DNA from: Ignavibacteria bacterium
Lineage (GTDB): Bacteria > Bacteroidota > Ignavibacteria > Kapaibacteriales > Kapaibacteriaceae
Assembly: GCA_016191145.1 (NCBI GenBank)
Contig: JACPPD010000015.1
Location: 7,291 to 71,290, forward strand
Length of the DNA stretch: 64,000 nt
Reading direction: 5' to 3'
The notes beneath the pieces are model-generated. The model was not told the origin of the DNA, did no database searches, and saw only the letters and a list, made by a program, of their open reading frames with translations. Shown here one piece after another: positions 1 to 64,000 of the stretch. Position numbers and translations under genes: made by a program. Positions within the stretch are counted from its first letter, which is position 1. Every line of letters begins with the position of its first letter.

Positions 1-590
1 ACAACGCCTTCTTCACTGATCGTCATTCCATCCGGGCCTTCAACGATTTCCCATACAACCTTTCCACCATCAAAATTTTTATAAAGTTTCGCACGGTAGG
101 TATAGGGTTGTCCGGCGCTACCAACATTCGATGGTTGTGAGGCAATAGAGATCTTCGGCTCCGAAGGGTCTTCGACAACAACCACGCGGATTACCGAACG
201 CGGACTTTCACCATCTGCGTTTACGGCCTTTACAAAAAATGTATAAGTCCCTGGTTGCAAATTTTCGACTGCATACCAAAAAACAGTATTGTTAGGGGGC
301 ATGTTAGGCGTTACCTCTACACTGCCGATTTTCGAAAACAGTGTTTCGTCCTCGGTCTCGCCTTCTGCCATGTATACGTCGAACGACGTTGGCAGGTCAC
401 CATCGCGATTTGCAAGCCATGTAAGCTTGACAGTTACGCCACTAACACCCGGTGTTGAGTTATCAACTATTCTGGCGCCAAACTCAATTGGCTTTGCAGG
501 TGCTGCTGCTTGGACCGTAACAGATGTTATGGCAAGAGCAAATAAGGCTAGTGCGGAACGCAACAAAGCGGTTACCGTTCGCATTTGCAT
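1..590 (-). CDS. Secreted fibronectin-III/Ig-like domain protein (partial, runs off window start)
   Basis: Manual translation from ATG at 590 (AGGAGA upstream): signal peptide, then FN3-like motifs VKLTW and LQPGTYTFFVKAVN, then Ig-like GQPYTY...GPDGMTI. Not in the ORF track because it is truncated. Confidence 0.75.
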   Translation of the reverse strand, partial: MQMRTVTALLRSALALFALAITSVTVQAAAPAKPIEFGARIVDNSTPGVSGVTVKLTWLANRDGDLPTSFDVYMAEGETEDETLFSKIGSVEVTPNMPPNNTVFWYAVENLQPGTYTFFVKAVNADGESPRSVIRVVVVEDPSEPKISIASQPSNVGSAGQPYTYRAKLYKNFDGGKVVWEIVEGPDGMTISEEGV

Positions 591-667
591 TCTCCTAAAG
601 TCTGTGAAATAATAGAACCATTGAATCAACTGGTTCCAAAATACCTCAACGTCTGATTGCGTTACAG

Positions 668-1231
668 CTATATGGTCAGGCGTATTGTGCCTAATATTTG
701 CTCTTGTTTAACGGGTACAGAACCATCCTTGTTTGCTATAAGGTAGAGTGTTATGACAACCTCTCTCGGCTTTCCGGGTTCTGGTGCCGACTCGGCTATT
801 ACTATTGATGCAGTGTTGACGTTGAGATCGCAGTCGAACTCCTCGAGACCATTGCCGCGATCGTATGACATTTTCGCTTCCTGACCTGTAAGGTTGGAGA
901 AATAACCATCTCCCGGCACAGAATCGAGTTTAATTCGAAATGCCTGAATTAGGGGAGGCGTTGAATCAGCTACGGTACCCATTGCAAACGCAATCCAAAA
1001 TCGCATCGGCGACACTGTGGTGTCTACCAGAAACGTTGGCTGGTTCACAAAAACATACTCACTCTCAAAGGTCTTGAAATCAACTTCTACCGATCGGGGT
1101 GTAACCTTGGGAGCGGGTTCCAGCGGTGTTACCTTCCTTGGGCTATCGATATCCAGAGGGGAGGTGCAACTGCTGGAAATCAGTGCAACGGCAACCGAAC
1201 AGAAGAGGAAGATGGAAACTGTGTTATTCAT
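668..1231 (-). CDS. Hypothetical lipoprotein
   Basis: Hydrophobic N-terminus ending ISSSC (lipobox-like); co-oriented with the sigma/anti-sigma pair. Confidence 0.7.
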   Translation of the reverse strand: MNNTVSIFLFCSVAVALISSSCTSPLDIDSPRKVTPLEPAPKVTPRSVEVDFKTFESEYVFVNQPTFLVDTTVSPMRFWIAFAMGTVADSTPPLIQAFRIKLDSVPGDGYFSNLTGQEAKMSYDRGNGLEEFDCDLNVNTASIVIAESAPEPGKPREVVITLYLIANKDGSVPVKQEQILGTIRLTI

Positions 1232-1252
1232 TGCAAACTCACGTGAAAGTCA

Positions 1253-2488
1253 TTAGAATCTGATTGTCATTCCATAGGTCAAACCGTACTTCGGCGACGC
1301 ATACCACTGAGTATCGAAGCGATAGGCGAGAACTGCTGCTTCTGCTCCAAGGATAAATGAAAACGGTCCTGCAGGGGAGTATTCAAAACCAACAATGGCA
1401 CGCCCAAGAGGTCCCAATTTTGTGCCCCCTCCAAACACCTGCGTAAAAGGAGCTATAGGTAGGCTTCGGAATCCTTCAAACGTATACCGGTACGAAACAC
1501 CTGCCCATAACAAAGATGAAGATTGGTCCCATTGCTTCAACTGGTCGTTTTGTTCACCCCTGTAGACCAGCGGGAATGTCTCGCTTCCAAATTCAAGGCC
1601 CAGCATGTGAACCCTGTTAAGCCTATAAAAGGCTCCAACACTGATGTTACTGTACCAGTTGCTTTCTGGTGGTACGGCTGACTCAGTGGTGGGCTTCAAA
1701 GAAAAACCGCGGATTTGGAGTAAGGGGGCAGGGTATGCTGTAAGGTCTGAACCAACCTGCAATTCCGACTGCTTAATCATACGTTGGTCCTGCTTCCGCG
1801 AAATGGCGAACTCATTGCGAACAATCACATTTTGCAAAGGCGGTTCAGGAGCCTCGTGGAGTTGATCAAAGACTGGCTCTGGTGGAACTTCTTCGGATTC
1901 AGAATTAAGCTTTGCAAGTTCACTTCTCAACGCATCATTTTCATTTTGCAACGTGGCAATTCGACCCTGCAGATCTCTCTGCCTTGGTTCATTCCTCTGA
2001 ACTGGAGTAGAGTTATCAATGGTTGCTCCATTTACTGGATTAGCACTTAGCGAGGCATTAGCTGAGGTTTGTATGGCCTTATCACCGAATGCGACTACGG
2101 GTGAGCGTGCAGGTATGCTAGTAGTTGCCACATAGGTTATACCCGTAGCAGCCAACGCAGACAGCAAAGGAAGCCCAAGCTTTGAGAGCCAGGCAAGTAT
2201 GAGGCTGCCGCCTGCAGCACCTGCGGCGGCACCCGCCAGCGGCGCGGCAAAGCCTAGATGCGTGAATACCGAATTGGTAAGTTGGGCAGGAGGGATCAAG
2301 GCCATCCTGTCGTGCTGAACTGCAGACTTCACAGCTAGCTGGTTGCGCAGCTCAGTGCGTAGATCCGGGTTCACCGCAAGCTCGGCATAAAGACCCGATT
2401 CGAGCATCTGGTCCAGATCACCGTCGAGCAGTTCGTTTATTTGTTCAATGCGAGTCAACATCATCAACCTTTCTGGGAGCAGGTACAA
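1253..2488 (-). CDS. Anti-sigma factor with TM segment and C-terminal outer-membrane beta-barrel-like domain
   Basis: Directly downstream of ECF sigma; N-terminal INELLDGDL anti-sigma-like motif, hydrophobic segment, low-complexity linker, alternating beta-strands ending in F. Confidence 0.65.
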   Translation of the reverse strand: MYLLPERLMMLTRIEQINELLDGDLDQMLESGLYAELAVNPDLRTELRNQLAVKSAVQHDRMALIPPAQLTNSVFTHLGFAAPLAGAAAGAAGGSLILAWLSKLGLPLLSALAATGITYVATTSIPARSPVVAFGDKAIQTSANASLSANPVNGATIDNSTPVQRNEPRQRDLQGRIATLQNENDALRSELAKLNSESEEVPPEPVFDQLHEAPEPPLQNVIVRNEFAISRKQDQRMIKQSELQVGSDLTAYPAPLLQIRGFSLKPTTESAVPPESNWYSNISVGAFYRLNRVHMLGLEFGSETFPLVYRGEQNDQLKQWDQSSSLLWAGVSYRYTFEGFRSLPIAPFTQVFGGGTKLGPLGRAIVGFEYSPAGPFSFILGAEAAVLAYRFDTQWYASPKYGLTYGMTIRF

Positions 2489-2494
2489 GCCCCC

Positions 2495-3058
2495 TCACTG
2501 CGAATTCAATTCATTCAGATAGGGCTCCAGGATTTCCTTAATGCGCTGCCGTGCGCGGAAAACCCTCACCTTTGCTGTTTCAACCTTGATATTGAGAAGT
2601 ACAGTTATTTCGCTGTACGGAAGTCCCTGGTATTCCCTGAGGACAAACGCTTCGCGCATATCATGGGGCAGCAATTCAATTGCCATGGCAATGAGCTTTA
2701 ACATTTCATTGCGCTCGGCTTCTCGGCTCAACCCGGGATTGTACAGCATATCATCAAATTCAACCATCTGCGCCTGTACTCTCTTTTTCTCGTTCAGACA
2801 CAGGTTGCGAGAGATGGTGAGGATATAGCCCTTTACATTGTCAATCGTGACGTGCCGCTCTGCTCTTTGGAAGAACCGCATGAACGTATCCTGGAAAATG
2901 TCATGGGCCTTTTCGCGGTCGGCCATCACGCGCAGACAGTAGGCGTAAATGATATGAGCGTATCGGGTATAGAGTTCTGCAAATGCAGTTTCACTCTCGT
3001 CGGTATGCAACAATGCATAGAGCTCGCCATCGCTATATTCACTTAGCTGCCTATCCAT
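2495..3058 (-). CDS. ECF RNA polymerase sigma-70 factor
   Basis: Region 2 (AHDIFQDTFMRF, ISRNLCLN) and region 4 (REAFVLREYQGLPYSEI...TAKVRVFRAR) motifs. Confidence 0.95.
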   Translation of the reverse strand: MDRQLSEYSDGELYALLHTDESETAFAELYTRYAHIIYAYCLRVMADREKAHDIFQDTFMRFFQRAERHVTIDNVKGYILTISRNLCLNEKKRVQAQMVEFDDMLYNPGLSREAERNEMLKLIAMAIELLPHDMREAFVLREYQGLPYSEITVLLNIKVETAKVRVFRARQRIKEILEPYLNELNSQ

Positions 3059-3107
3059 CCCGACGTTTACTAACAGTAATTGGGTGAATTAGTTACGTGT
3101 TTCTGAC

Positions 3108-3128
3108 GTGCCAGGTGCCAGGTGTCAA
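3108..3128. repeat. Short intergenic heptamer tandem repeat (GTGCCAG)n
   Basis: gtgccag-gtgccag-gtgtcaa; related copies at ~5126-5176 and ~52195-52215. Confidence 0.5.
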
Positions 3129-3135
3129 GGCATGG

Positions 3136-3567
3136 TTATGTATTGCGGGTTTCCAGCAGCGAGTCGAACGCAGAAGTAAGGGCACTAGCAATCATTTCAG
3201 CAGTACGTCCTTCGATGTTATGGCGGGGCATGAAGGCTACAAGTTCGCCGTCGCGAAGAATTGCAAGTGAAGGCGAGGATGGCGGTACGCCTGTGAAATA
3301 GGAGCGCATGCGTTCAGTGGCCTCGAGATCCTGGCCGGCAAAAACGGTTACGATGTGGTCTGGTACAACTTCGTGTTTGAGAGCCAGAGCAATTGCTGGT
3401 CGTGCGGCGCCGGCAGCGCATCCACATACGGAGTTAACAACAACCATTGTTGTTCCTTCGGCCTTGACCGCGGCGTCAACTTCATCAGCAGTGAGTAATT
3501 CGCGTATACCTAAACTCGTAAGCTCCTCACGCATTGGCTTTACATACATTGGATCGTATGGCATCAC
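3136..3567 (-). CDS. BrxA/BrxB family bacilliredoxin
   Basis: VVNSVCGCAAGAARP (CGC) motif, TVFAGQD, PPSSPS. Confidence 0.93.
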   Translation of the reverse strand: MMPYDPMYVKPMREELTSLGIRELLTADEVDAAVKAEGTTMVVVNSVCGCAAGAARPAIALALKHEVVPDHIVTVFAGQDLEATERMRSYFTGVPPSSPSLAILRDGELVAFMPRHNIEGRTAEMIASALTSAFDSLLETRNT

Positions 3568-5024
3568 TGGTTCCTTCCAAGCATTTCCTTTAAATACTCC
3601 ATTCCCAACGGTCCTGCAACAGCCGGGAACTCCCGTTCGAACTCTTCCTTCTTTTTCACGTCGAGCTCGAAAGCGCTACGAAGATAAGGAATGGCGGTAA
3701 GGGGCTGTCCAGCCGCACAAAGTGCCTTTGCAGTTGAATAGTACCCTTCCGACCATTCAGGAGCCAGACGAAGCGTTTCGGCAAAAGCCTGCAACGCTTC
3801 GAGCATATCGCCGTTTTCCAGCAACGTCGATCCATAATCGAACCAGCACTCGGCGTCGGCTGGCTGAAGCGCAATAGCTCGTTTGTAACTTTCTATAGCA
3901 TCACGGAATGAACCGAGATTGTAAAGTGCATCAGCCTTTGCATACCAAACGTCGGCAAGCGAATGATCGATGCTGAGAGCTGCGTCGTAGTCCTTTACCG
4001 CAAGATCAAATTTCTCCAGAGCATCGTAACACGTGCCCCTGCCAAACAATGAGGTTGAATGATTAGGTTCGAGAACAAGCGCCTTGGTGAACATTTCAAT
4101 GGCCTCATCGAGCTCACCTTGTTCTTCGAGTGACGATGCAAGGTTGTGTACAACAGGAACATCGGAGGGTGCTATGCGATGAGCTTCTCTGTATGCGTCG
4201 ATTGATTCCCTGATTCTGCCCAGCGTAGCGTGAGTGTTGCCGAGGTTATACCAGGCATTAACGAAATCGGGCTTGATGACGGTTGACAATTCATAACAGT
4301 CAATAGCTTGTCTGTGTGCCCCCTTCCTTCCTAAAATCACGCCTTTGTTAAACCACGCATTGCTATCGTAAGGGTCTGCGTTAATGATCTTGTCGTACAG
4401 TGAAATTGCTTCGTCGAACTCATCGATGTTTTCGTGGCAATAAGCGAGTTCAAAGAGTGCGTCGCGAGTAAAATTTTCCTGACGCATCAGATAACGGAAG
4501 AGGCGGATGGCTTCTTCATATCTGCCGCGTTTTTCGAGAATCATAGCCTTGGTGAAGAGAGCATCCGGATTTTCAGGTTCAGTTTCGAGAGCGCGCTCAA
4601 CGGTTTCGGTGGCTTCATCGAGGCGCCCCACCTGTTCCAATGCTATTCCTCGATTCACTAAAATTTCAATTTCAAAGGGGTCGAGCTCCGATGCTCGTTC
4701 GTATGACGACAAGGCTTCGGCCCATCGACCAAGCGAACTCAAAGCAATACCAAATTTGTGCCATGCATCTGCAGAATAGGGGGCAGTCTCACGCCACATC
4801 CGGGCAAACGTGAGCGCATCTTCAAACTTTTGTGTTTCCAGGCAAAAGATTACAATGTTTTCCAATGATTCCGGCGAGGGAAGCCCGTTTTGCCAGTTAC
4901 CGCTTTGATGCGACTCACGGTATTGCTGGAGTGTCTCGTCTAGTCCTTTTCTATCGGGCTCTTCTACGCCATCGTCGTCGTTAAAAAATTCAAGCATGAT
5001 GCTCTCCGCTAAAATGTGGTGCAT
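3564..5024 (-). CDS. Tetratricopeptide repeat protein
   Basis: About ten 34-aa TPR units (AWFNKG, AWYNLG, VWYAKA). Confidence 0.92.
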   Translation of the reverse strand: MHHILAESIMLEFFNDDDGVEEPDRKGLDETLQQYRESHQSGNWQNGLPSPESLENIVIFCLETQKFEDALTFARMWRETAPYSADAWHKFGIALSSLGRWAEALSSYERASELDPFEIEILVNRGIALEQVGRLDEATETVERALETEPENPDALFTKAMILEKRGRYEEAIRLFRYLMRQENFTRDALFELAYCHENIDEFDEAISLYDKIINADPYDSNAWFNKGVILGRKGAHRQAIDCYELSTVIKPDFVNAWYNLGNTHATLGRIRESIDAYREAHRIAPSDVPVVHNLASSLEEQGELDEAIEMFTKALVLEPNHSTSLFGRGTCYDALEKFDLAVKDYDAALSIDHSLADVWYAKADALYNLGSFRDAIESYKRAIALQPADAECWFDYGSTLLENGDMLEALQAFAETLRLAPEWSEGYYSTAKALCAAGQPLTAIPYLRSAFELDVKKKEEFEREFPAVAGPLGMEYLKEMLGRNQ

Positions 5025-5241
5025 CGCCTACAGCCACATGCAATGTACTCTATGAAAGGGTCAACACCAATGATTTTCAAAAAATCCATCGGCAGACCTT
5101 TCCCCAACAACGTAGGATTCTGAGTTGCCACTTCTCGGCAGGTGCCACTTCTCGGCAAGTGCCAGATGCCAGGTGACGATAATCGTTCCATGAAAATGCA
5201 AAATGGCAACGATTACCATGTTAGATTGTTATATAAACGAA

Positions 5242-7500
5242 ATGCGTCGGGTTACTCTTATCGTTTTATTTTTTTCAGCGACCGTGGTACAGGTTGTAGC
5301 ACAGCGGGAGTACGACACATGGTATTTCGGGATAAGAGCCGGAATACAGTTCGGGAGTGGGGTTCCGGTAGGTATTCTTGGTCCCATCAACACGGAAGAG
5401 GGTACGTCGGTGTGGTGCGATCCATTGAGCGGAGCACCCATCCTTAGTACCGATGGTAGCATTGTTTACGATGGTACAGGATCTGTGCTCAATAACGGTA
5501 CGGGTCTGCGTGGTGGTTTCTCAAGTACAAACAGCGCACTGATTGTTCCTGATCCTGGTAATTCGGATCGCTATTATATTTTTTGCGCCGGAGATCTTTC
5601 GAGGTCGGGTATACCAGACTCCGTTTTTACAGTCAACATCGTCGATATGAGTGGTCCTGGTATCGGTACTGTCGTTAGTAAAAACAACATCCTTGCTTAT
5701 GGTACTGCAGAAAAAATTGCAGGCACGGTTCATTGCAATGGGGAATCGTGGTGGGTTGTAGCGCACGACACTGCTACACCAAGGTTTTATGTGTTCCTGG
5801 TTACTGCATCAAGCATTCAGGGACCAACCATTTATGATGTCGGAGAACAGTATACGAAGTCCCCAGGGAAGCCGGGCGGTTACTATGGAATGGGATCGCT
5901 GAAATTCAGTGCCTCCGGACGTCTCCTTGCCATGGCAAGTCCCTCCGGACAGATGTGCGAAATTTTCGACTTCGACATATTTAGCGGCGTTATTAGCAAT
6001 CCTCGAAGAGTCGACTCTGCAGATTTATTCTATGGGTTATCGTTCTCACCAAACGAAAGGTTCTTGTATTCAGTTTGCTGGAATGCATCGGCAGACATCC
6101 AATCTCCAATCTATCAGTATGACTTACTAAATTCTTTTAGTAAATATCGCGTTGGTTCATTGTCTGTAAAAAAGGACCGCGACAACGGAGGCATTCAGCG
6201 AGGACCCGATGGCAAGATTTACTTGGTTAACGGTGAGAACATGCGTGCAATAGATTCACCCAACCTAGCAGGAAGTGCTTGTGCCTTTGGCCGGCGAATC
6301 CCGCTGCTTGCAGGAACATCCAGTGCTATTGGTTTGCCGACAATAATGGACTGTGTTTTAGATAACAGCAGCATTGACTTTTGTGTACCTCCAATCTCGG
6401 CAATGAAAAATCCAACGGTCGCCTGTGTCGGCTCGTGTCTTACGTTCACCGATGCATCGCAACGTAAACCAACTGAGTGGTATTGGGATTTTTTAGGCGG
6501 AATACCTTCGGCGTTCACTGGTAAGAATCCGCCGATGGTGTGCTACTCCACGGCAGGCATATATCGCGTCAGACTGATAACTGTCAATGCTTGGGGTGCT
6601 GACACAACGGTTTCGGATATTCAGATACTCGATGTTCCCACTGTAAATGCAGGTGCGGACATAATTCTTTGCGATTCCTCCTACGGCAAGCTGCGAGCAT
6701 CGGGTGCAATGCGTTATGAGTGGTCGCCCATCACAGGACTCAACAATCAGTTTAAACCCGATCCGATTGTAAGAGTATTTACTACCACGCAGTATGTGGT
6801 AAGGGGCTGGAACGACGGGGAATGTTACAATGATGACACCGTAATGGTATATGTTTTAGAGGCCCCTTATCCTACGGATCTCTTCAGCATAAATTCTGTG
6901 CGTGGTCTTGCAGGTTCAACTTCACAGTTAATCATCACCAAAACTCGTGTCGAGTATGTGACTAACGCTACATTCGCAATCACCATACCGCGTAAAATTT
7001 TCATTTCCGACAGTATAGTTAAAGGTTTTGTAATTAGTAGTAGCTTATTGCGGCCCGACTTTCAGACACTCACAATACAGGCAGATCTTTCTACTGATAC
7101 AGTAGTTATCATCAACGGTATTTTATTGCTTGATAATTCTCAGGAAGAAGTATTTGCACAAACGACAACAACTGACGAATGCGTGAACGTTAAGACAACA
7201 CCCGGAAGCATCAACAGCGAAGCGTGTGGGGCAAGCAAGCGCGTTATTATTGGCGGAAGCAACCCGTTGTCAGTCATCTCTGTCTCTGACCAAGGCAAGG
7301 CAATAACCATTTCCGGCGAGCCTAGATCATCGTACGAACTCACCGTATGGACTGCAACAGGGGAATTACTTGCTAGGTCTGCTGACGTTATTCGCGAACC
7401 GATCCAAACCGTTCTGTTTAGTCGGCATTTTCCGCAAATGCTGTTCATCGTTCTTAGAAGTGAATCCGTATCTACGATGGTATCGGTATTTAACGAGTAA
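5242..7500 (+). CDS. Secreted beta-propeller/PKD-domain protein
   Basis: Signal peptide from ATG 5242, WYFG motif, propeller-like repeats (GPDGKIY), PKD motif FTDAS...WYWDF. Confidence 0.8.
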   Translation: MRRVTLIVLFFSATVVQVVAQREYDTWYFGIRAGIQFGSGVPVGILGPINTEEGTSVWCDPLSGAPILSTDGSIVYDGTGSVLNNGTGLRGGFSSTNSALIVPDPGNSDRYYIFCAGDLSRSGIPDSVFTVNIVDMSGPGIGTVVSKNNILAYGTAEKIAGTVHCNGESWWVVAHDTATPRFYVFLVTASSIQGPTIYDVGEQYTKSPGKPGGYYGMGSLKFSASGRLLAMASPSGQMCEIFDFDIFSGVISNPRRVDSADLFYGLSFSPNERFLYSVCWNASADIQSPIYQYDLLNSFSKYRVGSLSVKKDRDNGGIQRGPDGKIYLVNGENMRAIDSPNLAGSACAFGRRIPLLAGTSSAIGLPTIMDCVLDNSSIDFCVPPISAMKNPTVACVGSCLTFTDASQRKPTEWYWDFLGGIPSAFTGKNPPMVCYSTAGIYRVRLITVNAWGADTTVSDIQILDVPTVNAGADIILCDSSYGKLRASGAMRYEWSPITGLNNQFKPDPIVRVFTTTQYVVRGWNDGECYNDDTVMVYVLEAPYPTDLFSINSVRGLAGSTSQLIITKTRVEYVTNATFAITIPRKIFISDSIVKGFVISSSLLRPDFQTLTIQADLSTDTVVIINGILLLDNSQEEVFAQTTTTDECVNVKTTPGSINSEACGASKRVIIGGSNPLSVISVSDQGKAITISGEPRSSYELTVWTATGELLARSADVIREPIQTVLFSRHFPQMLFIVLRSESVSTMVSVFNE

Positions 7501-7513
7501 AAATATTTATCTG

Positions 7514-7586
7514 AGCCGACGACCAGACTTGAACTGGTGACCTGCTGATTACAAATCAGCTGCTCTACCAACTGAGCTACATCGGC
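7514..7586 (-). tRNA. tRNA-Thr (anticodon TGT), CCA not encoded
   Basis: Minus strand GCCGATGTAGCTCAGTTGGTAGAGCAGCTGATTTGTAATCAGCAGGTCACCAGTTCAAGTCTGGTCGTCGGCT folds as a full cloverleaf. Confidence 0.97.
7543..7586. repeat. Left att core (44 bp; 5' half of tRNA-Thr through the anticodon arm)
   Basis: tgctgattacaaatcagctgctctaccaactgagctacatcggc, identical to 43462-43505. Confidence 0.96.
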
Positions 7587-7748
7587 ATCATCATCGTGTG
7601 CTGGATCAAGTGTTTTGCGTCATACCGTAACCTGTCTATTTGCATGGACTTAGAGGAACCCGTGAGCCTCCGTGTCTCCGAGCGCCAATCGTCAACGATG
7701 CCGCCTATGACACCAAACCGGCGATAGACCGACAATAGACACCCAATA

Positions 7749-7770
7749 AATGGCTGCAAAGTGGCTGTAA
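7749..7770. promoter_or_regulatory. Putative integrase arm-type binding sites (left)
   Basis: aatggctgcaaagtggctgtaa nearly identical to 43404-43424 at the other end. Confidence 0.65.
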
Positions 7771-7788
7771 TTTTTTGACGGCTTTTGT

Positions 7789-8961
7789 TCATGCTGACTT
7801 CCACATCTTCTCAATTTTCTGTCGCAGCTCATGCGGCTCGAGCTTGAGGTAGTGACGCTCAAGAACCGGCGCACTACAGCGGGCCAGACGCGAGGCTTCG
7901 AAAATACTGAGGTCCGTTCCGATGCGGCGCACGACGCGGGAAATATACGTCTTCTTGAATTCATGCCAGCTGCGGTTGTTGCGCTCGATGCCGGCCCTGT
8001 GCATCACCTCATAGAGCGTTCGCCGCAGGCGTGAGTCCGACGTGCTATGATAGCCTAGAATGGCGTCGTGAGGCTTCTGAACACCGTTTTCCTGGGCAAT
8101 ACGCGCAAGCAAGGCGATGTCGTCGCCGGTCAGAGGAATGTATTCCCATGTCCGTGCGTCCTTGCGTTCAACGCGAATGGTCATCGCCGTCGTATCGATG
8201 TCTTCGCGTTTGAGTGCCAGTGCCTCGTGTAACCTCAGCGGTGTTCGTGCCAGAACAGCAATGATGTGCCCGACTTTGACCTGCGATTTCGGTGCTGAGG
8301 GACGCCGGCAGATGGCCAGCATCGCCTCGATCTCTGTGTCGGTGTAGATCTGAACAGGCTTGCCAGGCCGATGGGGCATCATCTTGCGGATGGTGCTGGC
8401 GCGAGGAACGATCGGCATCAACCCTTCACGATTGGCCCAATTGCAGAACACCATGAACGTGCGCAGGTAGATGGCCACCGATTCGATGGTAATCGATCCG
8501 GTCGGCGTCTGGCATGTTCTGACCAATTCGGCCATTGCCAGCTCGGCCGTCGAGCACTGCACAGAGCCACGAACCACAACACGGTTCACCGGATCGTGGG
8601 CGTTACCATGGCAGATGACGGCCTGCCAGGCAAGCTTGTAGTTCCTCAGGCTGGCCCGTGAACGCCGAGCGCCATGGTCGGCAAGGAATCGCTCGAAGGC
8701 CTCAGCAAGGGTTATGGCCGCTGTCGTGTCGCGAACGACGCCACGAGCAATCTGCCAACGGCGTATGAGGTCTTCGAGCATGCGACGTGCCGACATCCAG
8801 CCATGCGGAGAGGCCACGATGCCGGTGGCAATGTCACGCGGGATGTTCAGGTCGCGGGCCACACGACGTGGCAGGCTGATATACAGGCGCTTGGACGTCT
8901 GCCGCTCATAGACCGAACCCATCGACGCCGAATGGCGGCGCGCTTTTGCCGAAGGTTTCAC
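7789..8961 (-). CDS. Tyrosine recombinase (integrase)
   Basis: Box I LARTPLRLHEALALKREDID, box II SWHEFKKTYIS...LERHY, SAM-like core-binding region; next to att. Confidence 0.9.
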   Translation of the reverse strand: MKPSAKARRHSASMGSVYERQTSKRLYISLPRRVARDLNIPRDIATGIVASPHGWMSARRMLEDLIRRWQIARGVVRDTTAAITLAEAFERFLADHGARRSRASLRNYKLAWQAVICHGNAHDPVNRVVVRGSVQCSTAELAMAELVRTCQTPTGSITIESVAIYLRTFMVFCNWANREGLMPIVPRASTIRKMMPHRPGKPVQIYTDTEIEAMLAICRRPSAPKSQVKVGHIIAVLARTPLRLHEALALKREDIDTTAMTIRVERKDARTWEYIPLTGDDIALLARIAQENGVQKPHDAILGYHSTSDSRLRRTLYEVMHRAGIERNNRSWHEFKKTYISRVVRRIGTDLSIFEASRLARCSAPVLERHYLKLEPHELRQKIEKMWKSA

Positions 8962-9314
8962 CGTAGCGTCTCCTCAGATGACACGTCGGGCGGCAGGTGC
9001 CATGGGCACGGCGCCTCAGCGCCGCAACAGAAATCATAGCCGTCGTTTGGCGCGTGTGACCACACACAGCCAAGGCCCGTGACGACCCAGCGGGAGTTGA
9101 TACCATGGCTCTCGAGCACCTGTAACACAGAGATCGACGGCAACGATTCGCCATTGATCCAACGGTATAGTGTTTTTGGATACTCGTCTAGCGCGTCAGC
9201 AGCCGCAAGCACCGTACCATACTTCATGAGAACCAGCCACCTCAAGCGCGCACCAACTTCCGAGTCGATTGTCTTAAGACGAAACATGGAGAATGACATC
9301 CCTATAGGATTCAT
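8958..9314 (-). CDS. XRE-family HTH repressor (start uncertain)
   Basis: GARLRWL...AAADALDEYPKTLYRWINGESLPS...INSRWVVTG HTH pattern; divergent from xis-like gene. Confidence 0.75.
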   Translation of the reverse strand: MNPIGMSFSMFRLKTIDSEVGARLRWLVLMKYGTVLAAADALDEYPKTLYRWINGESLPSISVLQVLESHGINSRWVVTGLGCVWSHAPNDGYDFCCGAEAPCPWHLPPDVSSEETLR

Positions 9315-9340
9315 GTGGATAACTTTTAATTGTGGCAGTA

Positions 9341-9372
9341 TTGACAATGACGCTGTTGTCACACTACGTTTG
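9341..9372 (+). promoter_or_regulatory. Putative early promoter with overlapping palindromic operator
   Basis: TTG at 9341 and TACGTTTG (TAnnTTTG) at 9365-9372; inverted repeat TGACAA-N8-TTGTCA at 9342-9361. Confidence 0.55.
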
Positions 9373-9480
9373 TACCGAGTTGCGGAGTTAACCGGCAATA
9401 GAGTGTCAGTAATGCCACGCACAGATAGCCGGCAAACTACGAGGATTGAGAGCAACCAAAAACACGGGATTCTACGCAAT

Positions 9481-9852
9481 ATGGGACGCCCATCAAGAAC
9501 AGGATCGCACCGCCATTCACTTCTTCTTCTGAGGGAAGAAGCTGCAAAGTTGTTGGGTGTCGGCAACGATGACTATGTCAAATTCCTGGTCGAAGAAGGA
9601 TACCTACGCGCCGTCTCCTATCGCTCGATGTCTTTTTACCATCGCGATGATATTATCAATCTGACACGCCAGGCTCTCAAGGTCGGATGGATGCCGACTG
9701 AAGATAAACCGTGGCCTGTCAATTATGCGGAGTACACCCCATGCCTGAATACGGCAACGCCAACGATCCATCCTCTGACCCTCGTCCACAAGACGAAGAG
9801 ATCAACGTCGCTGAAGAAAATTCAGAACTTCCTCAGGACTCCGACGACGTAG
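9481..9852 (+). CDS. Excisionase-like/MerR-type HTH protein
   Basis: LLREEAAKLLGV...LVEEGYLRAV...YHRDDI matches the Xis/HTH_17 pattern. Confidence 0.7.
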   Translation: MGRPSRTGSHRHSLLLLREEAAKLLGVGNDDYVKFLVEEGYLRAVSYRSMSFYHRDDIINLTRQALKVGWMPTEDKPWPVNYAEYTPCLNTATPTIHPLTLVHKTKRSTSLKKIQNFLRTPTT

Positions 9853-10247
9853 AATTTGACGATCCCCAGGAACAAGGGATGGTAGACCTCTTCTTTTGCC
9901 GACGCGAGTCGGTCTTTCATGTGTTGAATATGCTCACGATCATACCGGCTGCCGAGCTTGAAGGGGCCGAATCTGTCGGTGCTATGCCACAAGGACGTGT
10001 CTATGTCTCCTATGTCTCGAAGCTGCGTGTGATCGCAGACCAGGAGACGGCGAAAGCTCACATGCTCTCGATGGGCCGTGAGCATGATGAGGCGTACGAA
10101 CACGACGTCCTGACGCTGCGTGAAATTGAAAGATATGAGTACCCCATCATTGTGCCAGGTCTCAACAAGCCCTTTGGGATCGATATCAATGATCTCGTGC
10201 GCATACAAGATGTTGGATTGGTTGAAGTAGGAGCCTTTGGGCCCTGA
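9741..10247 (+). CDS. Hypothetical protein, acidic N-terminus
   Basis: Open frame in the early operon; likely ATG at 9741. Confidence 0.6.
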   Translation: MPEYGNANDPSSDPRPQDEEINVAEENSELPQDSDDVEFDDPQEQGMVDLFFCRRESVFHVLNMLTIIPAAELEGAESVGAMPQGRVYVSYVSKLRVIADQETAKAHMLSMGREHDEAYEHDVLTLREIERYEYPIIVPGLNKPFGIDINDLVRIQDVGLVEVGAFGP

Positions 10248-10395
10248 AAGGCCAGACCGCAGACTATGCCTCAATCATCATCGGCAGCCATACAGGGATT
10301 GACTTCGGCATAAAACAGACATGATGCCCATAAGAGGTTGACGCATTGCAGGCACTGACATCGCAAAACAGAAGTGAATTTACACAGGAGGGATA

Positions 10396-10950
10396 ATGAT
10401 GACGCCGGACGTCCGAGGCCAGAGCGCTGGCAGCATTAATACGGTCACTGAGGACGCATCAGAGACTTTGGATCTACCGAAACCCTTTATCAAGGGGTGG
10501 GAAATAGAGTCGATCCTTAAGCGATCAGGGTACCTGCGTTCCGAGGCCGCTATCCTGTGCAGTATGAATCCAAAGACGTTTCGTGAGCGCATCTCAAAAA
10601 CCCATTCCACAGTCTTTCCGCAGAAGTTGACCGATCAGCTGCGTATCAGAATTGGAACTGACGTCTTCGACGCTGCACTCCATGAAATACGCAGTGGCAC
10701 CCGCTCGACGCTCTGGGTCAACGGTGAGGAACTGCTGTCGATGCTGCGCTATTATGGGTGGTCAAATTCGTATTACGCCAAGCGCCTAGGTAAAAGCGCT
10801 TCCTGGGTCTCGAGTACCCTCCTGTTCGGCAACTATCAGTCTGCCGTACCCATCCGGTGGGTTTCTGCCACACGCAAGCTTCTCAGCCTTGAGCGATTCG
10901 ATTCGATTCTGGCCGGCATCCGACGCATTGCTTCAGGAGTAGAGCAATGA
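10396..10950 (+). CDS. Putative DNA-binding protein with two HTH-like units
   Basis: AGGAGG SD; SEAAILCSMNPKTF and YYAKRLGKSASWVS helical repeats. Confidence 0.6.
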   Translation: MMTPDVRGQSAGSINTVTEDASETLDLPKPFIKGWEIESILKRSGYLRSEAAILCSMNPKTFRERISKTHSTVFPQKLTDQLRIRIGTDVFDAALHEIRSGTRSTLWVNGEELLSMLRYYGWSNSYYAKRLGKSASWVSSTLLFGNYQSAVPIRWVSATRKLLSLERFDSILAGIRRIASGVEQ

Positions 10951-11333
10951 GGCAGACAACACTGTCATGTTTTAATGGTATAGAGGCAGGCCGCGAGATC
11001 TGTGAGCTTCAGCAGTGGCATACCCATCTGATGCTCGGAATGCTCTCTCATACCCGCCTAACGATGGGAATGGAGTTGTTTGCGGCACAGATTAAACGTA
11101 AAACACAGCCTGATCATGAAGGGGTGTTGTCAGTCAAAGCATTTCATGCCATCATGGAACGATGTCGCAAGGCAGTCCGCACATTCCATGTACATGGATC
11201 GCTGTCGAACGACAGATCGTTTATTGTAAAAGTCAAAGGATGCTGGGACGCCGAAGAAGCGTCCTATCTGGCGCTCATCACACTTTCTGCGATCGACTCG
11301 ACAGCTTCTATAGCGGAGATCCATGAAATCTAA
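10947..11333 (+). CDS. Hypothetical protein
   Basis: ATGA-coupled ORF in the early operon. Confidence 0.6.
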   Translation: MRQTTLSCFNGIEAGREICELQQWHTHLMLGMLSHTRLTMGMELFAAQIKRKTQPDHEGVLSVKAFHAIMERCRKAVRTFHVHGSLSNDRSFIVKVKGCWDAEEASYLALITLSAIDSTASIAEIHEI

Positions 11334-12336
11334 CATCAATATGGATCTGTTAACACTGGTCCGTTTCGAAGAGCGTGATACGCCACCCCAGGAACGTCTG
11401 GTTTATCTGGCGCTGCTCGTTAACAAACACGTGCATGAGTCTGGCTTTTATGAAATCGGCATCAAGGCACTGAAGCGCCTCACCGGCTTGACGGATGAAG
11501 AACTGACGATAGCACTCGAGAACCTTGAGCAGGCCGGTTTTATCGTCTACGACAGGCCATGGTTGTATATCGAGCAGGTCAGAACGGCATTTCACTGGCT
11601 CATGTTTCATGGCCGCGAAAGCCAGGCTCACGAGCTTGTCAGGCGGCACTCCATTGTGCTCAACGACAACAGGGCCTGGCAGTCGTGGGTTAGATTTACC
11701 AGCATCATGCTCGGCGACGATATGCCGAAAATTGGTGCGCGGCCTGCCGTAAAGATTTTTTTTCAGCCCTTTCAGGATGTCGAAGACCGGCCTGATGATG
11801 CTGAAACCACCAAGTCCCATGATGTGCTCTCGGCAGCATCACTACTGCCTATGCAGCGGGTAACGACCCCCTCTCTACCCCATAGGCAGGGGGTAACGAC
11901 CCCCTCTCTACCCGATAAGCAGGGGGTAAGCACCCCCTCTCTACCTGATAAGCAGGGGGTAAGCACCCCGTCTCTACCCGATAAGCAGGGGGTAAGCACC
12001 CCATCTCTACCCGATAAGCAGGGGGTAAGCACCCCATCTCTACCCGATAAGCAGGGGGTAAGCACCCCATCTGTACCCCCTGCCGATACCCTACCTACCC
12101 CGTCTATACCCCCTGCTGATACCGTAGCTATACCATATCAATACCCTGACGATCCCGTTAATACCTTCCAAAAAGCTCTTATACCCCCTACCTATGGGGT
12201 AAGCACAGGGTACGTACCCCCACCTAAGACTAATACTACTCTTCTTTCTGTAGAAAGAGAAGAGGGGGTGCGGGGGGGAAGAGAAAACAACGACGACGAA
12301 CCAAATCATTCAACCGACGAGGATACACTGCCATGA
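11323..12336 (+). CDS. Putative replication initiator (N-terminal winged HTH) with internal repeats
   Basis: LVYLALL...SGFYEIGIKALKRLTGL...ALENLEQAGFIVYD resembles phage initiator wHTH; 11-aa repeats TPSLPDKQGVS. Confidence 0.65.
   Translation: MKSNINMDLLTLVRFEERDTPPQERLVYLALLVNKHVHESGFYEIGIKALKRLTGLTDEELTIALENLEQAGFIVYDRPWLYIEQVRTAFHWLMFHGRESQAHELVRRHSIVLNDNRAWQSWVRFTSIMLGDDMPKIGARPAVKIFFQPFQDVEDRPDDAETTKSHDVLSAASLLPMQRVTTPSLPHRQGVTTPSLPDKQGVSTPSLPDKQGVSTPSLPDKQGVSTPSLPDKQGVSTPSLPDKQGVSTPSVPPADTLPTPSIPPADTVAIPYQYPDDPVNTFQKALIPPTYGVSTGYVPPPKTNTTLLSVEREEGVRGGRENNDDEPNHSTDEDTLP
11853..12083. repeat. Seven 33-bp tandem repeats, candidate iteron origin
   Basis: Unit gcagggggtaagcaccccatctctacccgataa starting at 11853, 11886, 11919, 11952, 11985, 12018, 12051; each holds a GGGGT-N4-ACCCC-type palindrome. 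Confidence 0.85.
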
Positions 12337-12911
12337 GTCACCTCAAAGCCCCTATGCCGCTTCGCACGGCGTTTACATTTTGCTCCCCTGCTGATGGATC
12401 GGCGATTGTTTCGTTCGATGCCAACGAGAGCCTCCCTGAGACCGTTAATCCGATGTGGGCTAGCCTACAGAGCGCTGAGTTGCTCGGAGATTGTAGCTAC
12501 ACACACCGCCTCCGCGAGTTGCAGGGCTGGTCGGTGAGCTCACGCCTTGCCTGGATGGCTGTCGTCCTGTGCTTGTGGCCACATCAGGTCCCCGTGTGGG
12601 TGCCGCAGTCTGCGGAGGTTTGCCTGTGTGTTTGGCAGTGGATGCGCAGACGCTATTTCGTTTTCCATGAGGGTGTCGCCGAGGTAACCCTCTTTGCGCA
12701 CTGGACGGCTGTCAACGAGCTCAACGCCGCATTTCTCGATGACCTGGGAAGGTTTACCACCGATGAGGAGCGCCTGACGTACCTCAAAGCTTTTTCGACA
12801 GAGCGCCGCAAAACACCGAGTGGTTATCGCCGCACGCGTCAGAAGCGGCGCCTGATGGTGAGGAAAACGTCGGATATGATCAACATGATCGACAGAGGGG
12901 AGATGAGCTGA
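12333..12911 (+). CDS. Hypothetical protein
   Basis: Coupled ORF in the early operon. Confidence 0.6.
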   Translation: MSHLKAPMPLRTAFTFCSPADGSAIVSFDANESLPETVNPMWASLQSAELLGDCSYTHRLRELQGWSVSSRLAWMAVVLCLWPHQVPVWVPQSAEVCLCVWQWMRRRYFVFHEGVAEVTLFAHWTAVNELNAAFLDDLGRFTTDEERLTYLKAFSTERRKTPSGYRRTRQKRRLMVRKTSDMINMIDRGEMS

Positions 12912-13552
12912 TGCATACCGCCCCCCCCCTAACAACAGAGATCATGACCGACGCAGAGATCAAGCGGTGGCTCAACGCGCTGGCACGTGACTTACAGGTG
13001 TTGCGCCATGAGGTTCATGACGCTGAGTTCTGGGATGAGATTCGAAAACGCCTGTTACGCGCCGGCTACCGCCATAGCCGTGCTGCGTCGGCAGCAGAGT
13101 GGATCATCCGTGGTGAGAGGCGCTACAAGAGGACGACGACGTATCAGGATTTCTACCCAACACGAGAGATGCTCGAGTCACTGGAATTGACGCTGATACC
13201 CGTGTCGTCGCTGCACCGGCTGTTGGCCGAACAGCGGGAGCGCCTCCGACGTGAATATGACGACGAGATCTTACGCCGTGAGCAGCAAGATCCTGCATTC
13301 TCAGAACGACGACGCGACACCGTCGAGGCCGCACGCATGCAGTTGCAAGCTCTCGACGCCTTGAACGCGATGTCGGATCTGAGAGCTGAACTGGCGGCGC
13401 GCCAGCACGATATCACACGCCTGCAAGCTCAGATAGAATCGCTCAAGGCTGAACTTCGCTTGCTCAGGCAGCAGAGAGGCTGGAAGCATCAGTCGGAGGC
13501 GAGCCTGGAAGCTCTCAGACAAGAAGAGCTCGCGGCAGGGGGTGCGCTATGA
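12911..13552 (+). CDS. Hypothetical coiled-coil protein
   Basis: Coupled ORF; heptad-rich C-terminal half. Confidence 0.65.
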   Translation: MHTAPPLTTEIMTDAEIKRWLNALARDLQVLRHEVHDAEFWDEIRKRLLRAGYRHSRAASAAEWIIRGERRYKRTTTYQDFYPTREMLESLELTLIPVSSLHRLLAEQRERLRREYDDEILRREQQDPAFSERRRDTVEAARMQLQALDALNAMSDLRAELAARQHDITRLQAQIESLKAELRLLRQQRGWKHQSEASLEALRQEELAAGGAL

Positions 13553-13794
13553 GTCACGGCGTCAACACGACAGCAGACGACGGCGCGACAAGCTGTGTGC
13601 ACCATCACACCGAAACGATCATCTGCCCATATTGCAACGCCGATAACGGCGTGCTCAAACACAGTAGACACGACTCTATTTCGGCATATCTGTGCCGTTC
13701 ATGCAAGCGCTATTTCCGTATCGTAATTGAAAAGAACCACGTCTTTACGACTGCACCCCTAGGCAATAACGGCAACAACGGGAGTTCGTCATGA
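13549..13794 (+). CDS. Small zinc-ribbon protein
   Basis: CPYC...CRSC. Confidence 0.65.
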   Translation: MSHGVNTTADDGATSCVHHHTETIICPYCNADNGVLKHSRHDSISAYLCRSCKRYFRIVIEKNHVFTTAPLGNNGNNGSSS

Positions 13795-14390
13795 CAGTGC
13801 TGGAAAAAGGGAAATTCATCGTTGGCGCCTCAGTGCTAAGGGAACACACTGCCCGACTTCATGGGATGTTGACACTGGTCAAGAACCTGGAACAACGATC
13901 GCCCGACGACAACACTCTGCGCGTAGTTTGCGCTGAATTTAGATCACTCGTCCGTAACTTTGAGAATATTCTAAACGTTGCCGGTGCTGAAACCTACCGG
14001 ATACGAAGTCGTCTGAAAAAAGAAGCGGCTCAACAGCAGAAGACGTCTGAAGCTACAACCACGGGCGCGCAGGCACAGAGTCTGCTGTCGGCAGAGTTAT
14101 TAAGGTGGCTCATAGGCAAAGGAGGTATCAAAGCAGGCTCGCAAAAGTGGGACGCCACACTGCCGGTGATGATGATGCCTTCAAAAGTCTTCATTGCAAC
14201 CGTCATGGCCCTTGTCGACCAGATATCGCTCATCAGCCATCAAGGGAACGCTCCCGATGACCCGCACGATATCATCGATCGTACGGAATTTCTGAGTCAG
14301 CTTTTTGAGACACACTTTTATAAATTGACGGCTAATCAATACATGCAGGATTACGAGCAGCCACCAATTTTTGAGTTGAACAAGGAATGA
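13791..14390 (+). CDS. Hypothetical protein
   Basis: Coupled ORF, helical composition. Confidence 0.6.
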   Translation: MTVLEKGKFIVGASVLREHTARLHGMLTLVKNLEQRSPDDNTLRVVCAEFRSLVRNFENILNVAGAETYRIRSRLKKEAAQQQKTSEATTTGAQAQSLLSAELLRWLIGKGGIKAGSQKWDATLPVMMMPSKVFIATVMALVDQISLISHQGNAPDDPHDIIDRTEFLSQLFETHFYKLTANQYMQDYEQPPIFELNKE

Positions 14391-14521
14391 CCTATCTTGA
14401 CTTGGGCGCGTGCGCCTGCGCGCGCCGCGCCTCCTCAGGGCAGCAGCACACAGCGTGAAGGCGTCGGCGCACCCGTATACAGAGAACACTTTTTTTACAT
14501 CACTTCGGGAAAACCCACCAC

Positions 14522-14968
14522 ATGAAACTGTACCTGTGTAGTGCCCTCGTGGCCTTGATAGCCCTGGTAGCAGGATGTTCGTCGCAGACAGAACCACAAC
14601 AGAGCGCACCGCTGACAAGTTTTTCTCAAGTCAGCGGCCTGTATTTGATGATCGTAGATCCACCCCTCAAGGAGTGGAAGTATATGGCAACATGGCGATT
14701 TTGGCCTACCACCAACGACACAATTACCATTGGTCGTTATACCCGCAATCCCGCCCTTGGTAATCTTCCTACACCCTATGAACGTCGCTTCGTCGTTAGC
14801 GGGCTGTCGGCTACCATGTTTCACGAACCGTGGATCATAGGTGAATATGACACGGTGACCATTACGCTACGGCCAACGTCAACAAAAGAAAATCTCGTTG
14901 GCACGCTAACCTGGAACGACCAGACGACGAGCTTCACGGCAAGGCCCGTGCAGACAATTGAATGGTAG
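14522..14968 (+). CDS. Lipoprotein
   Basis: Signal peptide with lipobox LVAGC. Confidence 0.75.
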   Translation: MKLYLCSALVALIALVAGCSSQTEPQQSAPLTSFSQVSGLYLMIVDPPLKEWKYMATWRFWPTTNDTITIGRYTRNPALGNLPTPYERRFVVSGLSATMFHEPWIIGEYDTVTITLRPTSTKENLVGTLTWNDQTTSFTARPVQTIEW

Positions 14969-15037
14969 ACCACGCCGTTTCGTTTCGACATCGTTTTGTC
15001 CGTGGCGCGTAAACAGTGCTGTGTTCAAAAAACTCAC

Positions 15038-15178
15038 CTACAAGCCCCCCCTTTTTGAAAATCCGGCCAACTCCAGCGCCTCGGCATCATTCGTAGCCGC
15101 GATGATCACGGTCGAATGATTACTTGCACGCAAGCTCATCAGCCGCGCGGCTTCGAGCTGATGTTGATTTTCAATCAT
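15038..15178 (-). CDS. Small hypothetical protein (46 aa)
   Basis: Manual translation MIENQHQLEAARLMSLRAS...; GGAGAG upstream; below the ORF-track cutoff. Confidence 0.4.
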   Translation of the reverse strand: MIENQHQLEAARLMSLRASNHSTVIIAATNDAEALELAGFSKRGGL

Positions 15179-15216
15179 AGAACACTCTCCGTCATGGAGT
15201 CAAAAATAGAATAGTA

Positions 15217-15624
15217 TTATCTACTAGCGATGACACGGCTCAGGAATTTCTTCGCCGCCTCTGCTGCTGCATCAACGACGGACGTCGCCAGTTGATCGAG
15301 AGCTTCGTTGATGGCCTCTTTGACTTTCGTTGGACCGTCAGCCACGACGTGCGATGACATTTCACTGTCGTTGTGTTCCACATCGTAACTATGCCTGGCG
15401 GCGGTCTCGGCGCTGGCTACTTTTTCGTCGCGAGTACAACTACGTCGACATCGTTTGATACGTCGGCTTTCCAGCGAACGCAGGCACTGCTGGTATTCAT
15501 GCTGGATTTCATGCCATGTTTCAATGCTTGCGTTGCCGACAATGTCGGGATGATACTTCTTCGCCAGCTCATGCCAGCGGCGTGTAGCACTTTTTTCTGT
15601 GCGTATGTTACTGAAATATTTCAT
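15217..15624 (-). CDS. J-domain (DnaJ-like) protein
   Basis: RRWHELAKKYHPD...WHEIQHEY with intact HPD motif. Confidence 0.8.
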   Translation of the reverse strand: MKYFSNIRTEKSATRRWHELAKKYHPDIVGNASIETWHEIQHEYQQCLRSLESRRIKRCRRSCTRDEKVASAETAARHSYDVEHNDSEMSSHVVADGPTKVKEAINEALDQLATSVVDAAAEAAKKFLSRVIASR

Positions 15625-15680
15625 AGCGACGTCGAGGGTATAGCTGCTTTGGGCGTCCCTTTACTCATGGCCACGAACGC

Positions 15681-16355
15681 TCATGTACCGGAAAAGATAA
15701 AGAATTCAGACTCGGTAGCGCCAAACCGATTTTTCGTATGGCAGATAAAACGATCGTTGCCGCGTTTCTCGGTCATGAACGTCGACATCACGTTATGTTC
15801 ATTTGTGGACCTTCCTGCGGCCACCTTGCGATTTTTCGTTGTCTGGGCAGCAAAGGTAAAGCCTATGTCTTTATAAAGCTTTGCAAGGTGAATGATGTCG
15901 GCATCCGAGATGTCTTCCCCTTCAGTTTCTGCCGTCGAGACAAGAGCGTTGATAGAGTCGACGATGGCAAAATCATACCGGCCGCTGTCAAGGTACTGAC
16001 GAAGCTGGGAGAGAGTTTCTACTTCCGGCATGACAACAAGGTATGGTTTGACGCCTGTCATCTTAATGCGTTCCTGAATGGTCCCCGACGCGTGGAGCTC
16101 TTCAGCTGTCGCATAGAGGACCCTGCCGTGTCGCGAGAGCTCATTAGCCCACAGTAGGAGCCACGTCGATTTACCGGTACCAGGGGCACCGGAGACCTGC
16201 ATGGACCATCCAGAGTTTTTTGGCAACCGGCCAACGAATTTCAGGTACCGCGGCGTGAGCTTGATATGCTCGACGTGCATGTTCATGATCTCGGCCACCG
16301 TAGGCGGCTTAAGCATCGGCGAGCTTTTTGTCGGGTGTGGTAGCTCCTTGATCAT
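15681..16355 (-). CDS. RadA/Sms-like RecA-fold ATPase (ATPase domain only)
   Basis: Walker A GAPGTGKS, VLYATAEE, Walker B AIVDSI, KNRFG motif. Confidence 0.85.
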   Translation of the reverse strand: MIKELPHPTKSSPMLKPPTVAEIMNMHVEHIKLTPRYLKFVGRLPKNSGWSMQVSGAPGTGKSTWLLLWANELSRHGRVLYATAEELHASGTIQERIKMTGVKPYLVVMPEVETLSQLRQYLDSGRYDFAIVDSINALVSTAETEGEDISDADIIHLAKLYKDIGFTFAAQTTKNRKVAAGRSTNEHNVMSTFMTEKRGNDRFICHTKNRFGATESEFFIFSGT

Positions 16356-19300
16356 GACAGCACGGGCATCATATCATCGTGCATCTGGGCGTCGTCGGCA
16401 ACCGCAGGCATCTCGTGGCGTGCTCCATACGGTTTCTGCGACAGCAGCTCCCACCGTTCACGATAGCCATAGGTGTCACGACGCTGAAAGGCATATTTTT
16501 TCAACTCATCAAATTCAAGGACATCAATGGTATCGTGTTCGACTTTTGCGCGGTCTTCGTCGGGATGGTGGTTCAATTCATACGAAGGGGTCTTGAGCCA
16601 CATACGTCGCTCGATGGCAATCTCGTTGGGTGTGACACCGCTGACGGTAACAGAAAGAAATCGCTCCCGTCCAGATGTGCCATACTTGTAATACCACTGG
16701 TCTCCTACCTTGACTGCAACAGGCGACGGCCTGGCCTCTGCCGGCTTCGAAAGGACATAGCCAAGGATAGACTTGACTTCGCGTCCATCGTCGGTCTTCA
16801 GATCATAACGGTAGCTGTCGCCTTCGATCATCGGAGGACGAACATTGGTTATCGTGCCAAGGGTTGCTATGGCGACATTAGCAAAGTCAATGGCCTCGAG
16901 TGTTGTAACGCGATCGCCAATATCGAAGGGTTTACCTACTGAAGCTATCGATTTGACACGGGCATCGATGACATTCAACAGCTGCTCGAGAGTGGTCGTA
17001 AACCTTTCCGAGGAGCGATCTGAGTAGAGGGCCCCTAAGTATGAACCGTTATAGCGTCGATAACTCTCGACAGGGTTTGGCTTCAGCGACAACTCTTCGA
17101 TAAGATCTTTGTGTGTTGTCAGAAATGTCGTCAAGTCGTCACGGCTGCGTCCCCCAACAGAGAGCAGTGTATTCTTGGGAGTACCGGAAACCTCAACATA
17201 CAGCGGTACATTGTTCGGCATTGTCCATCCCTCCCAGCGTCTGTTCGTCTTTACAAGCAACGGATGACGCCGTTTCGTTTCGGCTTCAGCAACCCTCGCC
17301 GTTGGCACAATCAACGATGTTGCCGATGCTTCATCTCCTTCTTCGGCAGAAGCCATCTGTGCAGGATCCAGGCGACTGGACTCCCCTTCAACCGTTGCAG
17401 CCAGGGTAGCAAACTTTGTTGCAAGGATGCGTGAGAGCCACCTGTCGACGTCAGTGTTTTCTGAGAAAATGAAGTGCGCATACGATCGGCTTGCCGTTTT
17501 GGCGCGCACGACGCGACCGATGGCCTGCATGACGTTGATAAAAGACAACGGCGCCGTGACGATGACCATTTCGCGTGGGTTTTTACCCGTCGTATCATCG
17601 AGGTTTATGCCCGTACCGCCACTGGTTATCGTACCAATGAGGACACGCAGCTTACCTTTCTGGAAATTATCGACATTCTCAAGGCGACGGTAATTCTCAT
17701 AGTCATTCTCGGTGCCGATGAGAACGCCAACTTTATCGTCACCATAGCGCTGCGAAAGTATCCTGGCAAGGGTCTCCGTGGCACCGGACTTAGCCGATCC
17801 TGTGGCCATCCGCGTATCGTCACCGGTGTAGGTCGTGGCAACGAAGACGACGACCTGACGACCGCGTTTCACAGCGGCGTCAATCAGTTCGAGGGCTTTC
17901 TCAATTTTATAGGACTCCAATTCCTGCAACATAACCGAGTAGGCTGCCATCCAATCGGTGACCTGGCGTCCATTGACATAATCGGTGTAATGGTCAACAA
18001 TTTTTTCCATCAGTGCCAGCGCCGACTCAGGGGCGTTGAATTTGTGCATCGTCACGGTGAGATTTGTCAGCTCCAGCTCACGGCGTAACATAGCACCCTC
18101 TTCGGTAGCCAGGTAAAAAATCCGCTGCATTTCGGCGTTGGCACGTTTGAACTCAAACGGGTCCATCTTACCATTCATTTTCCACCGTCCAGGTTGAACG
18201 AGGTCTCCCTTGGTATTCTTTTTCGGAGCCTGCCATTCATAACCGATGGCACGCATGCCCATGCGGTATTCGGCGTCATCACGCCAGAAACCGAGTTTCT
18301 TTAGATATAATACATCCTGTGGCCTGTCGGTAGGCGTTGCCGTCGTGTACATAACGCGTTTGGCGTTATTGACGAGTGTCAGAGCCAGCCGTGCTCGGTT
18401 CGACTGTGAGTCGGCATCCAGACCGTCCCCAGCGTTCTTGATTGAATGGGCTTCGTCAAAGATGATCACGGGAGCATCTTTTGCAAAGGCAGCCATAGCC
18501 TTGGCAATAGCCATATCATGGGCTTCACGCGCTTGCTGCAATTGTGCTGCTGCGGGATGCTCATCGATGTCTTCATCCCATAGGGCTTTGCGGCGGCGCT
18601 CAAATTCAGCTGAGATACCCTCGGTACCTCGCGGCTTCGTACGCTTGCCGTTGACTTTTGGATATTTTTGATCGAGCTCTTCTCGAAGTGCGTTGATGTG
18701 CGACTTATAAATGCGCAGTTGCTCACGATAAAGTCCGTCGGCCAAGTCAAGGGTTGATTGTGTCGACTCCAAACCTGTCCAATTTGAAAGGGTATTATAT
18801 GTTGCGATATTGATGCCGTTGCGCAATGGCTTATCTTGCTGTGCCAGGTAAACCGATGGCGTCGACACATCATCATAGAGACCCTTATAGTTACGCGGTT
18901 TCTTCGGTAGATCTTTTCCTGAAGCCGTGTCGATGCGATCGGGAGTCTTCCACCCTAGTTTCTGAGCATCACCAAAGAAGCTCCCTTGTATCACGCGGTC
19001 TGAGACCGTAAAAATCAAGACCGGTTTGTGCTCTTGGAGCCAATAGTGCCGTGCTACTATCAGCTGTTGAAGTGTCTTGCCGACGCCCGTACCATCGGCC
19101 AGTAAGAACCCCCCGTTCTTGTCAAGGCCTTCGACGGCTTTGTTGACACCTTCGAAGATCTCAGGCTTAATGAACTCGTGTTTACGCAGCGATGGATCTA
19201 CAATGTCAATCGTAGCAGGCTTGGTAGCCAGACGCCGTGCAGTGATCGTCTGTGGCGGCCTGAAGTCATGGTCTATTGCTGTCCCCGCCTGTGGGATGTC

Positions 19301-20845
19301 GACACGTTCAGCCCACTTGCTTTTCAAATCATGGGATACCTGTGCAGCCTCCTTAGTGACCTGTGCTGAAGATTTTTCGACAAAGTCATTGACGGTCATC
19401 GTCACCACGGCGAGGTTGATCAGAATGCGTCGTTCTGCTGTCTTGTTGAAGTCATCGGCATAAATTGTCACCGATGACCACCTACCATGCTTGCTCAGCC
19501 ATCCCTGGAATGCAGTGTCGCCTTGCGACGTGCCGTTGACATACGAGTCTGGTATGATGGCGATGACAATACCCTGCGGCTTAACCATCATTACGGCGCG
19601 GCGAACATGTTCCTGACCGATACCTTTGGCATACGGTGGATTCATGACGACAGCGTCGTAGGCATGTTCGACAGAGCTGTCAAGCTGAGCGCGTCCGCGA
19701 GCGTCAAATGAGCTGACGCCATAGTTCAGGTAATCCCGTGCTACGACGTTAAACCCTTTGAGCATCAGATATTCGGCGCGCACCGGCGAGAGCTCGATGA
19801 CGTCGAGGCGTGCCCCAGCAATCGTCTCGACGATTGTCGTTGCCAGCATACCGGATCCAGCTGAGGGTTCTAAGATACGCGCCTGTGGCGTCGTCGCTGC
19901 CAAGGCGTGCAGCCTAGGCGTGATGTGTTCTTTGATGATATGCTCTGGCGTCGGATAGAACTGCTCGGACTGAGCCTCTTCTGTAAAGATCTCCTGAAGC
20001 AGAACGCGCAACCGTGATGCCGTCTGTTCTGCCGTCAACGTCCGGCCATTCTCAGCAATCGTTTTCTGTTGCAGATCGGTAATTGCCTGTTTGTCTGAAG
20101 CCTCGGGAGTGCCGTTTTTCATTCGTGTGGCCATTTTTGACCACGCAAGCTGTTCATCACGCAAAGCCCTACGTTGGCTGTCGATTGTCTCGTCGTAACT
20201 CTTACGCGTCCCCGTCCAACCTTCCGGAAGCGTCTGTAGGTGTTCAATCTTGAGGTTCAGCTCATCTGAGCGTGCCATAGCCTGTGCGAAGAGCTGTTCG
20301 AAGATCCATGGCAACACTGCCTGGTCATAGTCGAGCCTCAGGCCACCATCGCGTATCAGTGCTGAAGCGGGTATCGTCTCTGGGCTGGCTTCGGCCTGTT
20401 GTCTCTCGGCTGGCGCCGTGGCTTGTTGCATGCACTTGCTGAAGGCTTCTTCCCTGCCTTTGACGTAGTCGAAGCCAAGAACCTCCGAGATTGGTGCCAG
20501 CGACTCGTCCATTATTTGCGCTGCCTGTGAGGGTAGCACCCCTGAACAGACTGCTGAAGCCACCAGCTCGATAATTGAGACCACCTTTACCACAATACGT
20601 TGTGTGCGGCTCATATCTTCAAGCGTCGCTGCCAGAGGGTCGTCAAGGCCACGCTGAATGTCGCCGAGGCCACGCGTGAACTCCCCTCGCTGCCTGTGTT
20701 GCAGCTGCTGGCCGGTCTGCATGGCAAAGGTACGTGCCTCATGAGCCAATGGCGTATCCGGAACGGTCGCAGCTAGGTGCAGCAAAGTGTCGAGGCGCCG
20801 CTGTAGCTGTGTAATTTCAGCAAAATGATCGCGTGTGTAATTCAT
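16352..20845 (-). CDS. N6-adenine methyltransferase fused to Strawberry-notch-like SF2 helicase
   Basis: QFYPTP, LEPSAGSG, NPPY (MTase); FLLADGTGVGKT, FDEAH, TATP, GGTGINL, QAIGRVVR (helicase). Confidence 0.88.
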   Translation of the reverse strand: MNYTRDHFAEITQLQRRLDTLLHLAATVPDTPLAHEARTFAMQTGQQLQHRQRGEFTRGLGDIQRGLDDPLAATLEDMSRTQRIVVKVVSIIELVASAVCSGVLPSQAAQIMDESLAPISEVLGFDYVKGREEAFSKCMQQATAPAERQQAEASPETIPASALIRDGGLRLDYDQAVLPWIFEQLFAQAMARSDELNLKIEHLQTLPEGWTGTRKSYDETIDSQRRALRDEQLAWSKMATRMKNGTPEASDKQAITDLQQKTIAENGRTLTAEQTASRLRVLLQEIFTEEAQSEQFYPTPEHIIKEHITPRLHALAATTPQARILEPSAGSGMLATTIVETIAGARLDVIELSPVRAEYLMLKGFNVVARDYLNYGVSSFDARGRAQLDSSVEHAYDAVVMNPPYAKGIGQEHVRRAVMMVKPQGIVIAIIPDSYVNGTSQGDTAFQGWLSKHGRWSSVTIYADDFNKTAERRILINLAVVTMTVNDFVEKSSAQVTKEAAQVSHDLKSKWAERVDIPQAGTAIDHDFRPPQTITARRLATKPATIDIVDPSLRKHEFIKPEIFEGVNKAVEGLDKNGGFLLADGTGVGKTLQQLIVARHYWLQEHKPVLIFTVSDRVIQGSFFGDAQKLGWKTPDRIDTASGKDLPKKPRNYKGLYDDVSTPSVYLAQQDKPLRNGINIATYNTLSNWTGLESTQSTLDLADGLYREQLRIYKSHINALREELDQKYPKVNGKRTKPRGTEGISAEFERRRKALWDEDIDEHPAAAQLQQAREAHDMAIAKAMAAFAKDAPVIIFDEAHSIKNAGDGLDADSQSNRARLALTLVNNAKRVMYTTATPTDRPQDVLYLKKLGFWRDDAEYRMGMRAIGYEWQAPKKNTKGDLVQPGRWKMNGKMDPFEFKRANAEMQRIFYLATEEGAMLRRELELTNLTVTMHKFNAPESALALMEKIVDHYTDYVNGRQVTDWMAAYSVMLQELESYKIEKALELIDAAVKRGRQVVVFVATTYTGDDTRMATGSAKSGATETLARILSQRYGDDKVGVLIGTENDYENYRRLENVDNFQKGKLRVLIGTITSGGTGINLDDTTGKNPREMVIVTAPLSFINVMQAIGRVVRAKTASRSYAHFIFSENTDVDRWLSRILATKFATLAATVEGESSRLDPAQMASAEEGDEASATSLIVPTARVAEAETKRRHPLLVKTNRRWEGWTMPNNVPLYVEVSGTPKNTLLSVGGRSRDDLTTFLTTHKDLIEELSLKPNPVESYRRYNGSYLGALYSDRSSERFTTTLEQLLNVIDARVKSIASVGKPFDIGDRVTTLEAIDFANVAIATLGTITNVRPPMIEGDSYRYDLKTDDGREVKSILGYVLSKPAEARPSPVAVKVGDQWYYKYGTSGRERFLSVTVSGVTPNEIAIERRMWLKTPSYELNHHPDEDRAKVEHDTIDVLEFDELKKYAFQRRDTYGYRERWELLSQKPYGARHEMPAVADDAQMHDDMMPVLS

Positions 20846-20989
20846 GGGTCTTCCGTCTGTCTAGTCTCGCCTATGCCACTTTCTTTTCATCTACCAGTGT
20901 CTTCAATTCCGTCATGAACCCATCGATCTTAGCTTCAATTACGTCGAGGGTCTTCGCGTCTACTTCTTCTGCGTGTGGTGCCGCTGCCG

Positions 20990-21973
20990 TTATCGCAGTA
21001 GCTTTTCCAGGCCTGGCCTTCGTCTCCCGTGATGTTGAGACATCCGGTCGTGACTCAGGAGTACCCTTTTCTTAGCAGGTGTGGCCTTGGCTGGTGCCTT
21101 CATCTTGACGGTGGCTTTCGGTGACGGTTTTGTTATCGCCACAGGTGTAGCTCGTTTCATGGCAATGTGTTGTACTTTTTTCTCCGGTGTGCTGCGCCGC
21201 CTGCTGAGTTCAGCGCGGATTTCTGTTGAAGAGTGCGCAAGCACATATTCCCACGTGAGGCCGTGCATCTTCTTAAACGTCTTCGAAAGTGTCTTCGGTC
21301 CATGGCCGATGGGTTTTAATCGTGCTAGGTCGTTGGTGAAGACCGCGCCGCGCTCTGAAGGTGTGCAAGCCATGACGTAGCGCTTTACGATGTATCCGGC
21401 ATCGTTGTGAGAGCAGTACACACGCCAGCGCTGCGTCAGCACGACGTCGAGGTCTGAGAGCTTCCTGTTGAGATCTTCGATGCGCTTGAGGTGTTCACTT
21501 GTAAACGACCTGGCGTCAGACAGCTGAGGCTTGCCGTCGTCATCGTCATCGTTAGGCTCAAGAACCTCATCGTTCAACGTGACGCCAGCCATGCTCGCCA
21601 GGCGCGACCCTGATGTGGCATGTCTTCCTGTTGACGCCAGCAGTCCCCCTGTAAACGACGCCAGCTCGTGCGTCGTTGCCGATGCCGGATGGTTTTTTTT
21701 AAGGCGCCACGTTCGTGCCACCACCGAGGCGCGCTTGCTACGGCGTAGTGCTCTCTTGTTTTTTTTCTGTACCCGTGGCGTGGAGCCTCCACCTGCTGGC
21801 TTGGAAGGTGCTCTTCGTCGCCGCACGGCGACGACAGGCGTCGTATGCTTTTTACGTTTTACGGGGTTACACTCGTTAGCTTTTGAGCTCCGACGAGGCT
21901 TACGACGCGAACCTTTCGGTGCCTTGTCACGGGTCACAGTAATCGTTACATCGTCTCGTAGTGAAGATAACAT
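20990..21973 (-). CDS. Highly basic K/R-rich protein (possible frameshifted extension to 20871)
   Basis: K/R-rich N-terminal third, acidic patch, central globular region. Confidence 0.7.
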   Translation of the reverse strand: MLSSLRDDVTITVTRDKAPKGSRRKPRRSSKANECNPVKRKKHTTPVVAVRRRRAPSKPAGGGSTPRVQKKNKRALRRSKRASVVARTWRLKKNHPASATTHELASFTGGLLASTGRHATSGSRLASMAGVTLNDEVLEPNDDDDDGKPQLSDARSFTSEHLKRIEDLNRKLSDLDVVLTQRWRVYCSHNDAGYIVKRYVMACTPSERGAVFTNDLARLKPIGHGPKTLSKTFKKMHGLTWEYVLAHSSTEIRAELSRRRSTPEKKVQHIAMKRATPVAITKPSPKATVKMKAPAKATPAKKRVLLSHDRMSQHHGRRRPGLEKLLR

Positions 21974-22011
21974 AGGTGTGCATTCTCCCGATAGAAGTGT
22001 GTGGTCAACAA

Positions 22012-22157
22012 AAAACAGTGTGCGCGCATCTTTGCCGGACCTTCAGCGTTGTGCTCATAACACCGAACGGCGTCGGGGCAGTGCGTGTGACCGTGTTGTA
22101 GGAGCACGCAACGGTGTTTTTGTGGCCTCGGCCGACGATGCGCGCACGATGTGTTTT
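22012..22157. other. Long intergenic rod-like hairpin
   Basis: gtgcgcgcatc (22020-22030) pairs with gatgcgcgcac (22137-22147); inner cgttgtgctc...ataacac pairs with gtgttgt...gagcacgcaacg. Confidence 0.65.
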
Positions 22158-22195
22158 CATTGGCGATGTCATTGTTTCAAATTGATAGCTGCTTT

Positions 22196-22708
22196 CTATT
22201 CTACAGTGAGGTCCGAACCGTCATACCACAGGCGTTTGCTGCGTCGGAAGTCAGCAACGAGAGCTCTGAAATCACCTGGCTTCATGTTGTGAAAGTATTC
22301 CCCACTCTGATACAGGTGTTCGAGATTTCTCACCACAGCGGCTATGGCTGCCTTTTGATTCGGAAAATACGCTGTCGACTCTATCGTGCCGGTGCCCTTC
22401 GTCCGCGGCGCCAGCGAGAGCTTGTTAAATGACGTCCACGTGTTCATCGTTGGTGTGGTCACCACGACGCGTGCTTTCGTGTTTTTGCGTCCACGTTTGC
22501 CTCTCGGCTTATGATCGTTCAGCGTTGAAGCTTTGGAACTATCGGCATCGGAGGGTGCCTTAGTCATAATCCACACTAAGCCAAGAGCGGCACCGGCCGT
22601 CAGAACGATGCCAGCGATAAGCAGCGGTATCGGGGTGGCTATAGATCCCGTCGTGACGGTGTCATCACCGACGGCGGAGGCAGCAGCAGGTAGGCAGTTG
22701 GGACACAT
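22196..22708 (-). CDS. Single-pass membrane protein
   Basis: TM IPLLIAGIVLTAGAALGLVWIM followed by a basic patch. Confidence 0.7.
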   Translation of the reverse strand: MCPNCLPAAASAVGDDTVTTGSIATPIPLLIAGIVLTAGAALGLVWIMTKAPSDADSSKASTLNDHKPRGKRGRKNTKARVVVTTPTMNTWTSFNKLSLAPRTKGTGTIESTAYFPNQKAAIAAVVRNLEHLYQSGEYFHNMKPGDFRALVADFRRSKRLWYDGSDLTVE

Positions 22709-22750
22709 ATCAGCTCTCGTATTTTTCTGTGCGTGTGATAGAAATTGGTG

Positions 22751-23395
22751 TTATAGATCAAGTTGAAGACCTAGACGGTAGATGGGGTTGAAGTCAGTGG
22801 TACGCACACGGGCGTCAGCAACGACGCTCATGTCGCCATTGAGGTAGAGGCGGATGCCGCCACTGAACTCTGCTGACCAGCCGTCAGCCTGGCGTGTGGC
22901 TCCGGAGAAAAGATATGGCACGAAGTGTAGGCCAACGACTTTGCCACCCTGAGATGCCGTAGGCGTTTTCTCGGTGACGTCTTGGGCATAGCGCAGGTCT
23001 ATGGTGCGCATGGTCTCATTGCATTCGATAACGATAGAATCAATACCGTGTATCGTACGAACGATGGTGTCGACACGGAAGATACGCTGGGAGCCAAGAC
23101 GCCGCACTTCTCGATTGAGGCTGTCTACGGCGCGGTAGAGCGATACGATACGCATGCTGTCAGCAGCAGGGGGAATGTCGGTGACAACCGTCGGTGTCGC
23201 CGAGCGGATGACAACAGGCGGCGCCGCAACCTGTGGCCCTTCTGCCGGTGAGCACTGCCTCAACAAGAGCGCCGTCACGATGGCCGTGACAACGACAGCG
23301 AGGGCTATTGGCGTCGCAGTCTTCACTGTTGCGCTCTCCAGTAACCACGAGGGCACTCTTCGTCGCGGTGGAAGGTCTTCTCCGGCAGCTTGCAC
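22751..23395 (-). CDS. Membrane-anchored protein with C-terminal beta-strands (spanin-like candidate; start uncertain)
   Basis: N-terminal TM, short coiled coil, amphipathic strands ending YRLGLQLDL. Confidence 0.55.
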   Translation of the reverse strand: MQAAGEDLPPRRRVPSWLLESATVKTATPIALAVVVTAIVTALLLRQCSPAEGPQVAAPPVVIRSATPTVVTDIPPAADSMRIVSLYRAVDSLNREVRRLGSQRIFRVDTIVRTIHGIDSIVIECNETMRTIDLRYAQDVTEKTPTASQGGKVVGLHFVPYLFSGATRQADGWSAEFSGGIRLYLNGDMSVVADARVRTTDFNPIYRLGLQLDL

Positions 23396-23538
23396 TTACA
23401 GATGCCACAGTATTCTATCGGCGTTACCTTACGAAAAGGACATGACCTACAGATGGCATAGCGCTGCCGTGACATCTCTGAATGACCTGTCAGGATAGCG
23501 CGCACAAGGTTGCGTGCACCGTTGGTAAGAAAGCCCAT
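23323..23538 (-). CDS. Small Cys-rich protein
   Basis: RYAICRSC...CGICKC...CPRGYW, a pattern seen in small phage proteins. Confidence 0.65.
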   Translation of the reverse strand: MGFLTNGARNLVRAILTGHSEMSRQRYAICRSCPFRKVTPIEYCGICKCKLPEKTFHRDEECPRGYWRAQQ

Positions 23539-23573
23539 GACTTTGCCGTACCTACTCTCTCTCTGTGTGTGTG

Positions 23574-23840
23574 TTACTTCTTAGAAGGACTTTTCTTGCC
23601 CCCTTCGGTCTTGTCGGCAGGCTTGCGTCGTGGCTGGCCTGTAGCCACCGCGGCGTCGACGCTGGGAGCCCCTACCTTCTGCATGCGCCTGTGCGCAGCC
23701 AGGATAGCACCTGGAATACGCGAACGCTCGGCCTCGATACGCTGTTCGTTGAACTTCGTGATTTGAATCGCAGCGCCAGACGCATCACGTACCGTCTCGA
23801 TAATGGTCTGCCCGTCGTGGGTGAAATCGTGCTTATACAT
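23574..23840 (-). CDS. Small basic hypothetical protein
   Basis: ATG at 23840 with AGGAG upstream. Confidence 0.6.
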   Translation of the reverse strand: MYKHDFTHDGQTIIETVRDASGAAIQITKFNEQRIEAERSRIPGAILAAHRRMQKVGAPSVDAAVATGQPRRKPADKTEGGKKSPSKK

Positions 23841-23851
23841 CTTGTGAACTC

Positions 23852-24448
23852 CTATGGTTGAGGTTTGCCTGTACGTTTTTTGAGTGCTATGTAGAAGAGT
23901 GAACCTACCGTGCCCAGGGCCGCACCTACCAATACCCATTTGAGCAGCTGCGATGATGAGGCCGTCACTGTCAACGCCTTTGACGGCGTGGGAGACGTTT
24001 TTTTCGGGTCCAGGCCGTCACTCACAAACATCGACTGCTCCAGCAGACGGCGCTTGACGAGACCCTTGAGTTTACGACCTGTGCGATCTGTGAGGCCTAC
24101 CTCAGATATACGCTCGGAGGCCGCTTTGTAGTCTCCGGCGTTCATCATATCGGGTATGCCTGTGTTCTTAAGACCTGTATACCCCATATTGTAAGACATC
24201 GACACCAAGGCATCGAACATACCCTGCGTCATCGGAACCTGTACCAGACGGTGTACGCATGATTCGAAATTGCTGACGTCGCCGCGAGCAAGCTCATAAG
24301 CCCGCTCGACAGTGATAGGCGATTCCTTTACGCCACTGCCGGTATGACCGCAGCCTATGGTCGGCACACCCGACGTGTCGGCATACACTTCGGTCTGAAG
24401 CGACTCCCACTGGCATAGCAGTAGGATAAAGTCTTGAGAGACGGTCAT
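23852..24448 (-). CDS. GH24 phage lysozyme with C-terminal TM anchor
   Basis: WES...YADTSGVPTIGCGHT (E-D-T triad), FDALVSMSYNMG, LKGLVKRRLLE; hydrophobic tail then KKR. Confidence 0.9.
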   Translation of the reverse strand: MTVSQDFILLLCQWESLQTEVYADTSGVPTIGCGHTGSGVKESPITVERAYELARGDVSNFESCVHRLVQVPMTQGMFDALVSMSYNMGYTGLKNTGIPDMMNAGDYKAASERISEVGLTDRTGRKLKGLVKRRLLEQSMFVSDGLDPKKTSPTPSKALTVTASSSQLLKWVLVGAALGTVGSLFYIALKKRTGKPQP

Positions 24449-24786
24449 TTTCTGCGTTTCTGTCCTTTACGTTTCGCCGTACGCTTTCCCTTGAAAAAAG
24501 GTAGCTTCTTTTCCTTGATGAGGAACATGATGCCCCCCACCGTTCCTGCCACGCCGGCCACGAACAGCGCCGATGATAGGATGACGCCAGGAAGGCCCAG
24601 TTCTCCCACAGCAGACGTGAGGTCACCCATCTGTGGCGTCGTTCTGGCTGGCGTTGTGGTAACGACGCCTGAAGCAGGTCCCGACATGACACGTTCTACA
24701 TAATCCTGGCAGTCCTGGCAGCGCCCTGTCTTCTCGTTAAAGCACCGGTATTTACCACACGGGTTTTTCTTACCATATAATCCCAT
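24445..24786 (-). CDS. Small membrane protein with Cys motif and basic tail
   Basis: CxxxxC...CxxC, TM segment, K/R tail. Confidence 0.65.
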   Translation of the reverse strand: MGLYGKKNPCGKYRCFNEKTGRCQDCQDYVERVMSGPASGVVTTTPARTTPQMGDLTSAVGELGLPGVILSSALFVAGVAGTVGGIMFLIKEKKLPFFKGKRTAKRKGQKRRK

Positions 24787-24819
24787 TTTGTTGTCTTTCT
24801 GGAGTGTTGTTGTTCGTTG

Positions 24820-25311
24820 TCACTGGGCGCGTAGATATCGACGGCGCTTCCACCATGTATACACTAGGCCACCACCCATCATTGCTAGCAGCGTCCACTG
24901 TATCCATGACGTGCCAGCTTGAAGTGTGTCGCAGTTTTTTCTGGCCGCGCCACACCAGTTTTGTTCGACATGGACGTGACCTGTATGTGGGTTTTCGCCT
25001 GTGTAGTCATGCCATCCATCCTTCGGATCCCAGATACGTCGCCAGAAGATGATACGCTGTATCTGGTATTTTTCAGTCCTGTTGAGAAGCCACTCGACTA
25101 CGGCGTCACCTAAGGGGCGTGATGTCACCATGATGTCGACGGCACGTCCCTCGGAATGAATCGAAAGAGAATCGCCTCCGACGACGTCGCGGCAGTTGTA
25201 GATGCCGCCATTGCGGGCATCGGGAAAAGCGCCGAGGATGTCCTCCTTGAAGGCGACAGTCCCCGGCTGCGCTTTTCCTGTACACGATACCGCTGGGTCG
25301 ATGCGAATCAT
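24820..25311 (-). CDS. M15/hedgehog-fold Zn peptidase-like protein with C-terminal TM
   Basis: SIHSEGRAVD (Hx6D) and HTGHVHVE (HxH); TM then KRRR. Confidence 0.75.
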   Translation of the reverse strand: MIRIDPAVSCTGKAQPGTVAFKEDILGAFPDARNGGIYNCRDVVGGDSLSIHSEGRAVDIMVTSRPLGDAVVEWLLNRTEKYQIQRIIFWRRIWDPKDGWHDYTGENPHTGHVHVEQNWCGAARKNCDTLQAGTSWIQWTLLAMMGGGLVYTWWKRRRYLRAQ

Positions 25312-25343
25312 AAAATGGCTGTACCCTATAAAGGCGTGGCCCC

Positions 25344-25709
25344 TTAGGCCACGACGAAGGTTCCGATGACGTTATAGGTCTTCCAGATCGTCGACGGCCC
25401 GCCGACGACACACTCGAATTCGACGACGTCGAGTGCTGTGCCGGCAGTCAAAGAGCCAGCGACACCTGCCGTCGTGTTACCGGCGATATGCCTGATCTGC
25501 TGACCCGCAGCTTGGGTGATGGTGTAGACACCGGCTCCCATGCCGAGGATCGTCATAAGATCACCGACTTGTGCCGACGCTGGCAGTGCCAGGTTAGCAA
25601 CACCACCGGTGTAGTGATGTGAACGGTTAACTTCCAGAGTTGCCGCACCGGTAACGACCTTGGGCCTCTTCTGGTTCAATCTTTTTACGAAGCCGCTAGA
25701 AATACCCAT
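25344..25709 (-). CDS. Small beta-rich putative virion/spike protein
   Basis: LALPASAQVGDLMTI pattern similar to phage fibre-associated beta domains. Confidence 0.55.
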   Translation of the reverse strand: MGISSGFVKRLNQKRPKVVTGAATLEVNRSHHYTGGVANLALPASAQVGDLMTILGMGAGVYTITQAAGQQIRHIAGNTTAGVAGSLTAGTALDVVEFECVVGGPSTIWKTYNVIGTFVVA

Positions 25710-25818
25710 ATCAGGGTTCCTTTATGAAAAGTGAAAAGAGTAGAGGCATTTTTACAGCCGCCTCTTGTGTGATAGTGCTGAGTACTGTTGTTGCCATTAA
25801 GGCTATGACGAAGTGCGG

Positions 25819-26469
25819 TCATGGAAGCTCCCATAGTCGCGTAAGCCGAATCGTCGATCCTGCTTTCGCCAGCCAGAATTCATTGACAGATGGTGGAATA
25901 TTCGCCGAGAGCTTGAGGAACAACGCGACTTCCGTGCCGCCAACGAGGTATAAGTCCAGTGTTTGGACCATGGCGGCAATGGAACCCCACCAATTAGCGG
26001 GGATCGTTTGCAGGTCGATAAATGTTAGGTCGTTCGAAGAGTTGTATACTGGCACTACCCCATTAGGATAGACTTTGACCCCACCGGAGGCCACAGCGCC
26101 TCTGCGTAGCGTTGCCACCGTCGTGTGTGCAGGCCTCGTCGTCAATGTCATATAGGCAGCAGGAGGACTTGCGAACAGTTGACCGATGTCGGTATACTCT
26201 CCGTAGAAAAAAAGTTCCAAACGATATACCGCATCGCCGGCAGGCGTCATGACAGACATGGCTTTACCGCCGGCAAAGGTGATGGTATAGTCGTTTGCCA
26301 GGACTCCGTCGGTGACAGCTGAGCCTCCCTGTGTCTGGTTCGTCCATTTGGATATCGCTGCGTCGTAGGTAGGGACATCCCCCTGTTGGGGGTTGGTGAT
26401 CACGACGTCATTCAACCGCTCAAAGCGCGTCTTACCAAAGGCAACCGGTGGTGAGCGACGTTCACTCAT
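25819..26469 (-). CDS. Putative spike/receptor-binding protein
   Basis: LNDVVITNPQQGDVPTYD...KWTN fibre-shaft motif followed by a beta-rich head. Confidence 0.6.
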   Translation of the reverse strand: MSERRSPPVAFGKTRFERLNDVVITNPQQGDVPTYDAAISKWTNQTQGGSAVTDGVLANDYTITFAGGKAMSVMTPAGDAVYRLELFFYGEYTDIGQLFASPPAAYMTLTTRPAHTTVATLRRGAVASGGVKVYPNGVVPVYNSSNDLTFIDLQTIPANWWGSIAAMVQTLDLYLVGGTEVALFLKLSANIPPSVNEFWLAKAGSTIRLTRLWELP

Positions 26470-27173
26470 TACGTTATCCCCATGCTGCGTGAGATGACAC
26501 CTCGAAAGAACATGCGCACGAGAGGGTGGCGCCAGTTGCGGAGCTTGAGGGCTACGCCACCGCCGTCACGCTGTGAACCTTGTCGATCCACAGAGACGTT
26601 GAAGGCCACAGTCTGTATCCAGCCGTAGTTGCGGTCTTGAGCATCCCATATACGCTCGGCGTGACCGAGGTATTGCTCACCGAGCTTCCAGATGATGATG
26701 TCACCGCGGCGAGGACTACCCAGGGGCTCCTGCGTGCCTGTGCGCAGGGCACGATCAAAGCATGCCTGTGTCGAGGCAGTGCGCAGGATGGGGATATCTC
26801 GGCTTGTCAGCGCAAGACCTGAAACCGTCTCAAGAAAACTGTAATAGTGACCGGCAAGGCAGTAGGGGAACCCTTCGCCAAGGCCGACAGAACGTAGATA
26901 CTGACCGACGCGGACACCGTCGTTACGTCCCGTCGCCTCGCGTGTTCCTACCTCACGATAGGCGCGCAGCAGCGAGCGCTCCCAGAGTGCGGAGTCGCAG
27001 GCTACACTGACACGGATGGGAATAGACCCCTTTGCTGTAGCCGTCATGAAGATGAGCAGTGCCGTGGCCACCATATAGAGAACCACCAACGTCAATGCCA
27101 CACGGCGCGCGAGCTTCATGTGGCGTCCATGCGTCAGCGCAGCAGCTTGAGAAGAAGAAAGCTCACGTTTCAC
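26469..27173 (-). CDS. CHAP-like peptidoglycan amidase with N-terminal TM
   Basis: EVGTREATGRNDG...PYCLA (Cys), GDIIIW...GHAE (His). Confidence 0.75.
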   Translation of the reverse strand: MKRELSSSQAAALTHGRHMKLARRVALTLVVLYMVATALLIFMTATAKGSIPIRVSVACDSALWERSLLRAYREVGTREATGRNDGVRVGQYLRSVGLGEGFPYCLAGHYYSFLETVSGLALTSRDIPILRTASTQACFDRALRTGTQEPLGSPRRGDIIIWKLGEQYLGHAERIWDAQDRNYGWIQTVAFNVSVDRQGSQRDGGGVALKLRNWRHPLVRMFFRGVISRSMGIT

Positions 27174-27493
27174 TGCAATGTGCTCCCCCCACTGGTTGGA
27201 ATAACAGCAAGAAAGTAGTAGGCCATGATCGTCAGCCCGACGACAATAGCTGTACCGAGGTAGATCAATCCCAACGCGAGCACGTTAGAGTTGTCGGTGC
27301 TGCCAATGCGATTGGTGAACTTCAACGTCGTATAGACGAACTGTGCAAATTCCGACATGATAATCGTCACGAGGACAGCCACGACGCTGTTCAGGATGAC
27401 CTGAAGCATCGCCGGCGTGAAGGCCACATAGAAGACGACAGCTGTTGCTACAATCCATGGGAAGTATCGTTTTATAAGGCTCGCAATGTCCAT
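27170..27493 (-). CDS. Holin-like 3-TM membrane protein
   Basis: 107 aa, three hydrophobic segments, immediately upstream of the CHAP amidase. Confidence 0.55.
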   Translation of the reverse strand: MDIASLIKRYFPWIVATAVVFYVAFTPAMLQVILNSVVAVLVTIIMSEFAQFVYTTLKFTNRIGSTDNSNVLALGLIYLGTAIVVGLTIMAYYFLAVIPTSGGSTLQ

Positions 27494-27517
27494 CGTCGTA
27501 ACTCCAATTGTTGAATG

Positions 27518-27883
27518 TTAGTCGCCGAGAAGAGGGATGTTGTTTTTCTTTAGGTAGTTGATAGCCTGCGTTCGTGCGGCGTTCAGAAGGATCTTTGCGA
27601 TGCCGCTGAAGTCATAGGCAGAAACTCTGTCGAGGATCTCCTGTGGTACGCCTGAGCGTATCGACTGCCCCCCAGGCCCTCGATAGATTTTATGCGGATC
27701 TTTCAGCGCGAGCCTGCCGGCAAGAAAGACCTCAAGCTCGTGGAGTCTCATGGTGACTTCCTGCGACGGGATGACTTCCCAGTGGATGATGTTGACGACG
27801 TCGAGGATCTGCTGTGGGACGTCGGGAGCTACCCACAGTGCAGGCTGCGAGGCGCCTCCCGTAGGATGTCGCATTGCGTTCAT
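27518..27883 (-). CDS. Hypothetical protein
   Basis: Coupled ORF in the late operon. Confidence 0.65.
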   Translation of the reverse strand: MNAMRHPTGGASQPALWVAPDVPQQILDVVNIIHWEVIPSQEVTMRLHELEVFLAGRLALKDPHKIYRGPGGQSIRSGVPQEILDRVSAYDFSGIAKILLNAARTQAINYLKKNNIPLLGD

Positions 27884-29010
27884 TGGCGGCCCCCTGCTGA
27901 CGGTGCCGCCGCTGTAGCTCTACTGTCGTCATAGCTAAAGGGGTCTGTATGCGAAATATTACGTTGTACCGGCTGAGGGATCGACGCCTCTCTTCCGGCA
28001 CGGGATTCTTGAGGCTGACTACCAGATCCATTGTAGACAACGGGAGGCCGTGACGGCATGTCTGCATTAATAGCACCCTGCTCGATACCTTCACGTGTCT
28101 TCGACGTCAGAGCCCGAAATCCTTCTACGATGCTTCTGCCGAGTTCCAGATATTCTGGGACGCGTTCGGCAAAGGAGGCTAGCTTCATCTGTGTCGACTT
28201 CGACGTCGTCTCAAACTCATCCTGAAGACGGTTTTCTGTTTCCTCGGCAACTTCCTCACGTGCCGATTCAAGGGCGCGCTCGTGATCTTGCCGCAGCTGC
28301 GCTAACTCACGCTGATGATCGGTCTTCAGCTGCTCGATTTCCATGCGGTGCATCGTCTGCGTCGTGTCGCGTTCTACCGTCAGGCGTACTTCTTTACGTT
28401 CTACCTCGAGCATTTTCTCCGTGTTCTCATCGATTTTCTTCTGTAGTGCTTGTTTCTCTGCTCTCTCGGCCATCAGTTCCTGCTCTTTACGTGTCAGGTT
28501 GAGCCTGAGGTCGTCGATGATGGCTTGCATGACGTCTTTGATAGATTCACGATTCTCCTGCGGTGATGCCGACGGTGGTGTCACAGGGTGCTGCTGTCCC
28601 CGCGATATAGCGTGGCGCTGTGGCGCGCTGTCACCCATGGACGCTGTCTGTGATGACGACGACGTGGTACGTCTAGGAAGTCCATTTTCCGTAGGTTCCT
28701 CAAACGTCCCTTCATAGACCAACTCACGTACACGCTCGGCAGCGCCTTCTTCCGAGGAACCAGGCATGGCAATCTTATAGAAGTAAAAGGTCCTTTGCGT
28801 CGGGTAGTCCTCAGGATTGACGCGCAAGAAGTCTTCGAACGTTTTGACACTCTTGTCGCGCATGAAGCGCTCGCCGCGCCACGACTGCGAGTACCCCGGC
28901 CAGTTGCCGAGGCGGTTTTTTCCCCACCGTGGGTTTTTATACGCCTCGGCGCGCACGGCGTCATGCGTGAGGATTCCAAATTCATATGTTGCATCTGCTT
29001 CGATAATCAT
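27880..29010 (-). CDS. Coiled-coil protein
   Basis: N-terminal globular region, long E/K/R/Q heptads, disordered tail. Confidence 0.7.
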   Translation of the reverse strand: MIIEADATYEFGILTHDAVRAEAYKNPRWGKNRLGNWPGYSQSWRGERFMRDKSVKTFEDFLRVNPEDYPTQRTFYFYKIAMPGSSEEGAAERVRELVYEGTFEEPTENGLPRRTTSSSSQTASMGDSAPQRHAISRGQQHPVTPPSASPQENRESIKDVMQAIIDDLRLNLTRKEQELMAERAEKQALQKKIDENTEKMLEVERKEVRLTVERDTTQTMHRMEIEQLKTDHQRELAQLRQDHERALESAREEVAEETENRLQDEFETTSKSTQMKLASFAERVPEYLELGRSIVEGFRALTSKTREGIEQGAINADMPSRPPVVYNGSGSQPQESRAGREASIPQPVQRNISHTDPFSYDDSRATAAAPSAGGRQ

Positions 29011-29107
29011 CTGTGGAGTCTTTCCAGTGGTGGGTGTGGTGGTGGTTTTACCGATTATGAACCATCATAATGTGAAAGGTGAGAGTGTGTCTCTGTCTTG
29101 ATGTGCA

Positions 29108-29821
29108 TTACCAGTGTACTCGGAAGGTGATCTCACACATAACAGCATAGGGAACGTATTTGATTGCGCCGGCAGCTGTCCTCACTCTTTGGACACAGCG
29201 CCCGCGCACTTCGATGTTTTTGATGCCTGCGAAGAAGATGGCGTACTTGCGTACGACATTGGTATAGGCCCCTATCGAGCCGAAGCCCTTGTGGCCAGCG
29301 AAGGTTGTGTCGGTAGCCACGCCATAGACGGTTTTGCCGTTGATCGTCACGCGCGGCAGGAACCAGTTCGGCTGCCACTCAGGTGCTACGCCATTCAAAA
29401 AGTTAGACTGTGGAATAATGTTGTTGTCAGTGGCCAGCGACGCCGTGTACGCGGTGTTGACGGCAGCATTCTGGACTCCCGTCGACAGTAGCGCGTCTGT
29501 TCTCTTGGTGTCGAAAATGGCAAAGCTGATCTCCTCAAGGACGATGCCTGAGAGGCGCCGTGCAGCGATAACGTTCGCTTCTGAATTGATCGGTATCAGC
29601 AGGTCAGCGATATCCAGTGGGCTGTCACGGGCGACACCTATTCTTTCCATTTCGTTGAAAAAACCGTCGTGGCTATCAGCAATAATCGCTGGGTCTGTCA
29701 TAGCCAATTCCGGCTTCGATGCCGAGAAATAACGAGCGGTGATGGCCACAGGGTAGTTAGCCACCACAATGTCGGAGAGCTTATTAGTTTCCGCATCCCA
29801 AAGATGATCTGAGAAGCTCAT
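29108..29821 (-). CDS. Beta-rich protein, candidate capsid/penton protein
   Basis: Alternating hydrophobic strands, no TM; adjacent to two similar ORFs. Confidence 0.45.
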   Translation of the reverse strand: MSFSDHLWDAETNKLSDIVVANYPVAITARYFSASKPELAMTDPAIIADSHDGFFNEMERIGVARDSPLDIADLLIPINSEANVIAARRLSGIVLEEISFAIFDTKRTDALLSTGVQNAAVNTAYTASLATDNNIIPQSNFLNGVAPEWQPNWFLPRVTINGKTVYGVATDTTFAGHKGFGSIGAYTNVVRKYAIFFAGIKNIEVRGRCVQRVRTAAGAIKYVPYAVMCEITFRVHW

Positions 29822-30301
29822 TTATCGGACTCCGAGGGGTTTGTCTTCCTCGACGTTGATGATTTCGTAGCCGGCAAATTCGATGTGGAACCGGATGGGT
29901 GCCACGAGACGTGACGCACCATTCGATGTATGTCCAACTTCGACCTTGATATCTTTTTTCTCTGGTAAGATGATACCCTGGTTGCCATCACTGAGCCAGG
30001 AAGCATTGAACAGGTGGACATCCTGCAATGCCTCCGAGAGGTCAGGCCGGCCAGCAATGCTGATGGCAATCTTGACCTGGTCGACGTCGGAGTCCTGTTC
30101 GGTCACACGGTACGTGGAGCCATTGATATCCTGAGCATAGACCGTAACGCCGATGAAGTAGACAAACAAGGTATTGGGGACGTTGATCGTCGTCGGCAGC
30201 GTCGAGTTCACAGACGAAAGGGTCAGCTCCTTGACAGCATAGTATGCTGAATCACGGTCGATGACGATGCGGGGTTTTACGATGACAGAGAGTTGGTTCA
30301 T
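29822..30301 (-). CDS. Candidate small single-jelly-roll capsid protein
   Basis: About eight predicted strands, ending QGIILPEKKDIKVEV...IRFHIEFAGYEI. Confidence 0.5.
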   Translation of the reverse strand: MNQLSVIVKPRIVIDRDSAYYAVKELTLSSVNSTLPTTINVPNTLFVYFIGVTVYAQDINGSTYRVTEQDSDVDQVKIAISIAGRPDLSEALQDVHLFNASWLSDGNQGIILPEKKDIKVEVGHTSNGASRLVAPIRFHIEFAGYEIINVEEDKPLGVR

Positions 30302-30596
30302 TGTGGTATTGGCCTGCGTTTTTGAGAGGGTGAGGGTATTAGTATTGTGTTCACCGGCATGTGTGCATAGTCGCTCGTTGGTGGGATCCCATTGTCAAGA
30401 AGATCTCAGCCGAGAGACCACGCTCGCGTGGCTGAAAGTGTCCCACCACAGTTCACCTTCAGCCACTTGATGCGAGGGTGGTTAGAAAACAAGACCTGCA
30501 CGAAGCCAGGAAGAGGGGCGTGTGCGTGTAGTCATGGGGGTTCTGCATGACGACGCTGCACATACGCTTGCGACCTCTCTGCGTGCATTTCGAAGA
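30302..30596 (-). ncRNA. Structured intergenic RNA candidate (two long hairpins plus possible pseudoknot)
   Basis: Stems 30417-30482 and 30497-30587; loop 30441-30448 is complementary to 30379-30386. Confidence 0.5.
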
Positions 30597-31253
30597 TTAC
30601 ACCTGTGTGAACTGACGCGTCAGCATGCTCAGCTTGATCCAGTAGGCAGCACCGACGCCTGCTGGCACTATCGGTGTCTCAGCAGCCGCGCTGGCTTGCA
30701 CCGTAAAACCATTGGGGATGTGCAAGACAGGTTCCAGGATCGTCCCAGCGCCATAGCGGATGGGGTTTTTGAGCATCAGAAACTGCTGTACCTTCGCGTC
30801 GACGGTGACGTCGTTGCCGTCGACGACCGAAGACCAGCCAACCAAGTCGCTGAGCGAAGCGGTAAAGACATCGGAACGACCGCGATACTTGATCTTGAGC
30901 GTCGAGAGTGACTCAAACAACTGCTGCTGCTCGTTGGCCAGGCCAGCGTCGGTGAGAGTCTGCTTCAGGCAGTGGTCGATGCGAAAGCCGAGGATGTCCA
31001 TCGCTACGCCGTTTATCGGGAAAGCCATCGTCGAGAGGTCAGTGTTCTGGGCGTTGCCGTTGAAAAACTGTAGCGTAGATGGAAACCCGACACCTGGAAC
31101 GAGCGTGATGACTGAGTGCTCGATCTTCCGTTCATATTGGTAGAACTTGGCGCCCGATTTTGGGCCACCGTGGTTTTCCAGGGCGTCTTTTGTTTCCTGG
31201 GCGAATAAGTTGAAGTCTTCCGAGGAAGCCTGCTGCGGATATTGTTGAGCCAT
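30597..31253 (-). CDS. Candidate major single-jelly-roll capsid protein
   Basis: 218 aa, beta-rich: TLQFF, DILGFRID, LKNPIRY...LEPVLHIP, WIKLSML; preceded and followed by intergenic gaps. Confidence 0.5.
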   Translation of the reverse strand: MAQQYPQQASSEDFNLFAQETKDALENHGGPKSGAKFYQYERKIEHSVITLVPGVGFPSTLQFFNGNAQNTDLSTMAFPINGVAMDILGFRIDHCLKQTLTDAGLANEQQQLFESLSTLKIKYRGRSDVFTASLSDLVGWSSVVDGNDVTVDAKVQQFLMLKNPIRYGAGTILEPVLHIPNGFTVQASAAAETPIVPAGVGAAYWIKLSMLTRQFTQV

Positions 31254-31369
31254 GACTATGGTCTTTCGTGAAAGGTTGTGAAATAGAAGCCTGTGTAGGT
31301 GTCAGCATCACGGGCATCACTCTCACGCCATAGCTCTCCTGTGTAGGTCTGTGCGTGTGTGTTGTGTTA

Positions 31370-32110
31370 TTACATCATATCAGCATATTGCTCATAGTTA
31401 GGGTCGCCGCCGAAGTCGTTGTCGCCAAGGCGTTGTATGTAGTCATCCATCGTCAGGCGCTCGTCTTCATTGATAGACTGTGTGTAGTCAGCCATAGCTG
31501 GGTTTTCAGGACCCTGCTCGAGCCTATCCTGGTAATCAGCCAATGACGTGCCTCCCATCCTCTCTACGTATTCGCTGAGGGCTGTAGACTTCGACTCCGG
31601 TAGAAGTTTTCTGGGTGGACTGGTGATGACGGGGAAACGTCTTCCACCTACGTCGACAAAGGAGACCCTGCCGTTGGCAACATCCTCACCAAGGGCGTTG
31701 GGTGCCGGCTGTCCTCCTAAGTCCTTCGCTGTCGGATCCCACCGCCAGAGGTATGTCTTCAGAGCGGGGTACACAATTTGGCCGTTCAACTTGGTCCACA
31801 TCCAGTGGCCAAAGAAGGCGGCAATCGTTCCGGCCGTCACTGCCGGCGCCCATGACCCGAAGCCTGCTGCCAGAGAACCGGCCAAGAGGCCCGTGGCTAT
31901 GCCCTTCCATCCCGACATATCGGTTTTGAAGAACTTTTGAATCGCCGTGGGTACTAAGGCGTAGACAGCTACTCCTAGGAACAGACCACCGATGTCACGT
32001 AACGAGTTTTTGTCTGTATAGACCTTGGCGATGTTAGCCATGAACTTCTGTCCCTGGCGTGTGGCCTTGGTAGATCGGAACGAAGTCGTTCTGTTTTTTC
32101 GTTTCTTCAT
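31370..32110 (-). CDS. Membrane protein with basic N-terminus and acidic [LM]x[DE]Y repeats
   Basis: MKKRKNR, 2-3 hydrophobic segments, LSEY/LADY/MADY/MDDY tail. Confidence 0.7.
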   Translation of the reverse strand: MKKRKNRTTSFRSTKATRQGQKFMANIAKVYTDKNSLRDIGGLFLGVAVYALVPTAIQKFFKTDMSGWKGIATGLLAGSLAAGFGSWAPAVTAGTIAAFFGHWMWTKLNGQIVYPALKTYLWRWDPTAKDLGGQPAPNALGEDVANGRVSFVDVGGRRFPVITSPPRKLLPESKSTALSEYVERMGGTSLADYQDRLEQGPENPAMADYTQSINEDERLTMDDYIQRLGDNDFGGDPNYEQYADMM

Positions 32111-32114
32111 GATA

Positions 32115-32546
32115 TTAATTTCCTCCTTTCCTCAGCTTGCGCGACACGAACCATGTCACAGCGACAGTGCCAAGTGTCCACAAGACTGATTTCTTCCAGA
32201 ACCAGACGCCGACGCCAGCCACGAGCGGTGACCATGTGATGATCTTCGCCTTCAGCGATGATGTCGTCGTGGGAACCGGTTTCTCCGGTGCTTGCACCGA
32301 GACAGACTGCGACGTGCCGCCGGCAGGAACGGTCCCCGAGCCGGCAGGTGTGCTGCCTGTGAGGTTTTGAAGTCCTGTTTTGATTAACGACGACGCTGAC
32401 TCTCCGGCTGTCTGCGTAGCCGTCTTCAGGACACCCGAAGCTGCTTGCTCCAGGTCCTGAACGATCGTGTCGATATTAAGAGCTTCAGAAAGGTGATCCC
32501 CCGCTGACAGCGAGGTCAGATATGGGGATTGATGCATACTCATCAT
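32115..32546 (-). CDS. Small membrane protein with C-terminal TM hairpin
   Basis: S/T/G-rich linker, two short TM segments, RKLRK tail. Confidence 0.7.
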   Translation of the reverse strand: MMSMHQSPYLTSLSAGDHLSEALNIDTIVQDLEQAASGVLKTATQTAGESASSLIKTGLQNLTGSTPAGSGTVPAGGTSQSVSVQAPEKPVPTTTSSLKAKIITWSPLVAGVGVWFWKKSVLWTLGTVAVTWFVSRKLRKGGN

Positions 32547-32570
32547 AACTCCAGTGAAAGTGAGATCATG

Positions 32571-35500
32571 TTAACAATTTTCGCATTCTGGATCAAGCCC
32601 TTGTGGGGGCCCTGCCGGAAGTACGATGGGATATCTGTTGAAAATCCGCTCATGGCGCTCTATGTACGCTGGGCAGTCAGGACAGTTCGTACCTCCACCT
32701 GGCAGCCTACTCGTGTAGGAAGACTCCTGGCGGGTGCTTCCTGTCTTGCTCACGTCCTCAACAACGGCTGTTGCCTGCTGTTGCCGCTGTGAGGCTAGCT
32801 CTTCGATGCGTGAACGCATCGCCGCCAGCTGCTGTAACACGGCTTCGAAGCCTGTCTGCGTCTGAGGCTCTCGCGACAAGAGCAAGTCAATCTTTTGTGA
32901 CAGCGTTTCTGCCGAGCGGTCTTTAAGAAGTCGATCTATCGCCGCCACCAGGTCCGTGTCGTCATAGGCTGCCGCATCACGGACAGCTTGCAGGATCGTG
33001 TCGAGTTTTGCTTCGAGAGCGCGCGTGTCTACCGTTGCCGTCACGACGCCGCCACCCTGACTTAAGCGCTCGAGGATCTGCGTCATCATCTGACGCAACT
33101 CGACGATGCTGTTGCTGTTAGTGACGGCTTCAGCGATGGCCGTCGTGTCGCAGACGAGTCGCTGCTGCCCTTGCGAAGAAGTCGTGGCGCCCCCTTCGGC
33201 AGTGCTCTCCTGGCCCGAGGTGAAGGATGTCAGCAACGTGTCGATGCGGCTTACCAAGGCGACGATGTCACGCCGCGACTCCATCGTCGTTGCTGATATC
33301 GCCGTCAGCATGAGGCGCAACTCCGTGAGGTCGCATGTTGTCGACGCCGTAGCATTCCGCTCGATGATGCTACGTAGTTCTGAGCGGTGCGTCTCCAGCA
33401 GTGTTTCTATGGCGCTGAGGTCATCACGCTGTCCCGTGGCCAGCGCTGTCTCGCGTGCCATGACAAGCGTTTGCAACAGCGTGGTATGTTCTTCCATCTG
33501 TCGGCGCAGTTCACGGAAGCCTGTTTCGACAGCTGTCTGCACTTCTCTGAGCGACGAACGGACGTCAGGCAGCAGGCGCAGGATCTCGCGTAGTTCGCCG
33601 ACAGCCGAGCGCAGGACACTATCGGTACATGTGCAGGCCTCGGCCACGACGGTGGCTGTCGACGCTGTGGCCGTCTCTGGCACCGATACCGTCTGCTGAC
33701 GATCTCTCTCGACAAGGATACGTACGAGCTCCACGAGGCGTGTGAGCTCACGCTCTATCGCTGTGGTGTCCAGCGCCGTTCCCGAGATGACAATTTCGCG
33801 CAGCTCGCGGATGAGCTCTGTCTGCGTCTGTAGCTCCGTGCGCAGTGTTTCGGTGTCCATGACCGTCACGCGTGAGTCGATGTATGCCGTCAGTTGCTCA
33901 ATCGTCTCGCGGTAGAGCTTCTGCGTAGCCTGCATTTCTCTGAGTACCGTTTCCAGAACTGTCGTATCAGTTTGACTCGTCGTCGTTCCGGCTGTTGACG
34001 TCGAAGATGACGCTCCACTGGTGTCACCTTTTTTGGTAAGGATATCAAGGATGGCATCTACTTTTTTCTGCAACAGCGTGTCATCATATTGAACCACAGA
34101 ACGCTGGAGGAGGGCTTCAATTTTCGAGAGCTCCGTGAGCACTTCCGAGTTATCACAGGGGCTCGTTGGGACGATGCTTTCGATGATGCGTTCCAGGCGT
34201 GAAATAGACGTCTGGAGTGTTTCGAGGTCTGCTGCCTGCCCTTGTGTTACCTCCGGTGACGACGCTGCAACAGTCCCTGCCTGTGTCGTCGTCGTCAGCG
34301 TCGTCGTAGGTATCTGCGGCAGGTTCTCGGAATTCATAGCCTGGACGACAAGCTGTGGCAGCTGCCTAAGAATTTTGATGACAGGGTTAAGGTCACAGCA
34401 TGGTCGCAGCGGTGCCACACCTGGCGGCAATTCTTCTGTGGGAACGCCCAGGTCAAAGACAACTTCGTCTCTAGGAGCTGAGGAGGCCGTCGTCGTCGTG
34501 CTGGTGGCCGTCGACTGCTGACGCCACTGAAGGGTCAGGTCGGCAATAGATTTCTGCAACTCGACGAGCTTTGCATCGATGGCACGAATCTCCGGGCAGC
34601 AGATAGCCGTCGCCTGTGTCTGCCTCACAGCTGGCGCCTCACGTGTAGGGCAGCATCCCACACTCAGGAAGAGCCACTCCCCGCCAATATTGGCTGTCCA
34701 GCGTCCCTGGCCATCGCGACGTGCTTCATAGCGACCAGCACATCCATCGGCATTCGATGCCGTTTCGCTGACGCCACCGGGAGAGATAGGCTGCCCTTGC
34801 TGCGAGCGTGTCGCTTCAAAGGCGCTTGACGTCGGCTGCTCTGCCGTCATCGCCTGCGGCAGCGTCGGCGCCAGTACCCAGTCGTTACCTGAAGGCATGA
34901 GGTCCTGCACCTTAAAGTCTGACCACTCCGTACTTCCAACCGGACGTGTGGCTACGACGAGGTAGGGTCCCCCATTTTGGTTCACAAGCTGTATCGACGC
35001 CGTCTCGAGTGTCGTTTGTCGGCAGGCAGGGGGCTCACAGTATTGAAATGTGGAAGGCGAAAGCTGTATGACGCATGGCGGCAGCACCGATGTCTCACTG
35101 CCGGCATCAGCGCCACCGCTGCCTGACGGCTGTGACGTCTCCCCTGACGTCTTGCCGCCGGATGTGGTGACGACGCCGCTGCATGTCTGAGTACCGATGC
35201 ATACGGCGATCTCACGTGCCATACACTCACGTTTGTCCTTGGCAATAGTCATCGGCACGTCGAAGGCCCACTTCTGGCGAGCGAAGTCCTCAGCCTGGTA
35301 TAGCAGTGAGTCCATCGTGAGTTGGTCGAGGGCTCCATCGATGATGCGGCGCCCCGAGGCTACCGATGCCATGGCGTTGTGGACGGTGGCGTCGGTGACG
35401 TCGCTCAGCCATGTTGCAGGTAACGATAGCAGGCGCCCGAAGATGTCTTGTGACCCTGCCTTGGTTTGAATGATGCTCGGGTCAGGACTCGTGGTCAGCA

Positions 35501-37889
35501 GACTCTGAATAACTGAGATGCGCGCCGCCGAGGGCGTGCCGCCACTGGTCAACATCGACGAGAAGAGGGAGTCGATACCACTTTCTAATACTTGTAGGTT
35601 TCCTATGGTGTTCGTTGCCATGCCGTCAGCAAAATTTGAGATTGCCCCACGGACGTCAGCAAGCGCACCGCTGGCAATACGGTTTAGTTCGGCAAAGGCA
35701 TTAGACGTCCATTTTATTTCGTCAGCGAACGCTTCGGCAGCTAGGTCTGTGAGCTCTGGGACTGCGGTGTTGATGGCCGAGGCGATGTTAAAAACTTTCT
35801 GCGGGAACGGTCCAGGTTTGTTGAATACCGTTGTTACACGGTAAGCACCGTCGGCATAACGCGCCATATCCTGGTAGACTGCTTTGTCGACGCCGAACAG
35901 GGCACCGCCTTTGTCGCCGGCAAGTGTTGCCAATGACGTCCCCAACTGGGCCAGGAATCCAAAGGCATTGAGAATATCGATAGAACCCTGCCGGTACGCT
36001 TTCTGGGCTGTCTGAAGTGCTGAGGCTACGACCGTCCCTGCACCAGGGATAACGAGATTCAGCGCCCCTCCGAGGATACCTGCCAGCCCAGCGATGATGT
36101 CAATACCACTTTGTGGCTCACCGGTGAACACGATGACGACGGTGCGATTTTTGAGGGCATCGGCGCGTTTTTCGAGCTCTGTCAGCAGCTTGAACAGAGA
36201 GAGTTCCGGAACGGTTTCGGCTGGTGAGTTCGGGCTAAGGCGACGTGTTCCCATACGCAGCGAGGCTGCGACAGCGCCGAGGCTGTCACGGCTTATCTGG
36301 GTAGCCCATGTCCACTCATCGGGCGCAAACATCTGGGCGATACGTTCAGCATAACCACCACCGACGCCACCGGGCAGTGCCGTACGGTCAATCGTGATGC
36401 GATACGGGTTAGGTCCCCAGAGTTGCAAACGCTCGGCAATGTTATAGAGCATCGACGTTTCCACTAGCGGCATAACCGTTACGGCCCCTGCCTTCATCAT
36501 CGGGAACTGTGCATGGGCCTCCTGGTAGCGCTGTGTGTAGCCGCGACTCGAAAAATCCTCTATCTTGATCGCAGAGCTCATGAGGGCCTCGCGGGCGCCG
36601 CGGTCAGCTCTGACGTCGTCCATCGTCAGGATGGAACCTGTACCGATGCGCAACGTCGTGGCAGCTGAGTCACAACATCCTTTGATGATATACTCAGGAC
36701 AGGGTTTTCCTACAGGCTGGTTAGGACTAGTCTGTGTCGTCGTCGTCCCCGTGCCGGCGCTCTTCCAGCGGACGTAGCAGCCTCCGACGGAAAACTCACG
36801 TCCCTCTTTGGGATATTTCGTTGTCTCGACAAGGTTGTAATCGCCGGCCTTAAGGGAGACAAGTTTTCTGCCCGCTTCAGTTTGAATTTCGGCTATAACG
36901 TCAGTTGTTAACCTCCACGGTGAGTATCCTGTCGTGTCGTTAGGTTTCGGAATGTTGGCACATGTTGTCGTTGACCCTTGCGGCGGCGGCGGCGGTGGCG
37001 AGACGCTTTGCTTCAGGCGTATCGGCACCTTGACGTCGAGGCAAAGCGTAACATCGTCGTCGAACTCATCAACAGGTTCACACAACGCTGACAGGTTGGC
37101 GAAGTACCACCCCGACGGGCGATGGTTGCCATAGGCAGCAGCGCGTGACGAGATAACCCAAGCGCGGTCGTCCAAGTCGGTGTATCCTGTCGCTGTATAG
37201 CGCACGAGGGCAAATCCAAGCCTATTAGTGCCGTTGCCTGTCGTCGAGGCGTTGGCCTCAATTGTCTCTATCCAATTGTCCGTCTCTCGTTTGGCAGTGA
37301 TGACGATGCCGGCATGGTTGGTCTTACCGTTGTCGGACTGCCTCATGAACAGGGCACCTACCGTAGGGTCACGGCTCAGCTGATCGGGGACAAGCCTGTA
37401 GAGCTCTTCGAGGGTGTCGTAGACATTCCCATACAGTGTCCGCTCTTTGTTGGCGCTTGTCGGACTCGGCGTCGTCGGCACGAGAATGCCTTGACAGGGG
37501 GCGCCATGGCGCTGTGCAATGGCCTGCGCCTGGTTCAGGATGAGAGAGGCCCCGACCATGCAGTAGTACCCATAATTACCATAGGGATGGTAACATGCCC
37601 ACAGATCAGTGATCCACCGGTCTGAGTTGTTCGTTGTAGCCTCTTCAAATCCAGCATCGGCATAGGCTACAGCCAGCAGGACAATGAGGCGCTGCATGAC
37701 CGACACGTCATCCCCCAGTGGCGCTGCGGCAACAGTTGACGCCGAAAGCCCAGATGGACGCTGCTGCCCACTCACCGGCAATCGTCGTTGCATCGTTTCA
37801 AACCGTTGTATCACGCTGTCGGGAGTGAACTGAGCGTTGTCATGGCGAAAGGATGGTTCATAGCGGTGCATCATCGGTGTCATGTCCAC
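32571..37889 (-). CDS. Giant protein: N-terminal CHAP-like domain, helical hydrophobic middle, segmented coiled-coil
   Basis: YYCMVG...NHAGIV...TIEAN (C-H-E); repeated xDTxxL coiled-coil segments. Confidence 0.8.
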   Translation of the reverse strand: MDMTPMMHRYEPSFRHDNAQFTPDSVIQRFETMQRRLPVSGQQRPSGLSASTVAAAPLGDDVSVMQRLIVLLAVAYADAGFEEATTNNSDRWITDLWACYHPYGNYGYYCMVGASLILNQAQAIAQRHGAPCQGILVPTTPSPTSANKERTLYGNVYDTLEELYRLVPDQLSRDPTVGALFMRQSDNGKTNHAGIVITAKRETDNWIETIEANASTTGNGTNRLGFALVRYTATGYTDLDDRAWVISSRAAAYGNHRPSGWYFANLSALCEPVDEFDDDVTLCLDVKVPIRLKQSVSPPPPPPQGSTTTCANIPKPNDTTGYSPWRLTTDVIAEIQTEAGRKLVSLKAGDYNLVETTKYPKEGREFSVGGCYVRWKSAGTGTTTTQTSPNQPVGKPCPEYIIKGCCDSAATTLRIGTGSILTMDDVRADRGAREALMSSAIKIEDFSSRGYTQRYQEAHAQFPMMKAGAVTVMPLVETSMLYNIAERLQLWGPNPYRITIDRTALPGGVGGGYAERIAQMFAPDEWTWATQISRDSLGAVAASLRMGTRRLSPNSPAETVPELSLFKLLTELEKRADALKNRTVVIVFTGEPQSGIDIIAGLAGILGGALNLVIPGAGTVVASALQTAQKAYRQGSIDILNAFGFLAQLGTSLATLAGDKGGALFGVDKAVYQDMARYADGAYRVTTVFNKPGPFPQKVFNIASAINTAVPELTDLAAEAFADEIKWTSNAFAELNRIASGALADVRGAISNFADGMATNTIGNLQVLESGIDSLFSSMLTSGGTPSAARISVIQSLLTTSPDPSIIQTKAGSQDIFGRLLSLPATWLSDVTDATVHNAMASVASGRRIIDGALDQLTMDSLLYQAEDFARQKWAFDVPMTIAKDKRECMAREIAVCIGTQTCSGVVTTSGGKTSGETSQPSGSGGADAGSETSVLPPCVIQLSPSTFQYCEPPACRQTTLETASIQLVNQNGGPYLVVATRPVGSTEWSDFKVQDLMPSGNDWVLAPTLPQAMTAEQPTSSAFEATRSQQGQPISPGGVSETASNADGCAGRYEARRDGQGRWTANIGGEWLFLSVGCCPTREAPAVRQTQATAICCPEIRAIDAKLVELQKSIADLTLQWRQQSTATSTTTTASSAPRDEVVFDLGVPTEELPPGVAPLRPCCDLNPVIKILRQLPQLVVQAMNSENLPQIPTTTLTTTTQAGTVAASSPEVTQGQAADLETLQTSISRLERIIESIVPTSPCDNSEVLTELSKIEALLQRSVVQYDDTLLQKKVDAILDILTKKGDTSGASSSTSTAGTTTSQTDTTVLETVLREMQATQKLYRETIEQLTAYIDSRVTVMDTETLRTELQTQTELIRELREIVISGTALDTTAIERELTRLVELVRILVERDRQQTVSVPETATASTATVVAEACTCTDSVLRSAVGELREILRLLPDVRSSLREVQTAVETGFRELRRQMEEHTTLLQTLVMARETALATGQRDDLSAIETLLETHRSELRSIIERNATASTTCDLTELRLMLTAISATTMESRRDIVALVSRIDTLLTSFTSGQESTAEGGATTSSQGQQRLVCDTTAIAEAVTNSNSIVELRQMMTQILERLSQGGGVVTATVDTRALEAKLDTILQAVRDAAAYDDTDLVAAIDRLLKDRSAETLSQKIDLLLSREPQTQTGFEAVLQQLAAMRSRIEELASQRQQQATAVVEDVSKTGSTRQESSYTSRLPGGGTNCPDCPAYIERHERIFNRYPIVLPAGPPQGLDPECENC

Positions 37890-38932
37890 CAGTTAATCGC
37901 TGTGGCTTGATCTTCTTTGTTGCGGACAACCTGAAAGGGCTGCGGTGGCCTCACGGCGGCGACTTTTGCTGCTCGTTTCTTCTGCGATACCGGTACGATG
38001 ACCATACGATCCTGTGGTACGTCGTAGCGCACCGGCTGGATGACATCACGGTCTGCCGGCACATCATAGCGTACCGGCTGCGTGACGGCACGGTCTGCCG
38101 GCACATCATAGCGCACCGGCATATACGAGGGTTCCCGGACGATCTGACGCACGAGGCGTTCTACAGGCTGCACGATCGTACGTACCACCGGTGGCAATTC
38201 CTTGATGACTTCCAGGATCCGGTCGACAAAGACAGGGCGTTCGATGATGCGTTCTACCGGCGGCGGCGCTTCCGACCCCGCTGCCACGATGTCTGGTGCT
38301 TGTGTTTTGAGGGCTGGGTGCGCAGCACGAGCTGTGGCAGCGGGCTCCCCTGTCGGGCTTTGTCGGTAATATGATGTGTCTGCGTCAGAAGGCAGCGACT
38401 CGAGGTAGGCGCCTGCGTCTATCGAAGGTGAAAATGTCGGTGTCTGCTCAAAAGTCGGCGTAAAGGTATGCGATGGGCTCGCCTCAATCAGTGGGCTGAA
38501 GCTTGGACTCTGCTCCATCGTCGGGTTATGTTCGAGCGTCGGGTTATACTCAAGCGTTGGATTGTGTTCAATCGTCGGGCTGACGTTGATACGGGCACCT
38601 TCGATGATCGGATTTACGGTAACGCTGATGACGTTGGGCTGCGTTGAGGCTGTAGTAGCAGACGGCGTGCTACCTCCTCCCCACTGTGAGGCGTTGTGGC
38701 AGCGCTGACAGCGTCCACATCTACATGCTTGCTCTGGCCTGTTGTTGGGCTGCTGCTGCGGCGCTGACCATGGTGCGCCTCCGACGACAGGCATCATCGG
38801 CATCGCAGGCATGCCAGGCGGACTGGCCTGGAGCTCTACAGCAGAGGCATCTGTGACCGGTGCTGGCACCAGCTCAGGAATGTAGCGGCCAATGGTGACA
38901 ACATCATCTTCTAATGTGACTATTTTACTCAT
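37880..38932 (-). CDS. Proline-rich repeat protein
   Basis: CRCGRCQRC; hexapeptide HNPTLE repeats; three 11-aa QPVRYDVPADR-type repeats. Confidence 0.75.
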   Translation of the reverse strand: MSKIVTLEDDVVTIGRYIPELVPAPVTDASAVELQASPPGMPAMPMMPVVGGAPWSAPQQQPNNRPEQACRCGRCQRCHNASQWGGGSTPSATTASTQPNVISVTVNPIIEGARINVSPTIEHNPTLEYNPTLEHNPTMEQSPSFSPLIEASPSHTFTPTFEQTPTFSPSIDAGAYLESLPSDADTSYYRQSPTGEPAATARAAHPALKTQAPDIVAAGSEAPPPVERIIERPVFVDRILEVIKELPPVVRTIVQPVERLVRQIVREPSYMPVRYDVPADRAVTQPVRYDVPADRDVIQPVRYDVPQDRMVIVPVSQKKRAAKVAAVRPPQPFQVVRNKEDQATAINWWT

Positions 38933-39207
38933 GAGGTCGTGCGTTTCCTTTTTCGTGACGCTTTCGTCGATGTCCGTCCAAGGCTATACCCACCATAAGC
39001 AACGAGCGTAAAGATCATGAGACCGCCGACAAGGATCGGAACGGTCTTCTCTTTGATGTTTGCCAGCACTCCTTCCTGGCATAGTCGTTCAAATTCCGAT
39101 TGTGTCGACTGCTCGACGGATTCGGTGACGCTCTTGCCGGCAAAGACGTTCGTTAGCGCCCTACTCAGCAGCGATTCAAAATTGATCTGTGATGTTGGCG
39201 TTGCCAT
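38929..39207 (-). CDS. Small single-pass membrane protein with basic tail
   Basis: TM VPILVGGLMIFTLVAYGGY then RKRKR. Confidence 0.7.
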   Translation of the reverse strand: MATPTSQINFESLLSRALTNVFAGKSVTESVEQSTQSEFERLCQEGVLANIKEKTVPILVGGLMIFTLVAYGGYSLGRTSTKASRKRKRTTS

Positions 39208-39264
39208 AGCAGTGTACGAATTGTTGGAGCTCGTGACGTGTCAATGATTACTGTGCGCCCGTCT

Positions 39265-39489
39265 TCAGTAGGTATATGGTGGTGTCGTCGACTGCTGCTG
39301 CTGCTGCTGGTTTCCCACCATCGTTGCGGCTTTCTCCAGTCCGAAAGCTCCGGCGATGGCGCCGACGGCAGCCACCCCAGCCTTAGCGCCCAGAGAAATC
39401 GGTTTTTTGTTGACCTTCATTTTCGAGCCGAGGAATACAGCGGCGAGAGCTCCAAGGCCGGCGCCAATTATTTTTTTGTCGATAGTCAT
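39265..39489 (-). CDS. Small Gly/Ala-rich two-TM protein
   Basis: GAGLGALAAVFLG and AGVAAVGAIAGAFG; polyQ tail. Confidence 0.7.
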   Translation of the reverse strand: MTIDKKIIGAGLGALAAVFLGSKMKVNKKPISLGAKAGVAAVGAIAGAFGLEKAATMVGNQQQQQQSTTPPYTY

Positions 39490-39532
39490 CGTTGTCTTTC
39501 GTGAAAGTGAGAAAGTAGTCGTTTTCTGCCGA

Positions 39533-40060
39533 TCAAATTTTCAAATACACGGAACGCCGCTCTGGTGTCTGCTCGCGTCCGAAGCCATCTTTTTTCATGA
39601 CACAGTCTATCGGGAAGAAGCCCTGTGGCACCTGGACCCAGTTGTACACATGAGTAAATGCTCGCTTGCGCCATGCCAACGCCTTGAGATAGGACGTGAG
39701 GCCTGCGGCCTTCAGAAGACACGCCATAAGCGTTGACAGGTCATCGCAATCGCGCCATGGATAAGTCTTATCATATTTACGTGACAGCGTATGCCGAGGA
39801 GCTTTGACAGCCTCGTATTCAGCAGGGTCTTTGACGTAGGGGAACCGGTCTGTCATCCAGTCCCACAGGGCATAAGCAGTATCTAGTGGACGCTTTTGGC
39901 GTACTCCTTCTACGACGGCCAAAATTTCGGGATTGCCGGCATCCTGGCGGGCTAAGTCGCGCATGATGTAGAGCGTCTGGTAGATGCCACCATCGGAGGG
40001 CAACTGTGTAATCTCACACAGACGGGCATCGTCGGATATCGTCGTACACGTTTTCGTCAC
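39533..40060 (-). CDS. Transglutaminase-like cysteine protease
   Basis: YVKDP...E...P, RDCDDLSTLMACLL (Cys), FTHVY (His), PID (Asp). Confidence 0.85.
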   Translation of the reverse strand: MTKTCTTISDDARLCEITQLPSDGGIYQTLYIMRDLARQDAGNPEILAVVEGVRQKRPLDTAYALWDWMTDRFPYVKDPAEYEAVKAPRHTLSRKYDKTYPWRDCDDLSTLMACLLKAAGLTSYLKALAWRKRAFTHVYNWVQVPQGFFPIDCVMKKDGFGREQTPERRSVYLKI

Positions 40061-40078
40061 ATCATCATTTGGCTTTTG

Positions 40079-40420
40079 TCAACATGGGGGCTTCGTGTGG
40101 GGGCGTTCACGTTCTAAGTTTCTTACGCGATTTTCGATGTGCATGATCGACTTTTCAAGCTCGGCGATGACACGAATCGACGACTTGATTTCGATGACAT
40201 CGGATCGAACGCCGTTGTATTCCGATGTCATCCTGGTCAGCTCAATCTTTAGGTTGAGAATCGTATCGTCGAGATCATGAATTGTTTGGTCTGTCGCCTG
40301 CGTGCGGCTTCTCTTCTCTGCTGACATTGCTACCAATGCCGTTACAACCGATGACAGCATCGAGAGCACCGTCAAACCAAGCAAGAGAAGATTCACACTG
40401 CCACCTAGATAGTCACTCAT
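40079..40420 (-). CDS. N-terminal TM plus coiled-coil protein
   Basis: Hydrophobic residues 10-32 then heptads. Confidence 0.7.
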   Translation of the reverse strand: MSDYLGGSVNLLLLGLTVLSMLSSVVTALVAMSAEKRSRTQATDQTIHDLDDTILNLKIELTRMTSEYNGVRSDVIEIKSSIRVIAELEKSIMHIENRVRNLERERPHTKPPC

Positions 40421-40430
40421 GGTTTTTTTC

Positions 40431-41219
40431 TCAAAGCCCCTTCGTCACACCGGCACGAAGGGCTGCTCCTGCCGTTTTGTTAGCATTAAGCTCCATGGCT
40501 TTGCGGGCGATGACATATAAAAGCATTGCTGTGCCCCCAATGACAACCACTGGTATGGCAATAGAGGCAATGCGTGTTGTTGTTGAAATCGAGCCGGCAA
40601 CTTCACCAGGCAGAGACACGAGGTTCAGGAAGCTTCGTCCGATAGAGCATAGGAAGCCGCATGGCTTATTATCAGATTCTTCACTGGCGGCAGATGCCTG
40701 CGACTGTTCTGCCACGGCCTTTGCCGCCTGGGCAGCTTGTTGTTCGTTGGGCGTGAGTTTCGTCAGCGTGCTCTCAGGAACAAGCCACCGTGGGTGTATT
40801 TGCTGTGGCGTACCGGTGACACCGTAGTAGAGCTCACGCAAGATGATCTTGATCGTCTCCGGCGGCGGTGCTTCACTGCCAAGATCATATTGGATGGCGA
40901 CAACATTTTCGTTTGTAGCCCCAATGTTGGAGGGGTTTGGGCTCGGGACCTTGTTTGCAGCGCGGAGCCCGTTGTACGAGCTAACAGTTGCCCCTACCTG
41001 ACTCTTGGTGACGTATTCGTCACCTGACGTATCTAAGCGTTTGTTTTCGTTATAGTTGGCACGAGCCCAAACGAGCTGTACCATCTCATTCCACGTGTTG
41101 GCATACGTCGGCGTACCTTCAAACCATGAGTAAGGAAGAAGACCACTCAAGCGTTGCCCCGAGATGCTGACGGCAGTGCCATCAGTAGCGTCATTTGGGA
41201 GTGTCGTGATAAAAGACAT
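40431..41219 (-). CDS. Protein with C-terminal TM anchor
   Basis: Likely ATG at 41219 (MSFITT); CGFLC; TM IAIPVVVIGGTAMLLYVIA then RK. Confidence 0.7.
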   Translation of the reverse strand: MSFITTLPNDATDGTAVSISGQRLSGLLPYSWFEGTPTYANTWNEMVQLVWARANYNENKRLDTSGDEYVTKSQVGATVSSYNGLRAANKVPSPNPSNIGATNENVVAIQYDLGSEAPPPETIKIILRELYYGVTGTPQQIHPRWLVPESTLTKLTPNEQQAAQAAKAVAEQSQASAASEESDNKPCGFLCSIGRSFLNLVSLPGEVAGSISTTTRIASIAIPVVVIGGTAMLLYVIARKAMELNANKTAGAALRAGVTKGL

Positions 41220-41397
41220 AGCGCCTGTGTAATTCAATGAATAGGATTGGCAGTGCTGCGCTGACAACGAGCGTCAGAGCAGGATTCTCCTTAAGAATCG
41301 TGTTTAACCGCTTCCAGAACGAATCGTGCTGTTTGCCGTGACCGTCATGGAGTGTTGCAGAAGCTGTCGTCTTGCGTCGGCGTTTTTTCGTTCTCAT
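41191..41397 (-). CDS. Small basic membrane protein
   Basis: MRTKKRRRK, one TM; first ORF of the long minus-strand operon. Confidence 0.55.
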   Translation of the reverse strand: MRTKKRRRKTTASATLHDGHGKQHDSFWKRLNTILKENPALTLVVSAALPILFIELHRRYVFYHDTPK

Positions 41398-41472
41398 TCA
41401 AAATCAAATGATCCATAACCATGACACCGTGTGCTTGTCGTAGATATTTCGCACTCATTCTCTTCTAGAAAA

Positions 41473-41547
41473 CAGCGCGAAGACGTAGGCGAGAAAACCT
41501 CCGTTCGGGTGAAAGTCTTTTTCTCCGAACGGAGGATGTTCGCGCTG
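41473..41547. other. Strong hairpin in the late-operon leader
   Basis: cctccgttcgg (41498-41508) pairs with ccgaacggagg (41525-41535); cagcgcgaa pairs with ttcgcgctg. Confidence 0.7.
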
Positions 41548-42070
41548 CGGGGTGGTGGGTGTCACCCGTGCCATGGGAGAAAACGAGGCATGAGGTAGAC
41601 CGCGTGATGCTGACCGAAGAGTAGGGGTGGTGGGAGAATCGATTGGCATCGCAGACAAAAACCGATGTGGTGTCAAAAGCCAAAGCACGGCTAAGTAATG
41701 ATGAGGACACGGCGCTGAATACTACATATCCGTCTTGTATACTGTTCATGCACGTTGTCAACTTAGTGTGGATGTGTGAATCGGTGAGATCGCCAGTGCG
41801 CTGCCGAGAGGGGACACGTGCGGCGTTCTGTCTTCTCTCCTTCAACAAAGGGTGTGGTGAAAGCCTTACCTGCTGGAAGGGTATCAAAGAACCCGCGATG
41901 TAATCTACAATCGGAAAATGAACGATACCTAACAGCTAGAGTATTATGCGGCTGTTCCGTTCACATTACGCACTATTTTTTTTAATAGGACAAAACAAAC
42001 GACAGATAGTGCGACCTTGGACCAATCGATAGCGCGTCCTGTGCGTGCATGGGGCGACGCGATGCACGCC

Positions 42071-42292
42071 TCACTTCGATTTCCGATTCTCTTCATGAAT
42101 GACGTTCTTTGCTTCCTGTAGGGAACAGTAAAACCCAAGGAAACGCTCGTTATAATATACTTGATAAGGACAATGGTTGCCTACAACCCTGCCGACTACA
42201 CGACCGCTTTGATGTGTACAAGCATAGTATTGGCCATAATAATGATACCACTTCAATGCCTCATCATGAAATTCAGGACTGTTCATTGCCAT
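42071..42292 (-). CDS. Small hypothetical protein
   Basis: Coupled to the upstream ORF; Tyr-rich. Confidence 0.45.
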   Translation of the reverse strand: MAMNSPEFHDEALKWYHYYGQYYACTHQSGRVVGRVVGNHCPYQVYYNERFLGFYCSLQEAKNVIHEENRKSK

Positions 42293-43152
42293 TAGGTACC
42301 TTCCTCATCGACAAAAGACCAGTCCAAAGATTTGATCGCGATGCGTTGATATTCATCTCCGACATAATGACCAAAAAGGGAGACGGCACGTGAGGCGGCA
42401 GCAGCATAAGTAACCGCTAGATGGGCACGCCTGATACATAGTTGTGAGAGAATATTACTACTGCCCACCAAGGCGATAGAGCGAACAATATTGCTTGCCG
42501 CATAGGTCGCAAAGGGTTGGCCATATTCTGATCGTGCGTTTGCACATGAAACGACCATACCTGGAAATAGATGCGTTAATTTTTCTCTAGAAATTTCACG
42601 ATGCAAATACTTTTCTGCCTCATCAAGCGCATCAAGCACATACTCATCAGGTATCAAATTCAAAACGGTGCCTCGCAGCGTAGGTGTGTTTCGGACAAAG
42701 TCAAGGGCTAAGCGAACGAATTGATCCTCAGACCGAAGCATGAGCGACGTCTGTAAAAGTTCTATGTCTTCACAGTAGTTGATAGCCTCAACGAACGTAT
42801 CGAATTGGGAGGCATAGTCAATCAACTTCGACGGCATCGCGTGACGAAAAAGCTTTTTTAGGTGATTTCTGTTGTAATCGATGACTCGCGGCGACGCAAT
42901 AGCTCGCTTAATGATTTCCTGCACAAGTATTGCTATGTATGGTTCTTCTTGGGATTTGAAGATCAAAATATCCTGATAATTGTAGATGAGCCAGCGCGAT
43001 TTGAAATAGCGGACCATACCACCAAATACTTGCTCGAGGAACCAGATCCCATAAATGGAAGTTCCATCGAGGTCCACGACAAGTTTCTTACCGGCAGCGG
43101 CGGCTTCGAGGAAGGCACCGATCAACACGTTTTCTCGTAGCTCTTGGGCCAA
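42292..43152 (-). CDS. STAS-like (DUF4325-type) domain fused to a helical domain (start uncertain)
   Basis: LVVDLDGTSIYGIWFLEQVFGGMVR resembles the DUF4325 motif. Confidence 0.6.
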   Translation of the reverse strand: MAQELRENVLIGAFLEAAAAGKKLVVDLDGTSIYGIWFLEQVFGGMVRYFKSRWLIYNYQDILIFKSQEEPYIAILVQEIIKRAIASPRVIDYNRNHLKKLFRHAMPSKLIDYASQFDTFVEAINYCEDIELLQTSLMLRSEDQFVRLALDFVRNTPTLRGTVLNLIPDEYVLDALDEAEKYLHREISREKLTHLFPGMVVSCANARSEYGQPFATYAASNIVRSIALVGSSNILSQLCIRRAHLAVTYAAAASRAVSLFGHYVGDEYQRIAIKSLDWSFVDEEGT

Positions 43153-43403
43153 TTTCTTTTCCAGATCGCTATATGGCGGCCCATGATCAACAGCAAACTC
43201 ACGAACGGCCAGATACAGGGCCTCCCCGGTGTGCTTGGCACTGTGTGGCCGTCGAGTGTGTTGCCTTTGCCGTTCTGGTCGGCAGCAGAAATCTCTGGCA
43301 TCGCCGTGTGCTCTCTCAGGGAGTGTGGTGGTTCATCGCGCAGTTGGGTCTCGGTCGAGCAGCCTGTGTGTAGTGCCCTGGGACGAACATACACAAAAAA
43401 GGG

Positions 43404-43424
43404 AATGGCTGCAAATGGCTGTAA
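43404..43424. promoter_or_regulatory. Putative integrase arm-type binding sites (right)
   Basis: aatggctgcaaatggctgtaa matches 7749-7770. Confidence 0.65.
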
Positions 43425-43461
43425 AAATCGATCTAAGTAGCTGGTTTATAACGTATCGTGT

Positions 43462-43505
43462 TGCTGATTACAAATCAGCTGCTCTACCAACTGAGCTACA
43501 TCGGC
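43462..43505. repeat. Right att core (44 bp; truncated 5' half of tRNA-Thr)
   Basis: Identical to 7543-7586; no T-arm or 3' acceptor strand follows. Confidence 0.96.
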
Positions 43506-44098
43506 GAAACACCAAATATACGGTCTTCGATTTGCTCGCACCAGATGTGTCCGATAAGGATGTGTGACTCCTGGATGCGTGCGGTGGTGGATGAGGGGAC
43601 GACGACGGATGCATCGCACAGATCCTTGATTGCGCCTCCAGAGCCCCCTAACAAACCAATGACGGTAATACCGTGCGCTTTTGCAGCTTGCGATGCGTTA
43701 ATTACGTTCGCTGAATTGCCGCTTGTAGTGATAGCGATAAGAACATCCTTCGGTTTGCCATAAGCCTCGACTTGGCGCGAAAAGACGTGATCGAAACCAT
43801 AATCATTGCCGCCAGCAGTGAGCATTGATGTATCGGTTGTTAGGGCTATGGCTGCAATGGCACGTCGCTCAACGGAACTGCGAAAACGTATTACAAGTTC
43901 TGCGGCAATGTGCTGACAGTCTGCCGCACTACCGCCGTTGCCACAAAGCATTATTAACCGACTAGCACGCACAGCCTCGACGAGTATCTCACCACAGCTA
44001 AAGATTTCGTGGGAGCACTGCTGTGCAAGTAACTGCTTTGCTTGAGCAGAATCACTGATGAGCTGTGCGACTCGCGATGCGTCGAAGGGATTGTGCAT
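43496..44098 (-). CDS. gmhA: D-sedoheptulose-7-phosphate isomerase
   Basis: [47 protein letters not shown]. Confidence 0.95.
43513..43520 (-). promoter_or_regulatory. Putative native tRNA-Thr promoter -7 box
   Basis: TATATTTG (TAnnTTTG) ending 7 nt before the tRNA 5' end at 43505. Confidence 0.5.
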
Positions 44099-44939
44099 GT
44101 ACAAAATTACGAGTTGCAAGCGCTGTGATTACGATGATGCCACCAACGATTGCCGACGAGGACGGCACTTCGCTATAGAACAATGCCACCCAGACAGGAT
44201 TGAGAAGGGGTTCTAACGTCGTTATCAATACTGCTTCGATAGCTGTTACATGAGCTATTGCCCATGAGTAAAGGATGTATGAGATTCCGAGCTGCAACAT
44301 GCCTAGTGATAGAATCCCAACGATAATGTCGGTACGAATAGGGAATGGATCAAGGAATGGCAGGCATACAATCGCTGTAAGAACATTGCCAAGTAGAATG
44401 CTCTCCACAGTTGACTTTCCATGCTGTGCCCTCATACACAATGCAACACAAGCAAATGCAACTCCACTGCCGACAGCAATCAGGTTGCCAACCATGTTAC
44501 CCATGGAAACACGCTCGATGAAGAATACAGACATGCCTGCCATCACAACGATTACGGTAATCACGTCGATGCGAGTGAGCCGTTCCTTAGTGATGACGGC
44601 ACTAAACAAGGCAACCCATATTGGAGCAGTATATTGTAAAAAAATTGCATTTGCAGCAGTAGTCATCTTTGTGGCAACAACAAACAACAATACCGTTAGA
44701 CAATAACTAACAATGCTACCCCACTGTGCTGCAGACCACGTTGGCTTCGGATGCCTTACCCACAGTAAGATTACAACAGCTGCAATGGCGCTTCGCGTTC
44801 CGGAAATTGTTAGGGGGCTTAGTGGGAGAATCTTTATCAGTAAGCCGCCGGTGCTCCACAAAAACGCAGTGATGATAAGAGCTGCCACACCTTTACGGTG
44901 CAGTTGCGGAATAAAGATCTGCTGGATTGCTGACTTCAA
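44052..44939 (-). CDS. EamA/DMT family transporter
   Basis: Ten TM segments; [14 protein letters not shown] and [10 protein letters not shown]. Confidence 0.92.
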
Positions 44940-45787
44940 CGCTCGAAATATAAATCGTCGGTAACGGAAAATTCAACAACGGCTGAGTCCTTCCCTTTAC
45001 CGAAATATGCAATCACCTTAGTTTGTGAAGCTGTTCTGATGGCAGGGTATCTCAGATCTACAGGGACGTGGAGCATGATTTCGGCACGAAGTTTCGATGA
45101 CGTAGGAATTAAACCTCCCATTTCACCGACGGCATTTTCAGCCGATGCTTTCATCTCTACAACAGCAGCAGGCATGTAACTGCCTGAATCGATTCTAATG
45201 AAAGTTACTTTTCCCTTTACGGATTTTGCCCGTTTCTTCCCAACTTCGTCAAACGTTTTCTTTAGCGCTGTTACATTTATCGGCCAGGTATCTCCGACGC
45301 CGACCTTCTTGCGTGGGTCAAGTATTTCACCAGTGCGCTTGCCACCTTCAGAACGAATTACTGGAACAAGATTTGCCATCACGTCGGCAGGCAATGGGAT
45401 ACTGTCTTTAAGAATAACTGTACTGGTGTCAGAAAAAGATGCAAGTAGTTCTGTCCCCGGCGGAAGAATTTCACTTGTCTGGCTGTTGTGCTCTGCGAAG
45501 GCATGCCTGATCTTAATACTTTTTACGGCTTCCTGACCGTCGGTGGTAACGGCCTGAACGCGGCATAATGCACTGATCCGAACAATAATCGTGTCGGCCT
45601 GCACCACATTAAGAGAGTCGTTCCTATCACGTACCTGGACGCGAGAAATACGTGTCGATGTACCGCGCAGCTCGTATTGGTCGAAAGCTCTAATCGAGCG
45701 GCCCATTGTGAGGTCGATCTGCTCACTACTGTATGCGCCAACGAACGCGATACTGCAAACCGTAACAACAACAGCAATGAATCTCAA
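44936..45787 (-). CDS. Hypothetical exported protein
   Basis: Signal peptide; coupled to neighbours; VGDTW motif. Confidence 0.7.
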   Translation of the reverse strand: MRFIAVVVTVCSIAFVGAYSSEQIDLTMGRSIRAFDQYELRGTSTRISRVQVRDRNDSLNVVQADTIIVRISALCRVQAVTTDGQEAVKSIKIRHAFAEHNSQTSEILPPGTELLASFSDTSTVILKDSIPLPADVMANLVPVIRSEGGKRTGEILDPRKKVGVGDTWPINVTALKKTFDEVGKKRAKSVKGKVTFIRIDSGSYMPAAVVEMKASAENAVGEMGGLIPTSSKLRAEIMLHVPVDLRYPAIRTASQTKVIAYFGKGKDSAVVEFSVTDDLYFER

Positions 45788-46536
45788 TTAATTTCAATTC
45801 CTCCAAAGATGACGGTAGCATCCAACACCAAGGTTGGAGCATCGACTCCAAGAGGCTTCGACATAGATTTATCGTCGATTCCGCCAAAAATCGGACTGCC
45901 CTTAACAACAACTCTCCATGAAGGGGGCACATGCAACTCGATGCCTCCGAAAATTGCCGTTAACGAAATATGGGCAACATTACCCTCAATACTACATTCA
46001 CGCAGGTCTACCTCGATACCGCCGAATACGGCTGTCAGTTCGCCGCCTGTAAAATCCGTTGAAGCAACACGTGTATCAACACTAGTGAAAAACGCAGTTC
46101 TATCGATGCGCGATCCCTCGATATTTAAAGTCCCAACTCTTCCTTGACTATAGTTATTTCGTTTTTTTTTCCATCGGGACGACACGAGAGAAAACCCAAT
46201 GAGGATTAGGATGATAGGCCAAAAGGCGCTCCAGAAACCGCCAGGAAGGTAATCGAGTTCTCTTAATTGAAATACTGCTCCGATTGTAAAGAGGACTACA
46301 GACCCAACGATAGACCCAGAGCCTGTAACGATCTGGCCGATCGCCACTAGCATGAGAAGGGATGGCCACCACGTTGACAGTGCATTGCTGAATTCAATAA
46401 CTCCGAACGCATCAAGAAGCAATCCGGTGCCAACGATGACGAGGACTACGCCAATCCAAAACCCAAATCCAACGCGACGGTCCTGGCCAAACTGAATGTT
46501 TACCGAATGCCGATAAGATGTTTGCTGTTCGTTCAT
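45784..46536 (-). CDS. LiaF/DUF2154-like membrane protein
   Basis: Four TM segments (WWP, FWP) plus repeated VFGGIE beta-solenoid. Confidence 0.85.
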   Translation of the reverse strand: MNEQQTSYRHSVNIQFGQDRRVGFGFWIGVVLVIVGTGLLLDAFGVIEFSNALSTWWPSLLMLVAIGQIVTGSGSIVGSVVLFTIGAVFQLRELDYLPGGFWSAFWPIILILIGFSLVSSRWKKKRNNYSQGRVGTLNIEGSRIDRTAFFTSVDTRVASTDFTGGELTAVFGGIEVDLRECSIEGNVAHISLTAIFGGIELHVPPSWRVVVKGSPIFGGIDDKSMSKPLGVDAPTLVLDATVIFGGIEIN

Positions 46537-46551
46537 GGATGCCTTCCGTTG

Positions 46552-47724
46552 TTAGAATGCCGGGCGCGGCGTACGCTCAAATTCTGCCACTGTTGCAACA
46601 ACTTCTTCTATCTGGTGCAACGCAAGTTCAGGATAAATAGGGAGAGATAAAACAGTGGAACTCAGTGAATCAGCGACTGGGAAGTGAGCCTGAGAAGTTT
46701 TCAGGGCTGCAAAACATTCCTGACGATGGAATGGGACTGGATAGTAAATTTCTGTACCAATACCCTTTTTATGCAGGTGTGTACGTAAAGCATCTCTGCT
46801 GCGCGTTTGTATGGTGTATTGGTTGAAAATATGATAGTCTGCCACAGACCGATCTGTTACCACCGTTGGAATCAACACAGAATTATCAGAATCAAATGTC
46901 CCGGACACATCCGTACTCAATCCGTGCTGGGCAAACAGGTTGTTGTAGGCATCTGCATTTCTCCTGCGCGCCTGGTGCCACGAAGGCAAATGCGGTAGCT
47001 TAACCCGTAGCACAGCGGCTTGAATTGCATCAAGTCTGAAATTGCCCCCTACCAAACTATGGTAGTATCGTGGCTCCATGCCGTGATTCCTCAACCGCAT
47101 CATTTTTTCAGCAAGCAAATCGTCGTTCGTCGTTACAAGCCCTCCGTCACCCATCGCTCCCAGATTTTTTGTCGGATAAAACGAAAAACATCCAATTACG
47201 CCGATGGTTCCAACTCTAGCGCCGTCTGACGTCTGCGTACCAATTGCCTGAGCTGCATCTTCCACAATGGGAATCCCAGTTTCGTTTTGAATTTCCATCA
47301 AAGCATTCATTTCGGCGGCCTGACCAAACAGATGGACTGGGACGATGGCCTTTGTCCTGCTCGTGATAGCGTCTCTAACGGCCTGCGGACTGATGTTGAA
47401 TGATTTGGGGTCGACGTCAACAAACACTGGCAGAGCCCCAAGTCTGGAAACACAGCCAGCGGTAGCAAAGAATGAAAAAGTTGGTACAATTACCTCATCG
47501 CCTGCACCGATTCCCAAAGCCATGAATGCTATCAGCAGAGCATCCGTACCGCTCGATACACCAATTGCGTGCCTGACATTTAGATACTCTGCCAGATCTC
47601 GCTCAAGCTGCTCGACTTCTGGCCCAAGGATGCATGCTTGCGACGCAGCTACACGTAATAGCGCTTCGTTGATAGGTTGCCGCAATTGTTCGTATTGAGC
47701 TTTAAGGTCGAGTAGTGGAACCAT
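46552..47724 (-). CDS. DegT/DnrJ/EryC1/StrS PLP aminotransferase
   Basis: SSGTDAL, EDAAQAIG, FSFYPTKNLGAMGDGG. Confidence 0.95.
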   Translation of the reverse strand: MVPLLDLKAQYEQLRQPINEALLRVAASQACILGPEVEQLERDLAEYLNVRHAIGVSSGTDALLIAFMALGIGAGDEVIVPTFSFFATAGCVSRLGALPVFVDVDPKSFNISPQAVRDAITSRTKAIVPVHLFGQAAEMNALMEIQNETGIPIVEDAAQAIGTQTSDGARVGTIGVIGCFSFYPTKNLGAMGDGGLVTTNDDLLAEKMMRLRNHGMEPRYYHSLVGGNFRLDAIQAAVLRVKLPHLPSWHQARRRNADAYNNLFAQHGLSTDVSGTFDSDNSVLIPTVVTDRSVADYHIFNQYTIQTRSRDALRTHLHKKGIGTEIYYPVPFHRQECFAALKTSQAHFPVADSLSSTVLSLPIYPELALHQIEEVVATVAEFERTPRPAF

Positions 47725-48046
47725 AAATGAAACGTAAAGAGGAAGTGAGTAAGAAAAAGAAAAAGAGAGTATAAGTACAAGAGCTACAGATCGAGAGATC
47801 GAAGATTGTTTTTACTCAGAATGCAAAATTAGCGTGTATACGTTTTTTGATCCTTGTATACCCATGAGATCGTTACTGAATTTGATATCATGGTAGACCA
47901 GCTATGGTTTTCGTTCAGGGAAAATCTCGCATCTTTGCGTCGCATTTTGTATTTGATTTTTCAAAAAACATCAATTTTAGTCGTATGCATCTTCAGCTCT
48001 TTGCCACTCTTGTTCTCTTCCCTTCAACCATACTGAGTAAAAAATT

Positions 48047-49159
48047 ATGATTATCGGTGTCCCCAAGGAAATCAAACCGCTGGAAAAGCGAGTTGGACTC
48101 ACGCCCGGAGGAGCAGAAATGCTGATCCGTAACGGGCACAAAGTTGTCGTCGAGGCTGATGCAGGAATCGGCAGCGGTTTTTCAAACGAGAGGTATACCT
48201 CGATTGGTGCCGAGATAGGTGCCAGCGCAAGTGCAGTATATGCTCAGGCCGATATGATCATCAAGGTCAAGGAACCTATCGCTCCCGAATATCCATTAAT
48301 CAAACGCAACCAAACGTTATTCACATACTTCCACTTTGCAGCATCGCGCGAGCTAACCGATGCCATGTTAAAAAGTGGCGCAACATGTATTGCCTACGAA
48401 ACTGTTCAAAAGAACGATGGTTCGTTGCCCCTTCTCATTCCAATGTCGGAAGTAGCCGGACGTATGGCACCGCAAGAAGGTGCTAAATTTCTTGAGCATC
48501 CTATGGGAGGACGCGGTGTGTTGTTAGGGGGCGTCCCAGGCGTGAGACCTGCCAACGTAATGGTCCTGGGTGGAGGAGTTGTGGGTACAAATGCGGCAAA
48601 GATTGCAGCAGGCTTCGGCGCGCAGGTAACGATCTTCGATAACAATCTATATCGGTTGCGATACCTCGACGATGTGATGCCCAAGAACTGTACAACACAA
48701 ATGTCTACGGCAGCAAACATCCGCGAGGCTATCGTCGACGCTGATCTGGTTATCGGCGCTGTTCTCATCGTAGGCGCTAAAGCTCCACATCTGGTTACGC
48801 GCGATATGCTGTCGACTATGAAGCCGGGATCCGTAATCGTAGACGTCTCCGTCGACCAAGGCGGTTGTGTTGAAACCTGTAAACCAACAACGCACGATAA
48901 TCCGACGTACGTTGTCGATGGTGTTGTCCACTACGGCGTTGCCAACATGCCAGGTGCAGTTCCGTATACATCAACGCTGGCGCTTACCGGCGCTACACTA
49001 CCGTATGCCGTCGAACTGGCAAACAAGGGCTGGAAACCAGCAGTAATGGGAAACCGTGAATTAGCACTTGGCGTAAACGTGGTAGAAGGTAAAATTGTTT
49101 ATCAAGCCGTGGCCGAGGCATTCGGCATGGATTACACTTCTCTGGAGTCAGTGCTGTGA
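48047..49159 (+). CDS. ald: Alanine dehydrogenase
   Basis: MIIGVPKEIK, PMSEVAGR, GGGVVG, VANMPGAVP. Confidence 0.97.
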   Translation: MIIGVPKEIKPLEKRVGLTPGGAEMLIRNGHKVVVEADAGIGSGFSNERYTSIGAEIGASASAVYAQADMIIKVKEPIAPEYPLIKRNQTLFTYFHFAASRELTDAMLKSGATCIAYETVQKNDGSLPLLIPMSEVAGRMAPQEGAKFLEHPMGGRGVLLGGVPGVRPANVMVLGGGVVGTNAAKIAAGFGAQVTIFDNNLYRLRYLDDVMPKNCTTQMSTAANIREAIVDADLVIGAVLIVGAKAPHLVTRDMLSTMKPGSVIVDVSVDQGGCVETCKPTTHDNPTYVVDGVVHYGVANMPGAVPYTSTLALTGATLPYAVELANKGWKPAVMGNRELALGVNVVEGKIVYQAVAEAFGMDYTSLESVL

Positions 49160-50502
49160 AAGCCATCTTTACCGTCGTTGTTCTCTGCATGGCCACGTCC
49201 ATGTCGTTTTCACAGGAAGTTGCGCTTCCGTGGGACAGCGTCGGCAGAGTCTATGTGCTGACGGCCGAAATGGAGTCGCAGTTATTACTTTTTCCTGACG
49301 TTACAAATCTTACCGAAGCTCGTTTGTTCCGTGCTACAGACGGTACGTTGAGCGTTGAGATCACTGCTAAATTTCGTGAAGAAGTCAGACGCGAACGTCG
49401 GGTATTAACGGATAACCAATTCCGTGACTTGCGGCAGAAGTTTAATGAACGAGCTGCCGTCACGATGCCTTCTATAGGATTAGATCAGTCCGGCAGATCA
49501 GCGCTATTGTGGGGAAGTACCCTTTGGTCGCTATTTTATTATGCACCCATGATCATGGTTGCGATCAATCCTGAAAAAGGAAATGTTGCGGCTGCATTGC
49601 CATACATTATTGCACCAGTTCTTGGATATTTCATCCCTGCTATACTCACTTCCAAAGCTAACGTAACAGACGGCGCCTCATCGCTTGCTCTCGGTGGTAT
49701 GTTTCAGGGTGCTATCCATGGATGGGCATTGGCAGCGTTGATTCAGGGCGACGATCTTGATATGAGTATGGGTGCAGGGTTTTCAGTCGTGACGGGAATC
49801 ACAGAATCAGTGGTAGGATTCTCCGTGGCTAGTTCGTCGGCGATGACTGAGGGACACGCCAGCATGATTAACACCACTGCATTTTACGGAGCATTGTCTG
49901 GGCTTTATACAGGTTTACTGATCGGATCTGATGATAATGATGTAGATATCAGTGCACGTGCTGCCGGAGGAGCCGGACTGGCTGGAGCTGCCGCAGGAGT
50001 AATCATCGGAAATTCTTTAGGGTCATCCAGAACTTATACAGGGGCAGACGCAGGTATTTATGCTATCGACGGTTTCCTTGGAGCCACGTTGCCATTGGCA
50101 ATTCTGGCTGCGGTAAAGCCAGATCATATCGATCCGCGTGTTTTATTTGGTACAGCTATCGCGACGACTGCTTTGGGGTTGTACGTTGGAACACAGTTGG
50201 TTAGGGGACGTGATTACAATTCTACACTCGGACCTGTATTGTCCACGCTTGGAGGAGCATTGATTGGTTTAGGGACGGGGATACTTATTGGCGATACAGC
50301 GCCGACTTATTTGTGGTGGGTAGGTGCTGCTGGAGGCTTTGCCATTAGCTATTTAACTGCAGATTGGAGACCTGAAGGAGAGAACAGCGATCATTCGTCA
50401 CTGAATTTCCAAATCAATCCCCTCGGCATTGCTGCACTCACTATGCCTGAGCTTTCACGGTTTCCTATGCCTCTGGCTTCTGTCTCTTATAGGTGGCGAT
50501 AA
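49156..50502 (+). CDS. Gly-rich multi-pass membrane protein
   Basis: Signal peptide followed by many glycine-zipper-like helices. Confidence 0.75.
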   Translation: MKAIFTVVVLCMATSMSFSQEVALPWDSVGRVYVLTAEMESQLLLFPDVTNLTEARLFRATDGTLSVEITAKFREEVRRERRVLTDNQFRDLRQKFNERAAVTMPSIGLDQSGRSALLWGSTLWSLFYYAPMIMVAINPEKGNVAAALPYIIAPVLGYFIPAILTSKANVTDGASSLALGGMFQGAIHGWALAALIQGDDLDMSMGAGFSVVTGITESVVGFSVASSSAMTEGHASMINTTAFYGALSGLYTGLLIGSDDNDVDISARAAGGAGLAGAAAGVIIGNSLGSSRTYTGADAGIYAIDGFLGATLPLAILAAVKPDHIDPRVLFGTAIATTALGLYVGTQLVRGRDYNSTLGPVLSTLGGALIGLGTGILIGDTAPTYLWWVGAAGGFAISYLTADWRPEGENSDHSSLNFQINPLGIAALTMPELSRFPMPLASVSYRWR

Positions 50503-50536
50503 TTTTGCGCCCCACTCCCAACGACTCGGATACTTT

Positions 50537-52189
50537 ATGCTCTCTGAAATTATTCAACGTCACAGAACAACTCTTGAAACTGCTGTTGCTGCCAACAGGA
50601 CACGTCAATTTTTTGCCCATTGGCCAGAGCCCCCTAGCGGAAAAATCTATGGAGAGTCTGCCAATGCCGATGGTGAAGCGGCATTTAAGAGGTATTTGAA
50701 CAGTCAGTTCACCGAACTATTACAGCGAGGCAACATCGGTTGGTTAGGAGAGGAAGCATCTCCATACGGGTTCGCTCTCGGAGTAACTTACCCGGAAATA
50801 GCAATTGATAAATTAGTTGACAATGCTACCCATGCCCAGGCTGCGTGGTGCTCGCTCAGCCCTGTGGAACGTGTCTCGGTATTGATCGAAGCCTTGGAAC
50901 GTGCCTCCAAACGTTTCTTTGAGATTGGTTATGCAACGATGCATACTACTGGTCAGGGTTTTGTAATGGCATTCCAGTCTTCAGGTCCACATGGATTCGA
51001 CCGCGCGCTAGAGGCTGCAGCCATGGGGTATACGGCGCAGGCAGACCTTTCGCCAGACGTAATGTGGACGAAGCCGATAGGGAAATTGGACGTCTCTATC
51101 GAGAAGCGGTATCGGATACTGCCCAAGGGCATCAACCTCGTCATTGGATGCAGTACGTTTCCAGTATGGAATTCTGTCCCAGGGATTTTTGCCGGCTTGG
51201 TTACGGGCAATGCTGTAATCGTCAAGCCCCATCCCGGAGCCGTCTTCCCGATCGCAATTGTAGTGGCAGAAATCCAACACACTTTACAAGATCTGGGTTT
51301 GGATCCACACACCGTTCAACTGGCCGTTGATACCATCGAAAGTCCAATTACACTACAGCTTGTACGCCATCCTGCCGTCCGAATAATTGATTACACCGGC
51401 GGTCCTGTATTTGGTGGCATTGTTGAGCAGGAAGCGGCAGGGGGCGGGAAAACTGTTTTCACTGAAATGGCGGGCGTAAATTGCGTTATTGTGGACAGTG
51501 CTAAAGATATTGATAAAGCAATGGAGAATCTTGCATTCTCCCTGTCGCTATACGGCGGTCAGATGTGCACGGCGCCCCAGAACGTTTTTGTTGTGAAAGA
51601 TAACGGTATGTTGGGCGATATTGCTATCAAGCTGCGAGAAAAAATCGACGCGTTGGTTGGGAATGAGAGGTTGGGTCCCGGCACAGTTGGCGCAATACAC
51701 AGTAAAGCAACTTTACAGCGGGTTGAGGAAGCATTTGCTTTGGATCTCGACGTAGTCCGGGCAAGCGCAAAGGTTGCGCATCCAGGTTTTGAAGATGCAC
51801 AATCGGTTTCGCCTCTGGTTTTAAAGGTGCCGTTAGATCGTGAAGATATTTACACCCGCGAATGGTTTGGTCCCATTTCGTTTGTGATAGAAACACCAAC
51901 CTTCGCCGATGCCTTGGAACGCGTTGCACGAATAGTGAGAGAAAATGGGTCGCTTACAACGCTGGTATACACAACAGATGAAGAAAAAATGAAGGCTGCT
52001 GAGGATGCTATTGTTGCAGCAGGATCGCCAATCGCTTTTAACTTCGACAGCTTTGTATGGGTAAATCAAAGCGCTGCCTTTTCAGATTTTCACGGAACCG
52101 GAGCAAACCCTGCGGGTAGTGCAACGTTTGCGGATTTATCTTATGTTGTAAATAGATTTAATGTGATAGGGGTTAGGAAGCAGGGATAG
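50537..52189 (+). CDS. paaN: Phenylacetate degradation aldehyde dehydrogenase-like protein PaaN
   Basis: MHTTGQGFVMAFQ, IGCSTFPVWN, SLYGGQMCTAPQN, NQSAAFSDFHGTGANPA. Confidence 0.9.
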   Translation: MLSEIIQRHRTTLETAVAANRTRQFFAHWPEPPSGKIYGESANADGEAAFKRYLNSQFTELLQRGNIGWLGEEASPYGFALGVTYPEIAIDKLVDNATHAQAAWCSLSPVERVSVLIEALERASKRFFEIGYATMHTTGQGFVMAFQSSGPHGFDRALEAAAMGYTAQADLSPDVMWTKPIGKLDVSIEKRYRILPKGINLVIGCSTFPVWNSVPGIFAGLVTGNAVIVKPHPGAVFPIAIVVAEIQHTLQDLGLDPHTVQLAVDTIESPITLQLVRHPAVRIIDYTGGPVFGGIVEQEAAGGGKTVFTEMAGVNCVIVDSAKDIDKAMENLAFSLSLYGGQMCTAPQNVFVVKDNGMLGDIAIKLREKIDALVGNERLGPGTVGAIHSKATLQRVEEAFALDLDVVRASAKVAHPGFEDAQSVSPLVLKVPLDREDIYTREWFGPISFVIETPTFADALERVARIVRENGSLTTLVYTTDEEKMKAAEDAIVAAGSPIAFNFDSFVWVNQSAAFSDFHGTGANPAGSATFADLSYVVNRFNVIGVRKQG

Positions 52190-52221
52190 GCAACGCGCCA
52201 GGTGCCAGGTGCCAAGTATAA

Positions 52222-53352
52222 TTAAAGGGCTTCAGCGAGATCAGTTATAAGATCGTCGATGTCTTCTATACCAACGCTGAGGCGGATTAGGCCGTCGGTG
52301 ATCCCAAGGCGAAGTCGTTGTTCCAGTGGCACGCTGCCATGCGTCATGGTCACGGGGTGGCATACAAGTGATTCAGCACCGCCCAACGATTCAGCCAGAC
52401 AGAATATCTTCAGTTTTTTCGTAACCTCGACGGCGCGTTCCATCGAACCAAGATCGATCGATATCATCCCTCCGAATCCATTCATTTGCTGTTTTGCCAA
52501 TTCATGCTGCGGATGAGAGTGCAGACCAGGATAATAAACTTTAATAACACCGGGATGTTGTTCAAGCCATGCTGCAATGCGAAGTGCGTTCTCGGAATGC
52601 CTGTCCATACGAACATGCAGTGTCTTAGCGCTGCGCAAACACAACCAGCATTCAAAGGGTCCGGGGACGGCGCCTGCGGCATTTTGTAAAAATTTCAACT
52701 GATCGGCAATGTGGTGGTGGCGCGTGGCAACAATTCCGTGAACGAGGTCGGAGTGCCCCCCCAGATACTTTGTTGCAGAATGAACAACAACGTCGGCGCC
52801 AAGTTCAAGCGGACGTTGCAGGTATGGAGAGGCAAATGTATTGTCGACAACAGAGAATGCTCCCGCTTTGCGGGCAATCTCTGAGATTGCCCCGATATCG
52901 GAAATCGACATCATCGGGTTTGTAGGAGTTTCGGTGAATATCATTCGCGTATTTGGCAGGACTGACGATTCGACATTGCCTACATCCCTCATATCGATGT
53001 AGGAAAACGTCAGCCCAAAACGTGAAAGCACACGTTCCGCCAATCGGAATGTACCACCATACATGTCTTCTGCCATCAGTACATGATCACCGCTGCTAAG
53101 AAGCCGTAGCGTGGCATCGATGGCGGCCATACCGCTTGCAAAAGCAAACGATGCAACGCCCCCTTCCATCGAAGTAAGACATTGCTCCCATCTCGAACGT
53201 GTTGGGTTTTGAGTACGAGCATATTCCCACCCCTTGTGTTTGCCAATCTCTTCCTGTGCATAGGTGGAGGTTTGGTAAAGGGGCACGGTAACCGCACCAG
53301 TTTGCTCGTCGGGTTCCTGTCCGACGTGGATTGCCTTAGTTGAAAACTTCAA
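52222..53352 (-). CDS. Cystathionine gamma-synthase/lyase family PLP enzyme
   Basis: YARTQNPTR, DNTFASP, HSATKYLGGHSD, AESLGG. Confidence 0.95.
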   Translation of the reverse strand: MKFSTKAIHVGQEPDEQTGAVTVPLYQTSTYAQEEIGKHKGWEYARTQNPTRSRWEQCLTSMEGGVASFAFASGMAAIDATLRLLSSGDHVLMAEDMYGGTFRLAERVLSRFGLTFSYIDMRDVGNVESSVLPNTRMIFTETPTNPMMSISDIGAISEIARKAGAFSVVDNTFASPYLQRPLELGADVVVHSATKYLGGHSDLVHGIVATRHHHIADQLKFLQNAAGAVPGPFECWLCLRSAKTLHVRMDRHSENALRIAAWLEQHPGVIKVYYPGLHSHPQHELAKQQMNGFGGMISIDLGSMERAVEVTKKLKIFCLAESLGGAESLVCHPVTMTHGSVPLEQRLRLGITDGLIRLSVGIEDIDDLITDLAEAL

Positions 53353-53364
53353 CGTCGGTGGTAA

Positions 53365-53886
53365 TTAACGGCTTAAATAAAATTTTTCTGCTCTGCGAGT
53401 ATTGCTTGCCTGAAGAATGCATATATACACTCCCTCAGGCAGATCGGAAATCGATGCTCTGTACTCTTGCTCCCCTTTGGAAGCCGGACCGCGATAAACA
53501 TCAACCATCTTCTTCCCAAGCATGTTATAGATGCCGAGATCCAGGTTGGGCTCATCGGAAGCAAGGTCGACGATTACGGTAAAGACGTCAGCGGTTGCGC
53601 GGACAGAAATAATCCTGCTTTCTCGACGCGTACTATCTTGTGCAAGCCTCGTTTTGGTAGAACGGTTTGATATACCTACCTGTCGGCCGAGTGCGGTCAC
53701 TATTGCTTCCGCGGCACCCACTCCTGGTGTTACGTACTTAAGTGCCGAAGAGCTTCGTTTTGATACGTCCGGAGTCTTTTTTGAATGATCAGCTAATACA
53801 GGTTGGATAGCAACAAATCCCCCTATCGCGCAAACAGCGGATAGCAGAATTATTTTTGAAGCAATGTTGTGTATCAATGTGTTCAT
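53365..53886 (-). CDS. Small secreted protein with T9SS-type C-terminal domain
   Basis: Signal peptide; IYNMLGKK...LPEGVYI. Confidence 0.75.
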   Translation of the reverse strand: MNTLIHNIASKIILLSAVCAIGGFVAIQPVLADHSKKTPDVSKRSSSALKYVTPGVGAAEAIVTALGRQVGISNRSTKTRLAQDSTRRESRIISVRATADVFTVIVDLASDEPNLDLGIYNMLGKKMVDVYRGPASKGEQEYRASISDLPEGVYICILQASNTRRAEKFYLSR

Positions 53887-54068
53887 TTAGACCTACTCGT
53901 CAAAGCAAAACTAGATACATGTACCGACAACTCCAACTGTAGCTACTCTGACCCATTCCTTCATGTTCCGTTATGCAGCCAATATTTGTTCCAAAATCAA
54001 AGAAGCCCACATTTGTGGGCTTCTTTGTGTAAACAATGTTCATCCGGCCGGACCCACTGCAGCTACGG

Positions 54069-57000
54069 TCAATCGTTCACGATTAGCTGCTGTGTTTTGG
54101 AGAAATCAGCACTCTTCAACCTGACGAAGTACAGCCCGTTGCCAAAAAGATTTGTCGGGAATTCGAGTGAATATTCACCCGCTTCCAGGACTGAGTTTAC
54201 CATGGTTGCCACAACCTGACCTTGCGCACTCACTACGTCGATGTAAACGGGTGCGTTAATACCGATACCAAAATCAAATCTTGCCTTGCCGCTTGATGTT
54301 GGATTTGGCCAGATAGGCGACATGGAAAACTTGGTCAGACTCAGGGACACTACTCGTCTGGTGAGCGCACAGTTGATGATCTCAGTCGATGAACCAGATG
54401 TTGTTGGAATCAGGCATGCTTGTTTGAGATCAACGTTTAATTTCTGGTCTGTTTTGAAATTTGGTCCTAAAAGCAGCTTAGCCCGGAAGGTAAATAAAGG
54501 TCCATCGCCAGCAATAGCCGTTGGTCCCGACGCGTTGAACCGCATGATTGAAAACGTGTTATCGACCGAAACAATCACAGCATTGCTAATTGTCCACCCA
54601 CCGGTTAGGGCAGTTGTGCCAACGCTTTTATCGAGATAGCCAAGCGCCAAGGTCTCATAAACCACATCTGCAGTAAAGTCCGTGAGCCTTGCATTAACCC
54701 AGTCCTGACTTTCCCCTGAAACTGTGAACGTCAGGTCATCATCGGCCACTGATATCACTCCGGCGCTGCTATTGGTGAGGCGCATCGTTACGGGAATCAC
54801 GTATCCAACTCCAGTGACGTTCGCGTAAGTGTCGGGGCGAATCTCATTTACCGAGTCACCTTCCTCGTAGTTCATAATCCGGAACTGGGCATTATAAACC
54901 CTGTCCACCCAGGGCGCTGCATTTGGTTCTGTAGGTGTAAACCTAACAGTAACAGTTGCCGAAGCACTGGAAGGTATCGTGAATGGTAAGGTAACAGGTG
55001 TTCCTACAGGTCCGATGATGTTAATCACCTGGAACGCAGATGCATCCGGACCAGTTGGGATGATATTGCTTATCACGAGATCCTTTGAGCCACCGCCAGT
55101 ATTTAAAATCGTGAAGTCAAGTTGTCTGTCATCACAATTTGCACGTAAACGCCCAAAGTCAATGTTCGTGACACTAATATCAGGCCCTGCACATGAACCG
55201 ACGATAAACCGCTCTGTTGCAGACATCGGGGGATAGCTTACGGAATCGATGCCTGTGCCCGGAGTTGCATCATGATCAATCTCAACCGTCAGGGCAGATC
55301 CGCCAATGTACCCCACAGGCCGCGTATACACAATCGGAATTCTCATTACGTTAATGCCGGCAGCAAACGGAACAATGAACGGCGTAGTTGGGGCAGGAGT
55401 ACCAAACTGCCATGCCGGATCGGAACCCGTGGCAAAGGCAAGTCGCGTTATTGTGAGGTCCATCGACCCGTTATTAGTAATTACGAGGTCTCTCGTTGCA
55501 GCAGTGTATTCTGGACTTTCGTTGCAGTTAAGTGACGCTCCCTGGGTTTCTATCAGTGGCACAATTCCCTCGCCTTCGAGGAAGGCTTCGCGAGGATCAA
55601 TGCCCGGAGTTGCCCACACAGGGATGATCTTTTCAGAATACACCTGAACAGCAGCAGGACGGAACTCGACTAATACGTCGACTGACTGTCCGTTGGAAAG
55701 ATCAATTGAAGTTACGGGAGTACCACCGGAGAAAATAGACCCAATCTTAAAGACGAAGGTTGCATCAGTAGATCCGGTTGGGAAGTATTTGGAACCATCG
55801 GCAAACGTCACATCAGTTAAACGCAATACCTGATTGCCAGAGTTGTACACGCGTGCAAACGCCTGGTGGCGTGTGTTCACGCGACGTTTGAGCCAATTGT
55901 AGCCTTCTATTCCGGGGCCAGGTGCTTCCGTCTTGCCTACCCAGGTTGAAATGCTGTCCGGACCATCACCATTGTTACCAAACGTCACATCAATTGAGTC
56001 GCTACCAACGGAGCTCCTTTCGTAGCATATCTTTTCAAGAAAGACTTCACCCTTGGGTGGAATCGTAAACGGAATCCTTGGTATGGTTGGACTCGAAACA
56101 GTGAAGTTCTGTCCTGCATACCCCGTCATGCTGCTAACGATCAATGTGTCCGACCCAGGGTTCTGAATTCTAAGGCCACCAGTCTTACAGCGCTCCTCTC
56201 CAATGCCTACCGTACCCGCATTGAAATCTGCAACCCGAATTCGCGGAATTGCAGCTACTCCTTCTAAACCAATTTTGAATTGGCCACAGGTAGTTTTAAT
56301 AACAAGCGAATCAAGATCAAAATCCTTTGTTACGTCGGATGTCTCTCGTCGTCCATCATAAACAATTTTAAATGTCCACGAAGCTCCAGGCTGCAAGGTT
56401 ACTGCTGGCGGGATCGGGAATTCGGCGATCATAAAATACGTGCCAACTTCAAGTAGGGCTTCTGTTAGCTTAACAGAACCATCCGATATATTCTTGACAG
56501 TTAGGTCAAGCTGCTTGTTTGTCCCTAATCGGATTTTCCCGAATTTGAGCGGGTTGGGCGTGAATAACAGTTTATCTGCGAAATAACGAATTGTATCATA
56601 AGTGAAATTATCTGCCCAGTCCTGAACGAAGAACTCAGCGTACGCATCCTTTGATTTATCGATCACTTCCCATCTGAAGTCGAAGACTTTCCACGACGGA
56701 TCGCGTGGCATGTCCTGACTTGTAATCAGCACTAATCGATAGTTGTAGCTATTGGAGCCTGGCACAGTATCGATAACTGCTACTCCCGTTTCAACCTGAT
56801 CGGTATCGATAGGTTCTGGTACAGGTGGGTCGGGGATGTTACGCAGTTCAGTAGCCCGATACGTGAAGTCTCCACATAGTGAATCAGCCTTTAGTAGTGG
56901 AGGCATCGTATCGAGAACACCTACAGGTCTAAATCCAGATGCAGCCGGCCAACCATACGCATCAAAGTTGCCGAACCCATATATGTATCCTCCGAACTTG

Positions 57001-58454
57001 ATCTTTCCGTTGGAGGATATTCGGTGCGATTTTGCACTTGTTCCGAAGTCAACTGTCGTCCAATGCAAATTCATTCTCGGCATTCTATTGAAGAGCAGCG
57101 AGGGTAAAATAGCCTGTGGATGCCTCCACACTGGAACTGAGTCGATCTCCAGCGATTTTAAGTTTTCGATATAATTTGGATCTGAAGAATCCGCCCATAC
57201 GATGAGATTAAGCCTGTGTTTTTGAAAGACAGAGATTGTTGGCTGCTGAAAAATAGTACTTGTAATGAACTGTTCTTCCGGAACGACGTTGATCATGAAA
57301 GGATCAAGGACAGGGTCGCCATCCCACGACGAGGAATTTGAATATTGCATAACGAATATCGGCTTGTCGGCTTCCCATACGCTGAATCCGTATGTAATGG
57401 TTGTTGGCTCCGCTGCCTGAACTAGATCGAAAAAATCGCCTCCCTTTGCCAGATAACCGCCACCCTGGCCAACCAATGCCTTGGTGACCTTATCGTAATA
57501 CTTTAACGTAAACCGCGTTTGGTCTCGCAGGGCAAATACCCTGAAAACATCACCCCTACCCACACTATTTTTGTTTTCACGAGAATACTCAACTGTAACA
57601 TACTTTTTTCCCCATGTAGTTGTGGGAGGAGTCATTTCCACTAAGTGATTTCGACCATTCCCATTTTGCAGAAGATTAGGCATCGTTGTTCTCTCATGGC
57701 TCGATATAAGTCCTATCGGCTTGCTGCTGCGGATCAACGTACCCGACATATCCCAAATCCCACGTGTTTGGCCGGTGCCCTTCATGTAGTAAACATCGCC
57801 CTCCTCCATTGAAATCTGATATGGCTGACCTGTATTTAATTTCTTCCCTCCTTCGGCATCAGCATCCAGCTCACCGGTACCTCGTAGTAGAATGTCAAGA
57901 ACTGTATTATCCTCCCTCGCAATAACAACCCATCCGCTAGCCCAATTGCTGAACTCCCTAAAATCATAGTAGCTGGTAACTATGTATTCGTTTCCCCAGG
58001 CTGCAGTGGGAATAGCCAGATAACCGTCCGAGGAGAATACCTTGGAGTTGAGTACATAGACCGAAATTGGCTTATCTGCTTTGAGGCGAATCGCTTTCTT
58101 GGTTACACGGTCATATTCCCGAACTTCCCACGTCCAGTTGGTTTCACCCTTTGTGTCGCTGAGGGTGCGTATATCGCCAGCAGTTATTTTTCGTTTATAC
58201 TTACGATTCCCTGCATAATCCGTGACTTCAACTTCAGTGTCGAACGCCGAGGCAATATACAATTCCAACCCCTGTGTCGGATAGGGAAGAATCTCATTGG
58301 GTGGAATTGCTATAAAGAACTCCCTTCCCTGTGCACCGTTGACGCTAAGCATTTCTTCTGCAGTTGGAATTTTTTTCTGCGCAAATAGAGCTGCTGAAGT
58401 TGCCAGGAATGTTAGAACGAGGATTCCAGCTTTGCTGTGGATCATTTTTTTCAT
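54069..58454 (-). CDS. Large secreted protein: IgGFc-binding-like N-domain, Ig/ASH repeats, T9SS C-terminal domain
   Basis: SSDGYLAIPT..WG.EY, repeated FG...L.I.N.G Ig units, WPNP...GLYFVRL. Confidence 0.85.
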   Translation of the reverse strand: MKKMIHSKAGILVLTFLATSAALFAQKKIPTAEEMLSVNGAQGREFFIAIPPNEILPYPTQGLELYIASAFDTEVEVTDYAGNRKYKRKITAGDIRTLSDTKGETNWTWEVREYDRVTKKAIRLKADKPISVYVLNSKVFSSDGYLAIPTAAWGNEYIVTSYYDFREFSNWASGWVVIAREDNTVLDILLRGTGELDADAEGGKKLNTGQPYQISMEEGDVYYMKGTGQTRGIWDMSGTLIRSSKPIGLISSHERTTMPNLLQNGNGRNHLVEMTPPTTTWGKKYVTVEYSRENKNSVGRGDVFRVFALRDQTRFTLKYYDKVTKALVGQGGGYLAKGGDFFDLVQAAEPTTITYGFSVWEADKPIFVMQYSNSSSWDGDPVLDPFMINVVPEEQFITSTIFQQPTISVFQKHRLNLIVWADSSDPNYIENLKSLEIDSVPVWRHPQAILPSLLFNRMPRMNLHWTTVDFGTSAKSHRISSNGKIKFGGYIYGFGNFDAYGWPAASGFRPVGVLDTMPPLLKADSLCGDFTYRATELRNIPDPPVPEPIDTDQVETGVAVIDTVPGSNSYNYRLVLITSQDMPRDPSWKVFDFRWEVIDKSKDAYAEFFVQDWADNFTYDTIRYFADKLLFTPNPLKFGKIRLGTNKQLDLTVKNISDGSVKLTEALLEVGTYFMIAEFPIPPAVTLQPGASWTFKIVYDGRRETSDVTKDFDLDSLVIKTTCGQFKIGLEGVAAIPRIRVADFNAGTVGIGEERCKTGGLRIQNPGSDTLIVSSMTGYAGQNFTVSSPTIPRIPFTIPPKGEVFLEKICYERSSVGSDSIDVTFGNNGDGPDSISTWVGKTEAPGPGIEGYNWLKRRVNTRHQAFARVYNSGNQVLRLTDVTFADGSKYFPTGSTDATFVFKIGSIFSGGTPVTSIDLSNGQSVDVLVEFRPAAVQVYSEKIIPVWATPGIDPREAFLEGEGIVPLIETQGASLNCNESPEYTAATRDLVITNNGSMDLTITRLAFATGSDPAWQFGTPAPTTPFIVPFAAGINVMRIPIVYTRPVGYIGGSALTVEIDHDATPGTGIDSVSYPPMSATERFIVGSCAGPDISVTNIDFGRLRANCDDRQLDFTILNTGGGSKDLVISNIIPTGPDASAFQVINIIGPVGTPVTLPFTIPSSASATVTVRFTPTEPNAAPWVDRVYNAQFRIMNYEEGDSVNEIRPDTYANVTGVGYVIPVTMRLTNSSAGVISVADDDLTFTVSGESQDWVNARLTDFTADVVYETLALGYLDKSVGTTALTGGWTISNAVIVSVDNTFSIMRFNASGPTAIAGDGPLFTFRAKLLLGPNFKTDQKLNVDLKQACLIPTTSGSSTEIINCALTRRVVSLSLTKFSMSPIWPNPTSSGKARFDFGIGINAPVYIDVVSAQGQVVATMVNSVLEAGEYSLEFPTNLFGNGLYFVRLKSADFSKTQQLIVND

Positions 58455-58746
58455 GCTACGTCCTGATTATAATCAACTGGTGACGGGCTGCTTCGGCTCA
58501 TCGCCCGCTGCCCGTAACGGTTCCACGGAGATTTACAAGATAATGTCCTGGACACATCCATTACAATATCTTTTTGAGATATTTAACTCAAGCTAAAAAC
58601 TACGGCTTTCAACTGAGAAAATGCGCCTTGTATGTCACTTTATCGTGAACAATACACATTGACAAAAATTTGTCGCAGAAGTAACACCATTGGGCAGACC
58701 TTTCGGTAGTGGTTCACATACCCCCGGAATCGTAGTTTTGTGACCT

Positions 58747-59670
58747 ATGGATACTTCTGTGGGACCAACAGCCGAGGTTGATTCGAAACAATCTCTGGCA
58801 TTCAACACTTTGACGTTCGAAAATCGACTGCGCCAACCATCAGAGTTCGCAGAAATTGCCGTGGAAATCCGCCGCGATATCATCCGATCGCTTGTACGTG
58901 CAGGTTCGGGGCATAGCGGTGGACCGCTGGGGTCGTCCGACATTTTTGCTGTCCTGTATTTCGGCGGCATAATGCGATATAATCCAAGTGACATGCATTG
59001 GAACGGTCGTGACAGATTTGTACTATCTGCCGGCCACATGGCGCCTGTTCTATATTCTACTCTCGCAAATGCTGGGTGCTTTCCAAAAGAAGAATTAGGA
59101 ACACTGAGAAAATTTGGCACACGCCTTCAAGGGCATCCCGGACGCGATATGCATCTGCCCGGTATCGAGACTTCGTCAGGCTCCCTCGGTCAAGGCATCT
59201 CCATTGCCGTAGGAATGGCTATAAGTGATAAACTTATTGACAGAAACGACCATTGCGTTTTTACACTCACCGGCGACGGCGAATTGCAGGAAGGCAGTGT
59301 TTGGGAAGCCGCTATGGCTGCGTCGAATTTTAAACTTGACAACTTTTGCTGGCTCATCGACAACAATGATTGTCAGATCGACGGCCGCGTCCCCGACGTC
59401 ATGAACGTCTATCCAATCGCTGAGAAATGTACAGCTTTTGGTTTCGACACATTTGTCGCAGACGGTCATGATTACGCTGATATCATGCGTGCATTCGACA
59501 GATTCAGGGAAAACCACGTTAACAAGGTTGGCAAGCCGACAGCGATTGTTTTTCGAACCTACATGGGGCATGGCGTTTCGTACATGAACGACAAATTTGA
59601 ATGGCATGGCAAACCGCCAACAAAAGATCAGGCAATTGCAGCACTTGAAGAACTCGCAGGTAACGAATAA
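58747..59670 (+). CDS. Transketolase, N-terminal subunit
   Basis: SGHSGG, DRFVLSAGH, GSLGQG, GDGELQEG. Confidence 0.95.
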   Translation: MDTSVGPTAEVDSKQSLAFNTLTFENRLRQPSEFAEIAVEIRRDIIRSLVRAGSGHSGGPLGSSDIFAVLYFGGIMRYNPSDMHWNGRDRFVLSAGHMAPVLYSTLANAGCFPKEELGTLRKFGTRLQGHPGRDMHLPGIETSSGSLGQGISIAVGMAISDKLIDRNDHCVFTLTGDGELQEGSVWEAAMAASNFKLDNFCWLIDNNDCQIDGRVPDVMNVYPIAEKCTAFGFDTFVADGHDYADIMRAFDRFRENHVNKVGKPTAIVFRTYMGHGVSYMNDKFEWHGKPPTKDQAIAALEELAGNE

Positions 59671-60653
59671 TGGAACTTTTAGGATCAAAGCCCACACGGC
59701 ACGGATTCGGCGAAGGACTTGTTACTCTTGGTGAGAGATACGAGAATGTTGTTGTGTTAGGGGGCGACATCACGGGATCGGTGATGACACAACTATTCAA
59801 GGATAAATTTCCAGACAGGTTCTTCTCCATAGGCGTTGCTGAGCAGAACGCAACAACGATAGCAGCCGGCCTCGCCTTATCGGGAAAGATTCCATTTTTT
59901 GCATCGTATGGCGCATTCTGTGCATTGCGAAATGCCGATCAGTTGCGAATCTCTGTGTGTTACAACGATGTGAACGTAAAAATCGGCGGCGGTCATTCAG
60001 GCATCAGCGTAGGTCCGGATGGCGCCACCCATCAGGTGCTCGAAGAAATCGCTTACTTGCGCACGCTACCGCACATGACGATGCTGGTACCGGCTGACTT
60101 TGAAGAAGCGCGAAAGGCAACAATTGCAATGGGTGAAATGATTGGTCCGGCATATATCCGGTTTGGCAGGTCGCCCGTTCCGCTCTTTACTACATCAGAA
60201 ACACCGTTCGCAATTGGCAAGGCACACGTTATTAAAGATGGCAACGATGTTGCCCTTATTGCTTGTGGAGCGCTGGTATGGGAAAGCCTGCTCGCAGCAG
60301 ACGACTTGGCGAAGTCCGGCATAAACGCCCGCGTTATTAACGCCCCCTCCATCAAGCCATTCGATTTTAACACAGTAACGCAGGCTGCCCGCGAGTGCGG
60401 CTGCATCGTTACTGCCGAAGAACATCAGGTACACGCAGGATTGGGTGGAGCCGTAGCTGAGTGCACGGCTAAGAATGCGCCTGTTCCCATTGAATTCGTT
60501 GGTGTGAAGGATTCATTCGGCGGTTCAGGAGAGCCTGAAGAACTGATGGAAAAATTTGGGCTTACGTGGAAAGAGATTGCGGCAGCGGCCCGCGTTGCTA
60601 TGAAACGCCGCGACAAAGGTAGCAGCGGTGTTCGTTCCATTGTAGAACCGTGA
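59670..60653 (+). CDS. Transketolase, C-terminal subunit
   Basis: GVAEQN, GPDGATHQ, AEEH...GGLG-type motifs. Confidence 0.95.
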   Translation: MELLGSKPTRHGFGEGLVTLGERYENVVVLGGDITGSVMTQLFKDKFPDRFFSIGVAEQNATTIAAGLALSGKIPFFASYGAFCALRNADQLRISVCYNDVNVKIGGGHSGISVGPDGATHQVLEEIAYLRTLPHMTMLVPADFEEARKATIAMGEMIGPAYIRFGRSPVPLFTTSETPFAIGKAHVIKDGNDVALIACGALVWESLLAADDLAKSGINARVINAPSIKPFDFNTVTQAARECGCIVTAEEHQVHAGLGGAVAECTAKNAPVPIEFVGVKDSFGGSGEPEELMEKFGLTWKEIAAAARVAMKRRDKGSSGVRSIVEP

Positions 60654-62083
60654 AGATCGAAGTTAATGATCCAATTCTCCTGCGAATTGCAGCCTATGCC
60701 CAGAAAAAGGATGTGCAAATTTTTGCGGTAGGGGGCTATGTACGCGACTCAATTATGGGTCGGCCCCGAACCGATATTGACGTCACAGTTGTTGGTGATG
60801 CAGCATGGTTCGCAACTGAAATTGCGGTGCTATTCAACTCCAAAGCTGTTGTTTATGAAAGATTCAGAACTGCCCTTGTACCAATTGGCAGCCACCATAT
60901 AGAATTTGTTGGAACTCGTAAAGAAGTTTACGATCCTGTATCGCGAAAACCGACGGTAGAAGAAGGAACTCTTGACGATGACTTGCGCAGGCGCGACTTT
61001 ACGGTGAATGCCATGGCCGCGTCACTCAGCCCGGAAACATTAGGCAACGTGATTGATTTGTTCGATGGCTGCGCCGACATAGAACGGCGCCTGCTTCGTA
61101 CGCCGCTCGATCCGTTTGTTACGATGACTGACGACCCGCTGCGCATGATGAGAGCAGCTCGTTTCGCATCGCAACTCGATTTCACTCTCCACCCTTCTGC
61201 GGTGAACGCAATGAAGCAGCTCGCCTCGCGCATTACCATCATCTCTCAGGAGCGCATTACAGACGAGTTCTTAAAGATTCTTGCATCACCCAAACCAAGT
61301 GTCGGGCTCGGAATTCTTTATGATGTGGGCATACTCAAAATTGTCTTTCCAGAAGTTCATCAGCTAGCAGGTGTTGAACTAGTGCAGGAAGGAAGCCGAG
61401 AGTATGGACATAAAGATGTATTCCGCCATACTCTGCGCGTAGTAGACAATGTTGCCCAGATGTCCGATAACCTATGGCTGCGCTTTGCAACCCTAATGCA
61501 TGATGTTGCAAAACCTAAAACCAAACGGTTTGCTGAAGGTCATGGATGGACCTTCCATGGCCATGAAGATGTTGGAGCGCGCTGGCAAGAAAAGATCTTT
61601 CTGCGCATGAAGATGCCGCTGGACAAACTTGACTACGTGAGAACATTGGTCCGCTTGCATCAGCGCCCGATGCAGCTCGTCGACGAAGGCATTACGGACT
61701 CTGCAATACGCAGGCTGGCTGTGTCGGCTGGCGACTCGATAGACGATTTATTCACCTTATGCAGAGCCGACATCACGACGCGCAATCCACAGCGTGCCCA
61801 AGCCTACCTGCGCAATTATGAAACTGTTCAGAAAAAAGTAAAAGATGTTCTCGATCGAGATCACTTACGAGCCTTTCAGAGCCCGGTAAGGGGCGACGAA
61901 ATTATGGAGATTGCTGGGCTTCCGCCATCTCGCACAGTTGGATACATGAAATGGATGATTGAAGAAGCCATCCTCGAAGGCTTGATTCCCAATGAGTACG
62001 ATGCAGCGCGCCAATTCTTCATCGAACACGTAGAGGAGTGGAAGCAGAACGGAGAAACAGCGCACTTCTCTCGCAGAGGGTAA
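60650..62083 (+). CDS. CCA tRNA nucleotidyltransferase / poly(A) polymerase with HD domain
   Basis: VGGYVRD, DIDV, RRDFTVNAMA, DDPLRMMRAARF, HDVAK. Confidence 0.93.
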   Translation: MKIEVNDPILLRIAAYAQKKDVQIFAVGGYVRDSIMGRPRTDIDVTVVGDAAWFATEIAVLFNSKAVVYERFRTALVPIGSHHIEFVGTRKEVYDPVSRKPTVEEGTLDDDLRRRDFTVNAMAASLSPETLGNVIDLFDGCADIERRLLRTPLDPFVTMTDDPLRMMRAARFASQLDFTLHPSAVNAMKQLASRITIISQERITDEFLKILASPKPSVGLGILYDVGILKIVFPEVHQLAGVELVQEGSREYGHKDVFRHTLRVVDNVAQMSDNLWLRFATLMHDVAKPKTKRFAEGHGWTFHGHEDVGARWQEKIFLRMKMPLDKLDYVRTLVRLHQRPMQLVDEGITDSAIRRLAVSAGDSIDDLFTLCRADITTRNPQRAQAYLRNYETVQKKVKDVLDRDHLRAFQSPVRGDEIMEIAGLPPSRTVGYMKWMIEEAILEGLIPNEYDAARQFFIEHVEEWKQNGETAHFSRRG

Positions 62084-62220
62084 CATGAAGAAGCAATCCT
62101 TAGATAACCGTGCATTTTGCATTTTAAATAATGTTACGAGTAGTCACAATCCAATGATTCAGGGCATAGAATGAACAGTTATCACTTGGGATATAGCACT
62201 GGTAAGAAAAGGTAAATATA

Positions 62221-62421
62221 ATGAGAAACAAAAATTCACTGAATGGGGCTTTGAAAACGATTCTTGTTTCGTGTTCCATGGCCATGATCATAACCGTTGT
62301 AACGGCACTCTACACAGGCGAAACACTGTTTCTTGTTGCTTCTGCTCTGTTCGCAATCTCCGGTACTGTAGGCGTCTTTGTTGTGAAATCATTATCGCGA
62401 AAGATCGGACAAGGCAGATGA
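62221..62421 (+). CDS. Small two-TM membrane protein
   Basis: Two hydrophobic segments; ATGA overlap with the next gene. Confidence 0.6.
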   Translation: MRNKNSLNGALKTILVSCSMAMIITVVTALYTGETLFLVASALFAISGTVGVFVVKSLSRKIGQGR

Positions 62422-63614
62422 ATTCGGTGATTCCGGCATTCAGACACGATGTTTCCGTCAACGTTCATTCGGAAAACGGCGAGACCTTCCTCGTCTTGTT
62501 TGATCCGTTTGGATTTGCTGATGGGCCAATAATGATTCACTCCGACATGATAGACGTACTCGATGTCTGCGATGGCCAGACTACGTTTGAAGAAATTGCT
62601 GCGACGTCGAAGTTGGAAGCCGACAGTAAGGAAATGTTGCGTCTGCGAGCATTCGTTGGCCAGCTTGATGAGATGGGTTTTCTCGAAGGCGAACGTAGTG
62701 CTGCCAGACGCAAGCGTGTGCTTGAAGAGTGGTCGCATTTGACTGTACGTCCGGCCGTATGTGCTGGCAGTACCTATCCGTCGGATCCTGAGAAATTGCG
62801 CGAATTATTGGGAAGGATGACGGGCGAGCGTGAAGAAGCCGTAGCCTCTCAGTTGGTGGCAGCACTTATTCCACATATTGATTATCGTGTTGCTGAGAAT
62901 GCATACAGGCCAGGTTTCAATGCCATCAGAGATTCCGATGCAGACTTGTTTGTAATTGTTGGAACGTCGCACTATTGGTCAACAAACAGAATTATTGTTA
63001 CAGAGAAGGACTTTGCAACGCCACTTGGGACGATATCCACCGATAAGCCTTTGGTAAGACAGCTTGCGCAGGTATTCCCGCAGGAAACTGATCTTGCCCA
63101 CAAACCGGAACATTCAATTGAACTGCATGCCATTTTCCTCAAGTATTTGTTTGAAGACAGGCCATTTACAATTCTGCCAATTCTTGTTTCGGGTTATACC
63201 GATGATGAGGGCATGGACTTTCATAACGAAGTGCGTGAGCTTGGCGTACACCTCGCAAATATCATCGGCCTCGCCAACCGCAAAGTAATGTGGCTGATCA
63301 GCGGAGATTTGTCGCACGTTGGAAAAAAGTTCGGAGACAACGTACCGGCAGTTTTGCTTGAATCCGAAGTGCAGGACTCCGACCGAATGTTGCTTGATTC
63401 ACTCGAGCAGCCAGTCCCCGATACCTTCCACCGAATAATTTCCTCGACTGACAACCGATACCGGGTATGTGGTCATGCCCCCTTACTACTCTCTCTCGAA
63501 GCGCTCAATCTTCTGCACCCGCCGCTCAGGGGCACCGTTGCTGCACGAGATATCTGGCACGAGGAAGAGACGCAGTCGATGGTCTCTTTTGGGACGGTGC
63601 TGTTTTCTGAATAG
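62418..63614 (+). CDS. amrB: AmmeMemoRadiSam system protein B (MEMO1 family)
   Basis: AGSTYP, PHIDY, GTSH, EHSIE, SGDLSHVG, VCG. Confidence 0.9.
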   Translation: MNSVIPAFRHDVSVNVHSENGETFLVLFDPFGFADGPIMIHSDMIDVLDVCDGQTTFEEIAATSKLEADSKEMLRLRAFVGQLDEMGFLEGERSAARRKRVLEEWSHLTVRPAVCAGSTYPSDPEKLRELLGRMTGEREEAVASQLVAALIPHIDYRVAENAYRPGFNAIRDSDADLFVIVGTSHYWSTNRIIVTEKDFATPLGTISTDKPLVRQLAQVFPQETDLAHKPEHSIELHAIFLKYLFEDRPFTILPILVSGYTDDEGMDFHNEVRELGVHLANIIGLANRKVMWLISGDLSHVGKKFGDNVPAVLLESEVQDSDRMLLDSLEQPVPDTFHRIISSTDNRYRVCGHAPLLLSLEALNLLHPPLRGTVAARDIWHEEETQSMVSFGTVLFSE

Positions 63615-63642
63615 GTCATTATTCTCACATAAGCCCTTCTTT

Positions 63643-63782
63643 CCCGGCAGCATATCTCTCCCGGCATGTTCCCCGGCAGCATATCTCTCCCGGCATGTTC
63701 CCCGGCAGCATATCTCTCCCGGCATGTTCCCCGGCAGCATATCTCTCCCGGCATGTTGCCGGGAGACATATCTCTCCCGGCA
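63643..63782. repeat. Four 29-bp tandem repeats ending in a palindrome
   Basis: cccggcagcatatctctcccggcatgttc at 63643, 63672, 63701, 63730, then tgccgggaga...tctcccggca. Confidence 0.9.
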
Positions 63783-63900
63783 AGATCTTCAAACTGAATC
63801 ATTACCTGTTGCTTCTTGTGGTTGGGTATTACGCAATGCAGTTGTATTTTTGTCGGCTCTACCAATTCTTACCGCTTATTTCCCGTATGGGGTTGTATTC

Positions 63901-64000
63901 ATGACACAGAATCAAAAGATCACGCATTCGGTGCGCGATCAGGATGTTCAGAGGCAGTGGTGGGTTGTTGATGCAGACGGTCAAACCGTTGGGCGTCTGG
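63901..64000 (+). CDS. rplM: 50S ribosomal protein L13 (partial)
   Basis: MTQNQKITHS...RQWWVVDADGQTVGRL; TATTTTTG promoter box at 63845-63852. Confidence 0.9.
   Translation, partial: MTQNQKITHSVRDQDVQRQWWVVDADGQTVGRL

Follow-up and report, generated by a model that had tools for sequence, protein, structure and literature searches.

What kind of mobile element interrupts a tRNA gene in the DNA analysed here (the window, a whole stretch of 64,000 nucleotides from an Ignavibacteria bacterium) is the question raised by this locus, which the earlier note had read as a complete provirus-like element and a candidate tailless, membrane-containing virus. The element is bounded by perfect 44-nt direct repeats, between which 35,919 bp are inserted in tRNA-Thr of a Kapaibacterium-like bacterium. 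The uninterrupted site was found in the same-genus genome G002, in which positions 109-2539 of locus L018 align to 5156-7586 of the window and positions 2496-5999 to 43462-46965, the overlap of the two flank alignments being exactly the 44-nt core. The GC content is 0.541 inside the element versus 0.483 and 0.485 in the flanks. The element was thus inserted in tRNA-Thr by a tyrosine integrase with duplication of the core, and the att repeats, integrase and exact empty site bear out the earlier account of intact termini. The element contig and the flank contig of the probable source run both end inside the att core, and the mean word depth of the former (50.3) relative to the latter (34.2) gives a hint of extra copies, contig depth not being equivalent to copy number. 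The features of the termini and of the two arms are as follows.

7513..7586, minus strand: tRNA-Thr, anticodon TGT, the integration target; the intact copy adjoins the integrase end (ARAGORN)
7543..7586, no strand: attL core, 44 nt, within tRNA-Thr (its nt 1-44); repeat family D3, single copy in the G002 empty site
43462..43505, no strand: attR core, 44 nt, duplicated 5' tRNA fragment; repeat family D3, G002 empty-site alignment
7789..8961, minus strand: tyrosine integrase (PF00589 E 1.2e-7; phrog_1 E 2.1e-22)
8958..9566, minus strand: putative repressor, weak match (phrog_2328 E 0.0073), divergent from the plus-strand early operon
10396..14390, plus strand: early operon of seven ORFs (ORF list)
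11323..12336, plus strand: putative replication initiator, weak matches to DnaD-like and replication-initiation PHROGs (phrog_1701 E 3.7e-5; phrog_3171 E 1.3e-3)
11853..12130, no strand: 33-nt tandem repeats within the initiator gene (TRF, 6.8 copies, 94% match; repeat family D1)
13549..13794, plus strand: Zn-ribbon protein in the early operon (Zn ribbon E 2.2e-5)
42071..43152, minus strand: right-arm ORFs of 73 aa and of 286 aa with a DUF4325 (STAS-like) domain (PF14213 E 2.4e-6)

The lysogeny switch and the initiator proposed earlier are weakly supported, the switch by the repressor match at E 0.0073 and the divergent arrangement, the initiator by its two PHROG matches. The 33-nt repeats inside the initiator gene are candidate iterons or a candidate origin. 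A related element of about 35 kb in genome G036 carries an integrase homologue at one end, a homologue of the putative repressor (E 5.1e-6) and the initiator match, and its gene order is the same from the integrase to the transglutaminase-like gene described below. The early-operon proteins gave no matches in seven relative loci, and the right-arm ORFs, for which no relatives were found in these loci either, are probably cargo.

The remainder of the element is dominated by a co-directional late operon of about 26 kb, in agreement with the earlier note, comprising 29 minus-strand ORFs that run from 41397 to 15217 with gaps of at most 60 nt in 21 of 28 cases. Searches of Pfam and PHROGs with the late ORFs matched no terminase, portal, HK97 capsid, tail tube or sheath, relaxase or VirB4 family (0/29), and Pfam searches found no coupling-protein or Bacteroidota tra family among them, so that the asserted lack of tailed-phage and conjugation genes held. 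A crude Kyte-Doolittle scan predicted transmembrane (TM) segments in 13 of the 29 ORFs, 11 of which encode proteins shorter than 300 aa, close to the ten or so small membrane proteins counted before. The late ORFs named by size, hydropathy or conservation are listed in the direction of the operon.

40079..41397, minus strand: first late ORFs, 68 aa (TM), 278 aa (C-terminal TM) and 113 aa (TM) (hydropathy scan)
37880..39489, minus strand: 350-aa Pro-rich repeat protein, 92 aa (TM) and 74 aa (ORFs, hydropathy, repeat scan)
31370..32546, minus strand: 246-aa TM protein and 143-aa protein (hydropathy scan)
27880..29010, minus strand: 376-aa protein, charged, heptad-rich by eye; conserved in relatives, no Pfam/PHROG family
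27170..27883, minus strand: 107-aa three-TM protein and conserved 121-aa protein (hydropathy scan)
25344..26469, minus strand: variable 121-aa and 216-aa ORFs (ORF maps)
22196..23395, minus strand: two membrane proteins, 170 and 214 aa (hydropathy scan; no Pfam/PHROG family)
20990..21973, minus strand: 327-aa basic protein; conserved in relatives, no Pfam/PHROG family
15217..15624, minus strand: last late ORF, weakly J-domain-like (PF00226 E 0.0066; phrog_15863 E 1.1e-7; HPD motif in the translation)

Late modules of matching gene order, with 23-47% identical amino acids, were found in genomes G013, G019 and G016. Further syntenic modules lie in contigs titled Ignavibacteria or Kapaibacterium and in two viral contigs of IMG/VR, one apparently representing the G019 region. 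G013 and G019 both retain the 278-aa first-late protein, and the families of the 246-aa TM protein and the conserved 121-aa protein each give 7 ORF matches in the seven relative loci. The 376-aa protein may be a scaffold. The variable 121-aa and 216-aa ORFs have no relatives among the seven loci; ORFs of 965 to 1265 aa occupy their position in relatives, and they are candidate host-recognition proteins.

A more specific identity is suggested by comparison with SSIP-1, an unclassified Salisaeta phage of a Bacteroidota host, which reviews describe as tailless and icosahedral, with an internal membrane, T=49, a 44 kb circular genome and two major capsid protein types; a review also names gp40 as its predicted packaging ATPase. 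In the SSIP-1 record, gp34, gp40, gp43, gp45 and gp46 are annotated as structural proteins. The element has four families in common with this virus, namely the gp40, gp34, gp43 and paralogous gp45/gp46 types, and both genomes display a giant gene followed by a series of structural or beta-rich genes of 130-260 aa. SSIP-1 is the sole known isolate relative of the element, which is thus not without relatives. The earlier inference of a temperate tailless membrane virus in a host of the FCB group finds real support in homology to a virus with this architecture and host phylum.

39533..40060, minus strand: transglutaminase-like Cys protease fold (PF01841 E 1.5e-4)
30597..31253, minus strand: 218-aa protein, SSIP-1 gp45/gp46 family (hhalign against an SSIP-1 profile)
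29822..30301, minus strand: 159-aa core protein, stop codon immediately before the 237-aa gene, gap 0 nt (ORF map)
29108..29821, minus strand: 237-aa beta-rich core protein, about 8 beta segments (crude propensity)
16352..20845, minus strand: 1497-aa DNA methyltransferase and SNF2/AAA_34 helicase (PF13872 E 3.2e-15, Helicase_C; methyltransferase and helicase PHROGs)
15681..16355, minus strand: RadA-like P-loop ATPase, SSIP-1 gp40 homologue (profile against PDB RadA E 4.5e-22; 177,635 PDB sequences)

The transglutaminase-like protein, noted before as a Cys protease, scored 22.4 bits against PF01841, just below the 23-bit cut-off, and matched gp34 with BLASTP E 2e-14 and profile E 1.6e-22, while the methyltransferase domain matched gp43 with BLASTP E 6e-21 and profile E 2.4e-35. 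Methyltransferase and transglutaminase domains are widespread. The ATPase aligned to gp40 over 177 columns (hhalign 98.5%, E 2.5e-15) and holds the sole canonical Walker A motif in any real gene of the element; it is RadA-like rather than FtsK/A32-like. The earlier note left this P-loop enzyme unmentioned and falls short on this point. The ATPase matches cellular RadA better than gp40, RecA/UvsX-like genes of tailed phages match it as well as gp40 does (tblastn), and in G036 the ATPase and the helicase share one open frame, all of which suggests that it may serve DNA metabolism rather than packaging.

The candidate major capsid protein is the 218-aa protein, whose family comprises 71 representative clusters in metagenomes, with at most 2 of 68 members matching any given Pfam or PHROG family. 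Its hhalign comparison rose from 9.7% (E 3.3e-3) with gp46 alone to 43.5% (E 2.4e-4) with gp46 and one homologue and to 78.3% (E 1.8e-5, 143 columns) with the three-sequence profile of gp46, P0104 and gp45. The same profile gave at most 0.3% against 10 other window families, at most 0.4% against 20 column-shuffled copies and 0.1% against the reversed control. Reciprocally, the top three proteins for the 218-aa profile were gp46, gp47 and gp45 among 57 (hmmsearch) or 56 (hhalign) SSIP-1 proteins, and confidence in the capsid link to gp45/gp46 through the three-sequence profile is moderate. The 237-aa core protein, with 20 homologues, all hypothetical, and 7 ORF matches in the seven relative loci, is a candidate second capsid protein. 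Neither it nor the 159-aa protein matched any SSIP-1, P23-77 or PM2 protein, and a search of the genome with PM2 P2 families stayed empty up to E 10. The clusters that a language model places next to the 218- and 237-aa proteins are 65-93% viral. The Varidnaviria-like label applied previously rests on a jelly-roll capsid fold, which is a supposition for this element.

The lysis-type enzymes reported before were recovered as three lytic genes, and the giant gene lies upstream of the candidate capsid genes.

32571..37889, minus strand: 1772-aa giant, one TM, long repetitive C-terminal half
26469..27173, minus strand: 234-aa CHAP-like hydrolase, N-terminal TM (phrog_21825 endolysin E 3.3e-5)
24820..25311, minus strand: 163-aa cell-wall peptidase domain (phrog_6090 E 3e-7; phrog_16241 endolysin E 0.0029)
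24445..24786, minus strand: 113-aa membrane protein between two lytic enzymes (TM; no Pfam/PHROG family)
23852..24448, minus strand: GH24 phage lysozyme, C-terminal TM at residues 171-189 (PF00959 E 3.5e-31; phrog_7 E 5.5e-37)

The 163-aa peptidase is conserved in relatives, and its phrog_6090 match falls on the peptidase part of a tape-measure family; the lysozyme also matches a baseplate-lysozyme PHROG (E 0.0047), and the CHAP-like hydrolase shows 35-47% identity in relatives. By its position, the 113-aa membrane protein may be holin-like. The giant is conserved at residues ~55-1120, relatives being 30-35% identical over 900-1240 residues, and by eye its N-terminal region is Cys/His hydrolase-like. 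Pfam and PHROGs yielded a chance-level TPR_DOCK match and otherwise no family for it, and residues 1-420 gave no PDB match.

Three other readings have to be weighed. That the element is a cryptic or defective SSIP-1-like provirus, correctly integrated but having lost particle production, is unlikely. The element is known here from contigs, which do not reveal circular junctions, and the replacement of the relatives' long ORFs by the 216- and 121-aa ones could reflect loss of a receptor-binding protein; against this, none of the 29 late ORFs is interrupted and they are tightly packed, the two att cores do not differ, no core gene seen in relatives is missing, and the higher depth of the element contig adds a hint. 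Somewhat less probable still is an integrative element that is not a virus, relying perhaps on a transfer apparatus that escaped recognition, and that shares just accessory genes with SSIP-1. Three of the four shared families (methyltransferase, RadA-like ATPase and transglutaminase-like) also occur outside viruses, methyltransferase-helicase giants with AAA_34 are also found on conjugative elements, and the capsid assignment is drawn from sequence. The fourth family, by contrast, has no cellular or Pfam/PHROG counterpart and specifically matches annotated virion proteins, relaxase, VirB4, coupling-protein and Bacteroidota tra families are absent from all late ORFs, a set of three lytic enzymes is characteristic of a virus, two relatives stand in IMG/VR, and the language-model neighbour clusters are predominantly viral.

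A tailed phage so diverged that its terminase, portal, capsid and tail genes escape recognition by sequence, with the 1772-aa protein as tape measure, is improbable. The size and repetitive C-terminal half of the giant would suit a tape measure, as would the tape-measure and baseplate-lysozyme matches of the peptidase and lysozyme, yet these tail-annotated PHROG matches are confined to lytic domains, and apart from these two none of the 29 ORFs matches a head or tail family. Typical large terminases and portals are bigger than 376 aa allows, and the longest late ORF is of this length, two giants aside, which leaves no room for either. The single P-loop gene is RadA-like, and SSIP-1, the only related isolate, is tailless.

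Most likely, with a probability of roughly 0.7, the element is a temperate, distant SSIP-1-like virus. Lysogeny would be controlled by the repressor-like gene and the divergent early operon, and replication would be started by the initiator-like protein whose gene carries the 33-nt repeats. Judging from homology and position, the virion would be made by the late operon, with a capsid of the gp45/gp46-type 218-aa protein and the two beta-rich core proteins of 159 and 237 aa, and an internal membrane holding about eleven small membrane proteins. The same operon would supply the gp34-type transglutaminase-like protein and the 1772-aa protein with its hydrolase-like N-terminus. The gp43-type methyltransferase-helicase would probably be packaged with the DNA, blunting restriction, and the gp40-type ATPase may drive packaging. 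At entry and exit, the cell wall would be opened by the lysozyme, the peptidase and the CHAP-like hydrolase, the first and last of which carry predicted membrane anchors. The element would thereby extend a barely known kind of virus rather than found one without relatives.

Perfect direct repeats of 44 nt (7543-7586 and 43462-43505) delimit the element, whose GC content of 0.541 stands against 0.483 and 0.485 in the two flanks. The left repeat copy lies in a tRNA gene, and the integrase and early genes follow:

7513-7586, minus strand: tRNA-Thr(TGT), holding the left copy of the 44-nt repeat
7789-8961, left arm: tyrosine integrase (PF00589, E 1.2e-7; phrog_1, E 2.1e-22)
8958-9566, beside the integrase: weak repressor-like ORF (E 0.0073)
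10396-14390, plus strand: divergent early operon, following the repressor-like ORF
11323-12336, within the early operon: weak DnaD-like or replication-initiator match (E 3.7e-5)

The att core corresponds to nt 1-44 of the tRNA, a stretch that starts with the acceptor stem and takes in the anticodon loop. In a congeneric genome, just 639 bp separate the genes that border the element (5203-7500 and 44052-44939). This empty site aligns with 5156-7586 and 43462-46965 of the window at 82% and 85% identity, and since the two flank alignments overlap by exactly the 44-nt core, the insertion amounts to 35,919 bp with a clean attB/attL/attR geometry. Loose ends at the att core were traced to tRNA genes of other organisms. 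The core is the 5' part of the tRNA, unlike the usual 3' part, and the DNA upstream of the intact tRNA gene therefore now belongs to the element. The integrase and tRNA genes share the same orientation (7513-7788), and transcription of tRNA-Thr may now depend on a start internal to the element.

The probable source run carries the element on a 31,449-nt contig (mean word depth 50.3), and a 20,197-nt contig of depth 34.2 holds the right flank (window 30000-49999); both terminate inside the att core. Contig depth is not copy number, so the higher depth of the element is taken as a hint, fitting either extra non-integrated copies or a mixture of strains. A second run (X2) contains short, near-identical contigs on the right flank only, with next to nothing over 30000-43400; as none of them bridges the site, this run is silent on the presence or absence of the element.

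Inside the initiator-like gene, a 33-nt tandem repeat of 6.8 copies (11853-12130) encodes 11-aa repeats, and by analogy with origins lying inside initiator genes it may be regarded as a candidate iteron array or origin. The element contig of the source run stops near these repeats, at a computed position of about 12043. Between the early and late modules, a 148-aa ORF (14522-14968, plus strand) without a family match has a signal-peptide-like start followed by Cys and looks lipoprotein-like by eye. In the right arm, a 286-aa protein (42292-43152, minus strand) carries a DUF4325 STAS-like domain (E 2.4e-6); it lies outside the conserved module, is missing in relatives and is probably cargo.

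The late module consists of 29 minus-strand ORFs from 41397 to 15217, with gaps of 60 nt or less in 21 of 28 cases. Scanning all 29 ORFs against PHROGs and Pfam, together with the family comparisons described below, gave the following features:

15681-16355, minus strand: P-loop ATPase, 224 aa, RadA-like
16352-20845, minus strand: methyltransferase and SNF2/AAA_34 helicase, 1497 aa
29108-29821, minus strand: 237-aa core protein
30597-31253, minus strand: 218-aa core protein
32571-37889, minus strand: giant protein, 1772 aa
late ORF, minus strand: GH24 lysozyme (E 3.5e-31)
late ORFs, minus strand: cell-wall peptidase domain and CHAP-like hydrolase (family matches)
late ORF, minus strand: transglutaminase-like core (E 1.5e-4, slightly below the Pfam cut-off)
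late ORF, minus strand: weak J-domain

None of the 29 late ORFs matched a terminase, portal, HK97 capsid, tail tube or sheath, relaxase, VirB4 or FtsK family in Pfam or PHROGs. For membership in the Caudoviricetes, which would call for large terminase, portal, HK97-fold capsid and tail proteins, 0 of 29 late ORFs match such families. Two lytic domains point the other way by hitting tail-annotated PHROGs, that of the peptidase a tape-measure family (E 3e-7) and that of the lysozyme a baseplate-lysozyme family (E 0.0047), both matches being confined to the lytic domain. An integrative conjugative element would be recognized by a relaxase, a VirB4/TraG-type ATPase and a coupling protein, and these Pfam families were found in none of the 29 late, 10 early or left-arm and 2 right-arm ORFs. 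Together with the repeats and the empty site, these scans bear out the observation of the earlier note that this is a bounded element without tailed-phage or conjugation genes.

The only canonical Walker A motif in a real gene belongs to the RadA-like ATPase. A crude hydropathy scan placed transmembrane segments in 13 of the 29 late ORFs (11 of them shorter than 300 aa), and both the lysozyme and the CHAP-like enzyme carry their own membrane anchor by the same scan. Residues 1-420 of the giant protein matched nothing in the PDB. At neither end of the late operon did promoter and terminator scans rise above the level of shuffled sequence, the consensus used being unsuited to this phylum. A 19-nt motif occurs three times near late minus-strand gene starts (15592-15610, 22722-22740 and 23558-23576; 79-100% identity) and may be a late regulatory or promoter element.

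The element belongs to a conserved provirus group of Kapaibacterium- and Ignavibacteria-type bacteria. Of 40 related genomes, 3 encode distant homologues of the 218-aa protein (4 of 41 once the window's own genome is counted), and the entire late module is syntenic around them at 23-47% amino-acid identity. In an even sample of the phylum, the 218-aa family was found in 5 of 401 genomes, the window's own included, all from one order; Kapaibacterium is a member of the Bacteroidota in the FCB group. An exhaustive profile search recovered 71 representative clusters with E-values of at most 1e-3, including 23 at or below 1e-10; the ten clusters checked all consist of metagenome proteins, unnamed or labelled 'hypothetical', and their contigs reach 264 kb. 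The family alignment (A4) combines 64 of these 71 clusters with the window protein and three relatives, giving 68 sequences; P0021 and P0022 were left out as presumed duplicates of the included relatives, and P0078, P0079, P0082, P0086 and P0089 as partial matches.

As A4 is too diverse, related loci were searched with the profile of the 237-aa family (A3). This search returned 20 proteins, every one 'hypothetical', together with two IMG/VR viral contigs and five genome contigs; the named homologues come from MAGs titled Candidatus Kapaibacterium/Kapabacteria or Bacteroidetes. Three loci that appear identical to places already sampled in relatives (L010, L012 and L013 to those in G019, G013 and G016) were dropped from later counts. 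Across the seven separate loci of relatives, seven ORF matches each fall to the 121-, 237-, 246- and 1772-aa families, six to the transglutaminase-like family, five each to the 376-, 159- and 218-aa families, and none to the early module. A more distant element, in a genome (G036) that represents a different family within the same order, retains the full gene order over about 35 kb, running from integrase, repressor-like, initiator-like, methyltransferase, and helicase plus ATPase genes through those for the 121-, 237-, 159-, 218- and 246-aa proteins to the giant and transglutaminase-like genes.

In G036 (L027-L029, G036:C3:400000-459999; joined 15301-19296), one 1332-aa open frame encodes the SNF2 helicase as residues 3-1006 and the RadA-like ATPase as residues 1122-1296, and the methyltransferase is a separate ORF. 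Opposite the 216- and 121-aa ORFs of the window (25344-26469), two relatives carry single ORFs of 1265 aa (G013, L005+L006, joined 17809-21606) and 965 aa (G019, L007+L008, joined 18103-21000); this position is likely a variable slot for host recognition. A 29-kb contig (L014) from a MAG titled Candidatus Didemnitutus (Verrucomicrobiota) contains the giant, 246-, 218-, 159-, 237-, 376- and 121-aa genes, pointing either to a misbinned contig or to a wider host range.

SSIP-1, the Salisaeta icosahedral phage 1, is a large membrane phage that has no tail and infects a Bacteroidota host. All 57 of its proteins were compared with those of the window, and three late proteins gave matches with good E-values. 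Of these, the ATPase corresponds to gp40 (profile E 3.6e-19; hhalign 98.5%, E 2.5e-15, 177 columns), the transglutaminase-like protein matches gp34 (E 2e-14; profile E 1.6e-22), and the methyltransferase domain matches gp43 (E 6e-21; profile E 2.4e-35), with that domain the only part of gp43 in common. The SSIP-1 record annotates gp34, gp40 and gp43 as 'structural protein', and in a review gp40 is the predicted packaging ATPase. Besides the methyltransferase, gp43 (L017 26863-33822) has a ParB_N domain (E 2.8e-6).

A fourth link runs through the 218-aa family, whose profile ranks gp46, gp47 and gp45, three adjacent structural proteins, as the best three SSIP-1 proteins (of 57 by hmmsearch and of 56 by hhalign). 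The match strengthens as the SSIP-1 profile gains depth: hhalign gave 9.7% (E 3.3e-3) with gp46, which has one metagenomic homologue, then 43.5% (E 2.4e-4) with a deepened gp46 profile, and 78.3% (E 1.8e-5, 143 columns) between the 68 sequences and a gp46+P0104+gp45 profile. As controls, the latter profile scored 0.3% or less with 10 other window families; 20 column-shuffled copies scored 0.4% or less (lowest E 0.17), and a reversed copy 0.1%. With moderate confidence, the window would thus encode a structural, presumably capsid, protein of the gp45/gp46 type. In SSIP-1 itself, hhalign pairs gp45 with gp46 as paralogues (97.8%, E 1.3e-12; L017 34635-35959), and considering this paralogy, their size and the 'structural protein' annotation, they are probably its two major capsid proteins.

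Reviews describe SSIP-1 as a tailless particle of about 100 nm with an internal membrane, T=49 geometry, a 44-kb circular dsDNA genome and two types of major capsid protein. Apart from the gp40 ATPase, the gp34 transglutaminase-like protein, the gp43 methyltransferase domain and a gp45/gp46-type protein of about 210 aa, SSIP-1 and the element share a Bacteroidota host, the absence of tailed-phage genes, and a giant gene ahead of a series of structural genes of 130 to 260 aa; the same crude scan counts small membrane proteins in 7 of 24 late genes of SSIP-1 (genes 34-57) and 13 of 29 of the element. The detectably common families are four only, at about 23-33% identity or by profile alone, and the 237- and 159-aa core proteins have no SSIP-1 counterpart. 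The element, of 35.9 kb compared with 43.8 kb, is integrated and has an integrase and a repressor-like gene, whereas the SSIP-1 record, as far as its annotation goes, lists no integrase. Its methyltransferase is fused to an SNF2 helicase and stands apart from the 1772-aa giant, whereas gp43 combines methyltransferase and ParB_N; the window has one gp45/gp46-type member plus two unrelated core proteins, in contrast to the two paralogues of SSIP-1. The probable source of the element is a groundwater metagenome, whereas SSIP-1 is halophilic or hypersaline according to reviews.

The ATPase match is unspecific to this virus group, because both proteins are RadA/AAA_25-like. The window ATPase is closer to cellular RadA (E 4.5e-22 in a search of all PDB sequences) than to gp40, by tblastn it matches tailed-phage RecA/UvsX-type genes as well as it does gp40, and it is translationally coupled, or fused, to the helicase. 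A packaging role therefore derives from the SSIP-1 literature rather than from these results. Methyltransferase and transglutaminase domains are common among mobile elements. For the 1497-aa protein, we presume a parallel with the packaged methyltransferase-helicases of the phage P1 DarB type, which likewise join a large methyltransferase and a helicase in a virus; packaging and an anti-restriction activity would be putative traits of the window protein. Its SSIP-1 counterpart gp43 is a virion protein according to the record.

The general plan of the element also fits Thermus phage P23-77 and other Halopanivirales, tailless internal-membrane viruses with circular dsDNA, consecutive small genes of capsid size and multiple lytic enzymes, and reviews set SSIP-1 beside this order on capsid architecture, placing it with P23-77-like viruses while leaving it unclassified. 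The order, of which P23-77 and SH1 are the types, is recognized by an FtsK/HerA-type ATPase gene adjoining the small and large single-jelly-roll capsid genes, a pairing that the element appears to lack, its ATPase gene lying 13 kb from the capsid-candidate genes. The P-loop is the only part that the window ATPase has in common with the packaging ATPases of P23-77 (35 aligned columns) and PM2. The 218-, 237- and 159-aa families have no sequence similarity to P23-77 VP16/VP17 (best E 0.066), and the element genome is twice the size of that of P23-77 and about 3.5 times that of PM2. Language-model features placed the 218-aa protein nearest, among named clusters, to PM2 P2 and PRD1 P3 of the double-jelly-roll Corticoviridae and Tectiviridae, and the 237-aa protein nearest to PM2 P2 (0.75-0.77, a lead only), and both adjoin mostly viral unnamed clusters at 0.95-0.98. 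Profile searches gave no Pfam match for the P2/P3 families, PM2 P2_N and P2_C were absent from the whole genome even at E 10, hhalign against PM2 P2 gave no signal, and at 218 and 237 aa both fall short of PM2 P2, whose coordinates give about 270 aa. A crude propensity count of the two alignments yields 7-8 beta segments and few helices, which is compatible with a jelly roll but no evidence of one. By sequence, the element appears to lie outside the Halopanivirales and Corticoviridae, with no similarity to VP16/VP17 or PM2 P2.

The 218-, 237- and 1772-aa proteins matched none of 50,697 phage records, and the A4 and A3 profiles matched no PDB sequence. No PHROGs or Pfam family was matched by more than two of the 68 A4 members, the single 218-aa protein had no match in IMG/VR, and a word-indexed search with the single 237-aa protein found only itself. 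Nor was any relation detected for the pairs A4 and A3, A6 (a further window family) and either of these, the 246-aa family and gp44, and A3 and gp47.

Considering these comparisons together, we favor the reading, at a probability of about 0.7, that the element is a temperate, distant relative of SSIP-1. The proposal of the earlier note, a tailless membrane-containing temperate virus, is largely upheld by the SSIP-1 homology, with a putative Varidnaviria-type capsid fold. The element would not be a categorically new virus: the kind is already known, from one orphan isolate. SSIP-1 has stood alone since 2012. Its record gives no taxonomy below 'Viruses', and a review describes its genome as hardly resembling any GenBank sequence. 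Literature searches, within the library consulted, found no paper on SSIP-1 relatives or proviruses and, for viruses of Kapabacteria, no relevant title or abstract among the matches listed.

A wider and tentative proposal is that SSIP-1 could be no orphan but the sole cultured representative of a widespread lineage of large internal-membrane viruses that lack tails, are mostly temperate and infect Kapaibacterium- and Ignavibacteria-type Bacteroidota, with capsids built from gp45/gp46-type proteins and lineage-specific partners and with a RadA-like packaging ATPase, in contrast to the FtsK/HerA type of other membrane-containing icosahedral viruses. If true, this would represent a separate packaging solution and merit the rank of a new family at minimum, perhaps that of some higher taxon. 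The element and its kin (5 of 401 genomes) together with the 71 metagenome clusters form the first comparative set for the SSIP-1 virus type, revealing a core made up of five proteins (218, 237, 159, 246 and 121 aa) along with the giant and transglutaminase-like ones. This set indicates that viruses of the SSIP-1 type can be temperate and live outside hypersaline habitats, and it makes testable whether their capsid proteins are single jelly rolls and whether their DNA is packaged by a RadA-like ATPase.

Follow-up and report, generated by a model that had tools for sequence, protein, structure and literature searches.

Integration that restores the 5' part of a tRNA gene is rare. Table 1 of the Islander study (Hudson, Lau and Williams 2015) lists 159 islands with 5' fragments and 3760 with 3' fragments among 3919 (PMC4383910), which agrees with the rarity claimed in the first-pass annotation of the locus described here. 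HTVC019P-type pelagiphages have been reported to restore the 5' ends of tRNA-Cys, tRNA-Leu and tRNA-Arg genes, with junctions confirmed by PCR (bioRxiv 10.1101/410191, Zhao et al.). Outside tRNA genes, dusA islands replace the 5' end of their target with element DNA, and putative -10 and -35 sequences have been described for the state before and the state after integration (Farrugia et al. 2015, PMC4482086). In tRNA-dependent lysogeny, the host tRNA does not survive the short core (about 10 bp), and a tRNA gene encoded by the phage takes its place (Guerrero-Bustamante and Hatfull 2024, PMC10865867). That integrated elements may be transcriptionally coupled to tRNA promoters was suggested earlier for tRNA-linked integrases (PMC2951348). 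An element that inserts at the 5' end of a tRNA gene must itself take charge of that gene's transcription, a consequence seldom examined; a search of the full-text literature found no treatment of such a takeover of tRNA transcription.

We analysed a stretch of 64,000 nucleotides (the window) from an Ignavibacteria bacterium, in which an element of 35.9 kb lies in a tRNA-Thr(UGU) gene. The layout is uncommon and already known, and belongs to a minority class. It is of the same kind as the Islander 5'-fragment islands, with their intact tRNA gene, co-oriented 5' fragment upstream and internal integrase (PMC4383910): here an intact tRNA gene and an upstream 5' fragment in the same orientation enclose an integrase gene, and the interval is absent from locus L002 of a relative. 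It is also like the anticodon-centred attP class of that study, in which the whole anticodon stem-loop lies in the identity block (PMC4383910); the block found here is tRNA positions 1-44 and holds the complete stem-loop, positions 27-43. New relative to the Islander cases are the Bacteroidota-type host, the integrase, which is of a rare lineage, and the loss of a defined -7 box, which can be seen in the sequence. The pelagiphages differ in being T7-like podoviruses of SAR11 with base changes in some rebuilt tRNAs, and their account of these sites makes no mention of promoters (bioRxiv 10.1101/410191); in the present element the rebuilt tRNA is exact and there are no recognisable tailed-phage genes. 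As in the dusA islands, transcription of the target must come from the element, but those islands have a protein-coding target and an integrase of another family (PMC4482086), and here no replacement promoter is recognisable. In ordinary 3'-end integration into tRNA genes the integrase gene has its 3' end towards the att core, as it does here; the tRNA in the window, however, is inverted relative to the integrase, with the result that the 5' end is rebuilt and the promoter lost. Finally, as in tRNA-dependent lysogeny, an essential host tRNA function becomes dependent on the element (PMC10865867). Unlike that system, the tRNA is rebuilt exactly (73 bits), the element encodes no tRNA of its own, and only transcription of the tRNA would depend on it.

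Our preferred reading, to which we give a probability of about 0.6, is that integrase-mediated insertion occurred in the single tRNA-Thr(UGU) gene and that the tRNA is then transcribed from element DNA, likely as the tail of a helix-turn-helix (HTH)-integrase transcript.

Results

The tRNA-Thr(UGU) gene and the 44-nt att core

The following features define the two junctions.

7513-7586, minus strand: intact tRNA-Thr(UGU), called by ARAGORN as tRNA-Thr(tgt), with its 5' part from the element and its 3' part from the host
7543-7586, minus strand: att core at the tRNA junction, tRNA positions 1-44 as an exact direct repeat of 44 nt
43462-43505, minus strand: att core at the far junction, a displaced tRNA 5' fragment with host upstream DNA still attached
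7544-7560, minus strand: anticodon stem-loop in the core, read from the sequence as GCTGA TTTGTAA TCAGC, with a twin at 43463-43479

This tRNA-Thr(tgt) was the only tRNA that ARAGORN called in the 64-kb window. It matched Rfam RF00005 at 7514-7586 with 73 bits and was identical with the tRNA of the empty-site relative (L002). The repeat search found that the 44-nt repeat was far beyond chance in 64 kb and that the window held no second repeat of 44 nt with widely separated copies. The first-pass annotation had described the repeat as running from tRNA position 1 through the anticodon arm, and this proved exact: identity is bounded precisely by tRNA +1 and by position 44, the latter one base past the 3' strand of the anticodon stem. 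The core thus spans the 5' strand of the acceptor stem, the D arm, the whole anticodon arm and one extra base. The arms of the anticodon stem are putative integrase core sites around a 7-nt crossover region, a position proposed by analogy with the anticodon-centred attP class (PMC4383910); the two cores are identical and offer no polymorphism as a marker of the crossover. ARAGORN called no tRNA in the fragment at 43462-43505. An Rfam tRNA match at 43414-43505 was considered as a relic of a whole tRNA and rejected, as it was marginal (30.5 bits) and carried by the 5' half. The 5' half borne by the element matches the acceptor stem of the host genus exactly, and all 44 core bases are common to only 2 of 11 relatives (L002 and L003).

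A count of tRNA-Thr(TGT) genes had been proposed, and it gave a single copy: the 19-contig genome, with a listed completeness of 99.96%, has 41 tRNAs, of which one is tRNA-Thr(tgt). Similarly, the one-contig relative G007 had a single locus matching the tRNA 5' half, at 90%. ACA is the commonest threonine codon of the host: across 1024 long host ORFs it accounts for 34% of Thr codons (21.9 of every 1000 codons overall), and in 7 element ORFs for 29% of Thr codons. Whatever transcribes tRNA-Thr(UGU) in the integrated state must be reasonably active. A search with the 44-nt core for further lysogens or an unintegrated attP yielded nothing but a viral contig that is unrelated and carries a full tRNA-Thr of its own, and patterns of both junctions had no match in metagenome or viral contigs.

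Empty site and extent of the element

To look for an empty site, gmhA plus the tRNA fragment served as query against 41 genomes (the own genome and 40 relatives). The same-genus genome G002 matched the query over its full length, at 86%. Window positions 6043-7586 aligned with positions 1-1544 of its locus L002 (83%) and window positions 43462-45500 with positions 1501-3539 (86%); the 44-bp core, no more and no less, is common to both flank alignments, and L002 has an intact tRNA-Thr(tgt) at 1471-1544. The flanks meet on the core in L002, and therefore a 35.9-kb element has been inserted in the window. An empty-site genome had been expected to join gmhA, the tRNA and a PKD gene directly, and in L002 this adjacency was indeed uninterrupted. 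Among the gmhA loci of 14 relatives, 11 carried tRNA-Thr(tgt) within the locus. The element and its host neighbours are as follows.

7587-43461, no strand: integrated element, 35,919 bp with one core copy, of higher GC and absent from L002
5203-7500, plus strand: host PKD-domain gene, converging on the tRNA 3' end, with weak PKD matches and syntenic in L002
43496-44119, minus strand: ORF of the host gmhA-like phosphoheptose isomerase gene, matching NCBIfam NF010546 (6.5e-62) and TIGR00441 (1.6e-53), with both scores under the equivalog cutoffs

GC content was 0.50-0.57 inside the element and 0.46-0.51 in the flanks; the element is 5-8 points above the host. The final 10 nt of gmhA, stop codon included, are tRNA positions 1-10. 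In G002 the same 10-nt overlap of gmhA and tRNA was observed, together with a -7 box in the last gmhA codons. A further relative, G010, has 16 kb between gmhA and tRNA-Thr and was tried as a second insertion of the 5' type; it was rejected, having no fragment beside gmhA and a normal TAATTTTG box before the tRNA.

The displaced host -7 box

It has been reported that TAnnTTTG is the -7 box of sigma-A promoters in Bacteroidota (PMC9723704). The host also has type IX secretion sorting domains. The first-pass annotation had placed such a box before the host-side 5' fragment, and it was found there:

43520-43513, minus strand: host -7 box TATATTTG, its G 8 nt before +1 of the fragment (and of the tRNA), within the last gmhA codons

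An exact TAnnTTTG occurred within 35 nt upstream of 21 of the 41 tRNA genes of this genome but in only 0.44% of 20,000 random 35-nt windows; when one mismatch was allowed, the proportions were 31 of 41 and 12.9%. The 2.47-Mb genome holds 833 exact boxes. Moreover, in 10 of 11 relatives an exact box stood 7-24 nt upstream of the tRNA-Thr(UGU) gene, and the surrounding sequence differed. Judged from these frequencies, TATATTTG is a real promoter-type box in the host organism. Short tandem (N)NTGGCAC units were observed in intergenic DNA of the window (3106-3129, 5157-5180 and 52193-52216); some units stand just upstream of tRNA-gene -7 boxes, and 33 double units occur genome-wide.

Integrase and candidate arm sites

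7789-8961, minus strand: tyrosine integrase of 390 aa, lying upstream of the tRNA in the same orientation (PF00589; phrog_1, 2.1e-22)
7749-7770, minus strand: putative arm-type integrase site TTACAGCCACTTTGCAGCCATT, a motif found twice in the window, once per arm
43404-43424, minus strand: putative arm-type integrase site TTACAGCCATTTGCAGCCATT, the second copy of this motif

The integrase matched PF00589 (Phage_integrase) with 32.1 bits, above the gathering cutoff of 27.1. It belongs to a rare lineage, with 3 relatives at 42-44% identity among 5.8 billion proteins. Scans for close relatives and their genomic context, with the single protein and with the alignment, gave no match in genome, metagenome or viral contigs, in 401 genomes of the phylum or in phage records. 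R243 and H333 align with the corresponding residues of XerA (5hxy), and the position of the second catalytic Arg (HxxR of XerA) is occupied by Lys (K336) in all 4 family members. Y371 is invariant in the family, at a position outside the stretch aligned to XerA. All four members read HE[FY]KK where XerA reads HvlRH.

Homologues of the integrase at 30-31% identity in G239 and G072 adjoin tRNA-Val(tac). In G072 (L019) the integrase gene converges on the 3' end of tRNA-Val, 140 nt away; in G239 (L018) the tRNA-Val lies about 1.4 kb from the integrase in the same orientation. From these layouts it follows that the tRNA segment in the window is inverted relative to the integrase gene.

The motif TTACAGCCA(C)TTTGCAGCCATT, of 21 or 22 nt, has exactly two copies in the window (0 expected from shuffled sequences). 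The copy on the integrase arm lies 163-184 nt away from the core, that on the other arm 38-58 nt. These copies are candidate arm-type integrase sites, a function suggested by their number and placement. In the predicted attP, ACACGAT flanks the core on both sides (near 7587-7600 and 43452-43461). It abuts the core on the right-arm side, and GATGAT stands between the two on the integrase side; this pair may be due to chance or may be a further binding site.

Element content and relatives

The element encodes the integrase, a DnaD-like protein, an ATPase, a 1497-aa methylase-helicase, a 1772-aa protein and a phage-type lysozyme (3.5e-31). It has no ORF of 400-1400 aa. Among its 43 ORFs, Pfam and PHROGs revealed no recognisable capsid, portal, terminase or conjugation genes; the element thus lacks the recognisable terminase, portal and major capsid genes that mark a tailed temperate phage, and divergent structural genes may be present. 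Phage-record searches of 3 element proteins, the integrase included, and PDB sequence searches of 4 gave no match, nor did NCBIfam match any of the right-arm proteins. PADLOC returned only weak matches on the element, and the best ESM Atlas scores for its proteins (0.83 and 0.80) serve as leads only. Within the DnaD-like ORF (11323-12336, plus strand), seven overlapping copies of a 107-nt unit, 33 nt apart, were observed at 11806-12110, forming a tandem array that repeats every 33 nt (11 codons).

Collinear relatives of the element were found in four other genomes of the host family (G013, G016, G019 and G053), for example:

G013, C11 about 259.8-291 kb (L031-L033): collinear relative
G019, C21 about 103-128 kb (L034-L036): collinear relative

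The collinear relatives have in common an ATPase, a methylase-helicase, a lysozyme and, at 36-37% identity, a giant protein of about 1800 aa. The giant protein was matched in 6 of 254 genomes of the order, a count that includes the own genome and a weak match in G227. The element is a member of an uncharacterised family present in at least five genomes of the host family. In G013 the relative has a different integrase (SAM_5 type) and an HTH_17 protein at the opposite end, with no tRNA in 49 kb. It follows that the integrase-plus-attP module can be exchanged and that the tRNA-Thr 5' site is part of it. Searches for att repeats around the related elements in G013 and G019 found none.

Two further observations concern other parts of the window and genome. 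A tandem array of a 29-nt unit, TTCCCCGGCAGCATATCTCTCCCGGCATG, whose copies are 88-100% alike, lies at 63640-63784 right after a Memo-like gene. In addition, the tRNA-Lys(ctt) gene at G000:C14:71311-71385 has an exact 20-nt copy of its 3' end at C14:47335-47354, 24 kb downstream in the same orientation, and is a candidate for an ordinary 3'-type island in the same genome.

DNA upstream of the rebuilt tRNA

7587-7788, minus strand: spacer between integrase and tRNA, with no -7 box and no terminator
8958-9314, minus strand: putative HTH (cI/XRE-like) gene, its stop overlapping the integrase start (GTGA)

What the element rebuilds is the front and not the back half of the tRNA gene, which has thereby been separated from its own promoter. 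The first-pass annotation had put the 5' flank of the intact gene inside the element and a co-oriented integrase end about 200 nt away; both points held, as 203 nt of element DNA separate the tRNA from the integrase stop codon upstream of it. Its failure to see TAnnTTTG just upstream of 7586 was also confirmed, even with one mismatch allowed, over 205 nt. All points of that annotation which can be checked on sequence were borne out. The nearest exact box upstream on the tRNA strand is at 15208, 7.6 kb off, and all intergenic regions of the element are devoid of an exact host-type box. Between 7587 and 9480 (1894 nt) there are 5 one-mismatch boxes, compared with about 9 expected by chance, the nearest being TATTTTCG and TATATTTC, both within the integrase gene, at 313 and 354 nt from the tRNA. 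On the minus strand, the spacer has no sigma-70-like site, and no terminator-like site occurs from the integrase start to the tRNA outside the tRNA itself. The RNA fold of the spacer was no better than that of shuffled sequence.

Given this anatomy, transcription of the tRNA must start in element DNA. The most likely route would be read-through from an HTH-integrase operon ending 203 nt upstream. Such an operon is suggested by the GTGA overlap; the ORF at 8958-9314 had only sub-threshold Pfam matches (HTH_3, E=0.0065; Phage_CI_repr, E=0.1), and coding scores were ambiguous across 8958-9852. Among the runs checked, the stretch was present only in the source DNA run, and the only RNA run among them, X2, contained 0.04 of the sampled words.

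The far junction and the right arm

42292-43152, minus strand: first sizeable ORF past the displaced host promoter, 286 aa, with an N-terminal DUF4325 (Pfam, 2.4e-6)

This ORF starts 310 nt downstream of the fragment, and every ORF from 43152 down to 24445 is on the minus strand, which gives about 19 kb co-oriented with the host box. No terminator-like site was found on the minus strand between 43461 and 43152, and no stable hairpin follows the fragment, where the fold was no better than that of shuffles. With this arrangement, the displaced host box would fire into the right end of the element. In the excised circle the right-arm genes would lie downstream of the integrase, and therefore integration swaps the upstream signals of the tRNA and of the right arm.

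Discussion

Proposed mechanism and alternatives

We propose that the element integrase recombines an attP, which bears tRNA positions 1-44 exactly, with the host tRNA-Thr(UGU) gene, strand exchange most likely taking place in the anticodon loop between the two stem arms. On this reading, identity extends to tRNA +1 because the element has to rebuild the 5' part of the gene. One product would be element DNA, positions 1-44 and the host 3' part, which form a working tRNA; the other would be the host promoter, positions 1-44 and the right end of the element. The tRNA has thereby lost its conserved -7 box. Its transcription would now come from element DNA, in all likelihood at the 3' end of the HTH-integrase transcript, from which the usual end-processing enzymes, RNase P at the 5' end, would release it. 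The host tRNA promoter and read-through from gmhA would run into the co-oriented right-arm genes. Two points stand against the HTH-integrase-tRNA transcript. The box search of element DNA recognised no promoter for it, and in lysogens the expression of integrase genes is often low, which sits uneasily with a tRNA serving the commonest Thr codon.

The same anatomy might be served by a promoter of the element's own, either non-consensus sigma-A or of an alternative sigma factor, situated in the spacer or in the 3' end of the integrase gene. Read-through from the integrase would then be unnecessary. This possibility, which we hold to be a serious if doubtful one, is modelled on the islands that replace the 5' end of dusA, for which putative promoters have been described after integration (PMC4482086). 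It would suit the high demand for tRNA-Thr(UGU), and host tRNA genes tolerate imperfect boxes: 10 of the 41 lack an exact box and have, within 35 nt, one with a single mismatch, and variants such as TATATTCG precede host tRNAs. The adjoining 205 nt, however, contain nothing within one mismatch of the box and, on the minus strand of the spacer, nothing resembling a sigma-70 site; the two one-mismatch boxes within the integrase gene could be invoked, but such boxes do not exceed chance expectation there.

It is very unlikely, in our judgement, that the rebuilt tRNA is poorly expressed, so that the lysogen bears a fitness cost and the insertion is transient or deleterious rather than adapted. The lack of a recognisable upstream promoter would be in keeping with such a state, as would the elevated GC of the element (5-8 points over the host) and its want of exact host-type boxes in intergenic regions, which suggests poor adaptation to the host transcription machinery. 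Yet the attP identity ends exactly at tRNA +1 and matches the acceptor stem of the genus, which implies selection for a working tRNA, and there was enough of the lysogen for assembly at about 36-fold depth. Related elements are also present in four further genomes of the host family, so the lineage is established among those hosts.

Lastly, the assembly is metagenome-derived, and the Logan contigs of runs X1, X3 and X4 break inside the tRNA (those of X3 and X4 cover the tRNA only), leaving the junctions unbridged in the likely source run; in X1, depth over window positions 6600-8600 was 35.9 on the host flank and 48.1 on the element side, a gap that may reflect GC bias or extra excised copies. 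That the assembler threaded a free circle sharing 44 bp with the tRNA into the chromosome is nevertheless the least credible explanation, since both junctions lie on one 144-kb contig with the exact geometry of site-specific integration. With read lengths and k-mers above 44, an assembler is unlikely to mis-join twice through a repeat of 44 bp, and the contig breaks follow from a tRNA sequence common to many organisms of the sample (bin depth 1321). Even the attP of a free element would carry tRNA positions 1-44 and yield the same integration products.

Implications

Returning to insertion in the single tRNA-Thr(UGU) gene with transcription from element DNA, the reciprocal exchange of promoters might act as a switch that reports the state of integration, protecting the element and driving its right arm only when integrated. 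We consider this unlikely and offer it as a speculation. If it were true, the sole ACA-decoding tRNA would be the last part of the element's lysogeny (HTH-integrase) transcript, and the cell would run short of tRNA-Thr(UGU) once the integrase-proximal end was deleted or silenced; the element would in this way be protected from decay. Likewise, a strong, growth-coupled host tRNA promoter would drive the right-arm genes only during integration. The value of the locus is that of a clean test case and not of a new principle: the box that has visibly been displaced is well defined and conserved, the tRNA, present in one copy, reads the commonest Thr codon, and no replacement box can be seen. Transcripts from this locus bear on how the element keeps an essential tRNA expressed and on whether a captured tRNA promoter drives element genes.
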